64,000 nt of DNA from Octopus vulgaris (lineage: Eukaryota). The notes below the pieces were generated by a model, which ran no database searches, was not told where the DNA came from, and saw only the letters and a list, made by a program, of their open reading frames with translations. This document shows positions 1 through 64,000 of this stretch, one piece after another. A program made the translations under genes and the position numbers. The stretch spans positions 37,448,001 to 37,512,000 of the forward strand of contig OX597821.1 of NCBI GenBank assembly GCA_951406725.2, read 5' to 3'. Within the stretch, counting starts at the first letter, position 1. The number at the start of each line of letters is the position of its first letter.

Positions 1-74
1 TGTACCCAGCAAAATAAGCTGTAGCTTTTCATGTAATAATAATAATAATAATAGTAGTAGTAGTAGTAGTTATA

Positions 75-606
75 ATTGCCTTGATGCAGTACCAGGCAAT
101 GGCTCTCATGGCTTCTGATCTTAAGTGATTGGAAGTGTTATCATGTACATTGTTTTGTCTTGGTAGAAAAGATGGGCTACCTGCTCAATACCACAGATTT
201 GCTTGTCAGTTGTTTGACCATAGCCACTTGCGCATGTCTCTTGGTGGCTGACGATATGTGCATCTCTGATCACGAGCAGAAGTAGTTGTGGAGCAACATT
301 GCCATGTATTGAGAGGAATTTTTTTAGGTTTCAATGATTCACCGGTGGAAACACAAATGTTTTGTTCGCCCTTAAAACAAACCTTATTTAGGGACCTTTT
401 GAGCAGGATGGGCTACTCGAACTGAAGAAAATTCTAATTGGGCACTATCTGCAAGGTCATGCGCTGTTTATTATGACATGAGATCACCATATCACATACA
501 TATGGTTGTGATGCATGTGCCTGATGTACACTTATCAGGTGGGTAGTCATGATGGGTATATTGGGCTTCGTATATTTGTACCCAAGTGTCACTTTGATGG
601 CATGCA
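75..606. repeat. Unclassified interspersed repeat, second copy at ~14992-15440
   Basis: Colinear similarity with 14992-15440 (aaaagatgggc...cacagatttgcttgtcagtt...gtcactttgatggcatgcac); the second copy ends in (AAT)n. Confidence 0.7.
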
Positions 607-1829
607 CAGACTAAATACAACATAATTATATGCTATTTCGAAAAGGGGAAAAATTTTTTCTTGTCATCACGTTGCAGACGTAATAGCATCTAATTCATTA
701 AAAAGTTAAATTAAATTAATTCAAATTAATTAAGAAAACCTGTCAGAACTGAAAACAAGGTAAACATTCAAAGATGTTAATTGAAGCGGAAATAGTGGAG
801 GAGGAGGCAGTGGAATGTGAAACCAAGTGGAACAGAACACAAGGCCAACGAGTTAAGCAACTGGAAATAACGACAGCGCCTCCAGGTAGACTTCTCCTAT
901 AGAATGAAAACTGAAATCAAAGAATACAGCAACAAAATAAGAGATTTTAAGGCATCAGACACACGGAAAGCAACATAATAACAATTTGGTGATAAAGTTT
1001 TATTAATGAAATCAATAGATAGACACGGTGAGGCTCCTGCATGGCCGCAACTGCATGACTGAAACGAGTAAAAGAGAGATTATCAATTTGAGCTTAAATC
1101 ATACTAAACTTGTCTGTTTCGTTCATATTTCCAGGGTTTTATTGAATAAATACAGTATAAGTTATATATTTAACGAATTCAATCAATCATAATTAAATTG
1201 GTAATTGTAGGATATTTATTAAAATATTTATCAATATTGAATTTCATTTCAGTTCTCATTCGGAACTATTTGATTTCGGTGAAGAAAATAATTTTGCATT
1301 TTGGGAAATTAACTTTGTTACTTTCCATATAAATCTAGGATCTTTGTGCCGAGTAAAACAATAAAAAACTAAGAACCAGTAAATTAATTATTGGCAATTC
1401 TGTCATTAGAATATAGAGACAGAAAAACGTAGTTCCGAATATGATCTTTTTGAGACACTGTCCATTTCCCCGACCAATGTTATATTATCGACGCCGAATT
1501 CGGCAAGGTTAAGAGAATAGGATCGACTCATGAAGTGACAGAATTATTTATAGAATCAAAAGAAGAAAATTAAAACTACAAGCCAAACATATATCTTACT
1601 TCCAGTTAGACAGTGTTTCTAATCATAACTTTTAGATATATTCTAATAAAGTTGTCATCTATCTCCTTTTCTAATTTTTCTTCCAGTAAATTAAAACTAA
1701 AAGGTTATATTCCATGTTTCTCAATATGATATATCACAGAAAACTGCATCATATATAAATTTCGCTTTATCTTTCTCTGTATATACGCTCGTAAATAAAC
1801 CGAATAAATGTTTCTGAATGACATCTCTA

Positions 1830-1872
<43 letters not shown>

Positions 1873-2401
1873 CGTGTGTGTGTGTGTGTACATTTATATA
1901 GGTGTATGTATGCATGCATATGTTTATGTGCATGCGTGTGTGTGTGTGTGTATGTGATGTGTGCATGTGTGCCGTAATAAGAACAAAACGAATTGCTAGA
2001 GATCTTTCAAAAAGTGCCGAATGTCGTGTTAAAAATAATAACGGAATCGGCTTCCGTATCCTTTGTGTGTCAAGCTATCGCAATTCCGACCATTCATTAT
2101 GAAATCTGTCAGGCTAAGATATCAAATGTATTTTTTTTTATAAAAAAGACCTACATGCATTGGAGACAGTCGTAAAACAGGTTGAGAATCTTTGCATCAG
2201 TTGTGGCCTTCATCATTGACATGATTCACTGACACAGAGGAAAACTTAGCGAGAGAGTAATGTATCATATTTGTCAACAGGGAAATAAGTAATCATACAA
2301 TTTATCAATGTTTGTACGTACCTGCCTATTACGCATATACATTCACACACATATACACACATGTATGCATATATTTTATTTATGCGTATATATATAGATA
2401 G

Positions 2402-2480
2402 ATATATATGTAATTGTGATGTTCTATGTCCCCAATGTTTGTAACGTCCCCTCTATGTAGCCCCTAGTGGGTAATAAAGA
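2402..2480 (+). mobile_element. Isolated 3'-tail fragment of the ORF1-only retroelement
   Basis: atatatatgtaattgtgatgttctatgtccccaatg...gcccctagtgggtaataaaga is repeated almost exactly at 4081-4159 and 5770-5848. Confidence 0.85.
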
Positions 2481-2491
2481 AGAGAAAAGAC

Positions 2492-4160
2492 GAGAAATTC
2501 GGAACCCGCGTTGATTGTTGTGTTTTTTGCTCTCTGTGAAATTCGGTAAAAAGAAAAAAGAACAAAAAGTGAATGGTTGTTGTTGTAAAATTTTGAACGT
2601 AGTTGATGCGGTTTCGCGTTTCACTGGTTCTGCGCGTTACACTTTTTCGGTTCGGGAGGCCGTTTTTCGGTCTGAGGCGACTATGAGCCGCCTCCATCAA
2701 GCGGAGGAGATGGAAGGGAGAAATTACTCTGAAATTTCGACGGAAGTATCGACATCTGAGGAGGAGTTGGCGGTGAAAAAGATGGAAGGCACCTACGCAG
2801 GTGTAACGAAGAAGTCAACGGAAAGAGAGATAGACCTGGCTAAGTTGGCGGGCCTCCAGGAGTTTGTGAAGGAGGACGAGAACGGTGAAGTCGAGCTGCT
2901 GCCTCTAGTAGGGCGCGGAGACTGGTTCCATCGTAGAACCATTAAATATAAAGTATTTATGAATGGAGGTAGAAAGATGGAAGTAATTAACATGGAAGCA
3001 ATTGAAGAGGCTCTCAAGCAGACAGAAGAGGAAATTGTGTACATGACAAAGATTACAATACGGAACCATAACGGTGCAATTTAAAAGTGAAAAAGCAGCC
3101 AGGAATGTAGCAGCCAAGGTGGTGAGTACAGAAAAGATTTACTTGTTACCCTCGTATCTGAATAGGCGGACAACCAGAATTAGGGTGGAGGGAATACCTC
3201 CACACCTAGAGGGCGAATTAATAACGGCTGCGGTTATAAAAGGAAATGAAGATAAAGTGGACATCCTCCACGCCATTATGAAGTATGAAGGCGTGAGAGG
3301 TGCCACACTAGTTATGAACATTCAAACGGAGACGGATGTTATAGAGAGGATTACGGACAGCGTAGGAACTGGAAGTGTTGTTATGAGAGTGTGGGTGGAG
3401 GGTAGGGCACCCGGGTGCTGCGGGTGTGGCCAAAGGGGTCACATGGGGGCCTGCTGCCCTCCCCCACCGAGGGAAAAAGAAAAGGAGAGTGTTGAGGAAG
3501 CCTCAAGAGAGGGAGAAAATAAACAGAAACAGACAGAGAGGGAGGCGGCGGAGGGGGTGGGGGTGGGAGGGGTGGAAGGGGGGAGAAGGAAGGAGAGGGA
3601 GGGACTGTGCGGGGCCCCGGCCCGCCCCGACACCGCCCATACCCTTGGGGTCCCATCCTTCCCCTGCAGGCAGCGATTCCGCCCGCTCCCCGCCTGCTGG
3701 GGGGGGGGGGGCAGGGACAGACACACAGGACAAAGAAGGTCCCAAGACCCACTTTTTATGTGTTATACATGGGAAAGACATACAAAACGTTAAAAAATGG
3801 GTGTTAACCAAGTGGTACGAACACGAAGATTGTAGCTACACGGCTGTGGATAGTGATGATACGGGTATATTGGCGAGAAGGTTTGAGGAAGAGGGTGTGT
3901 GTTGGATGTCAGTGGAAATGAAAGATGAATGGATAGAGAGGGCTAAAAGAAAAACGAATGTTGTGATAGGTAAAAAAGGAATACTAATTGGAAATGGGTG
4001 AAGAAGGACAGGTAAGTGATGCTGGCGGATGGGGCCGTCGGTATCACTCTCATATATCATTTTCATATTCCATTTTGCTCATATATATGTAATTGTGATG
4101 TTCTATGTCCCCAATGTTTGTAACGCCCCCTCTATGTAGCCCCTAGTGGGTAATAAAGAA
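2492..4160 (+). mobile_element. ORF1-only (HAL1-like) non-autonomous non-LTR retroelement, copy 1 (A-to-G hypermutated)
   Basis: About 99% identical to 4172-5850 outside 3362-3738. It has a 5'UTR, ORF1 and LINE-like 3' tail but no endonuclease or RT. Confidence 0.85.
2710..4001 (+). pseudogene. Disrupted ORF1 (gag-like zinc-knuckle protein)
   Basis: Split across ORFs 2515-3084, 3074-3793 and 3426-4001. There is a 2-bp deletion near 3050 (gacaaagatt vs gacaaaaggatt) and indels in the G-rich block. The knuckle reads CCGCGQRGHMGACC instead of CYKCGQRGHIRAYC. Confidence 0.85.
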
Positions 4161-4171
4161 AAGAAAAGATG

Positions 4172-5850
4172 AGAAATTCGGAACCCGCGTTGATTGTTGT
4201 GTTTTTTGCTCTCTGTGAAATTCGGTAAAAATAAAAAAGAACAAAAAGTGAATGGTTGTTGTTGTGAAATTTTGAACGTAGTTGATGCGGTTTCGCGTTT
4301 CACTGGTTCTGCGCGTTACACTTTTTCGGTTCGGGAGGCCGTTTTTCGGTCTGAGGCGACTATGAGCCGCCTCCATCAAACGGAGGAGATGGAAGGGAGA
4401 AATTTCTCTGAAATTTCGACGGAAGTATCGACATCTGAGGAGGAGTTGGCGGTGAAAAAGATGGAAGGCACCTACGCAGGTGTAACGAAGAAGTCAATGG
4501 AAAGAGAGATAGACCTGGCTAAGTTGACGGGCCTCCAGGAGTTTGTGAAGGAGGACGAGAACGGAGAGATCGAGCTGCTGCCTCTAGTAGGGCGCGGAGA
4601 CTGGTTCCATCGTAGAACCATTAAATATAAAGTATTTATGAATGGAGGTAGAAAGATGGAAGTAATTAACATGGAAGCAATTGAAGAGGCTCTCAAGCAG
4701 ACAGGAGAGGAAATTGTGTACATGACAAAAGGATTACAATACGGAACCATAACGGTGCAATTTAAAAGTGGAAAAGCAGCCAGGAATGTAGCAGCCAAGG
4801 TGGTGAGTACAGAAAAGATTTACTTGTTACCCTCGTATCTGAATAGGCGGACAACCAGAATTAGGGTGGAGGGAATACCTCCACACCTAGAGGGCGAATT
4901 AATAACGGCTGCGGTTATAAAAGGAAATGAAGATAAAGTGGACATCCTCCACGCCATTATGAAGTATGAAGGCGTGAGAGGTGCCACACTAGTTATGAAC
5001 ATTCAAACGGAGGCGGATGTTATAGAGAGGATTACGGACAGCATAAAAACTGGAAATATTATTATGAGAGTGTGGGTGGAGGGTAGGGCGCCCAGGTGCT
5101 ACAAGTGTGGCCAAAGGGGTCACATAAGAGCCTACTGCCCTCCCCCACCAAAGGAAAAAGAAAAGGAAAGCGTTGAGGAAGCCTCAAGAGAGGAAGAAAA
5201 TAAACAGAAACAAACAGAGAAGGAAACGACAGAAGAAGAGGAGATGCAACAAGAGTGGGAAGAAGGGGGGAAAAAGAGAAAAAGAAAGAAAAAGAAAAAC
5301 TGTACGAAGCCCCAACCTACCCCGACACCACCCATAACCTTGGAGTCCCATCCTTCCCCTGCAAACAGCGATTCCACCCACTCCCCGCCTACAAGAAAAA
5401 CAAAAACAGACACACAGAGCAAAGAAAGTCCCAAGACCCACTTTTTATGTGTTATACATGGGAAAGACATACAAAACGTTAAAAAATGGGTGTTAACCAA
5501 GTGGTACGAACACGAAGATTGTAGCTACACGGCTGTGGATAGTGATGATACGGGTATATTGGCGAGAAGGTTTGAGGAAGAGGGTGTGTGTTGGAAGTCA
5601 GTGGAAATGAAAGATGAATGGATAGAGAGGGCTAAAAGAAAAACGAATGTTGTGATAGGTAAAAAAGGAATACTAATTGGAAATGGGTGAAGAAGGACAG
5701 GTAAGTGATGCTGGCGGATGGGGCCGTCGGTATCACTATCATATATCATTTTCATATTCCATTTTGCTCATATATATGTAATTGTGATGTTCTATGTCCC
5801 CAATGTTTGTAACGTCCCCTCTATGTAGCCCCTAGTGGGTAATAAAGAAA
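4172..5850 (+). mobile_element. ORF1-only (HAL1-like) non-autonomous non-LTR retroelement, copy 2 (intact)
   Basis: Single intact ORF, short 3'UTR, and tail tcccctctatgtagcccctagtgggtaataaagaaa shared with the LINE end at 38250-38288. Confidence 0.85.
4389..5690 (+). CDS. L1/Tx1-type ORF1 protein (~433 aa): putative RRM-like region, CX2CX4HX4C zinc knuckle, basic linker, C-terminal domain
   Basis: Open frame 4194-5690; ATG 4389 aligns with ATG 31543 of the homologue (alternative ATG 4362). Motifs YGTITVQF, LLPSYLNRRTTRIRVEGIPP and VWVEGRAPRCYKCGQRGHIRAYC match LINE ORF1 at 33318 (YGTVEVRF, LLPLYKGKRTSKITMNNIPP, VFVEGRKPRCFGCGKKGHVRAEC). Confidence 0.85.
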   Translation: MEGRNFSEISTEVSTSEEELAVKKMEGTYAGVTKKSMEREIDLAKLTGLQEFVKEDENGEIELLPLVGRGDWFHRRTIKYKVFMNGGRKMEVINMEAIEEALKQTGEEIVYMTKGLQYGTITVQFKSGKAARNVAAKVVSTEKIYLLPSYLNRRTTRIRVEGIPPHLEGELITAAVIKGNEDKVDILHAIMKYEGVRGATLVMNIQTEADVIERITDSIKTGNIIMRVWVEGRAPRCYKCGQRGHIRAYCPPPPKEKEKESVEEASREEENKQKQTEKETTEEEEMQQEWEEGGKKRKRKKKKNCTKPQPTPTPPITLESHPSPANSDSTHSPPTRKTKTDTQSKESPKTHFLCVIHGKDIQNVKKWVLTKWYEHEDCSYTAVDSDDTGILARRFEEEGVCWKSVEMKDEWIERAKRKTNVVIGKKGILIGNG

Positions 5851-6089
5851 AGGAAAGATGTCATCCGTGAGTTTATAGAGTTGGTGGTAATTGTTGAGAA
5901 GTTGTTATAGTTCGTTGAGAATTGTTTTGGATTGGTTACTGTTGTTGGCAGAGTATTTGAAAATACATCAAGCAGAGGCAGTTGGTGTCTTCCCCGTTCC
6001 ATGGTACACTATATCATACTGTATTAGTGCACGACACTAAGGTGACATATACAGAAACCATATTATATTTATTTATTTATTTATCGCGA

Positions 6090-7120
6090 GGCAGTTGTCA
6101 TTCATATTAATTAATCCCATATTTGATCGAATAAGATTCTACAGATATTTAGCATCACTATCCTTACCAAAGCCATACCATGCTGCTTGGAAGAAAGAAC
6201 ATTTTAAAAGGAGAGAGATCAGATTATTGCTAATAATATTTGACCAGTGTAAGGGTTAGAGAAGTATTTCAGCAGACCTTCAGAAGAATTGTAATTATCA
6301 GTTAATACTAAATTTACAATAATATAATAATTTCATTCAATACCGCCCGTCAACTTGAAGAATGTTGATGGTAAAATTTCTACCTCATTTAAAATATCAC
6401 TGACCAGTTCAAATACATAGAGGTGTGTAGCACTAAACAGTATAATAGATAATTATTTAGTTCACGATGGAAATGTCATTTGACTAGAATTAATTCTGAA
6501 TATAAACTATGGATGGAAGGACACAGCTTGAGTTAACGAAAATTCTAAAAGGAAAATAGCTAATAAATTACTCACTATGGAAGATGTTCTGCTTCAAATA
6601 AAAAGTCCTCAATATTTTTTAATTTATTCTTTATATCGTTCTATTTAAAAAATTTTCTTTTAAATTCATTTTTCAACATTATTTTTTATCTTAATTTATC
6701 TTATAATTCTCATTAACTCAAGCTGTCTTCTATTCATTGTTTATATTTATAATTAATACTGTTCAAATTATATTTCCATCGTGGCTTAAATAATTATCCA
6801 CTGAATAACTTGTTTCTATATCCCTCCTCTGTGATTTCAAATTGGTTAATAATAGTTTAAATGAAGCAGGAATTTTGCCATAAACACTCATATTACAATT
6901 CTAGTATTATCTGATAAATATAAATTTTAAGGTCTCGCTGAAATACCTCCCTAACCCTTGCATGGGTCAAATATTGTTATTTTTATTCCTATCACTCCCT
7001 AAAATTTTTTCTTTCTTCCAAAGCAGCGTGGTATGGCTTTGGTAAAGATAGGGTGATGTTAAATTTCTTTAGAATCTTAATCGATCAAATGTAGAATCGA
7101 TTAATATAGCTGATTACTGC
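6090..7120. mobile_element. Old foldback/MITE-like element with ~240-bp imperfect inverted arms
   Basis: 6090-6330 is the diverged reverse complement of ~6885-7120 (e.g. ttaccaaagccataccatgctgcttggaagaaagaa vs ttctttcttccaaagcagcgtggtatggctttggtaa). Confidence 0.6.
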
Positions 7121-7361
7121 ACCACAGAATTTTGAAATTTGGCAATCTATTCAAAACGTGCGTTAGCTGATACTTAGAGTAAATTTATTCGGTGATTAAA
7201 CTTCGGATTTACGAATAGGCCTGGCGGTTGAAAGTAATTTTACGGTCTAAGTGGATTGCAAAGGCTTTCACTGGACAATTCAGTTAAGTTTGATCCCTAC
7301 ATAGAGCTTTTAAAGTATTCACCTAGAAATTTAATCCATTTTCTTTTGTATACACATATTA

Positions 7362-7731
7362 TTGCCTACCAACCACATGGTTCTGGGTTCAGTCCCACTG
7401 CGTGGCATCTTGGGCAAGTGTCTTCTGCTATAGCCTCGGGCCGACCAATGCCTTGTGAGTGGATTTGGTAGACGGAAACTGAAAGAAGCCTGTCGTATAT
7501 ATGTATATATATATGTATGTGTATGCATATGTTTGTGTGTCTGTGTTTGTCCCTCTAGCATTGCTTGACAACCGATGCTGGTGTGTTTACGTCCCCGTTA
7601 CTTAGCGGTTCGGCAAAAGAGACCGATAGAATAAGTACTGGGCTTACAAAGAATATGTCCCGGGGTCGATTTGCTCGACTAAAGGCGGTGCTCCAGCATG
7701 GTCGCAGTCAAATGACTGAAACAAGTAAAAG
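7362..7731 (+). mobile_element. tRNA-derived SINE of an abundant family
   Basis: B-box-like gggttcagtccc, internal (TA/TG)n and 3' end gactgaaacaagtaaaaga. Fragments of the same family lie at ~1020-1075, 16325-16410(-), 20170-20550, 24455-24580(-), 25400-25540, 25720-25870, 27740-27960(-), 30900-31190(-) and 55520-55610(-). Confidence 0.7.
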
Positions 7732-7959
7732 AGTATATATATATGCACACACACACACACTGAAAATCTTCGTGGCGAGTTGTTAAAAATAAATGAAATA
7801 TAAAGAAGGAAAATACACAGAATGTATAAATTTATACTTTTTTATGAGCATTCCTACGAAAAATATCGCTCTTAAAATCCTACACAGGGTTAAATGAGAA
7901 ACTCTCAAAACACAATACAGAACAAAATGAAAATTAATGATTGTAAAACTTATAATGTC

Positions 7960-8560
7960 ACGGATTCATAAATGTCCCAGGGCATCAGTTTTAGAAATCT
8001 AGGGATTATTGTGGATGAAATTGTAAAATGAAAAGCACATTTAAAACAAAACTAATGTTGCTCAATGAAATAAATATGCATCGGAATATTCAAAAGAGCC
8101 AGTATGAGTTATCATAATGTCACTGTAAAATATATATTCTTGTTGTTGAGTTCAAATACCAGGACTATTGCTTCCATTTATGGCTGCCCTATATAAACAA
8201 ATGGAAATTGAACACCTGACGAAATCAATTACTATCAAAGCTTCTTTGAACTACCAAAATTTTTTAAAGACATTCAAACTGACAATATTTTACACTGTAG
8301 AATATGTGACCGTGTCTCTTCAAAAGAATGTGAGGTTATAGAGAACACGTGAGTCAAGAAAACGTTCGATCAAATTTTAACTTAAATGCGATTCGTCTGT
8401 TCCAATACAACTTAACAAATACTTCCCGAGTTGTTTCTTAAATTCTCATTTGTTCTCGCATCTAACAACGTCTCCTTAATAGAGTTCTTTTTCACAGAGA
8501 CCTGTGTTAATGTCAATTGCCTATACGAACCAGGAATTACGAAAAACTACTTTCTCCAAT
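7960..8560 (+). mobile_element. Highly decayed CR1-like LINE 3' fragment
   Basis: Manual translation gives FRNLGIIVD and YQDYCFHLWLPY, resembling IRDLGVIVD and HLEYCCPLWSPH of the CR1-like ORF at 46429-48696. Confidence 0.45.
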
Positions 8561-10908
8561 TAGAGGCGTCTGGGTTTTATAGTGTTATTATAGTTGCTAA
8601 TTAAGATTATACTGTTTCCTGTGGAAATACGACTTGAAACAGTTTTGAATGGAAACTAATATTTTTTTTCATCGTTTTCCATTGTAGACGTAACTGACCT
8701 GCATCTTTCACTCCAAGTAAATGACATTTAAATTAATTTGATAAATTACTGTTTTATTTTTCTTAAGCTAAACAATGTTGATTAATTTACAAGTTATTGC
8801 AATATTTAACAGCTGAAAGCTCTTCTTCTAATAAACTGCAGCCTGTAATGAGCTCTGATCCTCTAGTTGTTGATTTATTGTAAGTCATTGAAAGAAGAGA
8901 AAAATATTCCGGCTTACATCTGATTAAGCTAATTTAAAGGCCATTAAAATTAGAGTAACACAACTTTACTTGTCTATCTGACAAATATTCGCAAGTATGA
9001 AAATATATTGATATATTTCGTTGGAGACAGTAGACAATGGTATCTTATAATAAGCAATATTGCCATAGAGAGTTTTATGTTAGTAGAGGAATTTTAAATA
9101 ACTATTTTTAATATTCCGATATGTAATTAAAATAATCAATGTAATATGCCATATGATAATTAGTTAATCCATAAAAAACTAATGTTTAAATAAAAATTAT
9201 TTTAGATGGTTTCATCTTGTGTGTACAGTTTCCCGAAAGAATTTGTTCCAGCAAACACTCTTTGAAGGCACATGACGAAAACCTCTTCGAATTTTAAGTA
9301 TTGATTAAAACAATAAGCTCTGCTAGTCTTTGGTAACGGTTTGAAGCCAAATTCACCGAGGAACTAACTATAGACCCTTCGACTGAAGGATATCAACAAA
9401 ACCGTATCACTCGTAAATTTGTCTGTTGATCTAATTCACGTAAAATATCAATTATGTAACAGTATGTTATCCATTGGTTTCATGAATTATTATAAAAAAC
9501 GGTTGTTTAGAACGTTATATTTTACAGAATGTGTGTTTAATTACTTTACACTCAGTAATTATACACACAAGGTATTTGGAATTAAAGAGGTCACAGAGAA
9601 GCGAACAAAACCTTTTGGAACCTTATGAGAACAAGCGTTAGTAAAGCCGAGAAGAAATAGCGGGTGAGACTATTTATATTTCTAGAATGATTTAGTGTTT
9701 TGTCTCTGTTTCACAGCTTATATGTAAATACCTCAAACTATTTACATAGGCCATTCATTGATGAAGAGAAAATAATGGGATTTAAGTAGAAAAGTGAAAT
9801 AAAAAAAAAAATATTAATTCCGTATTTTGTGATTCTTATCAAAAAAAAAAAAAAAATGTTAAGCTTAAGTACTTTTTTCTACTGAACAAAATCTCCAATT
9901 TTCCTAACATTTTTTCTGTTTATGAGTCCATCTTTGAAAAAGGCAAAATTCAAATATTTTGTTAATTGTTTATCCATAGGGTTTTTCAGCTTGTACGGAT
10001 GCAAATGGCTATAACCAACAATCTAAATCAGAAATTTTAATCTGTGCAAATCGTAATACATACATACATACATACATACATACATACCCTGTTGATGTTA
10101 AATTTGTAATGAAGGATCCTTGGATCTAGATTAGAAACCGGCTCTTTAAAACTGAAGAATGACATACATACGTGCACACATGTACACATACACATATACT
10201 TACCTGCGTGCCCACACACGTACATATATACACACGTGTGTGTAGGTGTCTATGTGTATGTGTGCATGTGTGGGAGTGTGTGTGTGTGAAGGTAGCGAAG
10301 TTACGTCTTTTGAGCCACATATTCACTCAATATAAGCATATAGATTCATACAAAAATATATATATATATATATACATGTAGATATATAATTATGTTCATA
10401 TAAAATTTATACTTGATGCCATATTTGAGAGTGCGGGGAGCGGAATAAAATAAGGAGAAAGATGGGGGTCCATCCGCGACCATCCTGTTTTTTCCATGTG
10501 CAGGAACCCAAGAACTACATTATTCAGAGCATCCAAAGACGGTATGGTGTAGGCTGAAAGAAATATGGCTACTATTTCTAGTTTCTCGTGAAAGACCTTG
10601 ACGATTGGTCTGTTAGGTCAGGCAACAACACATTATTAAGAACTACCACCATCAAAGGAAATGTAACACACATCCATCTTAGCAATAGATAGACACATCA
10701 GCTGACATCTATTGCTACTAACTGTCTGTGTGTGGGTCTGCTTTGATCAGAGTATATATATATATATATATATACATATATACATAAATACAAACATACG
10801 CACAAACACAAACACTTATATATATTCATACCTATATCTATTTGGTTGTCTGTCTGTCTGTCTATCTATCTGTCTGTCTATATCTTTTTATATATTTGCA
10901 TGTGTGTG

Positions 10909-10958
<50 letters not shown>

Positions 10959-13800
10959 ATTATTCGCGCGCGCATACACAAACGCGCTCGTACTGCCATT
11001 GATAGATAGTTACAGCGGTGTACCATGTTTTTGAAATTTCAGTTTCCTTACTTTTCATGTGATAAATCACTTGAAACCTCTGCAGATCAAATATCTATAT
11101 ATTGGCCCCCTACAGCACGGGATCAAAGTTTTGAGAGAAAAAAAAATCATTGCTATATAACTATATTTTTTTAATGTATTATAGAATATTCATAAAGTTT
11201 TCAAGAATAACCTGTCCAAGTTCGTGACGGAAAATTCTACTTTATTGAATATGGTATATTGTTTTGCATTTAAAAAATAAATATCCACTTATGTTATTTG
11301 TATTATTATAATTTCTTTTTTCAAGTATTCGATAGCTATTAATTAGAAGCAACTTAATTTAAAATTTTGTTATGTCTGGGGAGAGTGATTCTCTTTTAGT
11401 GCCTTATTATTTAACACAACGATAAAGTTTCCACTCATTTACTTATTTATTTTTCTAAACTTTTCGCTGCGTCTTGCAACGTTTTCAAAGGTCGTTAAAA
11501 TTTAAAATTCTAAATTTGTTACCTTAAAATTTATAAGCCATGTATTGAATAAAATATAATCCAGCAGACGATGTTGAGGAATCTTTTTTAACAGACATTG
11601 GCTTTAGAAGAAAAAGAGCTGAAATTTTATTTTGAAATATTTACTTCCCTTTTATTAGATAGGAGTTTAAACAATAATAAAATTAAATCTGTCTGTGCGT
11701 TAGATAAAGTTAAACCACATTGGGATGTATGAACATCCTGTCTCAAGATACAAGACAAAGTAATTAAAGGTTTTAATTGATGAACTAAGCAGTCTAATTT
11801 GTTACCAGAAAAATACTATTTTCAACGAATATCTGACAAAGGAAAAACAATTTATTTGATGCGGTTGCACACGATGCAGGACAATGCAGTGACCTCATGT
11901 CTCCTCGACGTGTGACCACCTAAAATTTCATTGGAAGAGGTAACATTTATTTCCTTACCAGAAGGTTTGGGAGAAAATCTTGAAAACTCCAGTTTTCTAA
12001 AAGACGGCTAAGACATCTTGATAAAAAGGAAAGGAAAGAAAAGTTAAAGATATTAAGAATAGTTGTAAGACCTCCACCCCACCCCATACTCTTAGTAATT
12101 TTTCCCGTAAGAAAAATCATTCCTTTTAAACCATGATCAAGAATTGGCTCCCAAACATTAAGAGTTGAAACTTATACATAATTTGAAAGAAAAAAAAAAC
12201 TAAAAGAAAGACTGGCCGTGATTGTATCTGCTTGTTCTCAGTACAAAAGAAGGTAAACCTTGACTGTATCTGTGACTGAAGTGGGCATTGGTGTTTAACC
12301 AGGCAAAGGTAACTTACGAAACAATCCCACTCAGTGACAAAACAATACTGTGCGCTCTGTTTCCGATTACATAAACTCAAATTCCACATGACACTGTTGC
12401 ACCTATAAACATCAACCTATTGTGAGGATTTTGAAGAATGTGTATTTTGAACTGTTTGGTTGCAAAACACAAAGGAAAATCATTCATTTAAGACTTTTCA
12501 GATTAAGTAGCAAAACACAGATAAAAAGGAAACATACCGACGGTTGCCTCTAATGAGTTATGTAGGGTGTAGGGGTAACCACATATTTTATGGTGTCAAG
12601 ATCGTTTCCACTTACCAAAAACAGATTTTGTAGGTCTATTGTGGCAATGTTTATACTTCTTGATGACAGTAATATTTAGTTCGTATTCACGGAAATCACA
12701 AGATTAATTTTTAAAAGTTAAACTCTGTTACTACCGTAGGGACTTAAATATTGACCAGTCAATGTGATGTTCGACATGCATAGGTATCGATGAATTTATC
12801 ACCAGGTGAAATATTAGATTTCTGAAATAAAAAAAGACATATCTAATAGTTCCACACACACACACACACACACCCGCATTGAAATGTGTGTGTTTTGCTG
12901 TATTTCTATCAAAATACGATAAGTTGGGGTTGACATAAACGCACAAAATTACTGTAGTATATACGCCCTTGCGCTTTTATATGTAAGTGTCTAAATTATT
13001 GTGTGTATGTATATGCAGGAATACATACACATTCGCAATATGTGTGCAGTTGCACATGCCCCACGAACATATTTGAAAGGTTAGGGACATCGATACAAGG
13101 GGCCCTTATAAATAAACTGCTAATTCTATTTAAAAAGGAAAAATTCATCAACCTCTTCGTCTTTTTGGGACAAAACTAAAAACTTATACGAAATAGGATA
13201 AAACAAGTAACCGCAGGCTAATACCCAGGTTTGTAGTTTTATGTCACATGTGTTATTGTCGAAATTTTGGAGATACATGTGACTAGCAAAGCTATTTGTA
13301 GTTTTAATGATGACGACTTTTAGTGAAAAACCAATTCGAAAATGCATATATTTAACTCTATCCTTTGCTTCTTGTGTCAAGAATCGTTAAATTTTACACT
13401 TCTTCAGAAAATCTAATGAAAATCCCAAAGTTGTACTTATTAATGTTTTTAGAGCAGAAATTATTTACTTACTCAAACATGATGACATAACCTCGCTAGA
13501 AGGCCCTAAAAGCCCAAGAACACAGCCCTTTCGCCCAAACCAAACCAAGGAAAAAGAAGGGGTAGAAATATTTGTATATTTTATAACTTTCTATTCTCTT
13601 TCCCGTTTCCCATGCTTCTCCGGTTAAATATAAATGAACCTGCAGTACAAACTGATTCTTTTTCAATATGAATTGTCTTTGTTTTGCATTAAGCTAGGGT
13701 GTTTAATAGCTAAATCTGTAGAGCATCTGTAGCATTTAATTGACCCATGACTTTCTGAATTTAAATACCATCTTGTTTTTATGACGCTGGGGCCAATAAA

Positions 13801-14173
13801 TCTCTCTGTATATAAACGGCAAAATGTCTGTCTGTGTGTGTGTGTGTATCCTTTATACAAATCCACAATTTTTCAGTTAGAGGGCTCGCACTTTCTATCA
13901 TCATTTAAAACCGTCCAAGGGTGGTCGTGCACATCTTTACATTTCCGCAGTCACCCCGCAAAGCCATTAAAAAATCAAAAGAAGTGACTTTTTGTGAATT
14001 TTCTATCCAAAACCCAATCAAAATGCCCGGAACTTGATACGCCAATTGAATGCCAGCTAACTGTATGTGATTGGTCGGAGATTTGGACAGTACTCGCGTG
14101 TATGTGTGCACGCACGCAGCTGTATATGCATGCACTAGCACTATGACCCGGCGTTGCCGGGCCGTATTGCTAG
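13801..14173 (+). mobile_element. Non-autonomous Helitron (family B)
   Basis: A|TC 5' end (tctctctgtatataaacggca), subterminal hairpin cccggcgttgccggg, CTAG|T 3' end, no TSD. Confidence 0.75.
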
Positions 14174-14232
14174 TATACAATTAAATGACAGTGTATTTAA
14201 TGGTTGCACATCCTCTCTACACATGAGCGTAT

Positions 14233-14990
14233 TTTTGCTGATGTTAGTAACAAGTAATAAGCAATAAAAAAGATTTTGATACATAAAATCCCAGAATATT
14301 TGAAGGAAGGATTACCGATTTCTATTTCGATATAGAAACATCGTTTGAGAAAGTAAAATATCTTTTTGTCATAAAATTATTCGAAAGCAGGCATGACTGA
14401 ACATAAATATATTTGCATATTCAAATTTGGAAAAGAAACAAAATATTATATCCCGTGGAAAATGACAGTTTTAAATTAGGCTCGTAATTTATTTATGATC
14501 TGATACAGAATATTGAGCATAAACTATTTTAAACGGAGCGATGGTTGCCAAAATGTGGGGAAAAAAAAGATTTTATTTTGTAAAATATGTAGTTATTTCT
14601 TAGAAATTTTCCACAGGAGAAATATTCCATAATATGATGATATTTAGCGAAGAAAGTGTTGTGCAATGGTGCCATAAATATTAAACTTAGAACATATACA
14701 GTGTCACAAGTCAGGATGATATTCTGTAAATTTGATTAATAGGAAAAGTATTAATGCTATTAATTAATACAGTAATTTTAATATCGCCCAACGCCGAATA
14801 CAACAACAACAGTAAGAATAACGATTTTCAATAACAAATAATAATTTCAAATTTTCAGTGTTATCATGTTATATAGAAACGATGTTTCTATATCGAAATA
14901 GAAATCGGTAATCCTTCCTTCAGATATTCTGGGATTTTATGTATCAAAATCTTTTTTATTGCTTATTGCTTGTTACTAACATCAGCAAAA
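14233..14990. repeat. ~115-bp near-perfect inverted repeat with ~530-bp spacer
   Basis: 14233-14346 is the reverse complement of 14877-14990 with about 2 mismatches. Confidence 0.85.
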
Positions 14991-15619
14991 ATTTTGTTGG
15001 TATAAAAGATGGGCCACAGCAAATATTCTGCTTAATAGCACAGATTTGCTTGTCAGTTTCTTGACTGACACCAGTTGAGCATGGCCCTTGGTGGCAGACG
15101 ATATGTGCGGGGGCATCCTAGCCATGTGTTGAGAGGAATTCTTTGGGGTTTGAATAATTCAACTCTTCATTCTTAAAAAAACCTTGTTCATAGACTTTTT
15201 GAGCGGGATGGGTTATTCGACATTAAGATAATTCTAATTGGGCCTCACCTGCAAGATCATGTGTTGCTTATCTTGATATGAGATCACCATGCCGTACACA
15301 TATGATTGTGATGCATGTGCTTGGTGTACTCTTATGAGACGGGTAGTCATGATGGGTATATTGGGCTTCGTGTATTTGTACCTCAGTGTCACTTTGATGG
15401 CATGCACTGTTCTCTCACTGAATAATAATAATAATAATAATAAGAAGAACTAGCTGGACCCGTTAAAACTTCACGGAAAATATAAAAAAATGTAAGCATC
15501 CGTAAATTGTGTGCTGGTGCCATGAAAAATGTTTCTATACTGTGACAGTTACAGAATATAGAAAGAAGTGTAAAACCGACAACTATATCATCCAAACAGC
15601 TCTTCTCAAACACTCTGCA

Positions 15620-16243
15620 GCATGTCTTGGGTAACAGTCTCCAGTGCGGTAGGGATTCTCTGCTCGAGTTCCTCTAGTTTTGCAGGAAGAGTGGGTAACA
15701 TAGGCCAGGCCCTTCGCATAGCCCCATGTTTGCGCTTTCACTTGTCATCTGCCATATTGTCCTGAACGAGCTGCAGATTGTAGTGTTTCATTAGCAAGCG
15801 TTTCCTCAGGACGCGCTAAACTGTGTTTCCAGACTTGTTCTTCGTATGGACTTCTTGGGGCTCCGTAAGAGTCTTTGGCGAACCCGCTTGACCGTCTTTT
15901 CCGATGTTAAAGGCCGTCCAGATCCTTTTGCCTTGCACAGACAGCCTTTCTCTTTGAATTTTTTGTACCATGTCCAAATCTGCATTGCCGTTGGTGACAT
16001 TTTAGAGAAATCTCCCAGAAATTCACGCTGCACAGTCTTGTTCGACTGTGTCCGAGCATACTCCAACACACAAAACACCTTTTCTCTTCCAGCGAATGCC
16101 ATTTCTCTACCTGAAAAGATAAACATATCAAACATTAAACGTAAAATTTTGACCTGTTTCTACACATGCTGTTAAAATTTGAAGTCATTTGAACTGGCAA
16201 AGTTATCAGTTTGCGAAATGATATCAACTTTTTTGAAACACCC
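15620..16243 (-). mobile_element. Internally deleted Tc1/mariner-superfamily transposon (N-terminal HTH of transposase)
   Basis: ORF 15806-16135 (EKVFCVLEYARTQSNKTVQREF...WYKKFKEKG...GSGRP...SPKKSIRR) resembles the N-terminus of the 40.3-kb transposase. TIR-like TA|GGGTGTTTCAAAAAAG at the 5' end. Confidence 0.7.
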
Positions 16244-16313
<70 letters not shown>

Positions 16314-16519
16314 TATATATATATATGACTGGCTTCTTTCAGTTTCCGTCTACCAAATTCACTCACGAGCCTTTGGTCGGTTCGAGGCTATAGTTGAAGA
16401 CACTCATGCTCGTTTGATTCCAGGATCGTAAAGAAAGAGGACGAAAAAAATACAATCCATTAAAATTTAAAATAGGAAGAATTTGGAGCATGAGAACAGT
16501 AAAAATAGTGCCTATAATA

Positions 16520-16866
16520 ATTGTGCTACCCACACAATTCCTACCAGAAATAAGACCGAACATGAACCAAACTAAAATAATGAAAATAAGTGCCAGATAA
16601 TTGACTTTACAGTCCCAAATAATCAGAAAGTCAATATGAGAGGTATAGAGAAAATAGCAAAGTACCAGAACCTAGTCATTGAGTTACAGAGACTATGGAG
16701 AGTGCGGGTAAAATGTATCCCTGTAGCTATAGGTGTATTAGGAACTATCCCTAAAATTTGAATAGATGGGTAGAGGAAATAGGCATAAAATCCAGTTAAG
16801 TACAACTCTAGAAAACAGTGTTATTAGGGGAGAGGTAGGATACTTAGAAAGGTTCTTGGCATCTAA
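16520..16866 (+). mobile_element. 3' fragment of an REL-endonuclease non-LTR retrotransposon (R4/Dong/NeSL-like)
   Basis: Frame from 16591 reads CQIIDFTVPNNQKVNMRGIEKIAKYQNLVIELQRLWRVRVKCIPVAIGVLGTIP, then KTVLLG...ILRKVLGI*, typical of the restriction-like endonuclease C-terminus. A (CAA)n tract follows. Not in the ORF track. Confidence 0.65.
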
Positions 16867-18892
16867 AATTACTTTTTTCCCGATGTCAGGAATTCCTCTT
16901 TTCTGGCAGTACAATCTAGTAACAACACCAACACCACCACCAACAGCAACAACAACAACAACTACAACAACAACAACTACAACAATAAAAACAACAATAA
17001 AATGGTTGTGTAGCTTATTTATAAGTAATGCTATTACACTTATTTGTAATAGCTGTCTAAAATAAAGTAAATTTCATTATATTTCGACATAAATTTCATT
17101 TTATAAAACAAATGCAGCATAATGTATAAACTAGTCATGAAAGCTATTTATGTTCTTTCACAGTCGGAACTGTTTTGTGTTGGCACAAGTAAAGTAACAC
17201 ATAAAATTCGATTTTAGTGGCATCTATTTTCTCCTTTGTCAAAGAACGATGAATAATTAAAAGCAAATGCACAGAGCGCGGTCGTATTTGTGATAATTTT
17301 TGCAAATATGATTTCGATGCAAGAATAGTTAACAACTTGAGTTTTGACCATTATTGGCTCAGGCCATGTTTAACTCTATGGAACAACCTTTTAAGCATAG
17401 CTCTCTTGAGTAGAAATTTGTTGCTTATCGAAATGTATCCGAGTGTCGGTTGTTTGGTATTTCTTGGAGGAATTTGTCGAATGCCATGATGTCTTCTTAT
17501 ATTTCTTTTCGAATGGCACGAGGAAATGTTGATAACGCACGACCAGTTGAAGTAAAAAGTAAAAAAAAAATTGTTGTAATGTTGTTATGTGATGTGAGCT
17601 CGGTTTTTGTAGGAGCCCAAACTTGGGTGACTTTTAAACTTCATACTGGCGTCATATGGACCGTGTTGATGGAATATTGGAATATTGTACAATAATGATG
17701 TTGCAAAATGTATATGAGAGAATAAGCGGATCTTTTCAGTTTGAAGGCCAGATTTTCCTAGTTAACTAAACAATTTGAAACTTCGTATACTGGTAGAATG
17801 TGTCAAAAGAAAACATAGTTGTAAACCAAAATGAAAACGGAATTGTAATTTCTAAGTTTAACGTTGTTTAATAATTCGAATTTTAACCAATGATATTCTT
17901 TCTTTCGACCTCATATTATTTACTGCCTCTCAAAATATTGTTACTGTGACGTAAACAGCTATTTTGTGACGTAGTTAACGTAAACATGTAAACAGACCTA
18001 CAGATTCGTTTGTAACGTAAACATCCGCTCATCGTAAATAGCTAAATTCGCTTGGCATCGTACACAGCTTTTTCAGTTCCCTAGAATTATATTTCAAAGA
18101 AAAATAAAAAGAAAAAGATTCATACGCATAAATATCCATCCTTAGACATCAGAAAATGAGTGTTTAAATTATTTTCCATTGTTTGCATTGCTTACACACA
18201 CACACATACATACACACATACTAAAATTACATCGTTGGAGCAGTAATTTATTTATGTATTTTTTGTTATACAATTTATTTTAAAGCTGAATCCCTATCCT
18301 GCCATTAACCCCTTTCTTATAAAATAGTTGAAGAATCTGGGGTGTAGGTATTGGGCCAGTATTGGAACTTTTAACTTCTTGCTCTCTATCTTATGATCTC
18401 CGAAATTTAAGAATCTTGTGTTAACTCGGCTCTTATTATTTACTCTGACTCTGCCACCACCTCAATGCAAAGACTATCAATATCAGAATCATCTTCACAA
18501 CCACCACTACAACCATTACTACAACCTCGAATGCCACCACCACAACCATCTTCTGCAACCACAACCCCAAGATCAATACCAGCATCATATTCAAAATCAC
18601 CAATTTCACCACCACTACACTCTGCAATGTCTTCAACTCTACCATCCATGAGACATCCTAACATAATCAATGCTACTACTACTATCATCATCATTATCAT
18701 CCACTGCCGCCACCACCACCTCTACAAAAACACCAACACTATAATTTCTGCCATCATACACATCCACTGTCACCACTACACCACCACTGCCATGATAACC
18801 ACATCTACCACCTCCAACACCATTGCCACCACTATCTATGAGACATCCTAAGTTAGAAACTACTTTCACTTTCTAGTTGCTCTTTGAGTTTA

Positions 18893-19293
18893 TCTTTATA
18901 TATAAAAGAGAGGTTGTGTGTCTGTCTCCTACGATTTAGATTCCTAACTACTCCCACATTTTGCGGTGCAGTGTAACCAAAACCGGGTATCTTATAGTCG
19001 TGATTCATATCGAGCCTTTCTGGGTATTAGCGCGCGTCTACGATGAGTCTACGATTAAAAAAAAATAATTACCATCATTTTTTTCCATTTTAATGCATTT
19101 TTTCGATATTATATAAGGGAAGTAACTCTCTAAAAATGTCTACGATGAGTCAACGATTAAAAAAAAAAATTTACCATCATTTTTTTCCATTTTTAATGCA
19201 TTTTTTTTTGCTATTTTTTGGCTATAACTCTCTAAAAATGCTTATATGGTTATTTCCCTTACAAACCCGAGCAACGCCGGGCGATACTGCTAG
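18893..19293 (+). mobile_element. Non-autonomous Helitron (family A)
   Basis: A|TCTTTATATATAAAAG 5' end, hairpin cccgagcaacgccggg, gatactgCTAG|T 3' end. Confidence 0.85.
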
Positions 19294-19809
19294 TTATATC
19301 TAATCTATCTCTCTAAAAGATGCAAAGCAAGTAGCATTAAATGGTGAATGGATGTGAGCAGAAAGCGAGTAAGTTCCATTCCAGTTTACAACAATTATAG
19401 AATTATTCTCAAACCATAAATGAAGGGTGGAGAGGAGTGAAGGAGGAGTCATGTTTCCTCTGAGGGGTTACAGAAGTAATAAGAACTGAAAAGTGGAGTT
19501 TGCGTTATTATTTTTGTTTCATAGTTTACAATTATTTCTACAAATTCATTTTGACTTATCTTCAATCATGTTTATAAACGTGACCGCTGTGCCATCCACT
19601 ATAAACATTGATTAATGTCCTATATTTAAGCGATAGACAAACACTTCAGCATATTATTTTTTGTAGAGAGTTGCGAGGGATCATTTCTATGAACGGGGTA
19701 TCTGTACAACGGATATGACTACATCATTAATTGTGGAGTCGTTTAAAAACACGATGCAAGATTAAGTCAACATGGAATTTTTGAAACAATCATAAATTGT
19801 TCTATATTT

Positions 19810-19960
19810 TAGAGATGAGGAATTCTGTACAATATTTACATTTTTTACATTGGACGGATATTTGTCCACATCTTGTTTGTTGCTACCACAAAATTTCGGC
19901 TGATTTACTCTCCAGCCTTCATCAGGTGTCCTGGTAGAATTTTGAATCCAACCCTAGGTT
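19810..19960 (-). mobile_element. Penelope-like pLTR fragment with degenerate hammerhead core
   Basis: Minus strand reads acac-CTGATGA-aggctg-gagagtaaat-cagcc-GAAA-ttttgtg. Stem II is intact; stem III and the cleavage triplet are decayed. Confidence 0.5.
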
Positions 19961-20400
19961 CTAAGGTGCCACGCAATGTGAATGAACCCGAAACTATGTG
20001 GCTGGTATGGCCGGTCAGGGAGTCACCTTTGCTTTCGCGCCTTTTACGTTCTTAGCCGTGGGAGACGTCTATATTGCTAAGAGTATAAAAAGTGTGAAAC
20101 CAATGGTAACGTCCTGACTGGTCGTAAACCACAACTACATTAGATATTACTACGATATATCTAAAAAAAACATTTACTTGTCTCAGTCATTCGACATATT
20201 CTATCGGTTAATTTCGTCGAACTTCTAAGTTGCGGGGATGGAAAGGAAGTCAACAAGCGGTTGTCTGGGACAAGCACGAAGCTAGCCCCCTCCGGCCCAC
20301 AAACACGTATATACGACGGGCTTTTTCCAGTTTCCATCGTCCAAATCTATTTGACCTAGTGACCAGGCAGCAAACTTCTTGTCACACAGTCACTCCTACG

Positions 20401-20450
<50 letters not shown>

Positions 20451-21099
20451 CACGTCCCCGTAGCTTAGCGTTTTGGAAAAAGAAACCGATAGAATAAGTG
20501 CTAGGGTTCCAAAGAGTAAGTCCTGGGGTCGATTTCTATAACTAAAAAACCTTCAAACTCTGCTTGTTGTTCTTTCACCTGTCTTCGTCTTTTGTTTTCT
20601 GTAAATTTGAACTACACACACACACGCGCGCACACACACACTCACACACACACACACACTCACACACACACACACTCACACACACACACACGCACACATA
20701 CACACGCACACACATATATATATAGGTAAAAGATTAATGAGTGCGTGCGTTACATAAATAATATCTTCAGGATTAAATAAAAAGACAACAAACGGAAAAT
20801 ATGACATATCTATATATATATAATTAAAAATAAACGTATTGTAAATAAACAAACGAACATATACTAAATGCACAGGCGAACAGAAAACACACAAGGTCAC
20901 AAATTCTTCATCAGTTATCAGCAAGAAGAGTCAAACGCAATTTCGGGCATTATCGATACTATTGTTTCTTTCGCTGTTCGCAAAAAGTTCGTATTCCATA
21001 TTTTCGTATTTCGTATTTCCTGTTGTTTACCTTCTGTGACGTCCTGAACCCATATATGCATATGTATATACATATATATGTGTAAGTATATACATACAC

Positions 21100-21134
<35 letters not shown>

Positions 21135-21137
21135 TAT

Positions 21138-22080
21138 AAAAAAATAAATATAAGAGAATGGTCACTATGTGGCTCATTCTAGCACTAGCAAATCCAAAAG
21201 GTTTCAACCACAAAATACATGTTTCCCATGAAAGCCAGTACGATTGTTAGCTCACACGAACAGGGCAAATAAAAAATAACAAAAATACAGATTATTTTGG
21301 GACAATTGTTTCGCTATTAATGAATTAAATGTAATTTTACTTACAAAAAACCCACTTGTAGCTCCTCAGCCAAAACTATCTGGATGAAATCCAGAGCCAC
21401 ATAGTGACCATTCTCTTATATTTATTTTTGTATAAATATTATAATATATTATAAAATATTATAATAATCCAGGTTTCTCGAAGCACTGGGCCACTTGGTG
21501 TTGAATAGATATACTATTAAATTAGTATCTAATTCTCTCACCCTTATTAATTAATTATAATTATGCTACATTTATTTCTAAATGTAGTATTTGTTTCCGT
21601 GAAAGTTTGGCGCGCTGTTGGTAGGGGCATTTGAATTATAACGTCGGATGTAATCAATTGAACCACACGTGTATTTATCGTTATGGTAAAATCTGGCGTG
21701 TGATTGAGTGGATTTCATCCAGATAGTTTTGGCTGAGGAGCTACAAGTGGGTTTTTTGTAAGTAAAATTACATTTAATTCATTAATAGCGAAACAATTGT
21801 CCCAAAATAATCTGTATTTTTGTTATTTTTTATTTGCCCTGTTCGTGTGAGCTAACAATCGTACTGGCTTTCATGGGAAACATGTATTTTTGTGGTTGAA
21901 ACCTTTTGGATTTGCTAGTGCTAGAATGAGCCACATAGTGACCATTCTCTTATATTTATTTTTGTATAAATATTATAATATATTATAAAATATTATAATA
22001 ATCCAGGTTTCTCGAAGCACTGGGCCACTTGGTGTTGAATAGATATACTATTAAATTAGTATCTAATTCTCTCACCCTTA

Positions 22081-22087
<7 letters not shown>
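21138..22087 (+). mobile_element. Penelope-like element remnant (inverted plus direct pLTR arrangement)
   Basis: 21138-21393 is the reverse complement of 21709-21964; 21394-21558 is directly repeated at 21929-22087. It contains a hammerhead and is flanked by (TA)n. Confidence 0.75.
21727..21807 (+). ncRNA. Type I hammerhead ribozyme (minimal palindromic stem III); mirror copy on minus strand at ~21295-21375
   Basis: ttttgg-CTGAGGA-gcta...tagc-GAAA-caattg-TC-ccaaaa: stem I ttttgg/ccaaaa, stem II gcta/tagc, GUC cleavage triplet. Confidence 0.75.
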
Positions 22088-22136
<49 letters not shown>

Positions 22137-23018
22137 CATTATCTATAAACATTACAATTGTTTCGACACATTTTTACACTTGTTCATTGGTGAGATGTTG
22201 TGTAATCATTATCACCAATTCAAGGTGTGAAATGCACCTTCTTTGAGTAAGACTTTATACGAGCTTTATATAGCATACCACAAGGGTTTTACCCGTATAT
22301 TTACTCGCGTATGTGTGTATATGTATAAAAGCGGAGCAAGAGTACACACGAAGACAGAAAGTGTCGCTGAAGAGTTCACAGAGGTCTGACGAAAGATTTC
22401 CGGACGATAAACATAAATTAGAATAAGAACAGTAATAAATGAGTGAAAAGGGAATTATATAGTGGCCTGTTTATTTGGCAAAAAGAGGGAAAAAATAACT
22501 CGAAATACAACAATATCTGTTTCAACGCACGGTTTCACATCAAGAATCTTGCAACACACATATATAAAAGGATATATTTACAGAAAACAACAAAAGACGA
22601 AGACAGGTGCAGGAATAACAAGCAGGTGCATTAGTTTGACTGAATATTTATAGAGAATACCAAACGAGTTCCCTATGGATACCGTATTTATTACAACGAG
22701 TGGCTTGTAAACGAGTTGTAATAAATACGGTATCCATAGGGAATGAGTTTGGTATTTTATTTATTACACACGAATAAACGACCATATTTTATTAACCCAA
22801 TAACTAAATTCTTCACGTTTAGTTGTAACTTATGAATGACAAAAGTAGTGCCGTCACCGTGACGTCGGGTCATCACCATGGATTGACCAATCAGAAGCAG
22901 CGCTGTCACCGTGACCTCGGGTCATCACCATGGATTGACCAATCAGAAGCAGCGCTCGCAGTATCTGACATATGTTAGATACCAAAAATATCTCAAAGTG
23001 TTCTCACTCACATGTGTG

Positions 23019-23058
<40 letters not shown>

Positions 23059-23100
23059 AGTGTAGGAAGAAACGAAGATTTAACAAAATTCCTTTTTATT

Positions 23101-23186
23101 ATTTTCTACATATGTTTCAAAGGCTGCAAAGTCCCTAATTCGGATTGAATAAGGAGTCCATTTTGCAGCCTTCTCTTCAGGAAAAT
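23101..23186 (-). ncRNA. Type I hammerhead ribozyme
   Basis: Minus strand reads attttc-CTGAAGA-gaaggctgcaaa...tttgcagccttt-GAAA-catatg-TA-gaaaat: 6-bp stem I, 12-bp stem II, palindromic stem III ACATATGT, GUA triplet. Confidence 0.8.
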
Positions 23187-23761
23187 CCAGGAACTTAATT
23201 CTCCAACAAAATGCACAGCAAGCTTTTCACAAACGCTCACGAGGAGCCCATGGAATAAATGGCACAAACTGTCTATCTATATGCGTTGACGCCAGGCTGG
23301 GTGAAAGCAGACGAGAATGTCCGTTAAGATAGTTCAAGGTCAGAATCCGGTTAGGAGAAGGGGGGTACAGGAAAATCAAAGAGTGTGAATGTATTCTGTA
23401 TGACTGGTGTTTATATTTGAATTATTTTAAGAATGAGTGCTAGAGTGTTTGAGTGTGAGAAATTGCTTTCATGTATGTGTGTGTGCGTCTATGTATGTGT
23501 GGCAGTGTGTTTCGAAGGCAGCAAGAGAGAGATATATAGCAGGTATTAATGGTCAAGCAACAGAAAAGACTGTATATATATATATAAATTAGAAAAAAAA
23601 AACCTTTTATCAATTCATGATATATACGATTTATTTATTATTTTGCACATTACTTAATCATCGGTATATTATTATTTTATATTTAATATTTCTATTATAT
23701 GTAATTTTCTAGATGGTGTAATTTAATTGTTCATTTTGAATTGATAAAAGGTGGTTTTTTC

Positions 23762-23803
<42 letters not shown>

Positions 23804-23902
23804 TTCGTGAAATTTGAATTAGTATTTCTAAATTGAATTTTTCCCTGTAAGTTATGTATAATATTCCCTCAAATTTTATATATATATATATATATATATA
23901 CA

Positions 23903-23944
<42 letters not shown>

Positions 23945-23946
23945 TG

Positions 23947-23978
<32 letters not shown>

Positions 23979-23998
23979 TATATACTGTATATATATGT

Positions 23999-24033
<35 letters not shown>

Positions 24034-24034
<1 letters not shown>

Positions 24035-24431
24035 CTTTATATATAAAAGTGAAGTTGTGTGTCTGTCTCCTACGATTTAGATTCATAACTACTCCCTCAT
24101 TTTGCGGTGTAGTGTAACCAAAAGCGGGTATCTTATAGTCGTGATTCATATCGAGCCCTTCTGGGTATTAGCGCACGTCTACGATGAGTTTACGATTTAA
24201 AAAAAAAATTACCATAATTTTTTCCGCATTTTTAATGCATTTTCGCTCGGTTTATATAAGGGAAGTAACTCTCTAAAAATGTATTATTAAATCTCAGAAT
24301 GTAAAAAGCTACAGTAACACTCCCCCTTTGTGGTTAGCCATATTGAGATGGCTATTATACTTTACATCTCTAAAAATGCTTATATAGTTATTTCCCTTAC
24401 AAACCCGAGCAACGCCGGGCGACACTGCTAG
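24034..24431 (+). mobile_element. Non-autonomous Helitron (family A)
   Basis: Same termini and body as 18893-19293; inserted in (TA)n. Confidence 0.85.
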
Positions 24432-24972
24432 TATATATATATATATATATATACTCTTTTATTCTTTTATTTGTTACAGTCATTTGACTTTGGCCATGCT
24501 GGAGCACTGCCTTTAGTCGAGCAAATCGACTCTAGGGATTATTCTTTGTAAGCCTAGTACTTATTCTATCGGTCTGTTTTTGCCACACACACACACATAC
24601 ATATACACACACACACATACATATATACACATACGCACACACACTCACACACGTATACACACATACATCTTGTTGATTCTTGGGAGGGTCATTATGCCAA
24701 TAACGATATGGTTACACATCTGACCAACTTCGTAATCGATCGTTTGTTTGGTTAAACAATCAAAGTTTTATTTCTTCGTGAAAGTCCGTTCGTCGCTATT
24801 TTTCGCGACCTTTTCAATAGCTTGTCCTTTCTCTTCAACGTCTGCCCTGAAATTTGGCCGCGAATTAATCTTATGTCTGCGTGCATGCATGCCTTTCTAT
24901 GTGTGTGTAGATGTGTGTTTGCTTAGAAGAATAAGGGTGAGAGGAAAGGAGATTATGTGCGTGCGTGCGAGT

Positions 24973-25011
<39 letters not shown>

Positions 25012-25150
25012 CGTATGTGTTTGGTTGTGTGTACACTCGTGTGACTACTTACGTGTGTATGTGTACGTGTGTGTTAGTGTGTGTAGCCATCCATGACTAG
25101 GTATGTGTATGTATAACTGTGTCTATATACGCACATAGATTTATATGCAA

Positions 25151-25373
25151 GAGGCGGCGAGCTGGCAGAAGCGTTAGCACGCCGGGCGAAATGCTTAGCA
25201 GTATTTCGTCTACGTTCTGAGTTCAAATTCCGCCGAGGTCGACTTTGCCTTTCATCCTCTCGGGGTCGATAAATAAAGTACCAGTTTCGACTGGGTCGAT
25301 GTAATCGACTTAATCCGTTTGTCTGTCCTTGTTTCTCCCCTCTATGTTTAGCCCTTGTGGGTAGCAAAAGAAA
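25151..25373 (+). mobile_element. tRNA-headed SINE with Nin/Deu-like core and Tx1-LINE-like 3' tail
   Basis: A-box-like tggcagaagcgttag, B-box gagttcaaattcc, core gactttgcctttcatcctctcggggtcgataaataaagtaccag, tail tcccctctatgtttagcccttgtgggtagcaaaagaaa. Confidence 0.75.
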
Positions 25374-25635
25374 TATATATCATGTATATATGTGAATAGA
25401 AGCAGGCGTGACTGTGTTGTAAGCTGTTCCGGGTTCAGTCCAGCTGCGTGGCACTTTGAGCGGGTGTTTCTACTATAGCCCTGGGTCGACTAAACCCTTG
25501 TGAGTAGATTTGGTTGACGGAATCTGAAAAAGCTTGTCATATATGTGTTTATCAATATTTAGCAGAAGCAACAGAGTGACTCGGGGGGCGAGAGTTTCGT
25601 TCATTGACACTTGTCAAACTACACACAGACACACA

Positions 25636-25698
<63 letters not shown>

Positions 25699-26601
25699 AC
25701 ACACACATACATATGCATGAGTGGCTGTGTGGTAAGTAGCCTGCTTACCAACTACATGGTTCTGGGTTCAGCCCCATTACGCGACGCCTTGGTCTTCTAC
25801 TAGAGCCTCAGGCCAACCAAAGCCTTGTGAGTGAATTTGGTAGACGGAAACTGTGTTTGTGTTTGTCCCCCCGATGGTGGCAAGTATATACATAATATTA
25901 TTGTTCTTTCTTGCGAAATATATAGAATTACTTTAAAGAAGTGTTCGGGTCGAAACAAGTAAAAGAATAAAAGAAAGAAAAGAAAGAAATATATATATAT
26001 ATATGTACATTTTTACTTTTATATACATATTTATATTTATTGCATATCTTTTACTTTTTTATATTTATATATAACTAGCAGAGATACCCGGCGTTACCCG
26101 ATTACATTCAATTGGAGAATTAGACTTTTCTGTTATATCTTCTGTGATGAACTGGAATATCTATGTTTCGAATTTCATCAAAATTGCAGATGAGGGTTAT
26201 TTCAATCTTTACACACCCTAAAAAATTGTAATCGTGCCACATGTATCCCATAATCCTGATTTTTATGCGCATATTCCAAAATTCCAGTCTTATTTAACTT
26301 GTTAAAAAGATTTTGTTCCTGAAAAATGAAGGTCATGGAGCTCTAAAATGTGAGAGTTAAGGCCCCTGTTGGGGGTGGGCATCTTAATGTCAACCAGAGA
26401 AGTTGAATTGTTGAAAATCTTTTTAACTTGGGTTTTATATCTATTGTTTGAATTTCTTTGAAATAGGAAATATATGTTCACTGGGTTTGTAAAAGAGAGC
26501 AAAGCTACAGGAAACCAAAAGACGAATGATCACAATAAGCAGTCAGTTACCCTACCCTAGTCGTTACTTGGGAAGCAGTTACTGGGAAGCAGTTGCCAGC
26601 A

Positions 26602-27112
26602 ACTATACTGATACGTAACTGGACAGAATAAATTTAAAATCTATAAATGTCTTCGAATAACCAGTCACTCATCTGGGAAGGCCTTGAAATTTCATTTCTC
26701 CTTAGCTCTCACGTCAAACAGTTGTTAATGTTGATTTCAGTTGGGTCACGCCCTTCCAATTGCTATAGATTTGTAATGCATCTTACGGCTGTGCCTGTCA
26801 CCTGGATGGTGAGGAATCCTACATGTAGGATTCCTCACCATCCAGGTGACAGGCACAGCCGTAAAGGATTCCTCACCATCCAGATGACAGGCACAGCCGT
26901 AAGATGCATTACAAATCTATAGCAATTGGAAGGGCGTGACCCAACTGAAATCAACATTAACAACTGTTTGACGTGAGAGCTAAGGAGAAATGAAAGTGTC
27001 ACCTCTGTAGTTTGCAAATGACCACTATACTGATACGTAACTGGACAGAATAAATTTAAAATCTATAAATGTCTTCGAATAACCAGTCACTCATCTGGGA
27101 AGGCCTTGAAAT
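26602..27112. repeat. Spacerless palindrome (~134-bp arms) inside 89-bp direct repeats
   Basis: 26602-26690 equals 27024-27112. Palindrome centre aggaatcctaca|tgtaggattcct at 26823/26824; the right arm has a 38-bp tandem duplication. Confidence 0.9.
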
Positions 27113-27972
27113 CAATGTTACCATCTGGAGACTATGTGTGACCGAGTGATAATAAAAAGACTGAAAGGAGGTCTGCAATCAAATAAATTTTACTCTACAC
27201 TTTGCAACTGAATCAGTGGAGGCAAAGATGCCTCTCATTTACTTGACAATTTATGCAGTGTGTATGTCAAAGCAAACTGTTACACTGTTGTACCATTGAA
27301 TTACAAATAATGCTCATCTTTTATGCTCGGGTAACCCTACAGCTTCCAAGAGCACAACTGTATTCATTTTTGCTTAGATAAAATGACAAAATTGTAGTTG
27401 TTAAGTCCCCATGGAGGGGTCTTTCTAACTTTGTAAGATGAAATTTTATAGATATTACTTCATTTGTGTCTAATGTCTATGGTTAAAATTTCATCAACAG
27501 CAAAAATATATGAATTGTCATGGGTGTTATGGCCCTTATGCATAGAATATAATTTCCAAATTTCATAAAGATCCATTCAGTACTTTTGACCAAGTTTTGG
27601 ATCATAAAAGAAATTACTAAAATTTGGGATTTAAGGATCCCATTAGGGTGTTTTATATATATATATATATATATATAGATACACACACACATGGACACAT
27701 ACAAAGATAAATTGATAGATACAACTGAGTGAGCAAACAAAAATATGAGACACAGCCTAGTGCTTTTTTATGTTGATAAGCCTAGTACTTACTCTATTAG
27801 TTTGTTCTTGTGAAACCAGTAAGTTATGTGGATGTAAATAAGTGAACAGCAGTTGTGAAGCAGTGATGAGGGCGAAACACAGAGACAAAGACACACACAT
27901 ACACTTACATATATACATACATATATATACGATTTATTTGTTACAGTTCCTGTCTACGAAATCCATATATAT

Positions 27973-30681
27973 TGTTGTTGGCATCCTTTTTGTCTCGGGA
28001 GACAATGGAGTTGCGCATAAAATAATCTTGTCCGGCTTTTACATTTCATGTCCTAATACATCTCTTGCTGTGGCTGTGTAGTCCTAGCCGGGACAAACAC
28101 TCCCTCTGGCAGGTGCCGTAAATGTAGCGAAGACTTTGCCTGACTGGTTGTAATGTCATAGTTTCTTGTTGACGTCTTTTCTTGTCTTTCCATTTCTCCT
28201 TTCTCACTATGTCACTCCTTTGTGTTCCCTCTTTCACGGTACGTCGCCAATCTCCACGGTTGCTGGCAACTGCTTCCCAGTTGGTAATATTGATGTTGCA
28301 GGCATTCATGTCCCTTTTGCAAACATCCTTGTATCGTAAGAACGGTCTTCCCACAGACCTAGTGCCCCTAGCAAGCTCTCCGTTGAGTATGTCCTTGGGG
28401 ATTCTGCCATCTTCCATACGGCTAACATGTCCAAGCCATCTCATACGTCTTTGTGTGAAGAGTGCAAACATGCTTGGTATTCCTGCTTGCTTGAGGACAT
28501 CTTTGTTAGGGACATGATTCTGCCATTTGATGCGATGGATTTTCCGGAGACAGCGCAGGTGAAAGATATTTAGGCGACGTATGGCGTCGTATGGCGTGTG
28601 TATGGCGTCAAAGTCATACAGTAGAGTGCTAAGTACACATGCCTGGTAAATCTTCATTTTTGTGGTCTTGGTCAGCTTATTGTTGTCCCATGCGCGTTTG
28701 GTGAGTTGGGCCATCACAGCAGCTGCCTTGCCAATGCGTATATTGAGCTCAGCATCAAGGGATAGGTTGTAGGTGACGGTAGAGCCAAGATAGGTAAACT
28801 TCTCCACCTCCTATACTCTGTGGTCTCCAATATGTATGTTTGGGATGTCCGATGTAGCCTGACCCATGATGTTGGTCTTCTTGAGGCTGATAACTAAGCC
28901 AAAGTTGCCAAATGCTTGCTCAAAACAGTTGCTGTGCCTTCGTAGGGCTTCTTCTGTGTGTGATACCAGAGCGGCATCATCAGCAAATAGCATCTCCTTG
29001 ATCAGGATGCTTCTGAAATTTTGATCTTGGCACGCAGACGCGAGAGATTGAACAGTTACCCATCACTTCTACTGTGCAGAAACACTCCATCATCTGATGT
29101 CTCAAAGGCATGTGACAGCAGCAGCGAGAAGAAGATGCCAAATAATGTAGGAGCAAGGACACAACCTTGCTCTACCCCATTTTTTATTTGGAAGGCGGCT
29201 GATGTTGAACCATTGTGCTGTATGGTGCCTTGCATATTAGCATGGAATGATTTGATGATCCTCAGCAGCTTTGGTGGACATCCGATTTTTTGGAGCAGGA
29301 TGAAGAGGCCTTTTCTACTTACCAAGTCAAAGCCCTTTGTCAGATCAATGAAGGCCATATATAATGGCATGTTCTGCTCTCTGGACTTCTGAAGTTGGCG
29401 TATGGAGAATATCATGTCAATAATTGATCTGCTTCTAAAGCCACACTGCGATTCTGGATAAATTCGAGAAGCAATTAGTTGCAGCCTGGACAGGATAATG
29501 CAAGCAGAGGCCTTTCCAACTGTGCTTAGAAGAGATCTTCCACGGTAATTGTTACAATCATCACGGTCACTTTTATTTTTGTAAAGCGTAATGATGTTAG
29601 CATCCCGCATATTCTGAGGGACTGTACCCTCTTACCTGCACTAACACAGAAGCTCATGAATGTGCCGAAGCAGGATGGTGTTTTTGCCGGTTTTGATGAT
29701 CTCTAAGGGGATGCCGTCTTTTCCCGGAGCCTTGTTATTTGCTAGGGAGTCAATAGATTTGGCGAGCTCTGCTATAGATGGCAGACTGTCAAGTTCACGC
29801 ATGACTGGCAAGATCTTGACACCCTCGATTGCAGCCTCAGCTACCGTGGTCTCTCGTGAGTAGAGATCTTGGTAGTACTCCATCCATCTATCCATTTGCT
29901 TGCTTTGGTCCCTGATGAGATCTCCAGTAGTTGATTTCAGAGGGGCTGAGGTATTTGCGGATGGACCGAGGGCCTTCTTCAAACCGGCATACATCCCACG
30001 GGTGTCGCCACTGTCAGCAGCTGACTGGATACTCTGACAGATTTCCTTTCAATACCCATTTGCATAGCGTCTGGCAGTCAGTTGGGTTTTATTTCTTGCC
30101 TTTCTGAGTTCTTCGTGTGACTTTGTAGAAGAACCACTCTTGTATTGCATCAGAGCTGTACGCTTTGCTTCGATAACTGGTTCCAGCTCTGAGAGCCCAG
30201 CACTGAACAAAATCTGGGTTTTACCTTTCTCTCATTCCGAAAGTATCTATTGATGTGGTATACAAAGCTTCCCTGATATAATTCCACCTACTTTCAGCAG
30301 AGGAGGTTGGGCAGCTACTGAGGGCAACCTTGATAAAAACAGCAAAACATTGTCGCAGTGTAGGGTTCGAGGTTCTGGCAGTGTTAATGCGTGGTTGGCT
30401 AATTTTCTTGGAGTAATGGACTTTTTAGGCAGAATCCTCACCCTTCTTATTAGTGAATGATCTGTCTCACAATCCGCGCTACGGGTCAGTTGAACAGAAT
30501 TCAGAAAGGATCTTCGTGTAATGATGAGATCCAACTGATGCCAGTGGTGAGATCTTGGATGTCTCCAAGATGCCTTGTGGGATGTCTTGTTGGGAAAGAA
30601 TGTGTTGGTGATGCACGGGTTATGGTATGTGCAAAATTCAAGTAGTCTCTGGCCATTGTCATTCATGTTGCCAATACTAAA
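27973..30681 (-). mobile_element. 5'-truncated RTE-clade LINE (frameshifted APE-RT ORF)
   Basis: Motifs HWHQLDLII/SADCETDH (endonuclease end), KAPGKDGIP, NYRGRSLLS, ESQCGFR, FIDLTKGFD, QGCVLAPTLF, LFADDAAL, RWLGHVSRMEDGRIPK. The 3' end is gtctcccgagac...gatgcc(aac)n; a 78-bp duplication flanks it. Confidence 0.9.
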
Positions 30682-30749
30682 ACACATACACTTACATATA
30701 TACATACATATATATACGATTGATTTGTTTCAGTTCCTGTCCACGAAAT

Positions 30750-30821
<72 letters not shown>

Positions 30822-31364
30822 ACACACACACACAAAGATAAATTGATAGATACAACTGAGTGGGCAAACAAAAATGTGAGACACTGCGTAGAGCTTTTTA
30901 AAATTTTGATAAGCCTGGTACTTATTCTATCAGTTTCTTCTTGTGAAACCAGTATGTTATGGGGATGTAAATAAACGAACACCAGTTGTGAAGCAGTGAT
31001 GAGGGAAAAACACAGAGACACACACACAGACTTACATACACAGATATATATACGATTGATTTCTTTCAGTTTCTGTCTACAAAATCCACTGACAAGGCTT
31101 TGGTTGGTCTGAGGCTACAGTAGAAGACACATGCCAAGTTACCACACAGTGAGACTGAACTGAGAACCATGTGTTTTGGAACCATAAGAATACTTATGCA
31201 TAAATCTAAAATCTTAAATAATTCCTTTGTTATTGTAGTATATATTAATAAAAAATGGAATATTCCCAAAATTGCATGATGAACTAAATGATTTTAATTT
31301 CTTATTTAAACGTGAAAAAAATCTTGAAAAAAATCTGATACAAGGATGTGATATAATGAAACAG

Positions 31365-33058
31365 CAATTTTGAGTTCGGTCGTGTTTTTTTACGCTCGTA
31401 AAATTCGGTAAAAAAGATCAGAGAGAGTTGTTGTTGTTGTGGAGATTTTGAACGGCGTTGGAGCGGTTTCGCGTTCAGCTGGTTCTGCGCGTTACACTTT
31501 TTCTGTTTTGACGGCCGTTTTCGGCCTGTCAAGCGGGAGGAGATGGATGACCACTCCCTAGTGGAGGAGTCGGAGGAAGAATGGATATTTGAGAGCTTGT
31601 CAGAGACATCGAACTCTGAAGACGAGCAAATCGGTGATGTAAATAATGTGGAGATAAAAAACAGGAAAACGTACGCAGGAGTTGCAAAAAAGAAGACGGA
31701 ACAGGAAAAAGAAATAAACCTAGAAAAATTACCAGGTTTCCAGAGGTATATGAGGAAGGACAGCGGCGAGGTGGAACTGGAACCACCACCAAAGAGAAAG
31801 GAATGGTACAATAAGAGGACCATAATTTACAGGGTGTTCGTGAACGAAAGAAAGAAAATAGAGATCGTAAACATGGAATGGATAGAGGAGGCCCTGAGAA
31901 GATCGGAGGAGGAAATCATTTTTCTGATTCGAGGATCGAAGTACGGTACTGTAGTGGTACATTTTAAAAGTGAGACTGCAGCGAGGAAGATGGCGGTGAA
32001 GGCGGTGAAGTCAGAAAAGGTAACACTTTTACCTATGTACTTGAATAGAAGGATTACACGAGTAAGGGTGGAGGGAGTGCCACCAAACGTTGAGGCTGAA
32101 TGGATTGTGGCGGCTGTGATCAGCGGCCACGAGGAGAAAGTGGATATTCTCCATGCCTCGGTCAGGACCGAGGGCTGGAGAGGCGTAACAGTGGAGCTGA
32201 ACGTGCAGGCGGAGAGCGAGGTACTGGTGGACCTGGCGGAGAACATTAAATTGGGAGACGTGATTATGAGAGTGTGGGTGGAGGGCAGAGCTCCACGTTG
32301 TTACAAGTGAGGCCTGAGGGGCCACATAAGAGCCTTCTGCCCTCCCCCACCAAGAGAAAAGGAAATCGTTGAGGAAGCTCCAAAAGAGGAGGCCCCAAAA
32401 AGGAAGAAATTAAAGAGAAGCAGACGGAAAGGGAAACGACAGAGGAGGAGGAGATGCAAAAAGAGTGTGAGGAGGGCAGAAAGAAGAGAAAAGGAAAGAA
32501 AAGGAAAAACTGTGCGAAGCCCCAACCCACCCCAACACCACCCACACCCTTGGAGACCCATCCTGCCCCTGCAAACAGCAATCCCACCCACTCCCCGCCT
32601 ACAAGAAAAACGAAAACAGACACACAGAACATACAAAGGCCCCAGTCCTACTTTTTATGTGTTGTGAGAAAGGGGGATACAGAGAACGCAAGAAGGCTTT
32701 TTGAAGACAATGTATGGCAGGAGTATGAGGACGGAAGCTATGCGGTGTTCGATTTTGAACTTATGGGCTCTTTGATGAGCAAATGTAATGAACTACGTAT
32801 AAATTGTTTTTCAGCATATATGAAGGATGATATGATAGAGAGGTATGAGAGAGAAATGAAAGGTGAGGTGAAAGACTTTGGAATCGTGATAGGAAACGGA
32901 AAGGTAAGTGATGCTGGAGGAGGGGGCCGTTAGCATCGCTTTCATGTTACCATTTTTTCATTTTAACATTCATTTAATCATAATTTTAATCGCATTGTTT
33001 TATGTCCCCCATGTTTTGTAATGTTCCCTCTTCGTGGCCCCTAGTGGGTAATAAAGAA
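31365..33058 (+). mobile_element. ORF1-only retroelement, divergent subfamily (copy 3)
   Basis: 5'UTR homologous to 4200-4390 (ggtttcgcgtt...ctggttctgcgcgttacactttttc), same tail gcccctagtgggtaataaagaaa, candidate TSD atataatgaaacag (31351-31364) / atataatgacactg (33059-33072). Confidence 0.85.
31543..32933 (+). pseudogene. ORF1 homologue with nonsense codon in the zinc knuckle and a frameshift
   Basis: ORFs 31543-32310 and 32454-32933; CYK*GLRGHIRAFC (TGA at 32308-32310); frameshift in the A-run near 32400. Confidence 0.85.
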
Positions 33059-33317
33059 ATATAATGACACTGATTCATATTCATCGATACTCAAAAACTG
33101 AACTTTCGTCATAGTGTATAGTGAGTTATTATATTTTTGCCTTGTGTATATTTTCTCCGTTGTGATCTACTGTGTGTCTAGCTGTCTTTCTGTATTGTTG
33201 TACAACTATTGAAGTCGGCCTTCGTGCGAGGGCTTCGTGTTGGTGTTCCCCCTCCGTGGGGGAAAAACTATCATTATCTTGGTTGTGCCAAGGGCTTGTT
33301 AAAGCCAGTTATCGGAG

Positions 33318-34638
33318 ATGGAATCCCCCATCTCTTATTCACCTGTGACTAGTGATGCAGGATCACCGGCGGTGTCGCCAAAGAAAAAAGAGGCGGGGTC
33401 GCCAAAGAAAAAAGATATTCCAGCACCAGCGAAAAAATTTTCGGAAGTAGCTGGCAAGAAAATTAAAAAAATTAATCTGGAAAACCTAAAGAAACATGCG
33501 GACTGTGTGTCAAAAGAGGGCACGGAAGTAACCGTGGCTTCAAACGCCCAAAAACAGGAGGAAATTTCAAATAGAAGAATAATTTATAAGACCTTCAATA
33601 CAACAAGCAGATCAATACAAAAAATAGAGGAGAAAAAAATCGAAAATTGCTTAAAGCCGATAATGGATAAAATCACATATATCAATCGAGGGAAGAAATA
33701 CGGCACAGTGGAGGTGAGATTCACATCAGAGGAGGTAGCGAAGAAGCTATCCATGGAACCAATAAAAGCGGAGGATATTGTTCTCCTACCCCTGTATAAA
33801 GGCAAAAGAACATCAAAGATCACAATGAATAATATTCCGCCAGAAGCGGATGCCGAAGTTCTGGTGGCAGCAGTTATGGTAGGCCTGGAGGAAAAAATAA
33901 ACATCCTCCAGGCCACTGTAGAGGAGGAAGAATTCTGGAAAGGGCAACGGATAATAATAGCCATCCAGGCAGAAATACAAACCCTGGAGGAGATTCCAGA
34001 GACTCTAAAGATAAGCGAAGATGAGAGAGTCACAGTCTTCGTAGAGGGCAGAAAGCCGAGGTGCTTCGGCTGCGGTAAGAAAGGGCATGTAAGGGCAGAA
34101 TGCCAACCCCAACCCAAACCGCAGGAAGCAGCTCAGCCAAGTGGAAAAGCAGAAGAGGTGTCATCAGAAACAGCGCTGGTCGGCCCAGGAGGGACGGCTG
34201 AAGGTGTGGAGGTGACAGAGGCAGCGGAACCAACGGCGGAGGAAAAAAAGAGCGAGGAAACGAAAAAGGAGGAGGGGTGGTCAAAAATCACTAGAAAAAA
34301 AAGAAAAACTGAAACCACCCCTCCCTAAACCAAAAAAAAAAAAAAGAGAGTCGTTGAACTCATTTATGGCCGTTAAGGCCACGAACAATAGACTCGGTAA
34401 TGTGTTGGCAGCGATGGCCAAAGTAGAAAAAATAGGGAGGAAAAATGACTATGTATTGTACAGAATAGGCCGGAAGGATTACGGACGGATAAAGTCCGAA
34501 TTTTTTCATGACGTAGGCCCGCTCAGAATGGATATAACATCTCCATATATATTCGAGGGCCTGCGTCAGACTCCCCCACGAGGCCCAGAAAAAGAGACAA
34601 AAAAAGAAGAAAACGAAAAAACCGAACCACTGATATAA
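33318..34638 (+). pseudogene. LINE ORF1 (zinc knuckle CFGCGKKGHVRAEC), one frameshift near 34320
   Basis: ORF 33318-34328 continues in the +1 frame (PKPKKKKRESLNSFMAVK...) to 34638, 8 nt before the ORF2 ATG. Confidence 0.8.
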
Positions 34639-34646
34639 GGTAAGTA

Positions 34647-37600
34647 ATGGATTACATTTATGTTGGTTGTTTGAATGTGCGCGGCCTGGGAGCAGGCGGG
34701 AAGCAAGGTCGCTTCCTGCATGATATCAGGTCGCGTAATTTAGATGTTATTGTTGCTACAGAAACCTGGTTAGAGGGGCCAAGAGGTCTTCTCCCGCTGT
34801 TTGACGGCTACGAGAGTTTTTTCTCTCCTGGCAGTCCTACAGGCGAGAGAGGGGTGTTGGTCCTATTAAAAAGAAACCGGGTTTCTGAGAAAAAGTTAAT
34901 TTTTGCAGATCCAGAAGGTAGGCTGGTCGTCATGGATTTGACGTTCAGTAATGGTAAAGTTATCAGACTGGTTGCAATTTACGCACCCAACAGTAAAAAA
35001 GGGCAAAGTGATTATTTTCGTGATCTAGAAAAATTTCTTGGTACTTCGCATTCATTAGTGGTGCTAGGAGACTTTAACACAATTTGCAAAGCGGATGTAG
35101 ATTGTGTTGGCTCGTGTCCAGATAGGAGAGGTAACAGTGGCTTCATGGAACTGCTAAGCCGCTTTGAGCTAGCAGATCCGTATAGGCTGGAATTTCCGAA
35201 CGCTCCATTGTGGACATGGTCAAACAGCGACGGATCTTCCAGGTCATATATAGATAGAATTCTAATTAGAAAAGTAGACAGTAAAATAGCTAAGTGTCCA
35301 CAGTTTTACCCGATCAGCTACAGTGATCATAAAATGGTCACTTGTAAGCTTGACATAGATAAGGTTAGAAATAGAGGATCCGGTTACTGGAAACTTAATA
35401 CGTCCCTTTTGGCGATTAAGGAGTACAAAGACCGGATTAGGAACATAATTCAGAGGGCACTATCCGGTACCATCATTAATAACAAATGGTGGTATGCCCT
35501 CAAACGAGCCATCAAGTTTGAGTCTATTAGATATAGCATAGGAGTAGTGGCTAGAGAGGCTAGAGGGGATAATACTCTAGTTAAGGAATTAGAGGAAGCC
35601 ATGAAAACTGGCTCTGCGGCTCAGGTGGCGTCCAAGAGACTGGTGTTAAACCAGCACCTCGAGGCCAAACACATGGGCTGCATTGTCAGGGCTAGAATCC
35701 GTCATATGGGATGTGAAGGAATCAACGCCGTGAGATGGGCCCGAGTGGTGGAAGCTCAGCATGGTAACGGTGCCACGATTCGATCTTTGACGAACCAACA
35801 AGGTGAGTTGATAAACGAACCCGAGGAGATGTGTGAGGCCTTTCAGGAGCACTTCGCTCAGCTTTTCGGTGAGTGCGGCGGACTGGATAGGAGGAGGGCC
35901 TTTACGGACCTACTCGACGGGCTGCCGCGCTTATCGGGGCGAGATGCGGAGGGCTGTGAAGGGCCAATCACGCCTGGGGAGGTGTTTGAGGCAATGGCGG
36001 ACTGCGGCGCGGGTAAGGCGCCGGGTTTGGATGGTCTACCCTATGAGTTATATAAGAGTATGCCAGACTTGTTCGGGCACCAACTGGCGGAGGTCTATGC
36101 GAACTGGCAGCAGAACGGGCTCATACCCAGATCTGTGCGCCGGGGAGTAGTGACTCTCGTCAGAAAGGACCCGAGCAAGGGGAGTGCATTGATAATTTCA
36201 GGCCCATCACTCTGCTAAACACAGAGTTGAAGATTTTGGCCAAAGTGTTATCGAAAAGATTGGCGCGTGTCGCGGATGGTCTGATCGGAGGGGCACAGAC
36301 ATGTGCCGTTCCGGGCAGATCCATTCAGGATAATCTCCATCTAATGCGGTACACTATAGAGGGGTTTAATAATGATTCTGGCAAGGGTGGGGTACTGGTC
36401 CATTTAGACCAATCTAAAGCCTTTGATAGGGTCGACCATCGTTACCTGGTATCTGCCCTGGCACAGTTCGGGCTGAGCCTTGGCTTCCTCAGGTGGATTA
36501 TCCAAATGTATGATAACATCGACTCGGTAGTTCGGGTGAACGGCTTCTTGTCGAAGCCGTTCAAAATCAAACGCTCGGTTCGTCAAGGGTGTCCGCTCTC
36601 CCCGCTTTTGTACGTGATGGCCCTAGAGCCATTACTGCGAAAACTGAGCGGCATCCCGAGACAGCCGGGTAATGGAAAATCAGTGTCGGCGTACGCGGAT
36701 GACATCACCATCATCGTAACCGAAATGGACCACCTATGTAAAGTAGGCAAGGCCATAGAGGTTTACGAGACGGTGACAGGAGCAAAAGTTAATCGCGAAA
36801 AGTCAGTCGGCTTGCAACTCGGCACCTGGAGAGGCAAGTCGATGCCTCCTGACAGCGTCGTGGGACGTTGGACGGAGGGTCCGATTAAACTGCTAGAGGT
36901 CTGGTTCGGTCCAGACCTCCAAATAGAGAAGAATTGGGGCGAGGTAACGAGCAAGGTGGCTGCAGTAGCCAAGACCTGGTCTTGGCGGTGGCTATCCTTG
37001 AAAGGGAGGGCGGAGGTGGCCAATGTGTTTATCGCATCGGTTATCACCTACCGCCTTTCCGTCGTTCCTTGCCCCGATTCGTGCTTGACCAAGTTGGAAA
37101 GACAGCTCTTCTACTTCTTGTGGAAGGGTAGGAAACCACTCGTGAAACGCTCTACTTGCTGTCAACAACCGTTAAAGGGTGGGCTAGGGATGCCTTGGCT
37201 GATGATGCGCAGACATGCGCTGAGGTTAAGACATCTGTGGCTCTACCTGGATGGTAAACGGGTGTGGTCTCCGTTAGCAAAACTGATGTTTCCCAAGTTC
37301 ACTAGTTTCGGTGGACGGGAAACCTGGCTGAATCGTAGATCGAAACTCGGTACTTGGTACACGGAGTGTCGCAAGGCTCTCCTGCTATTCCGTCGCTCGG
37401 GCAACGCCTGCGGTGGGGGTTCCACCACATTCTTCTATAGAGGGTTGGTAGAGGCGGAATGTGAAGATACCTTGGGGGAAACCCTAGGTCTCGACGATAA
37501 TCAGCTGGCCAGTCTGTTCCGACGTACGTTCAAGCCGAGGACACTGGACAACTTCCAGAAGTCTCTGGCATGGCAATGCTACAGAGGAGCTCTACCTGTT

Positions 37601-38045
37601 CGGGATAAACTCGCAAGGCACGGTGGCCGAGACAGTCCGATATGTCCAAGATGCGGGCGGGATAGGGAAACCGTCCCGCACGCTATTGTTCATTGTCCGG
37701 ACGTGTCTGAGGTGTGGGTTTATGCCGAACAGCTGTTGTCAGGTACACGAAGAGTACAGCTGTCGACTGAGTCGATTACAAAAATTGACCCACCGGATTT
37801 CCTCGTGAATGAAGGTAAGTTTCTGTTTTCTCGTTGTAGTAGCAATTGCGAAAGAGGTGATATGGAAGACGAGAGTGAAAGGTTTACAGGCAGGCAAGTT
37901 CATCTCTGGCCCTGGTTTGATGAATTATTTCATCTTTCACCTGAAAAGGAAGATAGGGCTGGAGAGAATATGCCTGACTAGGAGAGTGTATGAAGAACGA
38001 TGGAAAGATGTGGCACGGAAGTTGCGAGTGAAAGATACAACATAA
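34647..38045 (+). pseudogene. LINE ORF2 (APE endonuclease + reverse transcriptase), two frameshifts
   Basis: LNVRGL, TETW, IYAPN, LGDFN, SYIDRI, SDH, YWKLN, KAPGLDGLP; LDQSKAFDRVDH, VRQGCPLSPLLY, AYADDI; CPRC...ETVPHAIVHC. Frameshifts near 36190 and 37825. Confidence 0.9.
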
Positions 38046-38486
38046 ATGGTAATACCAAGCGCAACCAAAAGTATCAGTGGGGAGGCGGGGCTCGTGGGGT
38101 CCGAGCTAAACCCGCACCCACTCCACCTGTAATGTCTTCCGGTCTGTTTCATCATTCGATTTTGTGTATATTCTTGTAATTTCATGTTATTTTTAAATCC
38201 GATTTTTTGTAAAAACCATCCGTATGTCTGACCCCACATCAGATTGTATTGTCCCCTCTATGTTCGCCCCTTGTGGGTAGTAATAAAATCAACTGAATAC
38301 TCTTCATGTGGTGCCTTACTGCTTTCTGCTGGATTTTACCTCGAGAAAGGAACCCTGAGGAAGGAGGGCTGAATTTCGAATACTTCGTACAACAAACGGC
38401 TGCAGGTTAGGAAAAAATTTTAATCGCCTCTTTCAATTTAGGTTTTTATTTTTCATGTTTATATTCGTATTTCATTGTTTTGTTTA

Positions 38487-38840
38487 TATTGGGTTGTCCG
38501 GAAAGTTCGTTCTGATTTTTAAAGGAAAGTACATGGTCACTAAATACTTGCCATTACATTTTTAATGAACCAAATCTGAACCATTTCGTTGCACAATACG
38601 TCTCCATCTTACCTTTACCTTAAAAATACCCTCTTCCCAGAATTGGGGTAGTTTCAAGGCAAATAATTCATCAAGGTATCTTTTTACGTCATCTAAGGAA
38701 TTGAAATTTTCTCCATTAAGACTATTCTGCAGAGACCTGAATAAGTGGAAATCCGAAGGAGTAATATCTGGTGAATATGGAGGGTGGGGTAAGTCACCCC
38801 AGCCAGGCTGCAGCAATTTTTGTCTGGTTCTCAAAGCATC
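38487..38840 (-). mobile_element. mariner (DD34D-type) 3' fragment
   Basis: LPHPPYSPDITPSDFHLFRSLQN motif; TIR-like tattgggttgtccggaaagttcgt at 38487. Confidence 0.8.
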
Positions 38841-39329
38841 AAATGCCGATAATGAATTTTTCTCATCTTTTAATTTAAAGGGTTACAGAATTAACACAGG
38901 TTATTGGAACATAAACCTTCCTCCACGAAAAGATAGATTAAACTGTGCTCCAAATGGAGGTGTAGTCAAATCCTATTTTATGGACTCAAACATTTTTATC
39001 ATGAAATTCTTAATATAAATATGTGGATATTCGTATGGAATAATACCTCATGTGCTACATCTGAATTTTCTTGTCTGAATGTTTTAAGACAAATATCCGA
39101 AATTTTTTATCGTATACCACATTTTATTAATACTTGTCTCATATACGGAGACAAAAATGTTGTACTATATACTGCAGGTTATCTCCATTAAAATTATATT
39201 TAGCATTAAAATTCTTCAAGTTATATAAAAATGGTTATTGTCTGCATCATTAGAAAGCGAAATAAATTTTGCATAAGGTGTAAAAGATAAAAATAATTTG
39301 TACGGTGTTAGTAACAAGATATTTTGTAA

Positions 39330-41768
39330 GAAATAGAACTTTTATCGTCTGTCTTAAATATATTTTCGCCAATGACTCTTTTGGTTTCAAAGCGAAGAAC
39401 TCTGAAATGTCAGGTTCGACCTCCCCCTGGCTTGCGAAAGTTGTATCCCCCTACTAATTCTGTAAACTATGAAACAAAGGGTATCCTGAAGGAGTAAGAT
39501 CGGGAGAATAAGTTGGATGAAGAAATTTTTCCAAATCGACCCCTTCGATCTTCTGTGATGTGATCTTTGCAATGTGGGGTTGCGCATTGTCCTGATGAAA
39601 CATCACTCGTTTTCGACACACTAAAGCGGCTCTTTTTTCCTTCAAAGCTTGGTTCAAACGCTCTAATTGCTGACAGTAGACTTGAGCATTGATTGTTGCA
39701 TTAGGTGGTAACAATATAAAGTGAATTACGCCTTTGCAATCGCACCAGATAGAGAGTAGAACCTTTTTCCCATGAAGTTCCCTTCTCGGTTGTGGTTGAG
39801 AATTTTCCCTTTTACCAAGCCACTGTTTACGACGTCTAACATTTCGATAGAAAATCCATTTTTCATCACAAGTCTATCGAAAAAGGGTGAAATGAGTTTG
39901 CGAGAATGGAGAGAAGAGCAGATGCCAACTCTGGATTTGCGGTTGCTTTCGGACAATACATAAGGCACCTATTTTCCAAGTTTAGAAATCTTTCCACGTT
40001 GTTGAAGATGACGATGAACTGTTGTATGGTTTGAAGTAAGCTTTATTGCCAATTCTTCAACTGATAATGACGGATTTTCTTCAAGTAATGCCTCAAGGAG
40101 CTTGTCAAACTCAACTGGACATCCTGTTCGATATTCATCTTCAATTTTGCAGACGATCTCCTGCAAGTTCTTTCATTCGAGCACTTTGCTATAAACTGAG
40201 TGTATGTTTCGAGTCACTTCGGCTGCAGAGTTACCTTTATTGTACTCATAAAGAATTATATGTGCCTTAAATGCTCCTTGGATACTTCCATGTTGAAAGG
40301 GTTTTAATCAAAGCAATTTTAGGGTGTCCACGAAGTCTGGGTTTATGGAATAAAATCATAACATAAGAAATAATAATTTTCCTTTTTTACTTTTGTTTAA
40401 ATTAAATAAAAAAAATACTTTACTTTTCTAAATTTATTTGTTATTTTTTCTACAGATGATCGAATGATGGCTCTGTCTAAAGAAGAAAAAATCCCAGATC
40501 GAATGATGAATCTGTCTAAAGAAGAAAGAATCGAGTTAGTATTATTAAGTGGACGAGAGGGATGGTCTTATCGCAAAATTGCGGAAGAATTTAATCTTCC
40601 ACACCCTTGTAGGCAACCTATTTATTTTACTGCCGTCAGGAAATTGATCAAGAAATTTAAAGAAACAGGCAGTGTTTCGGATAAACCCCGTTCCGGGCGA
40701 CCAAAGACTTCAGATGAAACTAAAGAGGCTGTCGAGGCTAAAGTTTCTGCTAGCTAGCCCCCAAAATCACTTCGTCGGACATCTACGGTGTTAGGTGTTC
40801 CAAAACCAACCATCCACAAAATGCTGGTTGAGGAAAAGTTTCATCGATACAACCTACAGATATTGCATCACTTAAATTAAGACGATCCTGATAGACGAAT
40901 AAATTGGATGAAAATATCAATTTTACGAAAAACTTTGTTGTTCAGTGACAAAGCTACGTTTTATGTAAATGGTGAGGTCAACAGACAGAATCTTCTATAC
41001 TGGTCTCGAGGTAATCCACATTGGATGGATCTATCCAAACGGCAAGACAGCAAAAAGGTGATGGTGTGGTGTGGTTTTTGGAAAGCTCATGTTCTAGGAC
41101 CCTTCTTCATTGAACATGTAAAGGATGAGACTTATGCAAATATATTGAGAGACAAATTAATATCTTAAATTGAGCGCCTAGGCGAGGACCTTCCGAATTG
41201 GTTTCAGCAGGATGAGGCCCCTATCCATTTTGCCACAACTGTTAGAGATTGATTTAATGACACTTTTCCTCCTCACTAGATTGGAAGAAGAAGGGGTCAT
41301 ATGGAATGGTCCCCTCGTTCACCAGACCTTTCTCCCCTTGATTTCTTTTTCTGGGGTATGTTGAAAGAGAAAGTTTACTCAATAAAGATTACAGATTTAA
41401 AACACACGAGAGAACGCATTACCAGTCAGTGTGCTTAAATTGATGGCAATATAGACTTATTTAATCAAGTTCACCTGAATTTTGCAAGGCGCATCAAGTT
41501 ATGCATTGAAAATGATGGAAATCACTTTGAAAATATTATTTATTATAATTAAATAAAATTGTTTTGTTTTAAATGTATGTGTTAATTCCCATGTACGCAG
41601 ACTTTGTGGACACCGTCTATTATTTTGTAAAACAATATTGAACTAGTTTAAACATACACAAATGCATAAAAATAATTTTTAATTGAATTAGACATTTGCA
41701 AATACTATTAAATTTCATTCAACTCTAAAAAGCAGGTAAAATTGGACAGAACTGACTGGATGACTTGA
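39330..41768 (-). mobile_element. Decayed mariner element interrupted by the 40.3-41.6 kb transposon
   Basis: Fragments ELAIKLTSNHTTVHRHL, *VPYVLSE, FHQDNAQPH, HPTYSPDLTPSGYPLF. The AT-rich 5' leader and a TIR-like end continue at 41620-41768. Confidence 0.7.
40320..41619 (+). mobile_element. Tc1/mariner-superfamily DNA transposon, DD41D (rosa/Visitor)-like, pseudogenised
   Basis: TIRs ggtgtccacgaagtctgggtttatgg / ccatgtacgcagactttgtggacacc with flanking TA. Motifs KPRSGRP, LFSDKATF, WFQQD and WSPRSPDLSPLDFFFWG; I count 42 codons between the 2nd and 3rd D. Many stops. Confidence 0.8.
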
Positions 41769-42470
41769 TATATATAATCTATGATATTCTAGTAAGTTTC
41801 AAGTTTATAACACCTTGATATCTCATTTTATATGCCTAAGACGTTTATTTTCTATTCTGGTTTTTATATATTTCTATACATTATATTTGTATCTATAATT
41901 TATTTTAAGCCGAAACATAATACGATCCTTGTACGAACGAAAGAACAAGAATGTCCTCTGCAACGTTTATCTTCCACCGGCGTTTGTAATCGATGGTGAC
42001 ATGTGCGATGATTTTGCGACTATCTTATATTTTACAGAGAAATTGGAAGCCCCGAATGTAAGTCAGCGCTTTATGCATAATTCAATATTCATAGTTCTCT
42101 ATTTCTAACAGAAATTCTGTCCTCAATAACTATAGATCTATTTCTAAATGTATTTCTTTTTCTTCATGCACTCCCGTCTGCCTCTTGACAAAGCTTTCTT
42201 TCTCCAGCGTTCACCACGTCATCTCGTTAGGGTTAACCAGCCCTTAGCGAAAATTTTGACTGTCCTGATTTTGTTAGCAGCTTTGACGTTCCACGTATCT
42301 CAAATTTTATCTAATTTGGTTTGGGGGAGCAATTGCTTTGACGAAGACACATCTTGTTGCAATGCGGAGCAAGTAAAATTGCCAACATCTGAGGAAGAGT
42401 TGTTTGTTTTTTATATTCTGCCTTCACGCTATAGTTCTCTATGTAACTAAGATTCTTCTTCCTCTCCTTC

Positions 42471-42820
42471 AAAAGACAAGACAAGACAAGACAAGACACA
42501 AAAGACAAGACAAGACAAGACACAAAAGACAAGACAAGACAAGACACAAAAGACAAGACAAGACAAGACACAAAAGACAAGACAAGACAAGACAAGACAC
42601 AAAAGACAAGACAAGACAAGACAAGACACAAAAGACAAGACAAGACACAAGACAAGACAAGACAAGACAAAAGACAAGACACAAGACAAGACAAGACACA
42701 AAAGACAAGACAAGACACAAAAGACAAGACACAAGACAAGACACAAAAGACAAGACAAGACACAAAAGACAAGACACAAGACAAGACACAAAAGACAAGA
42801 CACAAGGCAAGACACAAGAC
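42471..42820 (+). repeat. (AAGAC)n microsatellite with higher-order ~27-bp variant units
   Basis: Direct reading: aagac arrays punctuated by acaaa. Confidence 0.95.
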
Positions 42821-43119
42821 CGTGAGCCCTAAGCAAGTCGTGTGTAAAATTTGAATGAAATTGGTTGTGTTGTTCTCAAGTTATAGGGATTCGGACAGAC
42901 AGATACAAATTCTTAGTTTCATATATATCGATATACTGGCATTATGACCCGGTCGTTGCCGGGTCATAGTGCTAGACCATGTATATATGTGTTCATATTA
43001 CATATATATATATATATATATACATTTACATACAATACAAAATACAATGTTATATCTTGATATCGCTAGTGATAACAATACTCAAAATATATAACAGACT
43101 GGAATTGTAGGCCCGTCTC

Positions 43120-43300
43120 TTGCAATTTCGACCAATTGTATTTTGTCCTCCCTCTGATGTAGAAGTGTGGCTACAATCCAGCCTACCTCTACTTCTGCGG
43201 GGATATCTTTCATAGTCGCACCAAGACACATTTCGATGGTGCTTTTCTCCAGGTGTTCAAATCTTCTTGTTTTCTCAACATTGTATGCTTTATAGACAAT
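43120..43300 (-). pseudogene. Internally deleted ORF1 fragment of another Tx1-like family
   Basis: IVYKAYNVEKTRRFEHLEKSTIEMCL|ATMKDIPAEVEVGWIVATLLHQREDKIQLVE aligns to IIYKTFNTTSRSIQKIEEKKIENCL and ITMNNIPPEADAEVLVAAVMVGLEEKINILQ. Confidence 0.6.
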
Positions 43301-45907
43301 TGTATATAGGTATGTATATACATGCAAATTGTATATAGGTATGTATATACATGCAAATTGCATATAGGAATGTAAATATATACAAATTGCGTATAGGTAT
43401 GTAAATATATGCAAATTGCATATAGGTATGTAAATATATACAAATTGCATATATGTATGTAAATATATACAAACTGCATATATGCATGTAAATATATACA
43501 AACCGTATAAATGCATGTAAATATATACAAATTATATATATGCATACAAATATATACAAATTATATATATGCATACAAATTATATATATGTATATATGTA
43601 TACAAATTATATATATGTATATAAACGTATACAAATTATATATATGTATATGAACGTACACAAATTATATACATGTATATAAACGTACACAAATTATATA
43701 TATGTATATAAACGTATATAAATTATATATTTGTATATAAATATAAACAAAATATATATAATTATATGTATAATTTGTATATATTTATATACATATATAT
43801 AAATATATACAAATTATATATATGTATATAAATATATACAAATTATATATTTGTATATAAATATATACAAATTATATATTTGTATATAAATATATACAAA
43901 TTATATATATGTATATGAATATATAAAAATTATATATATGTATATGAATATATACAAATTATACATATGTATATGAATATATATACAAATTACATATATG
44001 TATATGAAGATATACAAATTACATATATGTATATGAAGATATACAAATTACATATATGTATATGAAGATATACGAATTACATATATGTATATGAAGATAT
44101 ACAAATTACATATATGTATATGAATATATACAAATTACATATATGTATATGAAGATATACAAATTACATATATGTATATGAAGATATACAAATTACATAT
44201 ATGTATATGAAGATATACGAATTACATATATGTATATGAAGATATACAAATTACATATATGTATATGAAAATATGCAAATTACATATATGTATATGAAGA
44301 TATACAAATTATATATATGCATACAAATTATATATATGTATATATGTATACAAATTATATATATGTATATAAATGTATACAAATTATATATACGTATATA
44401 AACGTATACAAATTATATATATGTATATAAACGTATACAAATTATATATACGTATATAAACGTATACAAATTGTATATTTGTATATAAATATATACAAAA
44501 TATATATAATTATAAATATAATTAGTATATATTTATATACATATATATAAATATATACAAATTATTTATATGTATATGGATATATACAAATTATATATAT
44601 ATGTATATGAATATATACAAATTATTTATATGTATATGAATATATACAGATTATATATATGTATATGAATATATACAGATTATGTATATGAATATATACA
44701 GATTATGTATATGAATATATACAGATTATATATATGAATATATACAGATTATATATATGAATATATACAGATTATGTATATGAATATATACAGATTATAT
44801 ATATGAATATATACAGATTATATATATGTATATGAAGATATACAGATTATATATATGCATATGAAGATATACAGATTACATATATGCATATGAAGATATA
44901 CAGATTACATATATGCATATGAAGATATACAGATTACATATATGCATATGAAGATATACAAATTACATATATGCATATGAAGATATACAAATTACATATA
45001 TGCATATGAAGATATACAAATTACATATATGCATATGAAGATATACAAATTACATATATGCATATGAAGATATACAAATTACATATATGCGTATGAATAT
45101 ATACAATTTATATATGCGTATGAATATATACAAGTTATATATATGTATATGAATATATACAAATTATATATATGTACACAAATATATACAAATTATATAT
45201 ATGTACACAAATATATACAAATTATATATATGCATATGTATATATACAAATTATATATATGCATATGTATATATACAAATTATATATATGCATATGTATA
45301 TATACAAATTATATATATGCATATGTATATATACAAATTACATATATGTATATGAATATATACAATTTATATATGTGTATGAATATATACAAGTTATATA
45401 TATGTATATGAATATATGCAAATTATATATATGTATATGAATATATACAAATTATATATATGTATATGAATATATACAAATTATATATATGTATATGAAT
45501 ATATACAAATTATATATATGTATATGAATATATACAAATTATATATATGTATATGAATATATACAAATTATATATATGTATATGAATATATACAAATTAT
45601 ATATATGTATATGAATATATACAAATTATATATATGTATATGAATATATACAAATTATATATATGTATATGAATATATACAAATTATATATATGTATATA
45701 TACAAATTATATATATGTATATATACAAATTATATATATGTATATATACAAATTATATATATGTATATATACAAATTATATATATGTATATATACAAATT
45801 ATATATATGTATATGAATATATACAAATTATATATATGAATATATACAAATTATATATATGAATATATACAAATTATATATATGTACACAAATTATATAT
45901 ATGTATA

Positions 45908-46288
45908 CTAGCAGTATCGCCCGGCGTTGCTCGGGTTTGTAAGGGAAATAACTATAAAGCATTTTTAGAGAGTTATAGCCAAAATATAGCAAAAAAATGT
46001 GAAAAAAGTTATGGTAAATTTTTTTTGAGAGTTAAAAAGGTGGAGTTGCGTCCCCTAGACAGTCTGTGGTTTGTTTTTGATTCTCGACTCCATGTCGAAT
46101 TTATCGATTTTTTCAGAACTGGGGGAACTTTTCAAAATTTTCACTGCGTTATTTTTGAATTATGACATTGGGCTATGTGTGTGTCAAGTTTCATAAGAAT
46201 CGGTTGAAAGCCGTAGTCAGGGTGAGGGTACAAGCAAACAGACACACAGAAACACACACAGACAAACTGCCGTTTATATATAGAGAGA
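45908..46288 (-). mobile_element. Non-autonomous Helitron with family-B 5' end and family-A 3' end
   Basis: The minus strand starts tctctctatatataaacggcag (like 13801) and ends atttcccttacaaacccgagcaacgccgggcgatactgCTAG|T (like 19293). Confidence 0.8.
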
Positions 46289-46346
46289 TAAACGTATACA
46301 AATTATATATATGTATATAAACGTATACAAATTATATATATGTATA

Positions 46347-48680
46347 CTTTGATACTTTGATAGGTTTCGGCCATTATTGGCCCAGGCCATGTCTAACTTA
46401 ATAGCACCACCTGGTGAAGTCTTTCAAGTCAGAATTTGGGCACTATGGCCCACTCAAGTAGAGAGTTATTGTTTACAGAGACATATCCGGGTGTAGAGGG
46501 TTTATCCGGGATTTCTTGAAGGAATCTGTCCAAAGACTTCTTGAACCCTATAGGGTCAGTTTCTGTTTTAATGTGTTTTGGTGTAATGTTAAAGAGAGCG
46601 GGGCCAATTGAGGTGAAATAATTGTGCCGTATTGTTGTTATGAGATGAGAGTGCGATTTTTGTTTTGGGCGGATGGCACGGGGCCCAAGCCTTAGATGTA
46701 CCTTAAAGGTGATGCCAACATCATTTGGGCAATGCTGATGGAATATTTTCCACATCATGCAGATGATGTAGCGCTCACGACGACGTTGGAGAGAATAGAG
46801 TTTTAGCTTTTCTAGTCGACCCCAATAGTCGAGGCCTGTCATGCCATCTATCTTTTTTGCGATTACCCTTTGAGGTGCTTCCACTTTTATGATACCTTGT
46901 ATTGTGTGGGGAGACCACAGTGGACAACAGTATTCAAGGTGGGGTCGGGCAAAGGTGGAGAAGAGAAGGATAATGGTGTGGATATCTCTCGACTGGAAAG
47001 TTCTGAGAATCCAGGAACACATTCTGCGGGCCATGTCAACTTTGGTGTTTATATGAGTGGCCCAGCTTATGTTGTTGTCCACAATTACTCCCAGGTCTCT
47101 GATGTTGTTGGACGCCGCGAGAGTTTCACCTGAAGGAAGGGAGTATGGGAGTTTCAGGGCATCCTCTTTTCCAAAGTGGATTAGCTCAAATTTATCCTCG
47201 TTCAGTAGCATATTGTTTTTTTCTGCCCATTGGATAACAGCCAGTAGATCTGACTGAAGGCATGTCCGGTCACTCGCCTCATTTATGACCTTCTGTAGCT
47301 TGGAGTCATCTGCAAAGATTTTTATGTTGCTGTGCTTGATGATGTCATTAATGTCATTAATGTAAATGATGAAAAGAAGTGGGCCCAACACAGTGCCTTG
47401 CGGAACGCCACTACTGACTTTGGCTGGGCTTGATTTTACCCCTTCAACTACAACATGTTGAGATCTGTCTGTCAGGAAACACTTGATCCATTTCAGTAAC
47501 TTTCCAGAGACACCAATGTTGGATAGTTTTTTCAATAGGATCTTGTGATCGACCCTGTCGAAGGCCTTACTGAAATCAAGGTAGATGACATCGGTGTTGG
47601 AGCCCTCTCCCAAAGCTCTCAAAATGTCCTCAAAGTGATGCAGGAGCTGCGTTAGGCAGTCCCTTCCATTACGGAACCCATGTTGGTTGGAGATCAGCCG
47701 TCTGTTGCTTTCCAGAAATTGGGTTATTCGAGATCTCACCACCCTCTCAAATACCTTGATGATATGAGAGGTGAGTGAGATCGGACGGTAATTCACTGCA
47801 AGGGACTTGTTTTCCTTTTTGAAAACTGGGACAACAGACTGGGACAGAAGGTTTTTTGGAATATAGCCAGCATCCAGTGAGTTTCTCCACAGATTAGCAA
47901 GGGGAGATGCAAGTTGGTGTCGACACACCTTCAGGACACAAGCAGGGAACCTATCGGGGCCTACTGCTGAATTGTGTTTTATTTCGTTTATCGCCGCTAA
48001 GACATCAGGGGCACTAAACGTTATGTCCGATATAGTGTGTTGGGGGTTGACATCACTGATACAGCCCAGATCGGCCATATCAGGATTGCTGAAAACAGAG
48101 CAGTATTGTTTCTGCAGTATCTCGGCCATGGATTTGGCATTATCTTGGAGAGTGCCAGTTTCGTCAATTAGAGGGCCTACAGTGGAGACAGTGACCCTGC
48201 GTTTCCTCGCAAATGAAAAGAACACTTTGGGGTTGAGTTTGATTTTTTCAATGGCCCACTTCTCCTCAGCTGATCTTTGGTTATTGATGAGGGTCTTCAT
48301 GCATTGTTGGAGGTTATATTTTTGGGATTCAAGCAGTGCGATAGCCGTCGAATGTGTGTGTTGCTGTTGGCAGTACTTTAGTTTGTTAATTTTTTTGTTT
48401 GTTCTTTTTATTTTTCTGATAATGGTTTTTCTGTTTTGGGGGATTCTGCACTTTTTGTTCACAGGTCTTGGTGGGGAGTGTTTTGCACATATGTCTGTGA
48501 CGGTGTCTACAAAGATCTGCCAAGATGTTTTATGGTTGGTGGAGATGTGTGTATGTGTAAAGGACCAGTCAACATGTGATAGCTCGTTCCTGATTGCATC
48601 CCAGTTGGCATTATGGAGATCCATGTTGTCAAATGGGTGGGCTGGAGGAAGGTCACTAGGATTAGCTTTCGGCTGGTGGA
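46347..48680 (-). mobile_element. 5'-truncated CR1/L2-group LINE, young
   Basis: Uninterrupted RT frame, ~80-bp 3'UTR ending in (tcaaagta)2, inserted in the minisatellite. Confidence 0.9.
46429..48680 (-). CDS. Reverse transcriptase ORF2, partial (no endonuclease domain, no native start)
   Basis: SAVGPDRFP, NYRPISLTS, QHGFR, YLDFSKAFDRVDH, SGVPQGTVLGPLLF, IFADDSKL, RDLGV, LYSLQRRRER. The listed Met at 48696 comes from the flanking satellite. Confidence 0.8.
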
Positions 48681-48911
48681 ATATAAACGTATACAAATTA
48701 TATATATGTATATAAACGTATACAAATTATATATATGTATATAAACGTATACAAATTATATATATGTATATAAACGTATACAAATTATATATATGTATAT
48801 AAACGTATACAAATTATATATATGTATATAAATGTATACAAATTATTTATATGTATATAAATGTATACAAATTATTTATATGTATATAAATGTATACAAA
48901 TTATATATATT

Positions 48912-48948
<37 letters not shown>

Positions 48949-49817
48949 GTATACACTGTCCAAGCCTTGCTAGCACGGAAAACGGGCGTTAAACGATGAT
49001 GATTCTCCGTATTTTTTTCTCTCTCCTTTCTCTCTTACTTTCCCACTCTCTTAGTTTTCTTATCTCTCGGACTCTTCCTCGCTTTCTCTTACTCTCTATC
49101 TTTATCTATCTCTCTCCCATTTATAAACAACAGAAGATTTTGAGTAAGTTGAGAAATAAAATATTTAGAAAGATCAATCAGAAATGTGAGGCAGTGATAA
49201 TGGAAAAGTCTGCTTCAAGGCAGACAGCAAAATGCTAACATTTAAAAGGGACAGACGGACTTGCGAGCTGAAGAAAAATAATAAAATATTGGAAACCAAA
49301 GTTTGAAGGGATAGAATCTGAGGATAGTAGAGTTACCATGGCTGGCACTTCTTAACGACGGACAGCAACGTAGTGACAGTTTAACGACTGGCGTAAAATT
49401 TTCAACTTGATGTAAAAGAAAATTCGTAAACACCAAGTTTTGAAGTGATTCTTTCTCACGACAGTAGACTCACCATGGACTCTTTATCATGGACTCTTTA
49501 TCATGGACGGCAACACATTGACGATTAAAAGGCTGGCGCAAATTTTTTAGCTTGATGTAACAGAGAATTCCTAAACACCCGCTCCTTTAAATTTTAATCC
49601 CATTCCAGCCCCATTTAGACCACTTTTCACATTTTGGTTAACATAACCCGATTTCATTCGGGTCTACTGGGGCCACATTTTATAAGATGAGGAATTTTGT
49701 CCTAGAGGTGACGCCTTTCATTTGAGGAAAAAAATAGTTGTCATGCAAACTTGCCAGCACTTTTAACATAGGTATGCATATTTTCAGCTGAATCGACCGA
49801 CTACGTAATGCACACAT

Positions 49818-49853
<36 letters not shown>

Positions 49854-50246
49854 CACGCATTATATATACAAATGTATACAAATGAGATATAGATCTGTAT
49901 AAATTAAATTAGAGATAAAACCACTAATAGGCAAATCAAACAGTGAAAAACCAAACACAAAAACATTAAAAAAAATATAATATAGAAAATATATAAAATA
50001 TAAAATTGAAAAATTTAAATTATTTAAATTGAAAATAAAAATTATTAAATTATATTTATAATTTGTTTAAAAATATATATAACTATGAAAAAGTATGAAA
50101 AAGTTTAACATACATAAATAAAGATATATATACACTTTGTATATATACATTATATATACATATTTATATATAGAACTTACACACACACACATACATTATA
50201 TATACATATTTATATATAGAACACACACATACATTATATATACATA

Positions 50247-50752
50247 TCTATATATATAAAACTCTAGTTGTGTGAGTGTCTGTCCCCTTCGATTTAGATT
50301 CCTAACTCCTCCCACATTTTGCGGTGCAGTTTAACCAAATTCGGGTATCTTATAGTCGTGATTCATATCGAGCCCGTCTGACTATTAGCGCGCGTCAACG
50401 ATGAGTCTACGATTTTAAAAATAATTTAACATCATTTTTTATTCCATTTTAATGCATAAAATGCATCGTGTGTCGATGGCGGCGGAGTTGGCGTCCACGC
50501 TCACAGCTGCACCTGTTTGCTTCTCCCCCTTCCCTCCCTCGTGAAGCTGTGGGGAAGGGAGTGTAAAGAAATCAACGTCGTAATGCGTTGTGAAGGAGAC
50601 CAGCGTTCTTTTAGAACAACGACTTCATGGCTTGAAGACACCAAAACAAAAATGGCTAAGAAAGCCCGAATTTATAAGGGAAGTAACTCTCTAAAAATGC
50701 TTATATAGTTATTTCCCTTACAAACCCGAGCAACGCCGGGCGATACTGCTAG
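50247..50752 (+). mobile_element. Non-autonomous Helitron (family A, longer variant)
   Basis: A|TC start, family-A body with a GC-richer insert, hairpin plus CTAG end. Confidence 0.85.
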
Positions 50753-51060
50753 TCTATATATATAAAACTGTAGTTGTGTGAGTGTCTGTCTCCTACGATT
50801 TAGATTCCTAACTACTCCCACATTTTGCGGTGCAGTTTAACCAAATTCGGGTACCTTATAGTTGTCATTCATATCGAGCCCGTCTGGGTATTAGCGCGCG
50901 TCTACGATGAGTCTACGATTTTAAAAATAACTTAACATCATTTTTTTCCATTTTAATGCATATTTTTTCGTGTGTCGATGGCGGCGGAGTTGGCGTCCAT
51001 GCTCACGCCTGCACCTGTGTTGCTTCTCCCCTTTCTTCCCTCCCTCGTGAAGCTGTGGCG
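50753..51060 (+). mobile_element. Second family-A Helitron joined head-to-tail, 3'-truncated
   Basis: Junction ...gatactgCTAG|TCtatatatataaaactgtag; the body parallels 50247-50550. Confidence 0.8.
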
Positions 51061-52280
51061 ACCAGAGCGAGCTCTGGTCGCCATAGCGCTCACTGTGGTC
51101 TCGTAGCCGTGAACAGTGAGCCCAATGGCGCCCAGAGCGAGCTCTGGTCGCCATAGCGCTCACTGTGGTCTCGTGGCCGTGGACAGTGAGCCCAATGGCA
51201 CCCAGAGCCCAGCTCAACACACTCCTTATACCCTAAGTAAGTCATGTGTAAAATTTGAATGAAATTGGTTGTGTAGTTCTCAAGTTTTAGGGAAACACAC
51301 AGACAGACAGACACACATTCTCAGATACATAAAAGAATGAGAGTGGGTGATGTTTTGTTTGTTGGACCAATGTATTAAGGTAGTATTGTTTTATTGTTTT
51401 AAAACGAAAGAGGCAATGTGTTCGTTTCAAAAATAAAAAAGACAAACGTCCGCCAATGGGAAGACAGTTCATATTCGATTAGAGTACTCTGGGTATAATC
51501 ATAAAAGTGAAAAATGGAATTTTTAGGCAAATCAAACAGTGAAAAACCAAAAAGAAAAACATTAAAAAAAAATATAATATAGAAAATATAAAATTGAAAA
51601 ATTTAAATTAAATTGAAAATAAAAATTATTAAATTATATTTATAATTTGTTTAAAAATATATATAACTATGAAAAAGTATGAGAAAGTTTAATATACATA
51701 ACTACAGATATATACACTTTGTATATATACATTATATATACATATTTATATATAGAACACACACACACACATACATTATATATACATATTTATATATAGA
51801 ACACACACACACACATACATTATATATACATATTCATATATAGAACACACACACACACACACACATACATTATATATACATATTTATATATAGAACACAC
51901 ACACATATAAATGAACGCAAGAATATCTGATTCATAATATTTGTTCTCATGCTCGTGTGTTGTTGGTGACAGACAGATACGTAAAAGAACGTCGATGTAA
52001 TGGGAAGGTAAGAAACAGAGTGAGTGAAAAAGAGAGGAAATAGCGAGAGTGACAGATACTTTAAATAACGGTAGTGGAACTATCAAAGTTATACATAAAG
52101 GGGAGTGAGAGGGTACTGGAGGAAATAGCGTGAGTGAGGAAGATGGCTCCTAGCAACCACACCTTTTAAGATAGGGATTTCTAAGGTAGCCCACGAGCTT
52201 CGTCACCTATTTCTACATGTCCCTGTAAATTTTGGAGCGAATCGGACGGGACGTAGTGGCATTGAAAGCGATCCAAGCGG

Positions 52281-52327
<47 letters not shown>

Positions 52328-53739
52328 CTTATTATAAAAGGCAGATTTTATCTGCCTCCCTTTGTCAGTTATAGAAATCTACAATATAGGATTTCTTCAA
52401 TTACAATTTACCTAGCATTTTTAAGAGTAGAATGCATCGGGTCATGCCAGGTCCAGTTTTTAAAATTTAAACTCCAATTAAGCAAAATTTACAGAAAACT
52501 CACATTCTGGTGTGTATGTCAAATGCTTTTCTTAATGTGGTTTACACCACACGCACACACACAGTGTGCAACGAATAAAATGAAAGTAATTCACTGTGTG
52601 TGTGTTGACAGGTAGACAATAGAATGCGATGGCGATGGCGATGTAATATTTGTTTCTGTCTATCACGCTGATAGATACATGAGTAAAATGTATGGCAAGC
52701 TAAGAGATAAGAGTGAGTGAAAATGTTCTTGGAAGAGAGTAAATAGCGAGAGTGATTTGAGGAAGACTTTACATTAAATAACCGTAGTGGCTTGTATATA
52801 TATATATATATATACATACATAAGACAGTAAGGTGTGATTTGAGGGAGATTTGGCTGCTATTTCTACCATGTCTAGCTGCCATGTAGGGGTCTCCCTCAT
52901 AGGCTCATACATACATATATATATACATAGATAAGACAGTAAGGTGTGATTTGGGGGAAATTTGGCTGCTATTTCTACCAGGTCTAGCTACCATGTAGAG
53001 GTCCCCCTCATTGGCTCATATATATATACATACATAAGACAGTAAGGTGTGATTTGAGGGAGATTTGGCTGCTGTTTCTACCAGGTCTGTTAGGCCTTCT
53101 CATGTAAACTCAAGCTTTCTCATGCCTTGAACATAAGACCAAAGCAGAGAATGTATTCTTTTAATCTTCTGCTTTTTCCAGCCATTGGTCTGTGGCCATG
53201 CTGGGGCAATGCCTTGAAGAATTGTAGTTTAATGTAGGTCCAGTTTTTAAAATTTCAACCCCAATTAAGCAAAATTTAGAGAAAACTCACATTGTGGTGT
53301 GTAAGTCAAGTACTTTTCTTATTGTGGGCTAGAGCACACGCACACACACACACACACAAAAACGGAGCGATCTGATTCACTCACGCTATCACTCTAATGC
53401 CTACTCCTTTCTCTTTGCAAGTGTGCAACGATTAAAGTGAAACTATTTCTATAAAACGAGAGAAGTGTAACTTAAAAAACTACTAAAAAAACACAGCAAA
53501 CAGAAACAAATAAATACATAACGATTTACTCCTCACACAATTTCTTCAATTAGAGTTTACCCATGATTTTTCAAAGTACTTTCATTGGGTCATGCCATAC
53601 AAAATTTCTTTCAATTTTACCCCCAATTAAAACAAAATTCGAGAAAACTCAATATTTTAACATTTCACTCTGCATATTACTCCCACTTCCTCTTTACACA
53701 CATAGACACGCAAATATATAAATAAAATTGTAAGCTAAC

Positions 53740-53771
<32 letters not shown>

Positions 53772-54221
53772 GTGTGAGTGTGTGTGTGTGTGTGTGCGCG
53801 TCTGTGTGTGTGTGAGGGTGCGTGTGTGTCTGTGTGTGTGTGTGTGCGTGTGTGTGAGTGTGTGACAGGGATGAGCAAGTCAAACTGGTCATCCTTTTTG
53901 CTAGATCACCTAACATCTAAAGTTATCTCTAAGTAGCAGTCGCCCAAAAGTGTATATAGACACACACATGTATGTATAATGTGTGTGTATATATTTCCAT
54001 AGAGGTAACCATTCACTCCATACAAAGTTATTTAGGACGAATTGGACGAATATAAGATCTAAAGTATATCCAAGTAGCAGAAAGATCGCCCAAAAGTGTA
54101 TATAGATATTTAAATGTATTTATATATTCATCTATACACACATGTATGTATAATGTGTGTGTATATATTTCCATAGAGGTAACCATTCACTCCGCACAAA
54201 GTTTTTTAGGACGGACGAAAA

Positions 54222-55087
54222 TCTTTATATATAAAAGAAAGGTTGTGTGTCTGTCTACTCCGATTTAGATTCCTAACTACTCCCACATTTTGCGATGCAG
54301 TTTAACCAAAACCGGGTATCTTATAGTCGTGATTCATATCGAGCCGTTCTGGGTATTAGCGCGCGTCTATGATGAGTCTACGATTTTAAAAATAATTTAC
54401 CATCATTTTTTTCCATTTTAATGCATATATTTTTAAATAAAGGGAAGTAACACTCAAACTTCACACCAATATGCGTGCTCATATGCGACGTAATATCACA
54501 TCAGCAGCATTTCCTCACACCCTCCTTGCACTTGGCGAAGGCAAAGTGCACTTGGCGAAGGCAAAATACCAGGGTATGAAAATGGTAATATTGCCATCGA
54601 TTCCATTTGTACCATTGTTAAGACGCCTCCTGATCTCAGAGATGCAGTGTTCCCAGATCTACAAGCTAATTATCAGAATATGGATTGGATTGGCAAAAAG
54701 GCTATACTGGCCCCGAGGAATAAAACTGTTCACCATATTAATGATGAAATGCTAAAACTCATTCCTGGGGAAGTCTATGTATATCAGTCTATCGATACAA
54801 CTCCTGACCCAGAGGACGTCATCAACTATCCAATAGAGGTACTCAATTCCTTTGAGCACCCCGGACTACCACCACACTTTCTCAAGCTTAAAGTTGGTGC
54901 CCCTATAATGCTCATTAGAAATTTGGTTCCCCCAAAACAATGCAATGGCACACGTTTGATCGTTAAGTCCTTATCTCCCACCGTAAACTTATATCAATAT
55001 TTGCCTGGATAATCATCATAATTCAGTGCAATCATTAACAGTACTTTCAAGCAATTCAGCCCCGAGCAACGCCGGGCAATTCTGCTA

Positions 55088-55088
<1 letters not shown>
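54222..55088 (+). mobile_element. Family-A Helitron carrying a Pif1-like helicase fragment
   Basis: A|TC and hairpin-CTAG|T termini. ORF 54647-55012 has AILAPRNKTVHHINDEML, YPIEVLNSFEHPGLPPHFLKLKVGAPIMLIRNL and CNGTRLIV, which are Helitron RepHel/Pif1 motifs. Confidence 0.85.
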
Positions 55089-55143
<55 letters not shown>

Positions 55144-55717
55144 TAGCTGAAGTTGTCTGGATATATGTATGTATGTGTGTGTGTGTGTATACGTATGTAT
55201 GTGTAGAGACCTCTTTTGGCTCCACCTGAGTTTTGAAACTGAATGGGTAAATTTCCCCCTAACTATAGAGCCTTATTGTTCTGTTGAGGAACAATGTTGT
55301 TTTATTCAACCGATGGCCTTCCCAACATTTGATTGATGTATTTTCCTCTTGACCCATAACCCTTCTAGTTTGTAAAGGGTTTAAATAAATAATATAAGGG
55401 ATCTTTACCCTTTCAACGGCAGATCGAGAAATATATTTTTTGTAACTAAACACTTTCAACCTTCGGACACTAACCCTAACCCTAATGTGTCCTATAAAAC
55501 ATATTTTACTTTTAATGTTACTCTTGACCGCGGCTATGCTGGAGCATCGCCTTTAATCGAGCAACTCGACCCCGGGACTTATTCTTTTTGTAAGCCCAGT
55601 ACTTATTCTATCCTTAGCCAATCATATTGTCTGTTTTCATTTGAAATTATTAGCTGCATAGTGTTAATGTGACGTAGATAGCTATTTTGTGAGTGGGTAA
55701 GCAGTAAGCAAACAGCT

Positions 55718-55900
55718 GTGGTAGATGTGGTTATCATGGCAGTGGTGGTAGTGGTGACAATGGATGTGTATGATGGCAGCAATTATAGTGTTGGTGTTTT
55801 TGTAGAGGTGGTGGTGGTGGCGGCAGTGGATGATGATGATAATGATGATGATAGTAGTAGTAGTAGCATTGATTATGTTAGGATGTCTCATGGATGGTAG
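55718..55900 (-). repeat. Inverted copy of 18639-18812
   Basis: Near-identical reverse complement; both translate as MRHPNIINATTT...HLYKNTNTII. Confidence 0.85.
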
Positions 55901-56025
55901 TGTTGGTGTGTGTGTGTGTGTATGTATGGATCAAAACAGTTTGATTCAAATTCTGTGGTTCTTATATATTCATACATACATATACATGTAGATGTATATA
56001 ACATATATATATATTGTATGTAAAC

Positions 56026-56063
<38 letters not shown>

Positions 56064-56136
56064 GTATGCATCTATAATACACACACATTATAAATATATA
56101 CACATATATGCATATGCATTAGAATATGTGTGTATA

Positions 56137-56351
56137 TATTTCAAATCTACAGCAATACATTTACTTGTATATATTTATTAGTGTCAGTTTCTTTAACTCT
56201 GGAATTGATGTTAGACTTACTGCTAACATACCGTCCACATCACTGTTAGTTTGTAGCTTCTATCACTTCTATCGGACGGCGTTATCTTGTTACTAAAGAG
56301 ACTTACTTTATTACCAATAGTATCTATTGATTCTTTATCTTGAAAGAAAGA

Positions 56352-56357
<6 letters not shown>
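56137..56357 (+). repeat. Direct copy of 63459-63679
   Basis: 221 bp apparently identical, offset 7322. Confidence 0.9.
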
Positions 56358-56391
<34 letters not shown>

Positions 56392-56528
56392 ATATGTTTA
56401 TATATATATATATGTATATATGCATATGTTTGTATACATGTGTGTGTAGCTATTTAGGATCTACACAAATTTTATATATACTCCACGAAGTTTATGATAA
56501 GCGGAGATGTCTACATTTTAGTTAGCTA

Positions 56529-56794
56529 TTTACATGTTTACGTTAACTACGTCACAAAATAGCCGTTTACGTCACAGTAACAATATTTTGAGAGGCAGTA
56601 AATAATATGAGGCCGAAAGAAAGAATATCATTGGTTAAAATTCGAATTATTAAACAACGTTAAACTTAGAAATTACAATTCCGTTTTCATTTTGGTTTAC
56701 AATTATGTTTTCTTTTGACACATTCTACCAGTATACGAAGTCTCAAATTGTTTAGTTAACTAGGAAAATCTGGCTTTCAAAAAGAAAAGATCCG
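56529..56794 (-). repeat. Inverted near-identical copy of 17727-17992
   Basis: Reverse complement with only a handful of mismatches. Confidence 0.85.
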
Positions 56795-56869
56795 AATAAG
56801 CAAATAATATTTATAATTTCAGCCTTCACCAATAGTTTTCTGACATACAATCAATAACTAGGAATAGAT

Positions 56870-56941
<72 letters not shown>

Positions 56942-57270
56942 ATGTGTATGCGTGCGTGCGTGTGTATGTACGTGTGTATGTATAGAGTGTATTGTAATAG
57001 CTGTTTAACTGTGTTCGTCACAAACTGAACTGTGAAGGAAATGAATTTCTTTATGGATGGCTTGTCGTTTGTTTATCATTACCTCAACAAGAATGAAATG
57101 TAAAGAGAAATATATCGACTTGCAAAATACCAGAGATAAGTAAGATACTTATATAATCGACGAGAAAATGTTATTACACTATTTAGATCTAATTAGAGAA
57201 AACATTTCTAATTAATTTTCCCAGGTTTTATTAAAATTGAAATCTAATTACACTGAAATGAAAAAAAAAA

Positions 57271-60200
57271 AAAATGACATGCTGATAAATGAAATGAAAT
57301 ATCAGTCTGCTCGCATACAGAATCTGTTGGTAATTAAAATGCATAGCAAGATCTGTAATTGCATAAGACGTGTTAGCATTGAAAACAAAATTTCAATAAT
57401 CAATGACACGAGATATCAAAGAATTTAAGCTGGATATTTTTGATGACAAAAAAATTTGACGTTACAATAAATTAGGATATGTAAAAGGCATGTCATGAAA
57501 TAAAACTTTATTTACCGTTTAATATTACAGCGACTGCTATACTTTCTAATGACGCCGTTTCACTTTATAATTAATAAAAATATTGTAAGACTTCGTTTAA
57601 CGAAAACGTCTCAAACTTTTAACCCTCTTGCAGTTGTCATAAAAGCAGTTTCTCATGCAATATTCTCTATTTACATGCTATATACATACATGCATACACA
57701 CGTACGCATGCATTCATGCATGTATGCATACATATATGTATAAATATATAACGTATCTGTGTGTATACATTTTCCCGTGTGTTAAAACAATGGCGATTAA
57801 TCACGCCAGGCATGTCATGTGACGATTTCTTCCTTTTGTTAACTCAAACGTTGATGTGAATACAATTGTATTAACGATGGAAGTATAAAATAATGATTTA
57901 TTATTCTTACACAAAAGTATAAAATACTGGTGATATGAAAGATCGATCAAAACGATATCAACATATGTCCGGTATCTAGTTTATCGATTCCAGATAAAAG
58001 GCAAAGGTAACATTAGCAGAATTTGAACAAAAACATATAATTTAGTGTGACATCTTTGTTGTCATTCCATCGTCCACAATAATAAAAATGTTAAAAGAAA
58101 TAGGGATTTGACAGATTCCAAGGAGAGGTATATATTGGCGATTTAGCTTATCATACTGTATTAGTAGCTTATTTGTAAGTTAGTCGTCAGTAATGAAATA
58201 TTTTCTGGATTTGGGAAAACTTCAGTTTTTATGCAGCAAACTTACGTAATCCATGTTCCTGGGATCCTGATATGTTTTCTACGTGTTTAACATCGTTAGC
58301 CATGTAATGTTTATCAAAGATAAAGGTAAGCTGCTGAAGTTTTACTTTCCGGAGATGTTCTGTGTCTGTAGTTTCACTTGATTCCTCTAAGATACAATGC
58401 CTAACATCTAATAAGGATTTATCTAATTTTATCGAGTTAAGTTTCTGATATTTAAATGCGTTGGTTCTCCACAGGAAGATGTAATTACTGACATCCAGTG
58501 TTGATTAGTTTCCTCAATAGTATCATTGCTATCAACAAATGACTGCGAGTAGAAAGACTGGTGATGTATATCTTTAGTATGATACCCAATCGTGTATCAA
58601 GATTAGTACAATAGCATATATTTTTGTCTTTCGACGAGCGATACCTTTATTTTCTTATTCAATCATATATAAATTTGTCCAACACAGTAGTAATGCATTC
58701 TAATATTTCAACATTTTCATATAGTATCTTGTCTTTTCACTTTCGTTGGAGATTAGTAATTCCTTTTTTACGAGAGAAATATTTCGACATGAAGATAAAT
58801 AAAGAATATGTACGGCTTCATTTAATAAAGCTGTCCGTTGTGTTATCCACAATATTAACACAATGAAATTGTGCTATTCATGAGTTAGTATTAATTTATT
58901 ACGAATACATGTGCACAGCTTCATTTACACCTGAATTTTACTGTGAAGTTCTCTATTATTGTATTCAACCATTTCCTTGCAGGAGAAAGGTCGAATGAGC
59001 AAGAACTCTACAGACTCTTCGATACTGCTGATGGTGATACAGATGATGTTTAGGTTCAACATATGTAAGTCAACATCTGTGGGAGAAGGAAGACACTAAC
59101 GAAGTGGGTTCGTACGAAGACTCGATCTGAGACAAAGAATGGGTGACAAGATGAAAAGACTCAGGATTCCACCCCTTGGTGGAAGTGATAGGCAACTTGT
59201 TATTCCAAAGGGACTATGACCATAATAGTTACGATAAAATGGGAAAAGTAAGGAGACATTATGCCAAAAGTCGTATTCGATTGGCCTGTTAGTAGCAGAA
59301 GCGTCGTTCCAGGTACTGAAACAATATATCATAGTCAGTTTTTAACATAAATTTTATTAAGAGATAGCAAACGATCAGTACTGAAATACATCTGGGCCTG
59401 AAGAAGAGGAGGAGGACTGCCTTTGGGATGAAGTTATTGCTATGCTATTTATGTGAGATCGCCAGGAAAGATCTTGGCAATTATAGTAATTCAGTTATTA
59501 TAACTGCATGTTATCCAAGACCTGAGATGTTAGAATACATGATAGCTTTCTTCATAAAGAATTGATGAGCCTTTAGATTGTAAACAGAGAGAGAGACAAT
59601 TGCTATTTATCTGTTAAGGAATGCGTTTGAGATCTCTACTCACAAAGGTAAGCAGATTTGGTGTAACGCGTCTGGGTTGTATGTTGATGTCGCTTGCGTG
59701 AAAGTAAGCGAGCAATGTAAATCGGTATTTTATGCAAAGAAGTGAGCAGTGTTAGAGGAGACAAAAACAGATCACTTATTTATGGGAATAGCAGAAAATG
59801 ACATGCTGATAAATGAAATGAAATATCAGTCTGCTCGCATACAGAATCTGTTGGTAATTAAAATGCATAGCAAGATCTGTAATTGCATAAGACGTGTTAG
59901 CATTGAAAACAAAATTTCAATAATCAATGACACGAGATATCAAAGAATTTAAGCTGGATATTTTTGATGACAAAAAAAATTTGACGTTACAATAAATTAG
60001 GATATGTAAAAGGCATGTCATGAAATAAAACTTTATTTACCGTTTAATATTACAGCGACTGCTATACTTTCTAATGACGCCGTTTCACTTTATAATTAAT
60101 AAAAATATTGTAAGACTTCGTTTAACGAAAACGTCTCAAACTTTTAACCCTCTTGCAGTTGTCATAAAAGCAGTTTCTCATGCAATATTCTCTATTTACA

Positions 60201-62321
60201 TGCTATATACATACATGCATACACACGTACGCATGCATTCATGCATGTATGCATACATATATGTATAAATATATAACGTATCTGTGTGTATACATTTTCC
60301 CGTGTGTTAAAACAATGGCGATTAATCACGCCAGGCATGTCATGTGACGATTTCTTCCTTTTGTTAACTCAAACGTTGATGTGAATACAATTGTATTAAC
60401 GATGGAAGTATAAAATAATGATTTATTATTCTTACACAAAAGTATAAAATACTGGTGATATGAAAGATCGATCAAAACGATATCAACATATGTCCGGTAT
60501 CTAGTTTATCGATTCCAGATAAAAGGCAAAGGTAACATTAGCAGAATTTGAACAAAAACATATAATTTAGTGTGACATCTTTGTTGTCATTCCATCGTCC
60601 ACAATAATAAAAATGTTAAAAGAAATAGGGATTTGACAGATTCCAAGGAGAGGTATATATTGGCGATTTAGCTTATCATACTGTATTAGTAGCTTATTTG
60701 TAAGTTAGTCGTCAGTAATGAAATATTTTCTGGATTTGGGAAAACTTCAGTTTTTATGCAGCAAACTTACGTAATCCATGTTCCTGGGATCCTGATATGT
60801 TTTCTACGTGTTTAACATCGTTAGCCATGTAATGTTTATCAAAGATAAAGGTAAGCTGCTGAAGTTTTACTTTCCGGAGATGTTCTGTGTCTGTAGTTTC
60901 ACTTGATTCCTCTAAGATACAATGCCTAACATCTAATAAGGATTTATCTAATTTTATCGAGTTAAGTTTCTGATATTTAAATGCGTTGGTTCTCCACAGG
61001 AAGATGTAATTACTGACATCCAGTGTTGATTAGTTTCCTCAATAGTATCATTGCTATCAACAAATGACTGCGAGTAGAAAGACTGGTGATGTATATCTTT
61101 AGTATGATACCCAATCGTGTATCAAGATTAGTACAATAGCATATATTTTTGTCTTTCGACGAGCGATACCTTTATTTTCTTATTCAATCATATATAAATT
61201 TGTCCAACACAGTAGTAATGCATTCTAATATTTCAACATTTTCATATAGTATCTTGTCTTTTCACTTTCGTTGGAGATTAGTAATTCCTTTTTTACGAGA
61301 GAAATATTTCGACATGAAGATAAATAAAGAATATGTACGGCTTCATTTAATAAAGCTGTCCGTTGTGTTATCCACAATATTAACACAATGAAATTGTGCT
61401 ATTCATGAGTTAGTATTAATTTATTACGAATACATGTGCACAGCTTCATTTACACCTGAATTTTACTGTGAAGTTCTCTATTATTGTATTCAACCATTTC
61501 CTTGCAGGAGAAAGGTCGAATGAGCAAGAACTCTACAGACTCTTCGATACTGCTGATGGTGATACAGATGATGTTTAGGTTCAACATATGTAAGTCAACA
61601 TCTGTGGGAGAAGGAAGACACTAACGAAGTGGGTTCGTACGAAGACTCGATCTGAGACAAAGAATGGGTGACAAGATGAAAAGACTCAGGATTCCACCCC
61701 TTGGTGGAAGTGATAGGCAACTTGTTATTCCAAAGGGACTATGACCATAATAGTTACGATAAAATGGGAAAAGTAAGGAGACATTATGCCAAAAGTCGTA
61801 TTCGATTGGCCTGTTAGTAGCAGAAGCGTCGTTCCAGGTACTGAAACAATATATCATAGTCAGTTTTTAACATAAATTTTATTAAGAGATAGCAAACGAT
61901 CAGTACTGAAATACATCTGGGCCTGAAGAAGAGGAGGAGGACTGCCTTTGGGATGAAGTTATTGCTATGCTATTTATGTGAGATCGCCAGGAAAGATCTT
62001 GGCAATTATAGTAATTCAGTTATTATAACTGCATGTTATCCAAGACCTGAGATGTTAGAATACATGATAGCTTTCTTCATAAAGAATTGATGAGCCTTTA
62101 GATTGTAAACAGAGAGAGAGACAATTGCTATTTATCTGTTAAGGAATGCGTTTGAGATCTCTACTCACAAAGGTAAGCAGATTTGGTGTAACGCGTCTGG
62201 GTTGTATGTTGATGTCGCTTGCGTGAAAGTAAGCGAGCAATGTAAATCGGTATTTTATGCAAAGAAGTGAGCAGTGTTAGAGGAGACAAAAACAGATCAC
62301 TTATTTATGGGAATAGCAGAA
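57271..62321 (+). repeat. Tandem duplication of a ~2525-bp unit (57271-59796, 59795-62321)
   Basis: Identical ORFs at offset 2525. The only difference I saw is one extra A near 59976; the junction has AA microhomology. Confidence 0.95.
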
Positions 62322-62941
62322 CCTTGGGACACAACAGAGTTTATATAAACGTGGGTCGGGGAAGGCTTTTCTCCCCAGTGCAGACTATAAGAAACTTTCT
62401 AGTTAAGAAATGAGAATCAAATGTAGTCTAAAAGAGGGTAGTTTGTTCTGGAGATTCTCAAGACAAACAACCTCAAATGGTTCCATGATGCCAAATCCAA
62501 AGTCTAATATTGCTAGGAATTATATATCAATGATTAACAGCTAGTTATAGTAGCATAGAAAACATTGTAATTAAAATAGTCTGATTCAGTAGAAGTAATC
62601 GTACTGAGAATAACTCAGATCAATTATGAGATACTACTGTATAGAACTATAATAATATTAGTAAATAATATCAAAGACAACCGAACCGAGCTAAGAGAGA
62701 ACATGTTTTAAGTTAGGCATGCACCAATTAGATTCTAGTCCTAAGACCAGAGATGAAATAAAATTCTTCCACTTCTGTGTTTCGAAACGTTTGGGGATTA
62801 CAATGGACAATATCCACATAACTTATTACATGCTATAATTTAATGGATGAGAAATAATTATCATGATGCAGCTATTCAAATTATTAAATAAAAATGATGA
62901 ACCTTGTAATACCTGCAAACAAGACATCAAGATTACAGCCT

Positions 62942-63001
<60 letters not shown>

Positions 63002-63143
63002 AGGTGAATGAATTATCCTAGCATGGAAAATTCGTTTAACCGATACCTGGGTAGCAAATTCACGTCAGAAAACACGGTTGAAACATGTGTCGAGAGTAAA
63101 GGAATTTTGTTAACATCTTCGTTCGACTCCATTCTTTCATTTA

Positions 63144-63189
<46 letters not shown>

Positions 63190-64000
63190 ACCGTCTTGTT
63201 CTAAGTGAATTACATAAAGTCTATTTTAGTGGTGCTCCACGACCCAGATAACGAAAGCCGCCTTTGCCTTTGACTTTGCCTTTCCTCTTTTCGGAGCCAA
63301 TGAAATAAACACCAGCTAAGCACTGGGGTCGACGTTATTCATTTATCCCTCCCACCAAATTGCTAACCTTGTGCCAACATTTGAAACGAATATTAAGAAA
63401 ATTATTGTCACCTGAATTTTTTAATCAAAATATTAGCAGCTCATTGGAGGTTTCTAATTATTTCAAATCTACAGCAATACATTTACTTGTATATATTTAT
63501 TAGTGTCAGTTTCTTTAACTCTGGAATTGATGTTAGACTTACTGCTAACATACCGTCCACATCACTGTTAGTTTGTAGCTTCTATCACTTCTATCGGACG
63601 GCGTTATCTTGTTACTAAAGAGACTTACTTTATTACCAATAGTATCTATTGATTCTTTATCTTGAAAGAAAGATGAATAACATCCAATGCATTTTAAGTT
63701 AATGAACCATAACATGAAAATATGAACCATATAACGGAAAATAGCATTTTACTCAGCAAAGTTCGGTAGCGAAGAAATTTGCTTGTATCAATAACAATAC
63801 ATAAGATCGATAATATTTTCAGGTTTCTTTACGTTTCCAGTCTAGCAGTGCCATTTTATCTGGCATTGTTGGCGCTAAGCAGAAGAAAAACGATTCTTAC
63901 TAGCAGACATATACAATAACGTGTTTAGAACTCTAATTTTGTTTCCTTTATGTCTTCTTGCTAACTGTGTGATCATCAACACAAGTAAAATAACAACAAC

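Follow-up and report, generated by a model that had tools for sequence, protein, structure and literature searches.

The 64,000-nucleotide stretch of Octopus vulgaris DNA analysed here (the window) carries elements that encode an ORF1 protein and no reverse transcriptase (RT), together with a Tx1-like LINE and a SINE. This raises the question of how the ORF1-only elements are copied and what determines where they insert. From their sequences, we consider it fairly probable (about 0.6) that they are derivatives of a Tx1-like LINE which borrow the LINE endonuclease-reverse transcriptase via a common 3′ tail and stand with the LINE in joint arrays, most of which are found at a single base position in a Helitron-like repeat.

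Results

Retroelements in the window

The four 3′ tails that an earlier note had reported on ORF1-only copies, a LINE and a SINE were all found where it had placed them (Table 1). A 14-nt tail pattern with one mismatch allowed has five matches in the window, compared to 0.02 expected by chance; the SINE tail, which is one C shorter, was identified by direct reading. The fifth tail belongs to an 80-nt 5′-truncated copy, with which copies 1 and 2 stand head-to-tail. The intact ORF of copy 2 comprises two RRM-like domains, a CCHC knuckle, an acidic/basic linker and a C-terminal alpha/beta domain, and its product (442 aa) shows 34% identity over 222 aa with the ORF1 of the LINE (E 5e-38), which confirms the proposed homology of the two proteins. 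Copy 3 and the LINE lie in the same secondary repeat, where copy 3 is followed after about 50 bp by the LINE, and the LINE is frameshifted in ORF1 as well as in ORF2. The 14-bp target site duplication (TSD) ascribed to copy 3 is present as direct repeats (31351–31364 and 33059–33072), but these match at only 12 of 14 bases.

Table 1. Features of the window (position 1 is its first nucleotide).
Feature	Position	Strand	Remarks
5′-truncated copy (3′UTR and tail only), array head	2402..2481	+	98% identity to the 3′ end of copy 2
Copy 1, ORF1-only, subfamily A, hyper-edited	2482..4160	+	Frameshift near 3050
A>G cluster in copy 1, ADAR-type	3362..3738	+	65 changes vs copy 2; now in DNA; short-read DNA contigs
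Copy 2, ORF1-only, subfamily A	4161..5850	+	Intact ORF 4362–5690
Flank 3′ of copy 2	5850..5860	+	First ~10 bases repeated at both internal junctions: locus-specific TSD
SINE with the common ~40-nt tail	25151..25374	+	Tail by sequence; head without Rfam match
Copy 3, ORF1-only, subfamily B, inside secondary target repeat	31351..33072	+	12/14-bp direct repeats; in-frame stop at 32308
Tx1-like LINE	33108..38290	+	ORF1 from 33318; ORF2 34647–38042, two frameshifts
Helitron-like host repeat, diverged, empty copy	42936..43303	-	Main target base between 43255 and 43254; hairpin near 42946

The ORF1-only elements form a long-lived family

Genome-wide, the ORF1-only elements measure 1.65–1.8 kb and number at least 218 copies (at least 90 of A/B type and 128 of C/D type) in five subfamilies. 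Among the matches to the A/B-type 5′-UTR, 89 of 90 reach a tail 1.4–1.75 kb downstream, the 90th being internally deleted, and all 30 C/D matches fetched (of 128) end in the tail without ORF2 similarity. No ORF2 similarity or remnant was found in the 178 ORF1-only units, and similarity to endonuclease or RT is absent from every one of them, so the description of these units as ORF1-only holds. The core of the protein has a dN/dS of 0.13–0.18 in six A/B/E comparisons and the C-terminal domain one of 0.55–1.05, while the deep values (A–D 0.50, A–LINE 0.43) are near saturation and uninformative. The copy number and the core dN/dS bear out the earlier claim of a long-lived ORF1-only lineage, which has many copies and is under purifying selection, as opposed to one-off deletions.

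The five subfamilies share 24–57% amino acid identity and have exchanged C-terminal domains and tails, with several chimeras. The ORF1 tree, a check that the earlier note had named, has long branches and does not settle how A/B/E, C, D and the LINE branch at depth. The predicted fold of ORF1 is a tandem RRM, accompanied by CCHC (Pfam and predicted model), and a fold search with the whole ORF1 model returned RRM proteins only, so that the C-terminal domain received no assignment. Subfamily D also carries the first ~25 nt of the LINE, and signs of passage through RNA are seen in the ORF1-only units (TSDs of 12–20 bp, truncated copies and an RNA-editing signature). In summary, these elements have an ORF1 without endonuclease or RT, many copies, ends in common with an autonomous LINE and a history of RNA passage, as expected of ORF1-present non-autonomous LINEs. 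Among the unfetched copies, there may be an autonomous LINE whose ORF1 is of the A, B, C, D or E type. Gene annotations of Octopus species include pieces of these ORF1s, one of them fused to an unrelated host-gene model.

The common tail and its autonomous partners

As the earlier note had claimed, a 3′ tail of about 40 nt is common to the ORF1-only elements, the LINE and the SINE. The gccc/gggt stem-loop described in it is the minimum free energy (MFE) fold of three of the four window tails (about -8 kcal/mol), but has only 4 bp, and the MFE fold of the LINE tail lacks the hairpin. Across 222 tails, the stem is nearly invariant and the loop variable; the SINE has GGGT/GGGC variants, two-sided compensation was not seen and the folding is weak. 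Structure modelling thus leaves it plausible that the hairpin is real.

The LINE ORF2 contains an APE endonuclease, an RT and a zinc-binding domain and its ORF1 contains RRM and CCHC, which is the Tx1-clade architecture (Pfam); ten ORF2 frames of 1075–1133 aa occur among the fetched LINE copies. In similarity searches, the RT region reached 288 bits against a TX1-named protein and ~117 bits against human L1 ORF2, values that come from two different databases and express similarity only. Since the partner RT is closer by bit score to the TX1-named protein, the ORF1-only elements are not HAL1 in the strict sense of derivation from L1 proper. The single RT proposed earlier proved too narrow, as at least three autonomous LINE lineages bear the tail (ORF2 about 72%, 81% and >90% identical). 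Tail recognition had also been called atypical for the L1 clade; it is indeed rare there, but the material consulted in PMC3472496 includes stringent LINE/SINE pairs in monocots and Chlamydomonas as precedents.

Insertion at a single base of a Helitron-like repeat

The main target is one base, between GAAC and ACATGG, in a non-autonomous Helitron-like repeat of about 1.05 kb. Exact matches to the target comprise 135 filled sites, which are abutted by a tail, and 953 empty ones, and 99 of the 100 matches listed are at the identical base. Helitrons begin with TC after an A at the 5′ end and finish with a 3′ hairpin followed by CTAG before a T. In 17 empty copies of the repeat, the 5′ TC is present in eight of the nine whose 5′ end was found and CTAGT in eight of the 13 whose hairpin was found; the repeat therefore has the end features of a Helitron, and 545 exact matches to hairpin plus CTAG were counted. 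The target segment within it is a captured, decayed ORF1 fragment. Insertion of the family at the homologous position of its own A/B/E ORF1, considered as a reason for this ORF1-fossil target, gave no matches genome-wide and was rejected.

Of 265 LINE/D tails, 100 were listed and counted manually: 77 lie at the site or a junction derivative of it, eight at a second Helitron site and 15 elsewhere. Target preference in the Tx1 clade has been defined as more than 20% of flanks in one repeat (PMC4494074, as far as consulted), and 85 of the 100 listed LINE/D tails are at Helitron sites or junction derivatives. For the A/B type, a location within the Helitron is demonstrable for only 56 of 90 copies and 14 of 26 loci (15 if L099 is included).

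The SINE behaves differently. It has at least 37,000 copies, and its head matches neither a tRNA (ARAGORN) nor another RNA family (Rfam). None of the 100 SINE tails among the matches listed (first 6 Mb of contig C1) is at the Helitron site, so its insertion preference is not that of the LINE; about half of the 100 adjoin the SINE's own internal sequence. Because the tail-bearing SINE ignores the LINE main target, tail recognition alone is insufficient as the whole explanation, contrary to what had been proposed. The SINE may have been mobilised by another or an older LINE.

Head-to-tail arrays carry the flank of their own locus

Units of the LINE and of the ORF1-only elements stand together head-to-tail in mixed arrays, which reach 23 units and are mostly at the Helitron base, and a duplication of 12–14 bp rebuilds the target ahead of each new insert. 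Of 21 loci, 18 have the flank haplotype again at the junction upstream, among them all seven ACC loci and a private ATC locus; junction and flank haplotype disagree in the other three. In off-target arrays (the window, C2a, C10a and C14a), every junction bears the local flank of that array. Flank tags travel, because the C2a junction is found again inside array C3a. In A/E-type units, about 13 bp of the target is not duplicated and is replaced by a constant tag.

Alternatively, the endonuclease alone might determine the target, as it does for Xenopus Tx1L, in which case the flank tags would be passive and arrays would grow only through the TSD-rebuilt site. The entry of several element types into empty Helitron copies at one base fits this explanation, as do several off-target LINE flanks that partly resemble the site, and the consulted text of PMC4494074 ascribes Tx1-clade targeting to the endonuclease. 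We nevertheless find it rather doubtful, as off-target arrays re-use local flanks that are unlike the Helitron site, the SINE with the same tail ignores that site, and the A/E-type units exchange part of the target for their tag.

An array could also be laid down in a single event, by template jumping of the RT between tail-bearing RNAs or from read-through multi-unit transcripts. At 45 filled sites, the first-inserted unit is a LINE in 30 and an ORF1-only element in 15; this frequent 3′-most position of the LINE would suit a single event, together with the foreign junction tags inside arrays and the identical variants in arrays on different chromosomes. Against it, an RNA-to-RNA jump would not copy the locus's own flank haplotype into internal junctions, and C1d has a 5′-truncated LINE with a full-length LINE upstream, which makes a single-event origin improbable.

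In the three longest A arrays, the nearest neighbour is in another array in 7.6 of 35 cases, compared to 23 expected. Nearest neighbours are thus mostly within their own array, and hence much of the array length is due to DNA duplication or possibly to assembly error; blocks of four and eight units are duplicated at the DNA level in long arrays. Tandem duplication of DNA contributes, but the mixture of subfamilies, the local TSDs and the presence of edited units rule it out as the sole origin of the arrays. Unlike HeT-A and TART, the long arrays are not at telomeres; they are internal to chromosome-scale contigs by megabases to tens of megabases.

Probable A>G hyper-editing of ORF1-only copies

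Twelve of 178 ORF1-only copies (~7%), including copy 1 of the window, are hyper-edited. Their private changes are A>G in 369 of 426 cases and T>C in four, on the sense strand of the element at loci of both genomic orientations. The edited fraction depends on the 5′ neighbour (U 0.40, A 0.30, C 0.11, G 0.03). ADAR editing is depleted after G and favoured after U or A and before G. The 12 copies thus show the pattern of ADAR hyper-editing, with clustered sense-strand A>G changes and the ADAR neighbour preference. Most of the difference between copies 1 and 2 consists of 68 A>G changes, nearly all in the cluster of Table 1, and the changes of copy 1 are present in short-read DNA contigs from two studies (runs X1 and X2 of study P1 and run X3 of study P2). 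One contig of 384 nt spans 3383–3767 with one substitution and three gaps, and that of the second study spans 3581–3758.

No clear intramolecular duplex was found in the edited region of copy 1, and no RNA data set was listed for the edited stretch, a result that is uninformative on expression. None of 33 full-length LINE copies is hyper-edited, a sample too small for a difference from 12 of 178 to be claimed. At off-target tandem loci with an edited copy, the adjoining unit is the closest relative in three of four. The hyper-edited copies L098 and L143 have a damaged ORF1 and are nevertheless on target, which implies that there is no strict need for ORF1p supplied in cis.

That the clusters are assembly or sequencing artefacts, or DNA-level mutations, is very improbable, even though many copies have homopolymer frameshifts resembling read errors, read confirmation covers one of the 12 copies, and no dsRNA partner was found. 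The changes follow the element sense strand in both orientations, clusters of T>C or G>A are absent, the neighbour preference is ADAR-like and the copy 1 changes recur in short-read DNA of two studies. Hence, the A>G changes probably arose in RNA, through editing, and subsequently entered heritable DNA.

Helitron copies had diverged before insertion

The LINE pairs that differ by no more than 1.2% (n = 93) occupy Helitron arms that differ by 6.1%, and LINE and arm distances are uncorrelated (Mantel rho -0.11, p 0.76, 28 loci). As near-identical LINEs occupy Helitron copies about 6% apart, the insertions occurred independently into already diverged Helitron copies; 5′ truncations also differ between loci. 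We reject the spread of one founding insertion by Helitron transposition, without real site specificity, since the LINEs are much younger than the host arms (93 pairs, 28 loci), the tree intermingles filled with empty copies (with low support), and truncation points and first inserts vary, even though the ACA haplotype is enriched in filled versus empty sites and the distance among filled arms (5.9%) is slightly smaller than that between filled and empty arms (7.6%).

Discussion

For ORF1-only elements that borrow the LINE machinery, we propose the following course. ORF2 would bind the tail hairpin and nick a loosely preferred AC-N-TG-like site, which the duplication would regenerate, allowing later LINE or ORF1-only RNAs to insert upstream so that the array grows 5′-wards. 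Transcripts would bear short flank tags of their source locus, whose pairing with the target may add precision and favour re-insertion beside kin, and unequal exchange would lengthen the arrays. Some ORF1-only RNAs would become double-stranded, be hyper-edited by ADAR and still be reverse-transcribed in trans into the germline. A bolder version, which we put forward only tentatively, is that of a retroelement guild whose site is set largely by the RNA-carried flank and not by the endonuclease, which homes into a Helitron-multiplied fossil of its own ORF1, forms HeT-A/TART-like trains inside chromosomes and has ADAR hyper-edits fixed in the octopus germline.

Each ingredient has a precedent (HAL1/HeT-A, Tx1L/Tx1D, crocodilian Tx1-Mar/SINEU), and the comparisons below refer to the portions consulted of the articles cited. 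HAL1, Ag-Sponge and HeT-A (PMC5786205) likewise have ORF1 only, LINE-derived 5′ and 3′ ends and reliance on an autonomous partner; the octopus elements differ in their Tx1-like partner, five coexisting diverged subfamilies, domain and tail exchange and site-specific insertion. In Drosophila HeT-A/TAHRE/TART (PMC6719617), ORF1-only elements likewise alternate head-to-tail with RT-bearing ones in mixed arrays, whereas the octopus arrays are interstitial, within a DNA transposon, with TSD-type junctions, from another clade and without an evident host function. The closest likeness in targeting is that of Xenopus Tx1L/Tx1D and crocodilian Tx1-Mar with SINEU in Mariner-N4 (PMC4494074), where a Tx1-clade LINE has two hot sites within a non-autonomous DNA transposon, with TSDs between tandem insertions, hitch-hiking excluded and target-derived 5′ extensions. 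In octopus, by contrast, the host is Helitron-like, the target is a captured ORF1 fragment, arrays exceed 20 units (>40 kb), the co-targeting passengers are protein-coding ORF1-only elements and the tail-bearing SINE does not co-target. Maize LINE1-1_ZM and Chlamydomonas L1-1_CR/SINEX-3 (PMC3472496) have a similar short conserved 3′ end with a hairpin on LINE and SINE; unlike these stringent L1-clade pairs, the octopus lineage is an animal, Tx1-like one whose tail is also on ORF1-only elements. APOBEC G>A DNA editing (PMC2873906) and ADAR-hypermutated viral genomes share clustered substitutions of a single type fixed by reverse transcription or replication, but those in octopus are of the A>G type, follow the sense strand of the RNA and occur in germline non-LTR copies. 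In a search of the literature, as distinct from the repeat collections (Repbase, Dfam and the Zenodo library of PMC13282606), we found neither this combination described, nor a Helitron as target, nor germline copies of LINE type that ADAR had edited.

With intact ORF1 and ORF2 copies and identical units on different chromosomes, this animal system is young and probably active. It offers a way to test what an ORF1-only element gains from its own ORF1, because the SINE, whose tail is the same but whose target is another, serves as a natural control. The system bears on how APE-type LINEs achieve single-base specificity, by the endonuclease or by pairing of the RNA flank, a matter relevant to tools for site-specific gene insertion. 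The edited copies distinguish retrotransposition events from DNA duplications, and the 12 hyper-edited copies of 178 are direct genomic evidence of heritable RNA editing on retroelement RNA in the germline of one cephalopod. If the RNA-guided guild is real, RNA editing would be a heritable source of retroelement variation.

ORF1-Only Units Form a Genome-Wide Family

The earlier note was right, from the sequence alone, about the four family tails (the ~40-nt 3′ end common to the Tx1-like LINE, the ORF1-only units and the SINE), about the ORF1-only structure and about the ORF1 homology, and there is more to the feature than was described there. A fifth, 5′-truncated unit precedes copies 1 and 2, and these three units of the left group stand head to tail, with their downstream flank repeated at the junctions. 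The closest named ORF1 relatives are from Octopus bimaculoides, O. sinensis, O. vulgaris and Argonauta hians.

Features in the window
Feature	Position	Strand	Remark
ORF1-only unit, 5′-truncated	2402-2481
Copy 1, subfamily A	2482-4160	+
Copy 2, subfamily A	4161-5850	+
Copy 3, subfamily B	31351-33072	+
Tx1-like LINE	33108-38290	+
Secondary target repeat	31190-31350, 33060-33107, 38289-39200		33 exact motif matches
Empty, diverged Helitron-like repeat copy	42936-43303	-
Long 29-bp AT-rich minisatellite	43200-45900		starts exactly where the truncated Helitron-like copy has its left end
Separate decayed LINE, RTE-like in appearance	28046-30705	-	fragmented EN, RT and C-terminal ORFs
270-bp direct duplication	27695-27965, 30826-31088		flanks the decayed RTE-like LINE
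731-aa ORF with RT	46429-48624	-	presumably a CR1/L2-like LINE
Exact 2.5-kb tandem duplication	57271-62321		99.96% identity; either a recent event or an artefact of assembly
Near-perfect inverted repeats	21130-22093, 26602-27112, 14231-14992, 6091-7120		fold-back or MITE-like, or local inversion-duplications

A 20-base motif from the A/B 5′-UTR gave 90 matches in the genome assembly. All were fetched, and 89 reach the family tail after 1.4-1.75 kb, the remaining one being internally deleted. The C/D motif gave 128 matches, and the 30 fetched were all ORF1-only. In the fetched loci, 178 ORF1-only units at 41 loci were classed as A, B, C, D, E or chimeras, and none of the 178 showed similarity to ORF2. 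The dN/dS (Nei-Gojobori) of the RRM-CCHC core was 0.13-0.18 in the six pairings of A, B, E and an A/E chimera, 0.17-0.50 in deeper comparisons, which are near saturation, and 0.55-1.05 in the C-terminal domain. The motif counts and the low core dN/dS bear out a genome-wide family, as opposed to deletion derivatives. The ORF1 protein is predicted to comprise two RRM-like domains, a zinc knuckle, a disordered linker and a C-terminal alpha/beta domain (mean pLDDT 65). This last domain also appears as exons in the gene models P0065, P0008, P0011 and P0062, fused in P0065 to an unrelated host protein, which reflects either mis-annotation or exonisation.

In the intact LINE copies found, ORF1 is 445-459 aa long and ten ORF2 frames span 1075-1133 aa. 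The RT region scored 288 bits against a 'Transposon TX1 149 kDa' protein and ~117 bits against human L1 ORF2, the two scores coming from different databases. We consider the LINE probably Tx1-like by similarity and behaviour rather than by a tree. At least two more autonomous lineages (ORF2 ~72% and 81% identical) carry the family tail.

Insertion Targets

Many arrays are flanked on both sides by halves (arms) of a single ~1.05-kb repeat, which starts with ATC, contains a GTCT microsatellite and terminates in a hairpin followed by CTAGT; this start and end we take to be the marks of a non-autonomous Helitron. The further tail-bearing lineages are also located in this repeat. The main target is one base (GAAC|ACATGG), with 953 empty exact matches and 135 abutted by a tail in the assembly, and the same base was used in 99 of 100 listed tail-abutted sites. 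By our own count of 100 listed LINE/D tails out of 265, 77 abut the main target or its junction derivative, eight abut a second site ~306 bp beyond it and 15 lie elsewhere. The ~500 bp of host repeat that surround the target are the decayed remains of an ORF1 from a related lineage, sharing 30% identity with the LINE ORF1 (E 3e-20) and as much as 47-50% with other ORF1-like proteins in the databases. The empty repeat also occurs in tandem with ~2-kb spacing (contig C1:77,347,965-77,360,630).

Copy 3 and the window LINE are located in a secondary target repeat, not in the Helitron-like one. A family tail lies within 51 bp in three of its 12 fetched copies, and family tails or ORF1 homologues are close by in six of the 12; a mariner-like terminal sequence adjoins this repeat.

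The SINE has at least 37,341 exact tails in the assembly, and none of the first 100 listed is at the Helitron site, implying that the tail does not determine the target. About half of these 100 abut internal SINE sequence, giving 184-bp tandem runs; such head-to-tail runs occur at C1:652750-653175 and at many more places. Mainly because of this SINE targeting, and because off-target arrays re-use their own flanks, we infer that flank sequence borne by the RNA would pair with the target, in addition to a loose preference of the endonuclease.

Independent Insertion and DNA Duplication in the Arrays

In a mixed array at C10:47.66-47.71 Mb, a LINE follows 23 ORF1-only units, and C7:100.09-100.13 Mb holds a run of 22 D units at even spacing. 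At 28 loci with a LINE beside the right Helitron arm (C1c and L148 were omitted because of short arms), the mean divergence is 2.8% for LINE 3′ ends and 5.8% for arms. Where two LINEs are no more than 1.2% apart (93 pairs), the arms beside them are 6.1% apart, and there is no correlation between the LINE and arm distance matrices. In 18 of 21 loci, the first junction upstream carries the flank haplotype again. A duplication of 12-14 bp accompanies solo LINEs, hence each insertion restores the target in front of itself. A/E units more often have a constant tag, a short flank sequence at the junction, in place of ~13 bp of target. Since tags of one locus are found again at other loci, transcripts appear to include upstream flank. 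At one locus (C2:158,830,770), the 5′ flank tag of a hyper-edited first unit differs from the other junctions by one A>G change, a hint that the RNA started within the duplicated target. A purely retrotranspositional origin of the arrays is countered by block repeats of four and eight units in long arrays and by an excess of within-array nearest neighbours, which may be due to unequal exchange or assembly effects.

Relation to Known Elements

The system belongs to known kinds, and two of its features were not found in print. In the accessible parts of the sources, non-autonomous LINEs retaining ORF1 are an established class (PMC5786205), Tx1 elements targeting DNA transposons, with tandem insertions around the TSD and co-targeting SINEs, have been described (PMC4494074, PMC6719617), and stringent L1-clade LINE/SINE pairs are few but documented (PMC3472496, PMC3747384). 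The curated Octopus vulgaris repeat annotation reports 13 recently active L1-Tx1 families, with 80 L1-Tx1 and 84 Helitron families in its supplement; the accessible portions of its text and supplement do not mention ORF1-only elements, targeting or arrays, and its sequence library may contain the elements unnamed (PMC13282606). Neither Helitron-targeting Tx1 elements nor ORF1-only Tx1 derivatives in cephalopods appeared in the titles and abstracts of the literature searched, which included few subscription papers and no Repbase Reports.

Hyper-Edited Copies

We screened 218 rows of ORF1-only units or LINE 3′ ends, in which a few loci appear twice, comparing each row with its closest relatives under a threshold set in this analysis (≥15 changes and >60% A>G). 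Clustered private A>G changes were found in 12 ORF1-only copies at 12 loci (369 of 426 changes, with four T>C) and in none of 33 full-length LINEs; the remaining rows pooled had 247 A>G and 278 G>A. All clusters lie on the sense strand of the element, the loci being seven plus and five minus. The edited fraction depended on the 5′ neighbour (U 0.40, A 0.30, C 0.11, G 0.03), and the commonest 3′ neighbour was G. One copy differs from its adjacent unit by 119 A>G and seven other changes. Copy 1 in the window is among the hyper-edited ones, and its edited letters are present in short-read contigs from three runs of two studies; X1 may be the assembled animal, and X3 is from a different sample and study. 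The A>G clusters show that ORF1-only units pass through RNA, and their sequence pattern would fit ADAR editing before trans-mobilisation. No ADAR-edited germline LINE-type copies appeared in the same titles and abstracts.

One ORF1-only unit (C1:74,680,500-74,682,800) has an internal inversion-duplication with the tail at its end, resembling twin priming, and the dsRNA for editing could come from inverted copies like it.

Follow-up and report, generated by a model that had tools for sequence, protein, structure and literature searches.

Two subfamilies of a non-autonomous retroelement in Octopus vulgaris share a sharply bounded segment of coding DNA, which they probably swapped by recombination, to judge from the sequence. 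At nearly the same place another copy carries a dense tract of A>G changes, very probably left by a hyper-edited RNA. A causal link from the exchange to the limits of the editing is plausible; it concerns one event, and the match was noticed post hoc. All positions are those of the window, the whole 64,000-nucleotide stretch of repeat-rich animal DNA that was analysed.

The three copies and the adjoining LINE

Comparison of the window with itself revealed an element of about 1.7 kb that is present three times.

2402..2491, + strand: 3' tail piece of another copy (tail0), before copy 1; 97.8% identical to the copy 2 tail
2492..4171, + strand: copy 1, ORF1-only non-LTR element, delimited by alignment to copy 2
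4172..5860, + strand: copy 2, intact ORF1-only element with an ORF of 442 aa at 4362-5690
31360..33058, + strand: copy 3, a decayed member of the second subfamily with a stop codon in the knuckle (32308-32310) and a frameshift near 32395
33103..38290, + strand: autonomous-type LINE with Pfam domains Exo_endo_phos, RVT_1 and zf-RVT
5790..5850, + strand: 3' tail motif common to copy 2, copy 3 and the autonomous LINE; 54/61 identical to copy 3

Judged by their sequence, copies 1-3 are ORF1-only non-LTR retroelements of the non-autonomous LINE type. No endonuclease or reverse transcriptase (RT) was found in them by ORF and Pfam domain search. Tail0 (90 nt), copy 1 and copy 2 form a head-to-tail array (2402-5860), each unit of which ends in ...AATAAAGAA(A/G)-AAAGA(C/T)G, and no clear target-site duplication was found flanking this array. 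Copy 3 has a 9-bp target-site duplication (31351-31359 / 33059-33067). Copies 1 and 2 differ by about 1% outside the A>G tract of copy 1 (K2P distance 0.014 and 0.009); the ORF of copy 1 carries a 2-nt deletion near 3050 and is further disrupted by indels within the tract. The array may be a read-through multimer RNA copied with truncation at the 5' end, or the element may have inserted repeatedly at its own 3' end; if it came from one RNA, editing hit just one of two near-identical blocks. An LTR element with 90-bp LTRs was also considered and rejected: the 5' end of copy 3 lacks the repeat, which is the 3' tail shared with the LINE.

The LINE consists of ORF1 (33303-34328), an endonuclease (34644-36218) and an RT/zf-RVT part (36056-37981), the last two split by a frameshift, and has a candidate 7-bp target-site duplication (33096-33102 / 38291-38297). 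From its architecture it may belong to the L1/Tx1 clade; the RT relatives that were found carried no clade label. It likely represents the family of the partner that mobilises copies 1-3. The copy 2 tail motif matches LINE positions 38244-38283 with 85% identity over 40 nt (a longer local alignment was also obtained), and the ORF1 protein (ORF1p) of copy 2 is 34% identical to that of the LINE (E 5e-38).

Downstream of ORF1 each of the three copies has the motif AGGTAAGT(G/A)ATG (4011, 5700 and 32903), in which a splice-donor consensus is joined to ATG. The motif also stands at the ORF1/ORF2 junction of the LINE (34639), and in the copies it is likely what is left of such a junction. Copy 3 and the LINE lie about 35 nt apart (33059-33102), each with its own candidate duplication, a possible sign of insertion preference. 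The 3' tail motif of this LINE type recurs at 25329-25367 with no ORF1 match upstream, perhaps as a SINE or a short truncated copy.

Elsewhere in the window are two more decayed RT-coding LINEs on the minus strand (28046-30729 and 46429-48726) and a short minus-strand ORF (38562-38882) with a likeness to the C-terminus of a mariner-type transposase. A long AT-rich microsatellite/minisatellite array (GC 15-21%) occupies 43291-45907. At 21130-22093 a 265-nt inverted repeat (98.9%; 21130-21393 / 21709-21973) adjoins a 166-nt direct repeat and represents a recent inversion-duplication and a potential long dsRNA. A 2.5-kb tandem duplication at 57271-62321 (99.96%) is either very recent or an assembly artefact.

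AlphaFold, Foldseek and Pfam gave copy 2 ORF1p a layout of two RRM-like domains, a CCHC knuckle, a mostly low-confidence linker and a C-terminal part.

4509..5081, + strand: two RRM-like domains, about residues 50-240; AlphaFold pLDDT mostly 86-96
5148..5438, + strand: linker, acidic, then basic/Pro-Thr; pLDDT <50 over most of residues 302-368

The best Foldseek matches of the RRM region were the tandem-RRM proteins SFPQ/NONO, Raver1 and U2AF65 (E 1e-5 to 3e-4), and the zinc knuckle (residues 246-259) matched Pfam zf-CCHC with E 0.0025, short of the curated cut-off. As modelled, copy 2 ORF1p is a type I LINE ORF1 (RRM-RRM-CCHC), a class defined in PMC4120745. The named relatives of the ORF are all from Octopus: A0A0L8G4Z0 of O. 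bimaculoides, LOC118767527 of O. sinensis, and an O. vulgaris protein with a short stretch that is 92% identical. The O. sinensis protein, here P0002, served as third lineage; 106 of 150 proteins passed the family filter, among which P0002 alone matched the Pro-Thr part and covers the linker well.

The shared block and the A>G tract

Copies 2 and 3 have the following stretches in common besides the 3' tail motif.

5061..5453, + strand: shared block in copy 2 (last RRM strand, CCHC knuckle and linker), from alignment to copy 3
32263..32663, + strand: shared block in copy 3, from alignment to copy 2
4253..4345, + strand: 5' UTR island; 78/92 identical, 0/11 A's changed in copy 1

The initial annotation had put the identity of copies 2 and 3 at 55-60% in the flanking coding DNA and at 80-90% in a block lying at 32263-32663 in copy 3. 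These copy 3 positions were correct, and we measured 86% inside 5062-5453 (333/386 aligned bases; 82% with gap columns), against 60% upstream (420/696) and 54% downstream (125/231). The K2P distance was 0.14 in the block and 0.55 and 0.74 in the flanks. Uniform divergence had been named as the result that would speak against the proposal; the alignment shows instead a sharp-edged block, best fitted at 5061-5453, with a log-likelihood ratio (LLR) of 51.6 compared with a maximum of 10.4 in 100 permutations. The 2-log-unit ranges of its edges are 5058-5066 and 5448-5456, and inside it the alignment is ambiguous at 5226-5300. It is the sole coding block of this kind, as claimed; it is not the one conserved block of the element, since three non-coding islands are equally conserved (4253-4345, 78/92; 5697-5740, 36/44; 5790-5850, 54/61).

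Identity within the block extends to synonymous sites. Third codon positions agree at 103/129 sites (80%) inside and at 102/232 and 34/77 (44%) outside, four-fold sites at 26/36 inside versus 20/45 outside (p=0.014). Identical residues are encoded by identical codons in 72/93 cases in the block versus 51/111 and 13/23 in the flanks (p=9e-6). When only third positions were fitted, the left edge moved to 5123 (range 5102-5132), because conservation of the first ~60 nt is chiefly at the protein level: the final RRM strand and the zinc knuckle are encoded here, six synonymous differences follow one another, and the product is 59-71% identical to distant lineages. In the linker the three codon positions have diverged alike (86/91/84% identity), which is the pattern to be expected when DNA under weak constraint descends from a common ancestor that is recent.

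The changes in copy 1 are confined almost wholly to one tract.

3362..3738 (copy 2 positions 5043-5427), + strand: A>G hyper-mutated tract of copy 1; 69/155 A's read G

Outside these 385 nt only 3/421 A's of copy 2 read G in copy 1 (LLR 92), and the edges fall within 5034-5043 on the left and 5405-5436 on the right. At 54 of the 69 changed sites copy 3 reads A, which makes copy 1 the altered one. At two of the three outside sites copy 3 also reads G, so that copy 2 has probably changed there. As a result of the changes in the tract, two residues of the knuckle loop differ and the reading frame is shifted, and the tract contains indels and a run of 13 G's (G13). Differences other than A>G number seven in the tract and are not clearly denser there than outside.

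Sense-strand A>G changes in a non-LTR element are what reverse transcription of inosine-containing RNA is expected to leave. By 5' neighbour, the fractions changed were U 8/13, A 40/75, C 10/29 and G 11/38, with a depletion of 5' G (11/38 vs 58/117, p=0.038) and an excess of 5' A/U (48/88 vs 21/67, p=0.005); by 3' neighbour there was no clear bias (A 29/75, C 13/26, G 22/43, U 5/11). Depletion of 5' G is a shared ADAR motif, and a 3' A preference is described for invertebrates (PMC5625713). The copy 1 tract very probably represents hyper-edited RNA, its inosines read as G, that was reverse-transcribed into the genome. Octopus is reported to be among the most hyper-edited animals (PMC5625713), and coleoids to have much of their editing in repeats (PMC9068888). 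No other A>G-skewed cluster was found among 51 repeat alignments of the window, microsatellite arrays excluded.

Overlap of tract and block

The tract had been placed at about 5043-5428, nearly the limits of the block. The position holds (5043-5427) and the overlap is high (Jaccard 0.89; p=0.034 with fixed length, p=0.003 with both ends random), but the edge ranges of tract and block are disjoint at both ends. The tract is displaced about 20 nt upstream, each end lying 18-26 nt from the block edge, and five edits fall at 5043-5058, before the block, where copies 2 and 3 match at 12/21 positions. With the synonymous block 5123-5453 the overlap is 0.74 (p=0.08 with fixed length or 0.016 with random ends).

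We compared the editing with the predicted pairing of copy 2 and antisense copy 3 RNA. The predicted duplex is most stable over the block, the only place where a long duplex is predicted. Editing has a trough at 5140-5219 (5/41 vs 64/114 in the rest of the tract), and both copy 2/copy 3 indels lie in this trough. A facing C was edited at 11/17 sites, A paired with U at 54/127 and A facing A at 1/6; the excess at A:C is not significant (p=0.12) and may reflect shared ancestry. The correlation of editing with local pairing had a rho of 0.15-0.41, with circular-shift p of 0.008-0.20, below 0.05 in 5/20 settings. In the three other islands (82-89% identity; 92, 44 and 61 nt) 0/36 A's were edited; the 5' UTR island pairs per base as well as much of the block, yet is unedited. 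No inverted or block-only copies were found in the 64-kb window (blastn, word 7). The idea of the initial annotation that antisense RNA of a related subfamily delimits the ADAR target is thus weakly favoured by the pattern within the tract, and runs against the unedited islands, the offset edges, the absence of an inverted copy from the window and the fact that only one copy is edited.

The account that we rank first, tentatively, is that the block was swapped and that copy 1 is a hyper-edited retrocopy whose duplex was set by an inverted copy of the other subfamily. It starts from the block as found, with its sharp edges and raised synonymous identity. These would probably go back to a double crossover, most simply by template switching of the LINE reverse transcriptase, with one breakpoint within the zinc knuckle and the other where the C-terminal domain begins. 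The sense-strand A>G tract of copy 1, with its ADAR-type context, would in all likelihood have arisen when inosines were read as G in target-primed reverse transcription, the copy then being fixed in the germ line. Granted these steps, the chances are a little short of even that the source transcript read through an element of the copy 3 type in opposite orientation, or encountered one; the swapped block alone would then have given a long duplex (~390 bp), and editing would have been confined there. The element itself would make ORF1p and borrow ORF2p via the shared 3' tail, as HAL1 or HeT-A.

Second in rank, and on the whole unlikely, is that exchange and editing are both real but unrelated, the partner at the source locus having been an inverted fragment of copy 1's own subfamily or any partial copy, with limits that lie near the block by chance. 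It fits a single event with a chance overlap of 0.003-0.08 before the post-hoc choice is allowed for, an edge offset of ~20 nt by which editing enters poorly shared sequence, and shared islands that stayed unedited; hyper-edited clusters moreover are reported usually to have an inverted partner nearby (PMC4365171, PMC5625713). It does less well with the closeness of both tract ends to the block edges, and a near-identical partner does not predict a trough on the two cross-subfamily indels.

Another explanation is a common physical cause in the RNA, for which the predicted structure is relevant.

5071..5148 (copy 3: 32273-32350), + strand: zinc-knuckle codons, predicted to fold into an RNA hairpin of -44 kcal/mol in both copies

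This hairpin of ~80 nt was matched in stability by 0/500 synonymous shuffles in both copies and is absent from the LINE ORF1. The linker RNA is U-poor and the least structured part of the element, with an unpaired probability of 0.73 (5148-5427) versus 0.42-0.54 elsewhere. An unstructured linker beside a hairpin could be a hot spot for template jumps and antisense nucleation, which would have produced both the old exchange and the tract limits, e.g. by a switch onto edited RNA and back. The strong left-edge hairpin in both subfamilies suits such a hot spot, which also accounts for the unedited islands. We nevertheless consider it improbable: the right edge has no conserved hairpin, three other windows of the copy 2 ORF reach an equally low folding z (-3.0 to -3.5), and the differences other than A>G are not clearly denser inside the tract. 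An RNA-level role for the whole block, as had been suggested, was not supported: its folding z is weak (-1.92 and -0.26 in copies 2 and 3), the two folds differ, and Rfam gave no match for it. An intramolecular duplex as ADAR substrate was rejected, as the longest helix touching the block in the copy 2 fold has 10 bp, and so was a G-quadruplex motif, the C-run pattern of copies 1 and 3 being absent from copy 2.

Comparison with P0002 bears on whether the block was exchanged at all. In the RRM part the three proteins are about equally distant (copy 2-copy 3 49/90, copy 2-P0002 49/90, copy 3-P0002 46/90), whereas in the linker copies 2 and 3 stand apart (68/96 vs 43/94 and 43/94). Informative shared sites in the same order number 16:16:13 in the RRM part and 33:8:8 in the linker (Fisher p=0.0036, at protein level and with one third lineage). 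Linker similarity specific to this pair favours exchange over family-wide constraint. There was no supported conflict of topology: the RRM tree leaves copy 2, copy 3 and P0002 unresolved, and the block tree weakly joins copy 3 and P0002 (80/85), under long branches. That the linker should evolve fastest, as had been expected, holds for its acidic half (68% between copies 2 and 3, 32-34% to P0002); the basic/Pro-Thr half is 54-55% identical to P0002, equal to the RRM part, which indicates that this region is not free to drift.

The block may also have been kept by selection without exchange, for the sake of the knuckle and the Pro-Thr motif or of an RNA or antisense element. Every lineage conserves the knuckle (59-93%), P0002 retains the Pro-Thr motif and P0008 a faint trace of it (29-31%), the knuckle hairpin is more stable than its synonymous shuffles, and minus-strand ORFs of 127-130 codons cross the block in copies 2 and 3. 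Such open minus-strand frames are, however, expected in A-rich, T-poor sequence, and the raised identity at four-fold sites, the pair-specific acidic half and the block's lack of a shared fold or Rfam match go against selection, which we regard as an improbable sole cause. Exchange between the subfamilies, proposed in the initial annotation, is supported by the sharp breakpoints, the raised synonymous identity and the pair-specific jump relative to the third lineage, and recombination between co-active L1 families is known from mouse, rat and horse (PMC5872511).

It is very improbable that errors of assembly or sequencing, or mutagenesis other than by ADAR, produced the tract, its coincidence with the block then having no RNA basis: for this speak its indels and G13 run, the documented motif-bound G/A base-calling errors (PMC2873906) and the possibility that the 99.96% tandem duplication at 57271-62321 is itself an assembly artefact, but the documented error is G>A in AGA/AGG (PMC2873906) and not A>G as polarised by copy 3 (54/69), every sequence context is affected, with the 5' preference typical of ADAR, and none of the other pairs in the 51 repeat alignments has such a cluster.

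Known systems and meaning for octopus retroelements

Like HAL1, HeT-A and Ag-Sponge, the octopus elements have one ORF homologous to a LINE ORF1, no ORF2 and a 3' tail shared with a LINE, and copy 3 has a target-site duplication. HeT-A forms head-to-tail arrays, as the octopus copies do. These three are known ORF1-encoding non-autonomous LINEs, HAL1 standing for half-L1 (PMC5786205, PMC5753468). Unlike the ORF1p of mammalian L1 and HAL1, with coiled-coil, RRM and CTD (type II), that of the octopus element is type I (PMC4120745), and its host is a mollusc. HAL1 in the strict sense was rejected, given two RRM folds, a CCHC knuckle and relatives in Octopus; the octopus ORF1-only elements likely originated independently of HAL1.

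Like L1 family recombination (PMC5872511) and ORF1 domain shuffling (PMC4120745), the exchange would involve a mosaic with sharp breakpoints and simultaneously active lineages. Unlike L1 recombinants, it would be an internal double crossover of ~330-390 nt within ORF1, between non-autonomous lineages ~52% identical in protein.

The tract itself, like edited inverted repeats such as Alu pairs and coleoid repeats, packs A>G changes densely into a few hundred nt, with 5' G depleted (PMC4365171, PMC5625713, PMC9068888). Unlike Alu-pair editing, it lies in genomic DNA, and its hypothetical partner is another subfamily with one segment in common. A>G hypermutated retroviral proviruses are a closer parallel than APOBEC-edited elements. 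With the APOBEC DNA-edited LTR elements of vertebrate genomes the octopus copy has in common a hypermutated retrocopy that was fixed with its ORF destroyed; the APOBEC changes, however, are G>A from cDNA deamination in LTR elements, with invertebrates depleted, whereas the octopus changes are A>G, from RNA, in a non-LTR element (PMC4866542).

Taken singly, neither this type of element nor L1-type recombination nor the editing of inverted repeats by ADAR is new. In the full-text literature that was searched, neither an ADAR-hyper-edited non-LTR retrocopy in genomic DNA nor octopus ORF1-only elements were found. A 2016 review described the role of ADAR editing in Alu subfamily evolution as undetermined at that time (PMC4982230), and a squid and octopus genome paper called the role of ADAR in shaping cephalopod retroelements unexplored (PMC9068888).

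A role of ADAR in mutating or shaping retroelement families has so far been assumed and not demonstrated. From a hyper-edited retrocopy in genomic DNA it follows that editing took place in germ-line cells or in the early embryo, and the tract records how far one RNA duplex extended. Should tracts of this kind prove to be concentrated on recombined segments, an assembly alone would suffice to test which RNAs pair with each other, and LINE mosaicism would be tied to host defence. A further reading, which we find doubtful, is that ADAR attack in the germ line has left a fossil record in octopus genomes and that swapped segments act as cross-family targeting cassettes. If that is true, antisense RNA of one subfamily would pair with the mRNA of the other over exactly the swapped module, and ADAR would wreck the knuckle and linker of ORF1 in an RNA that still retrotransposes.
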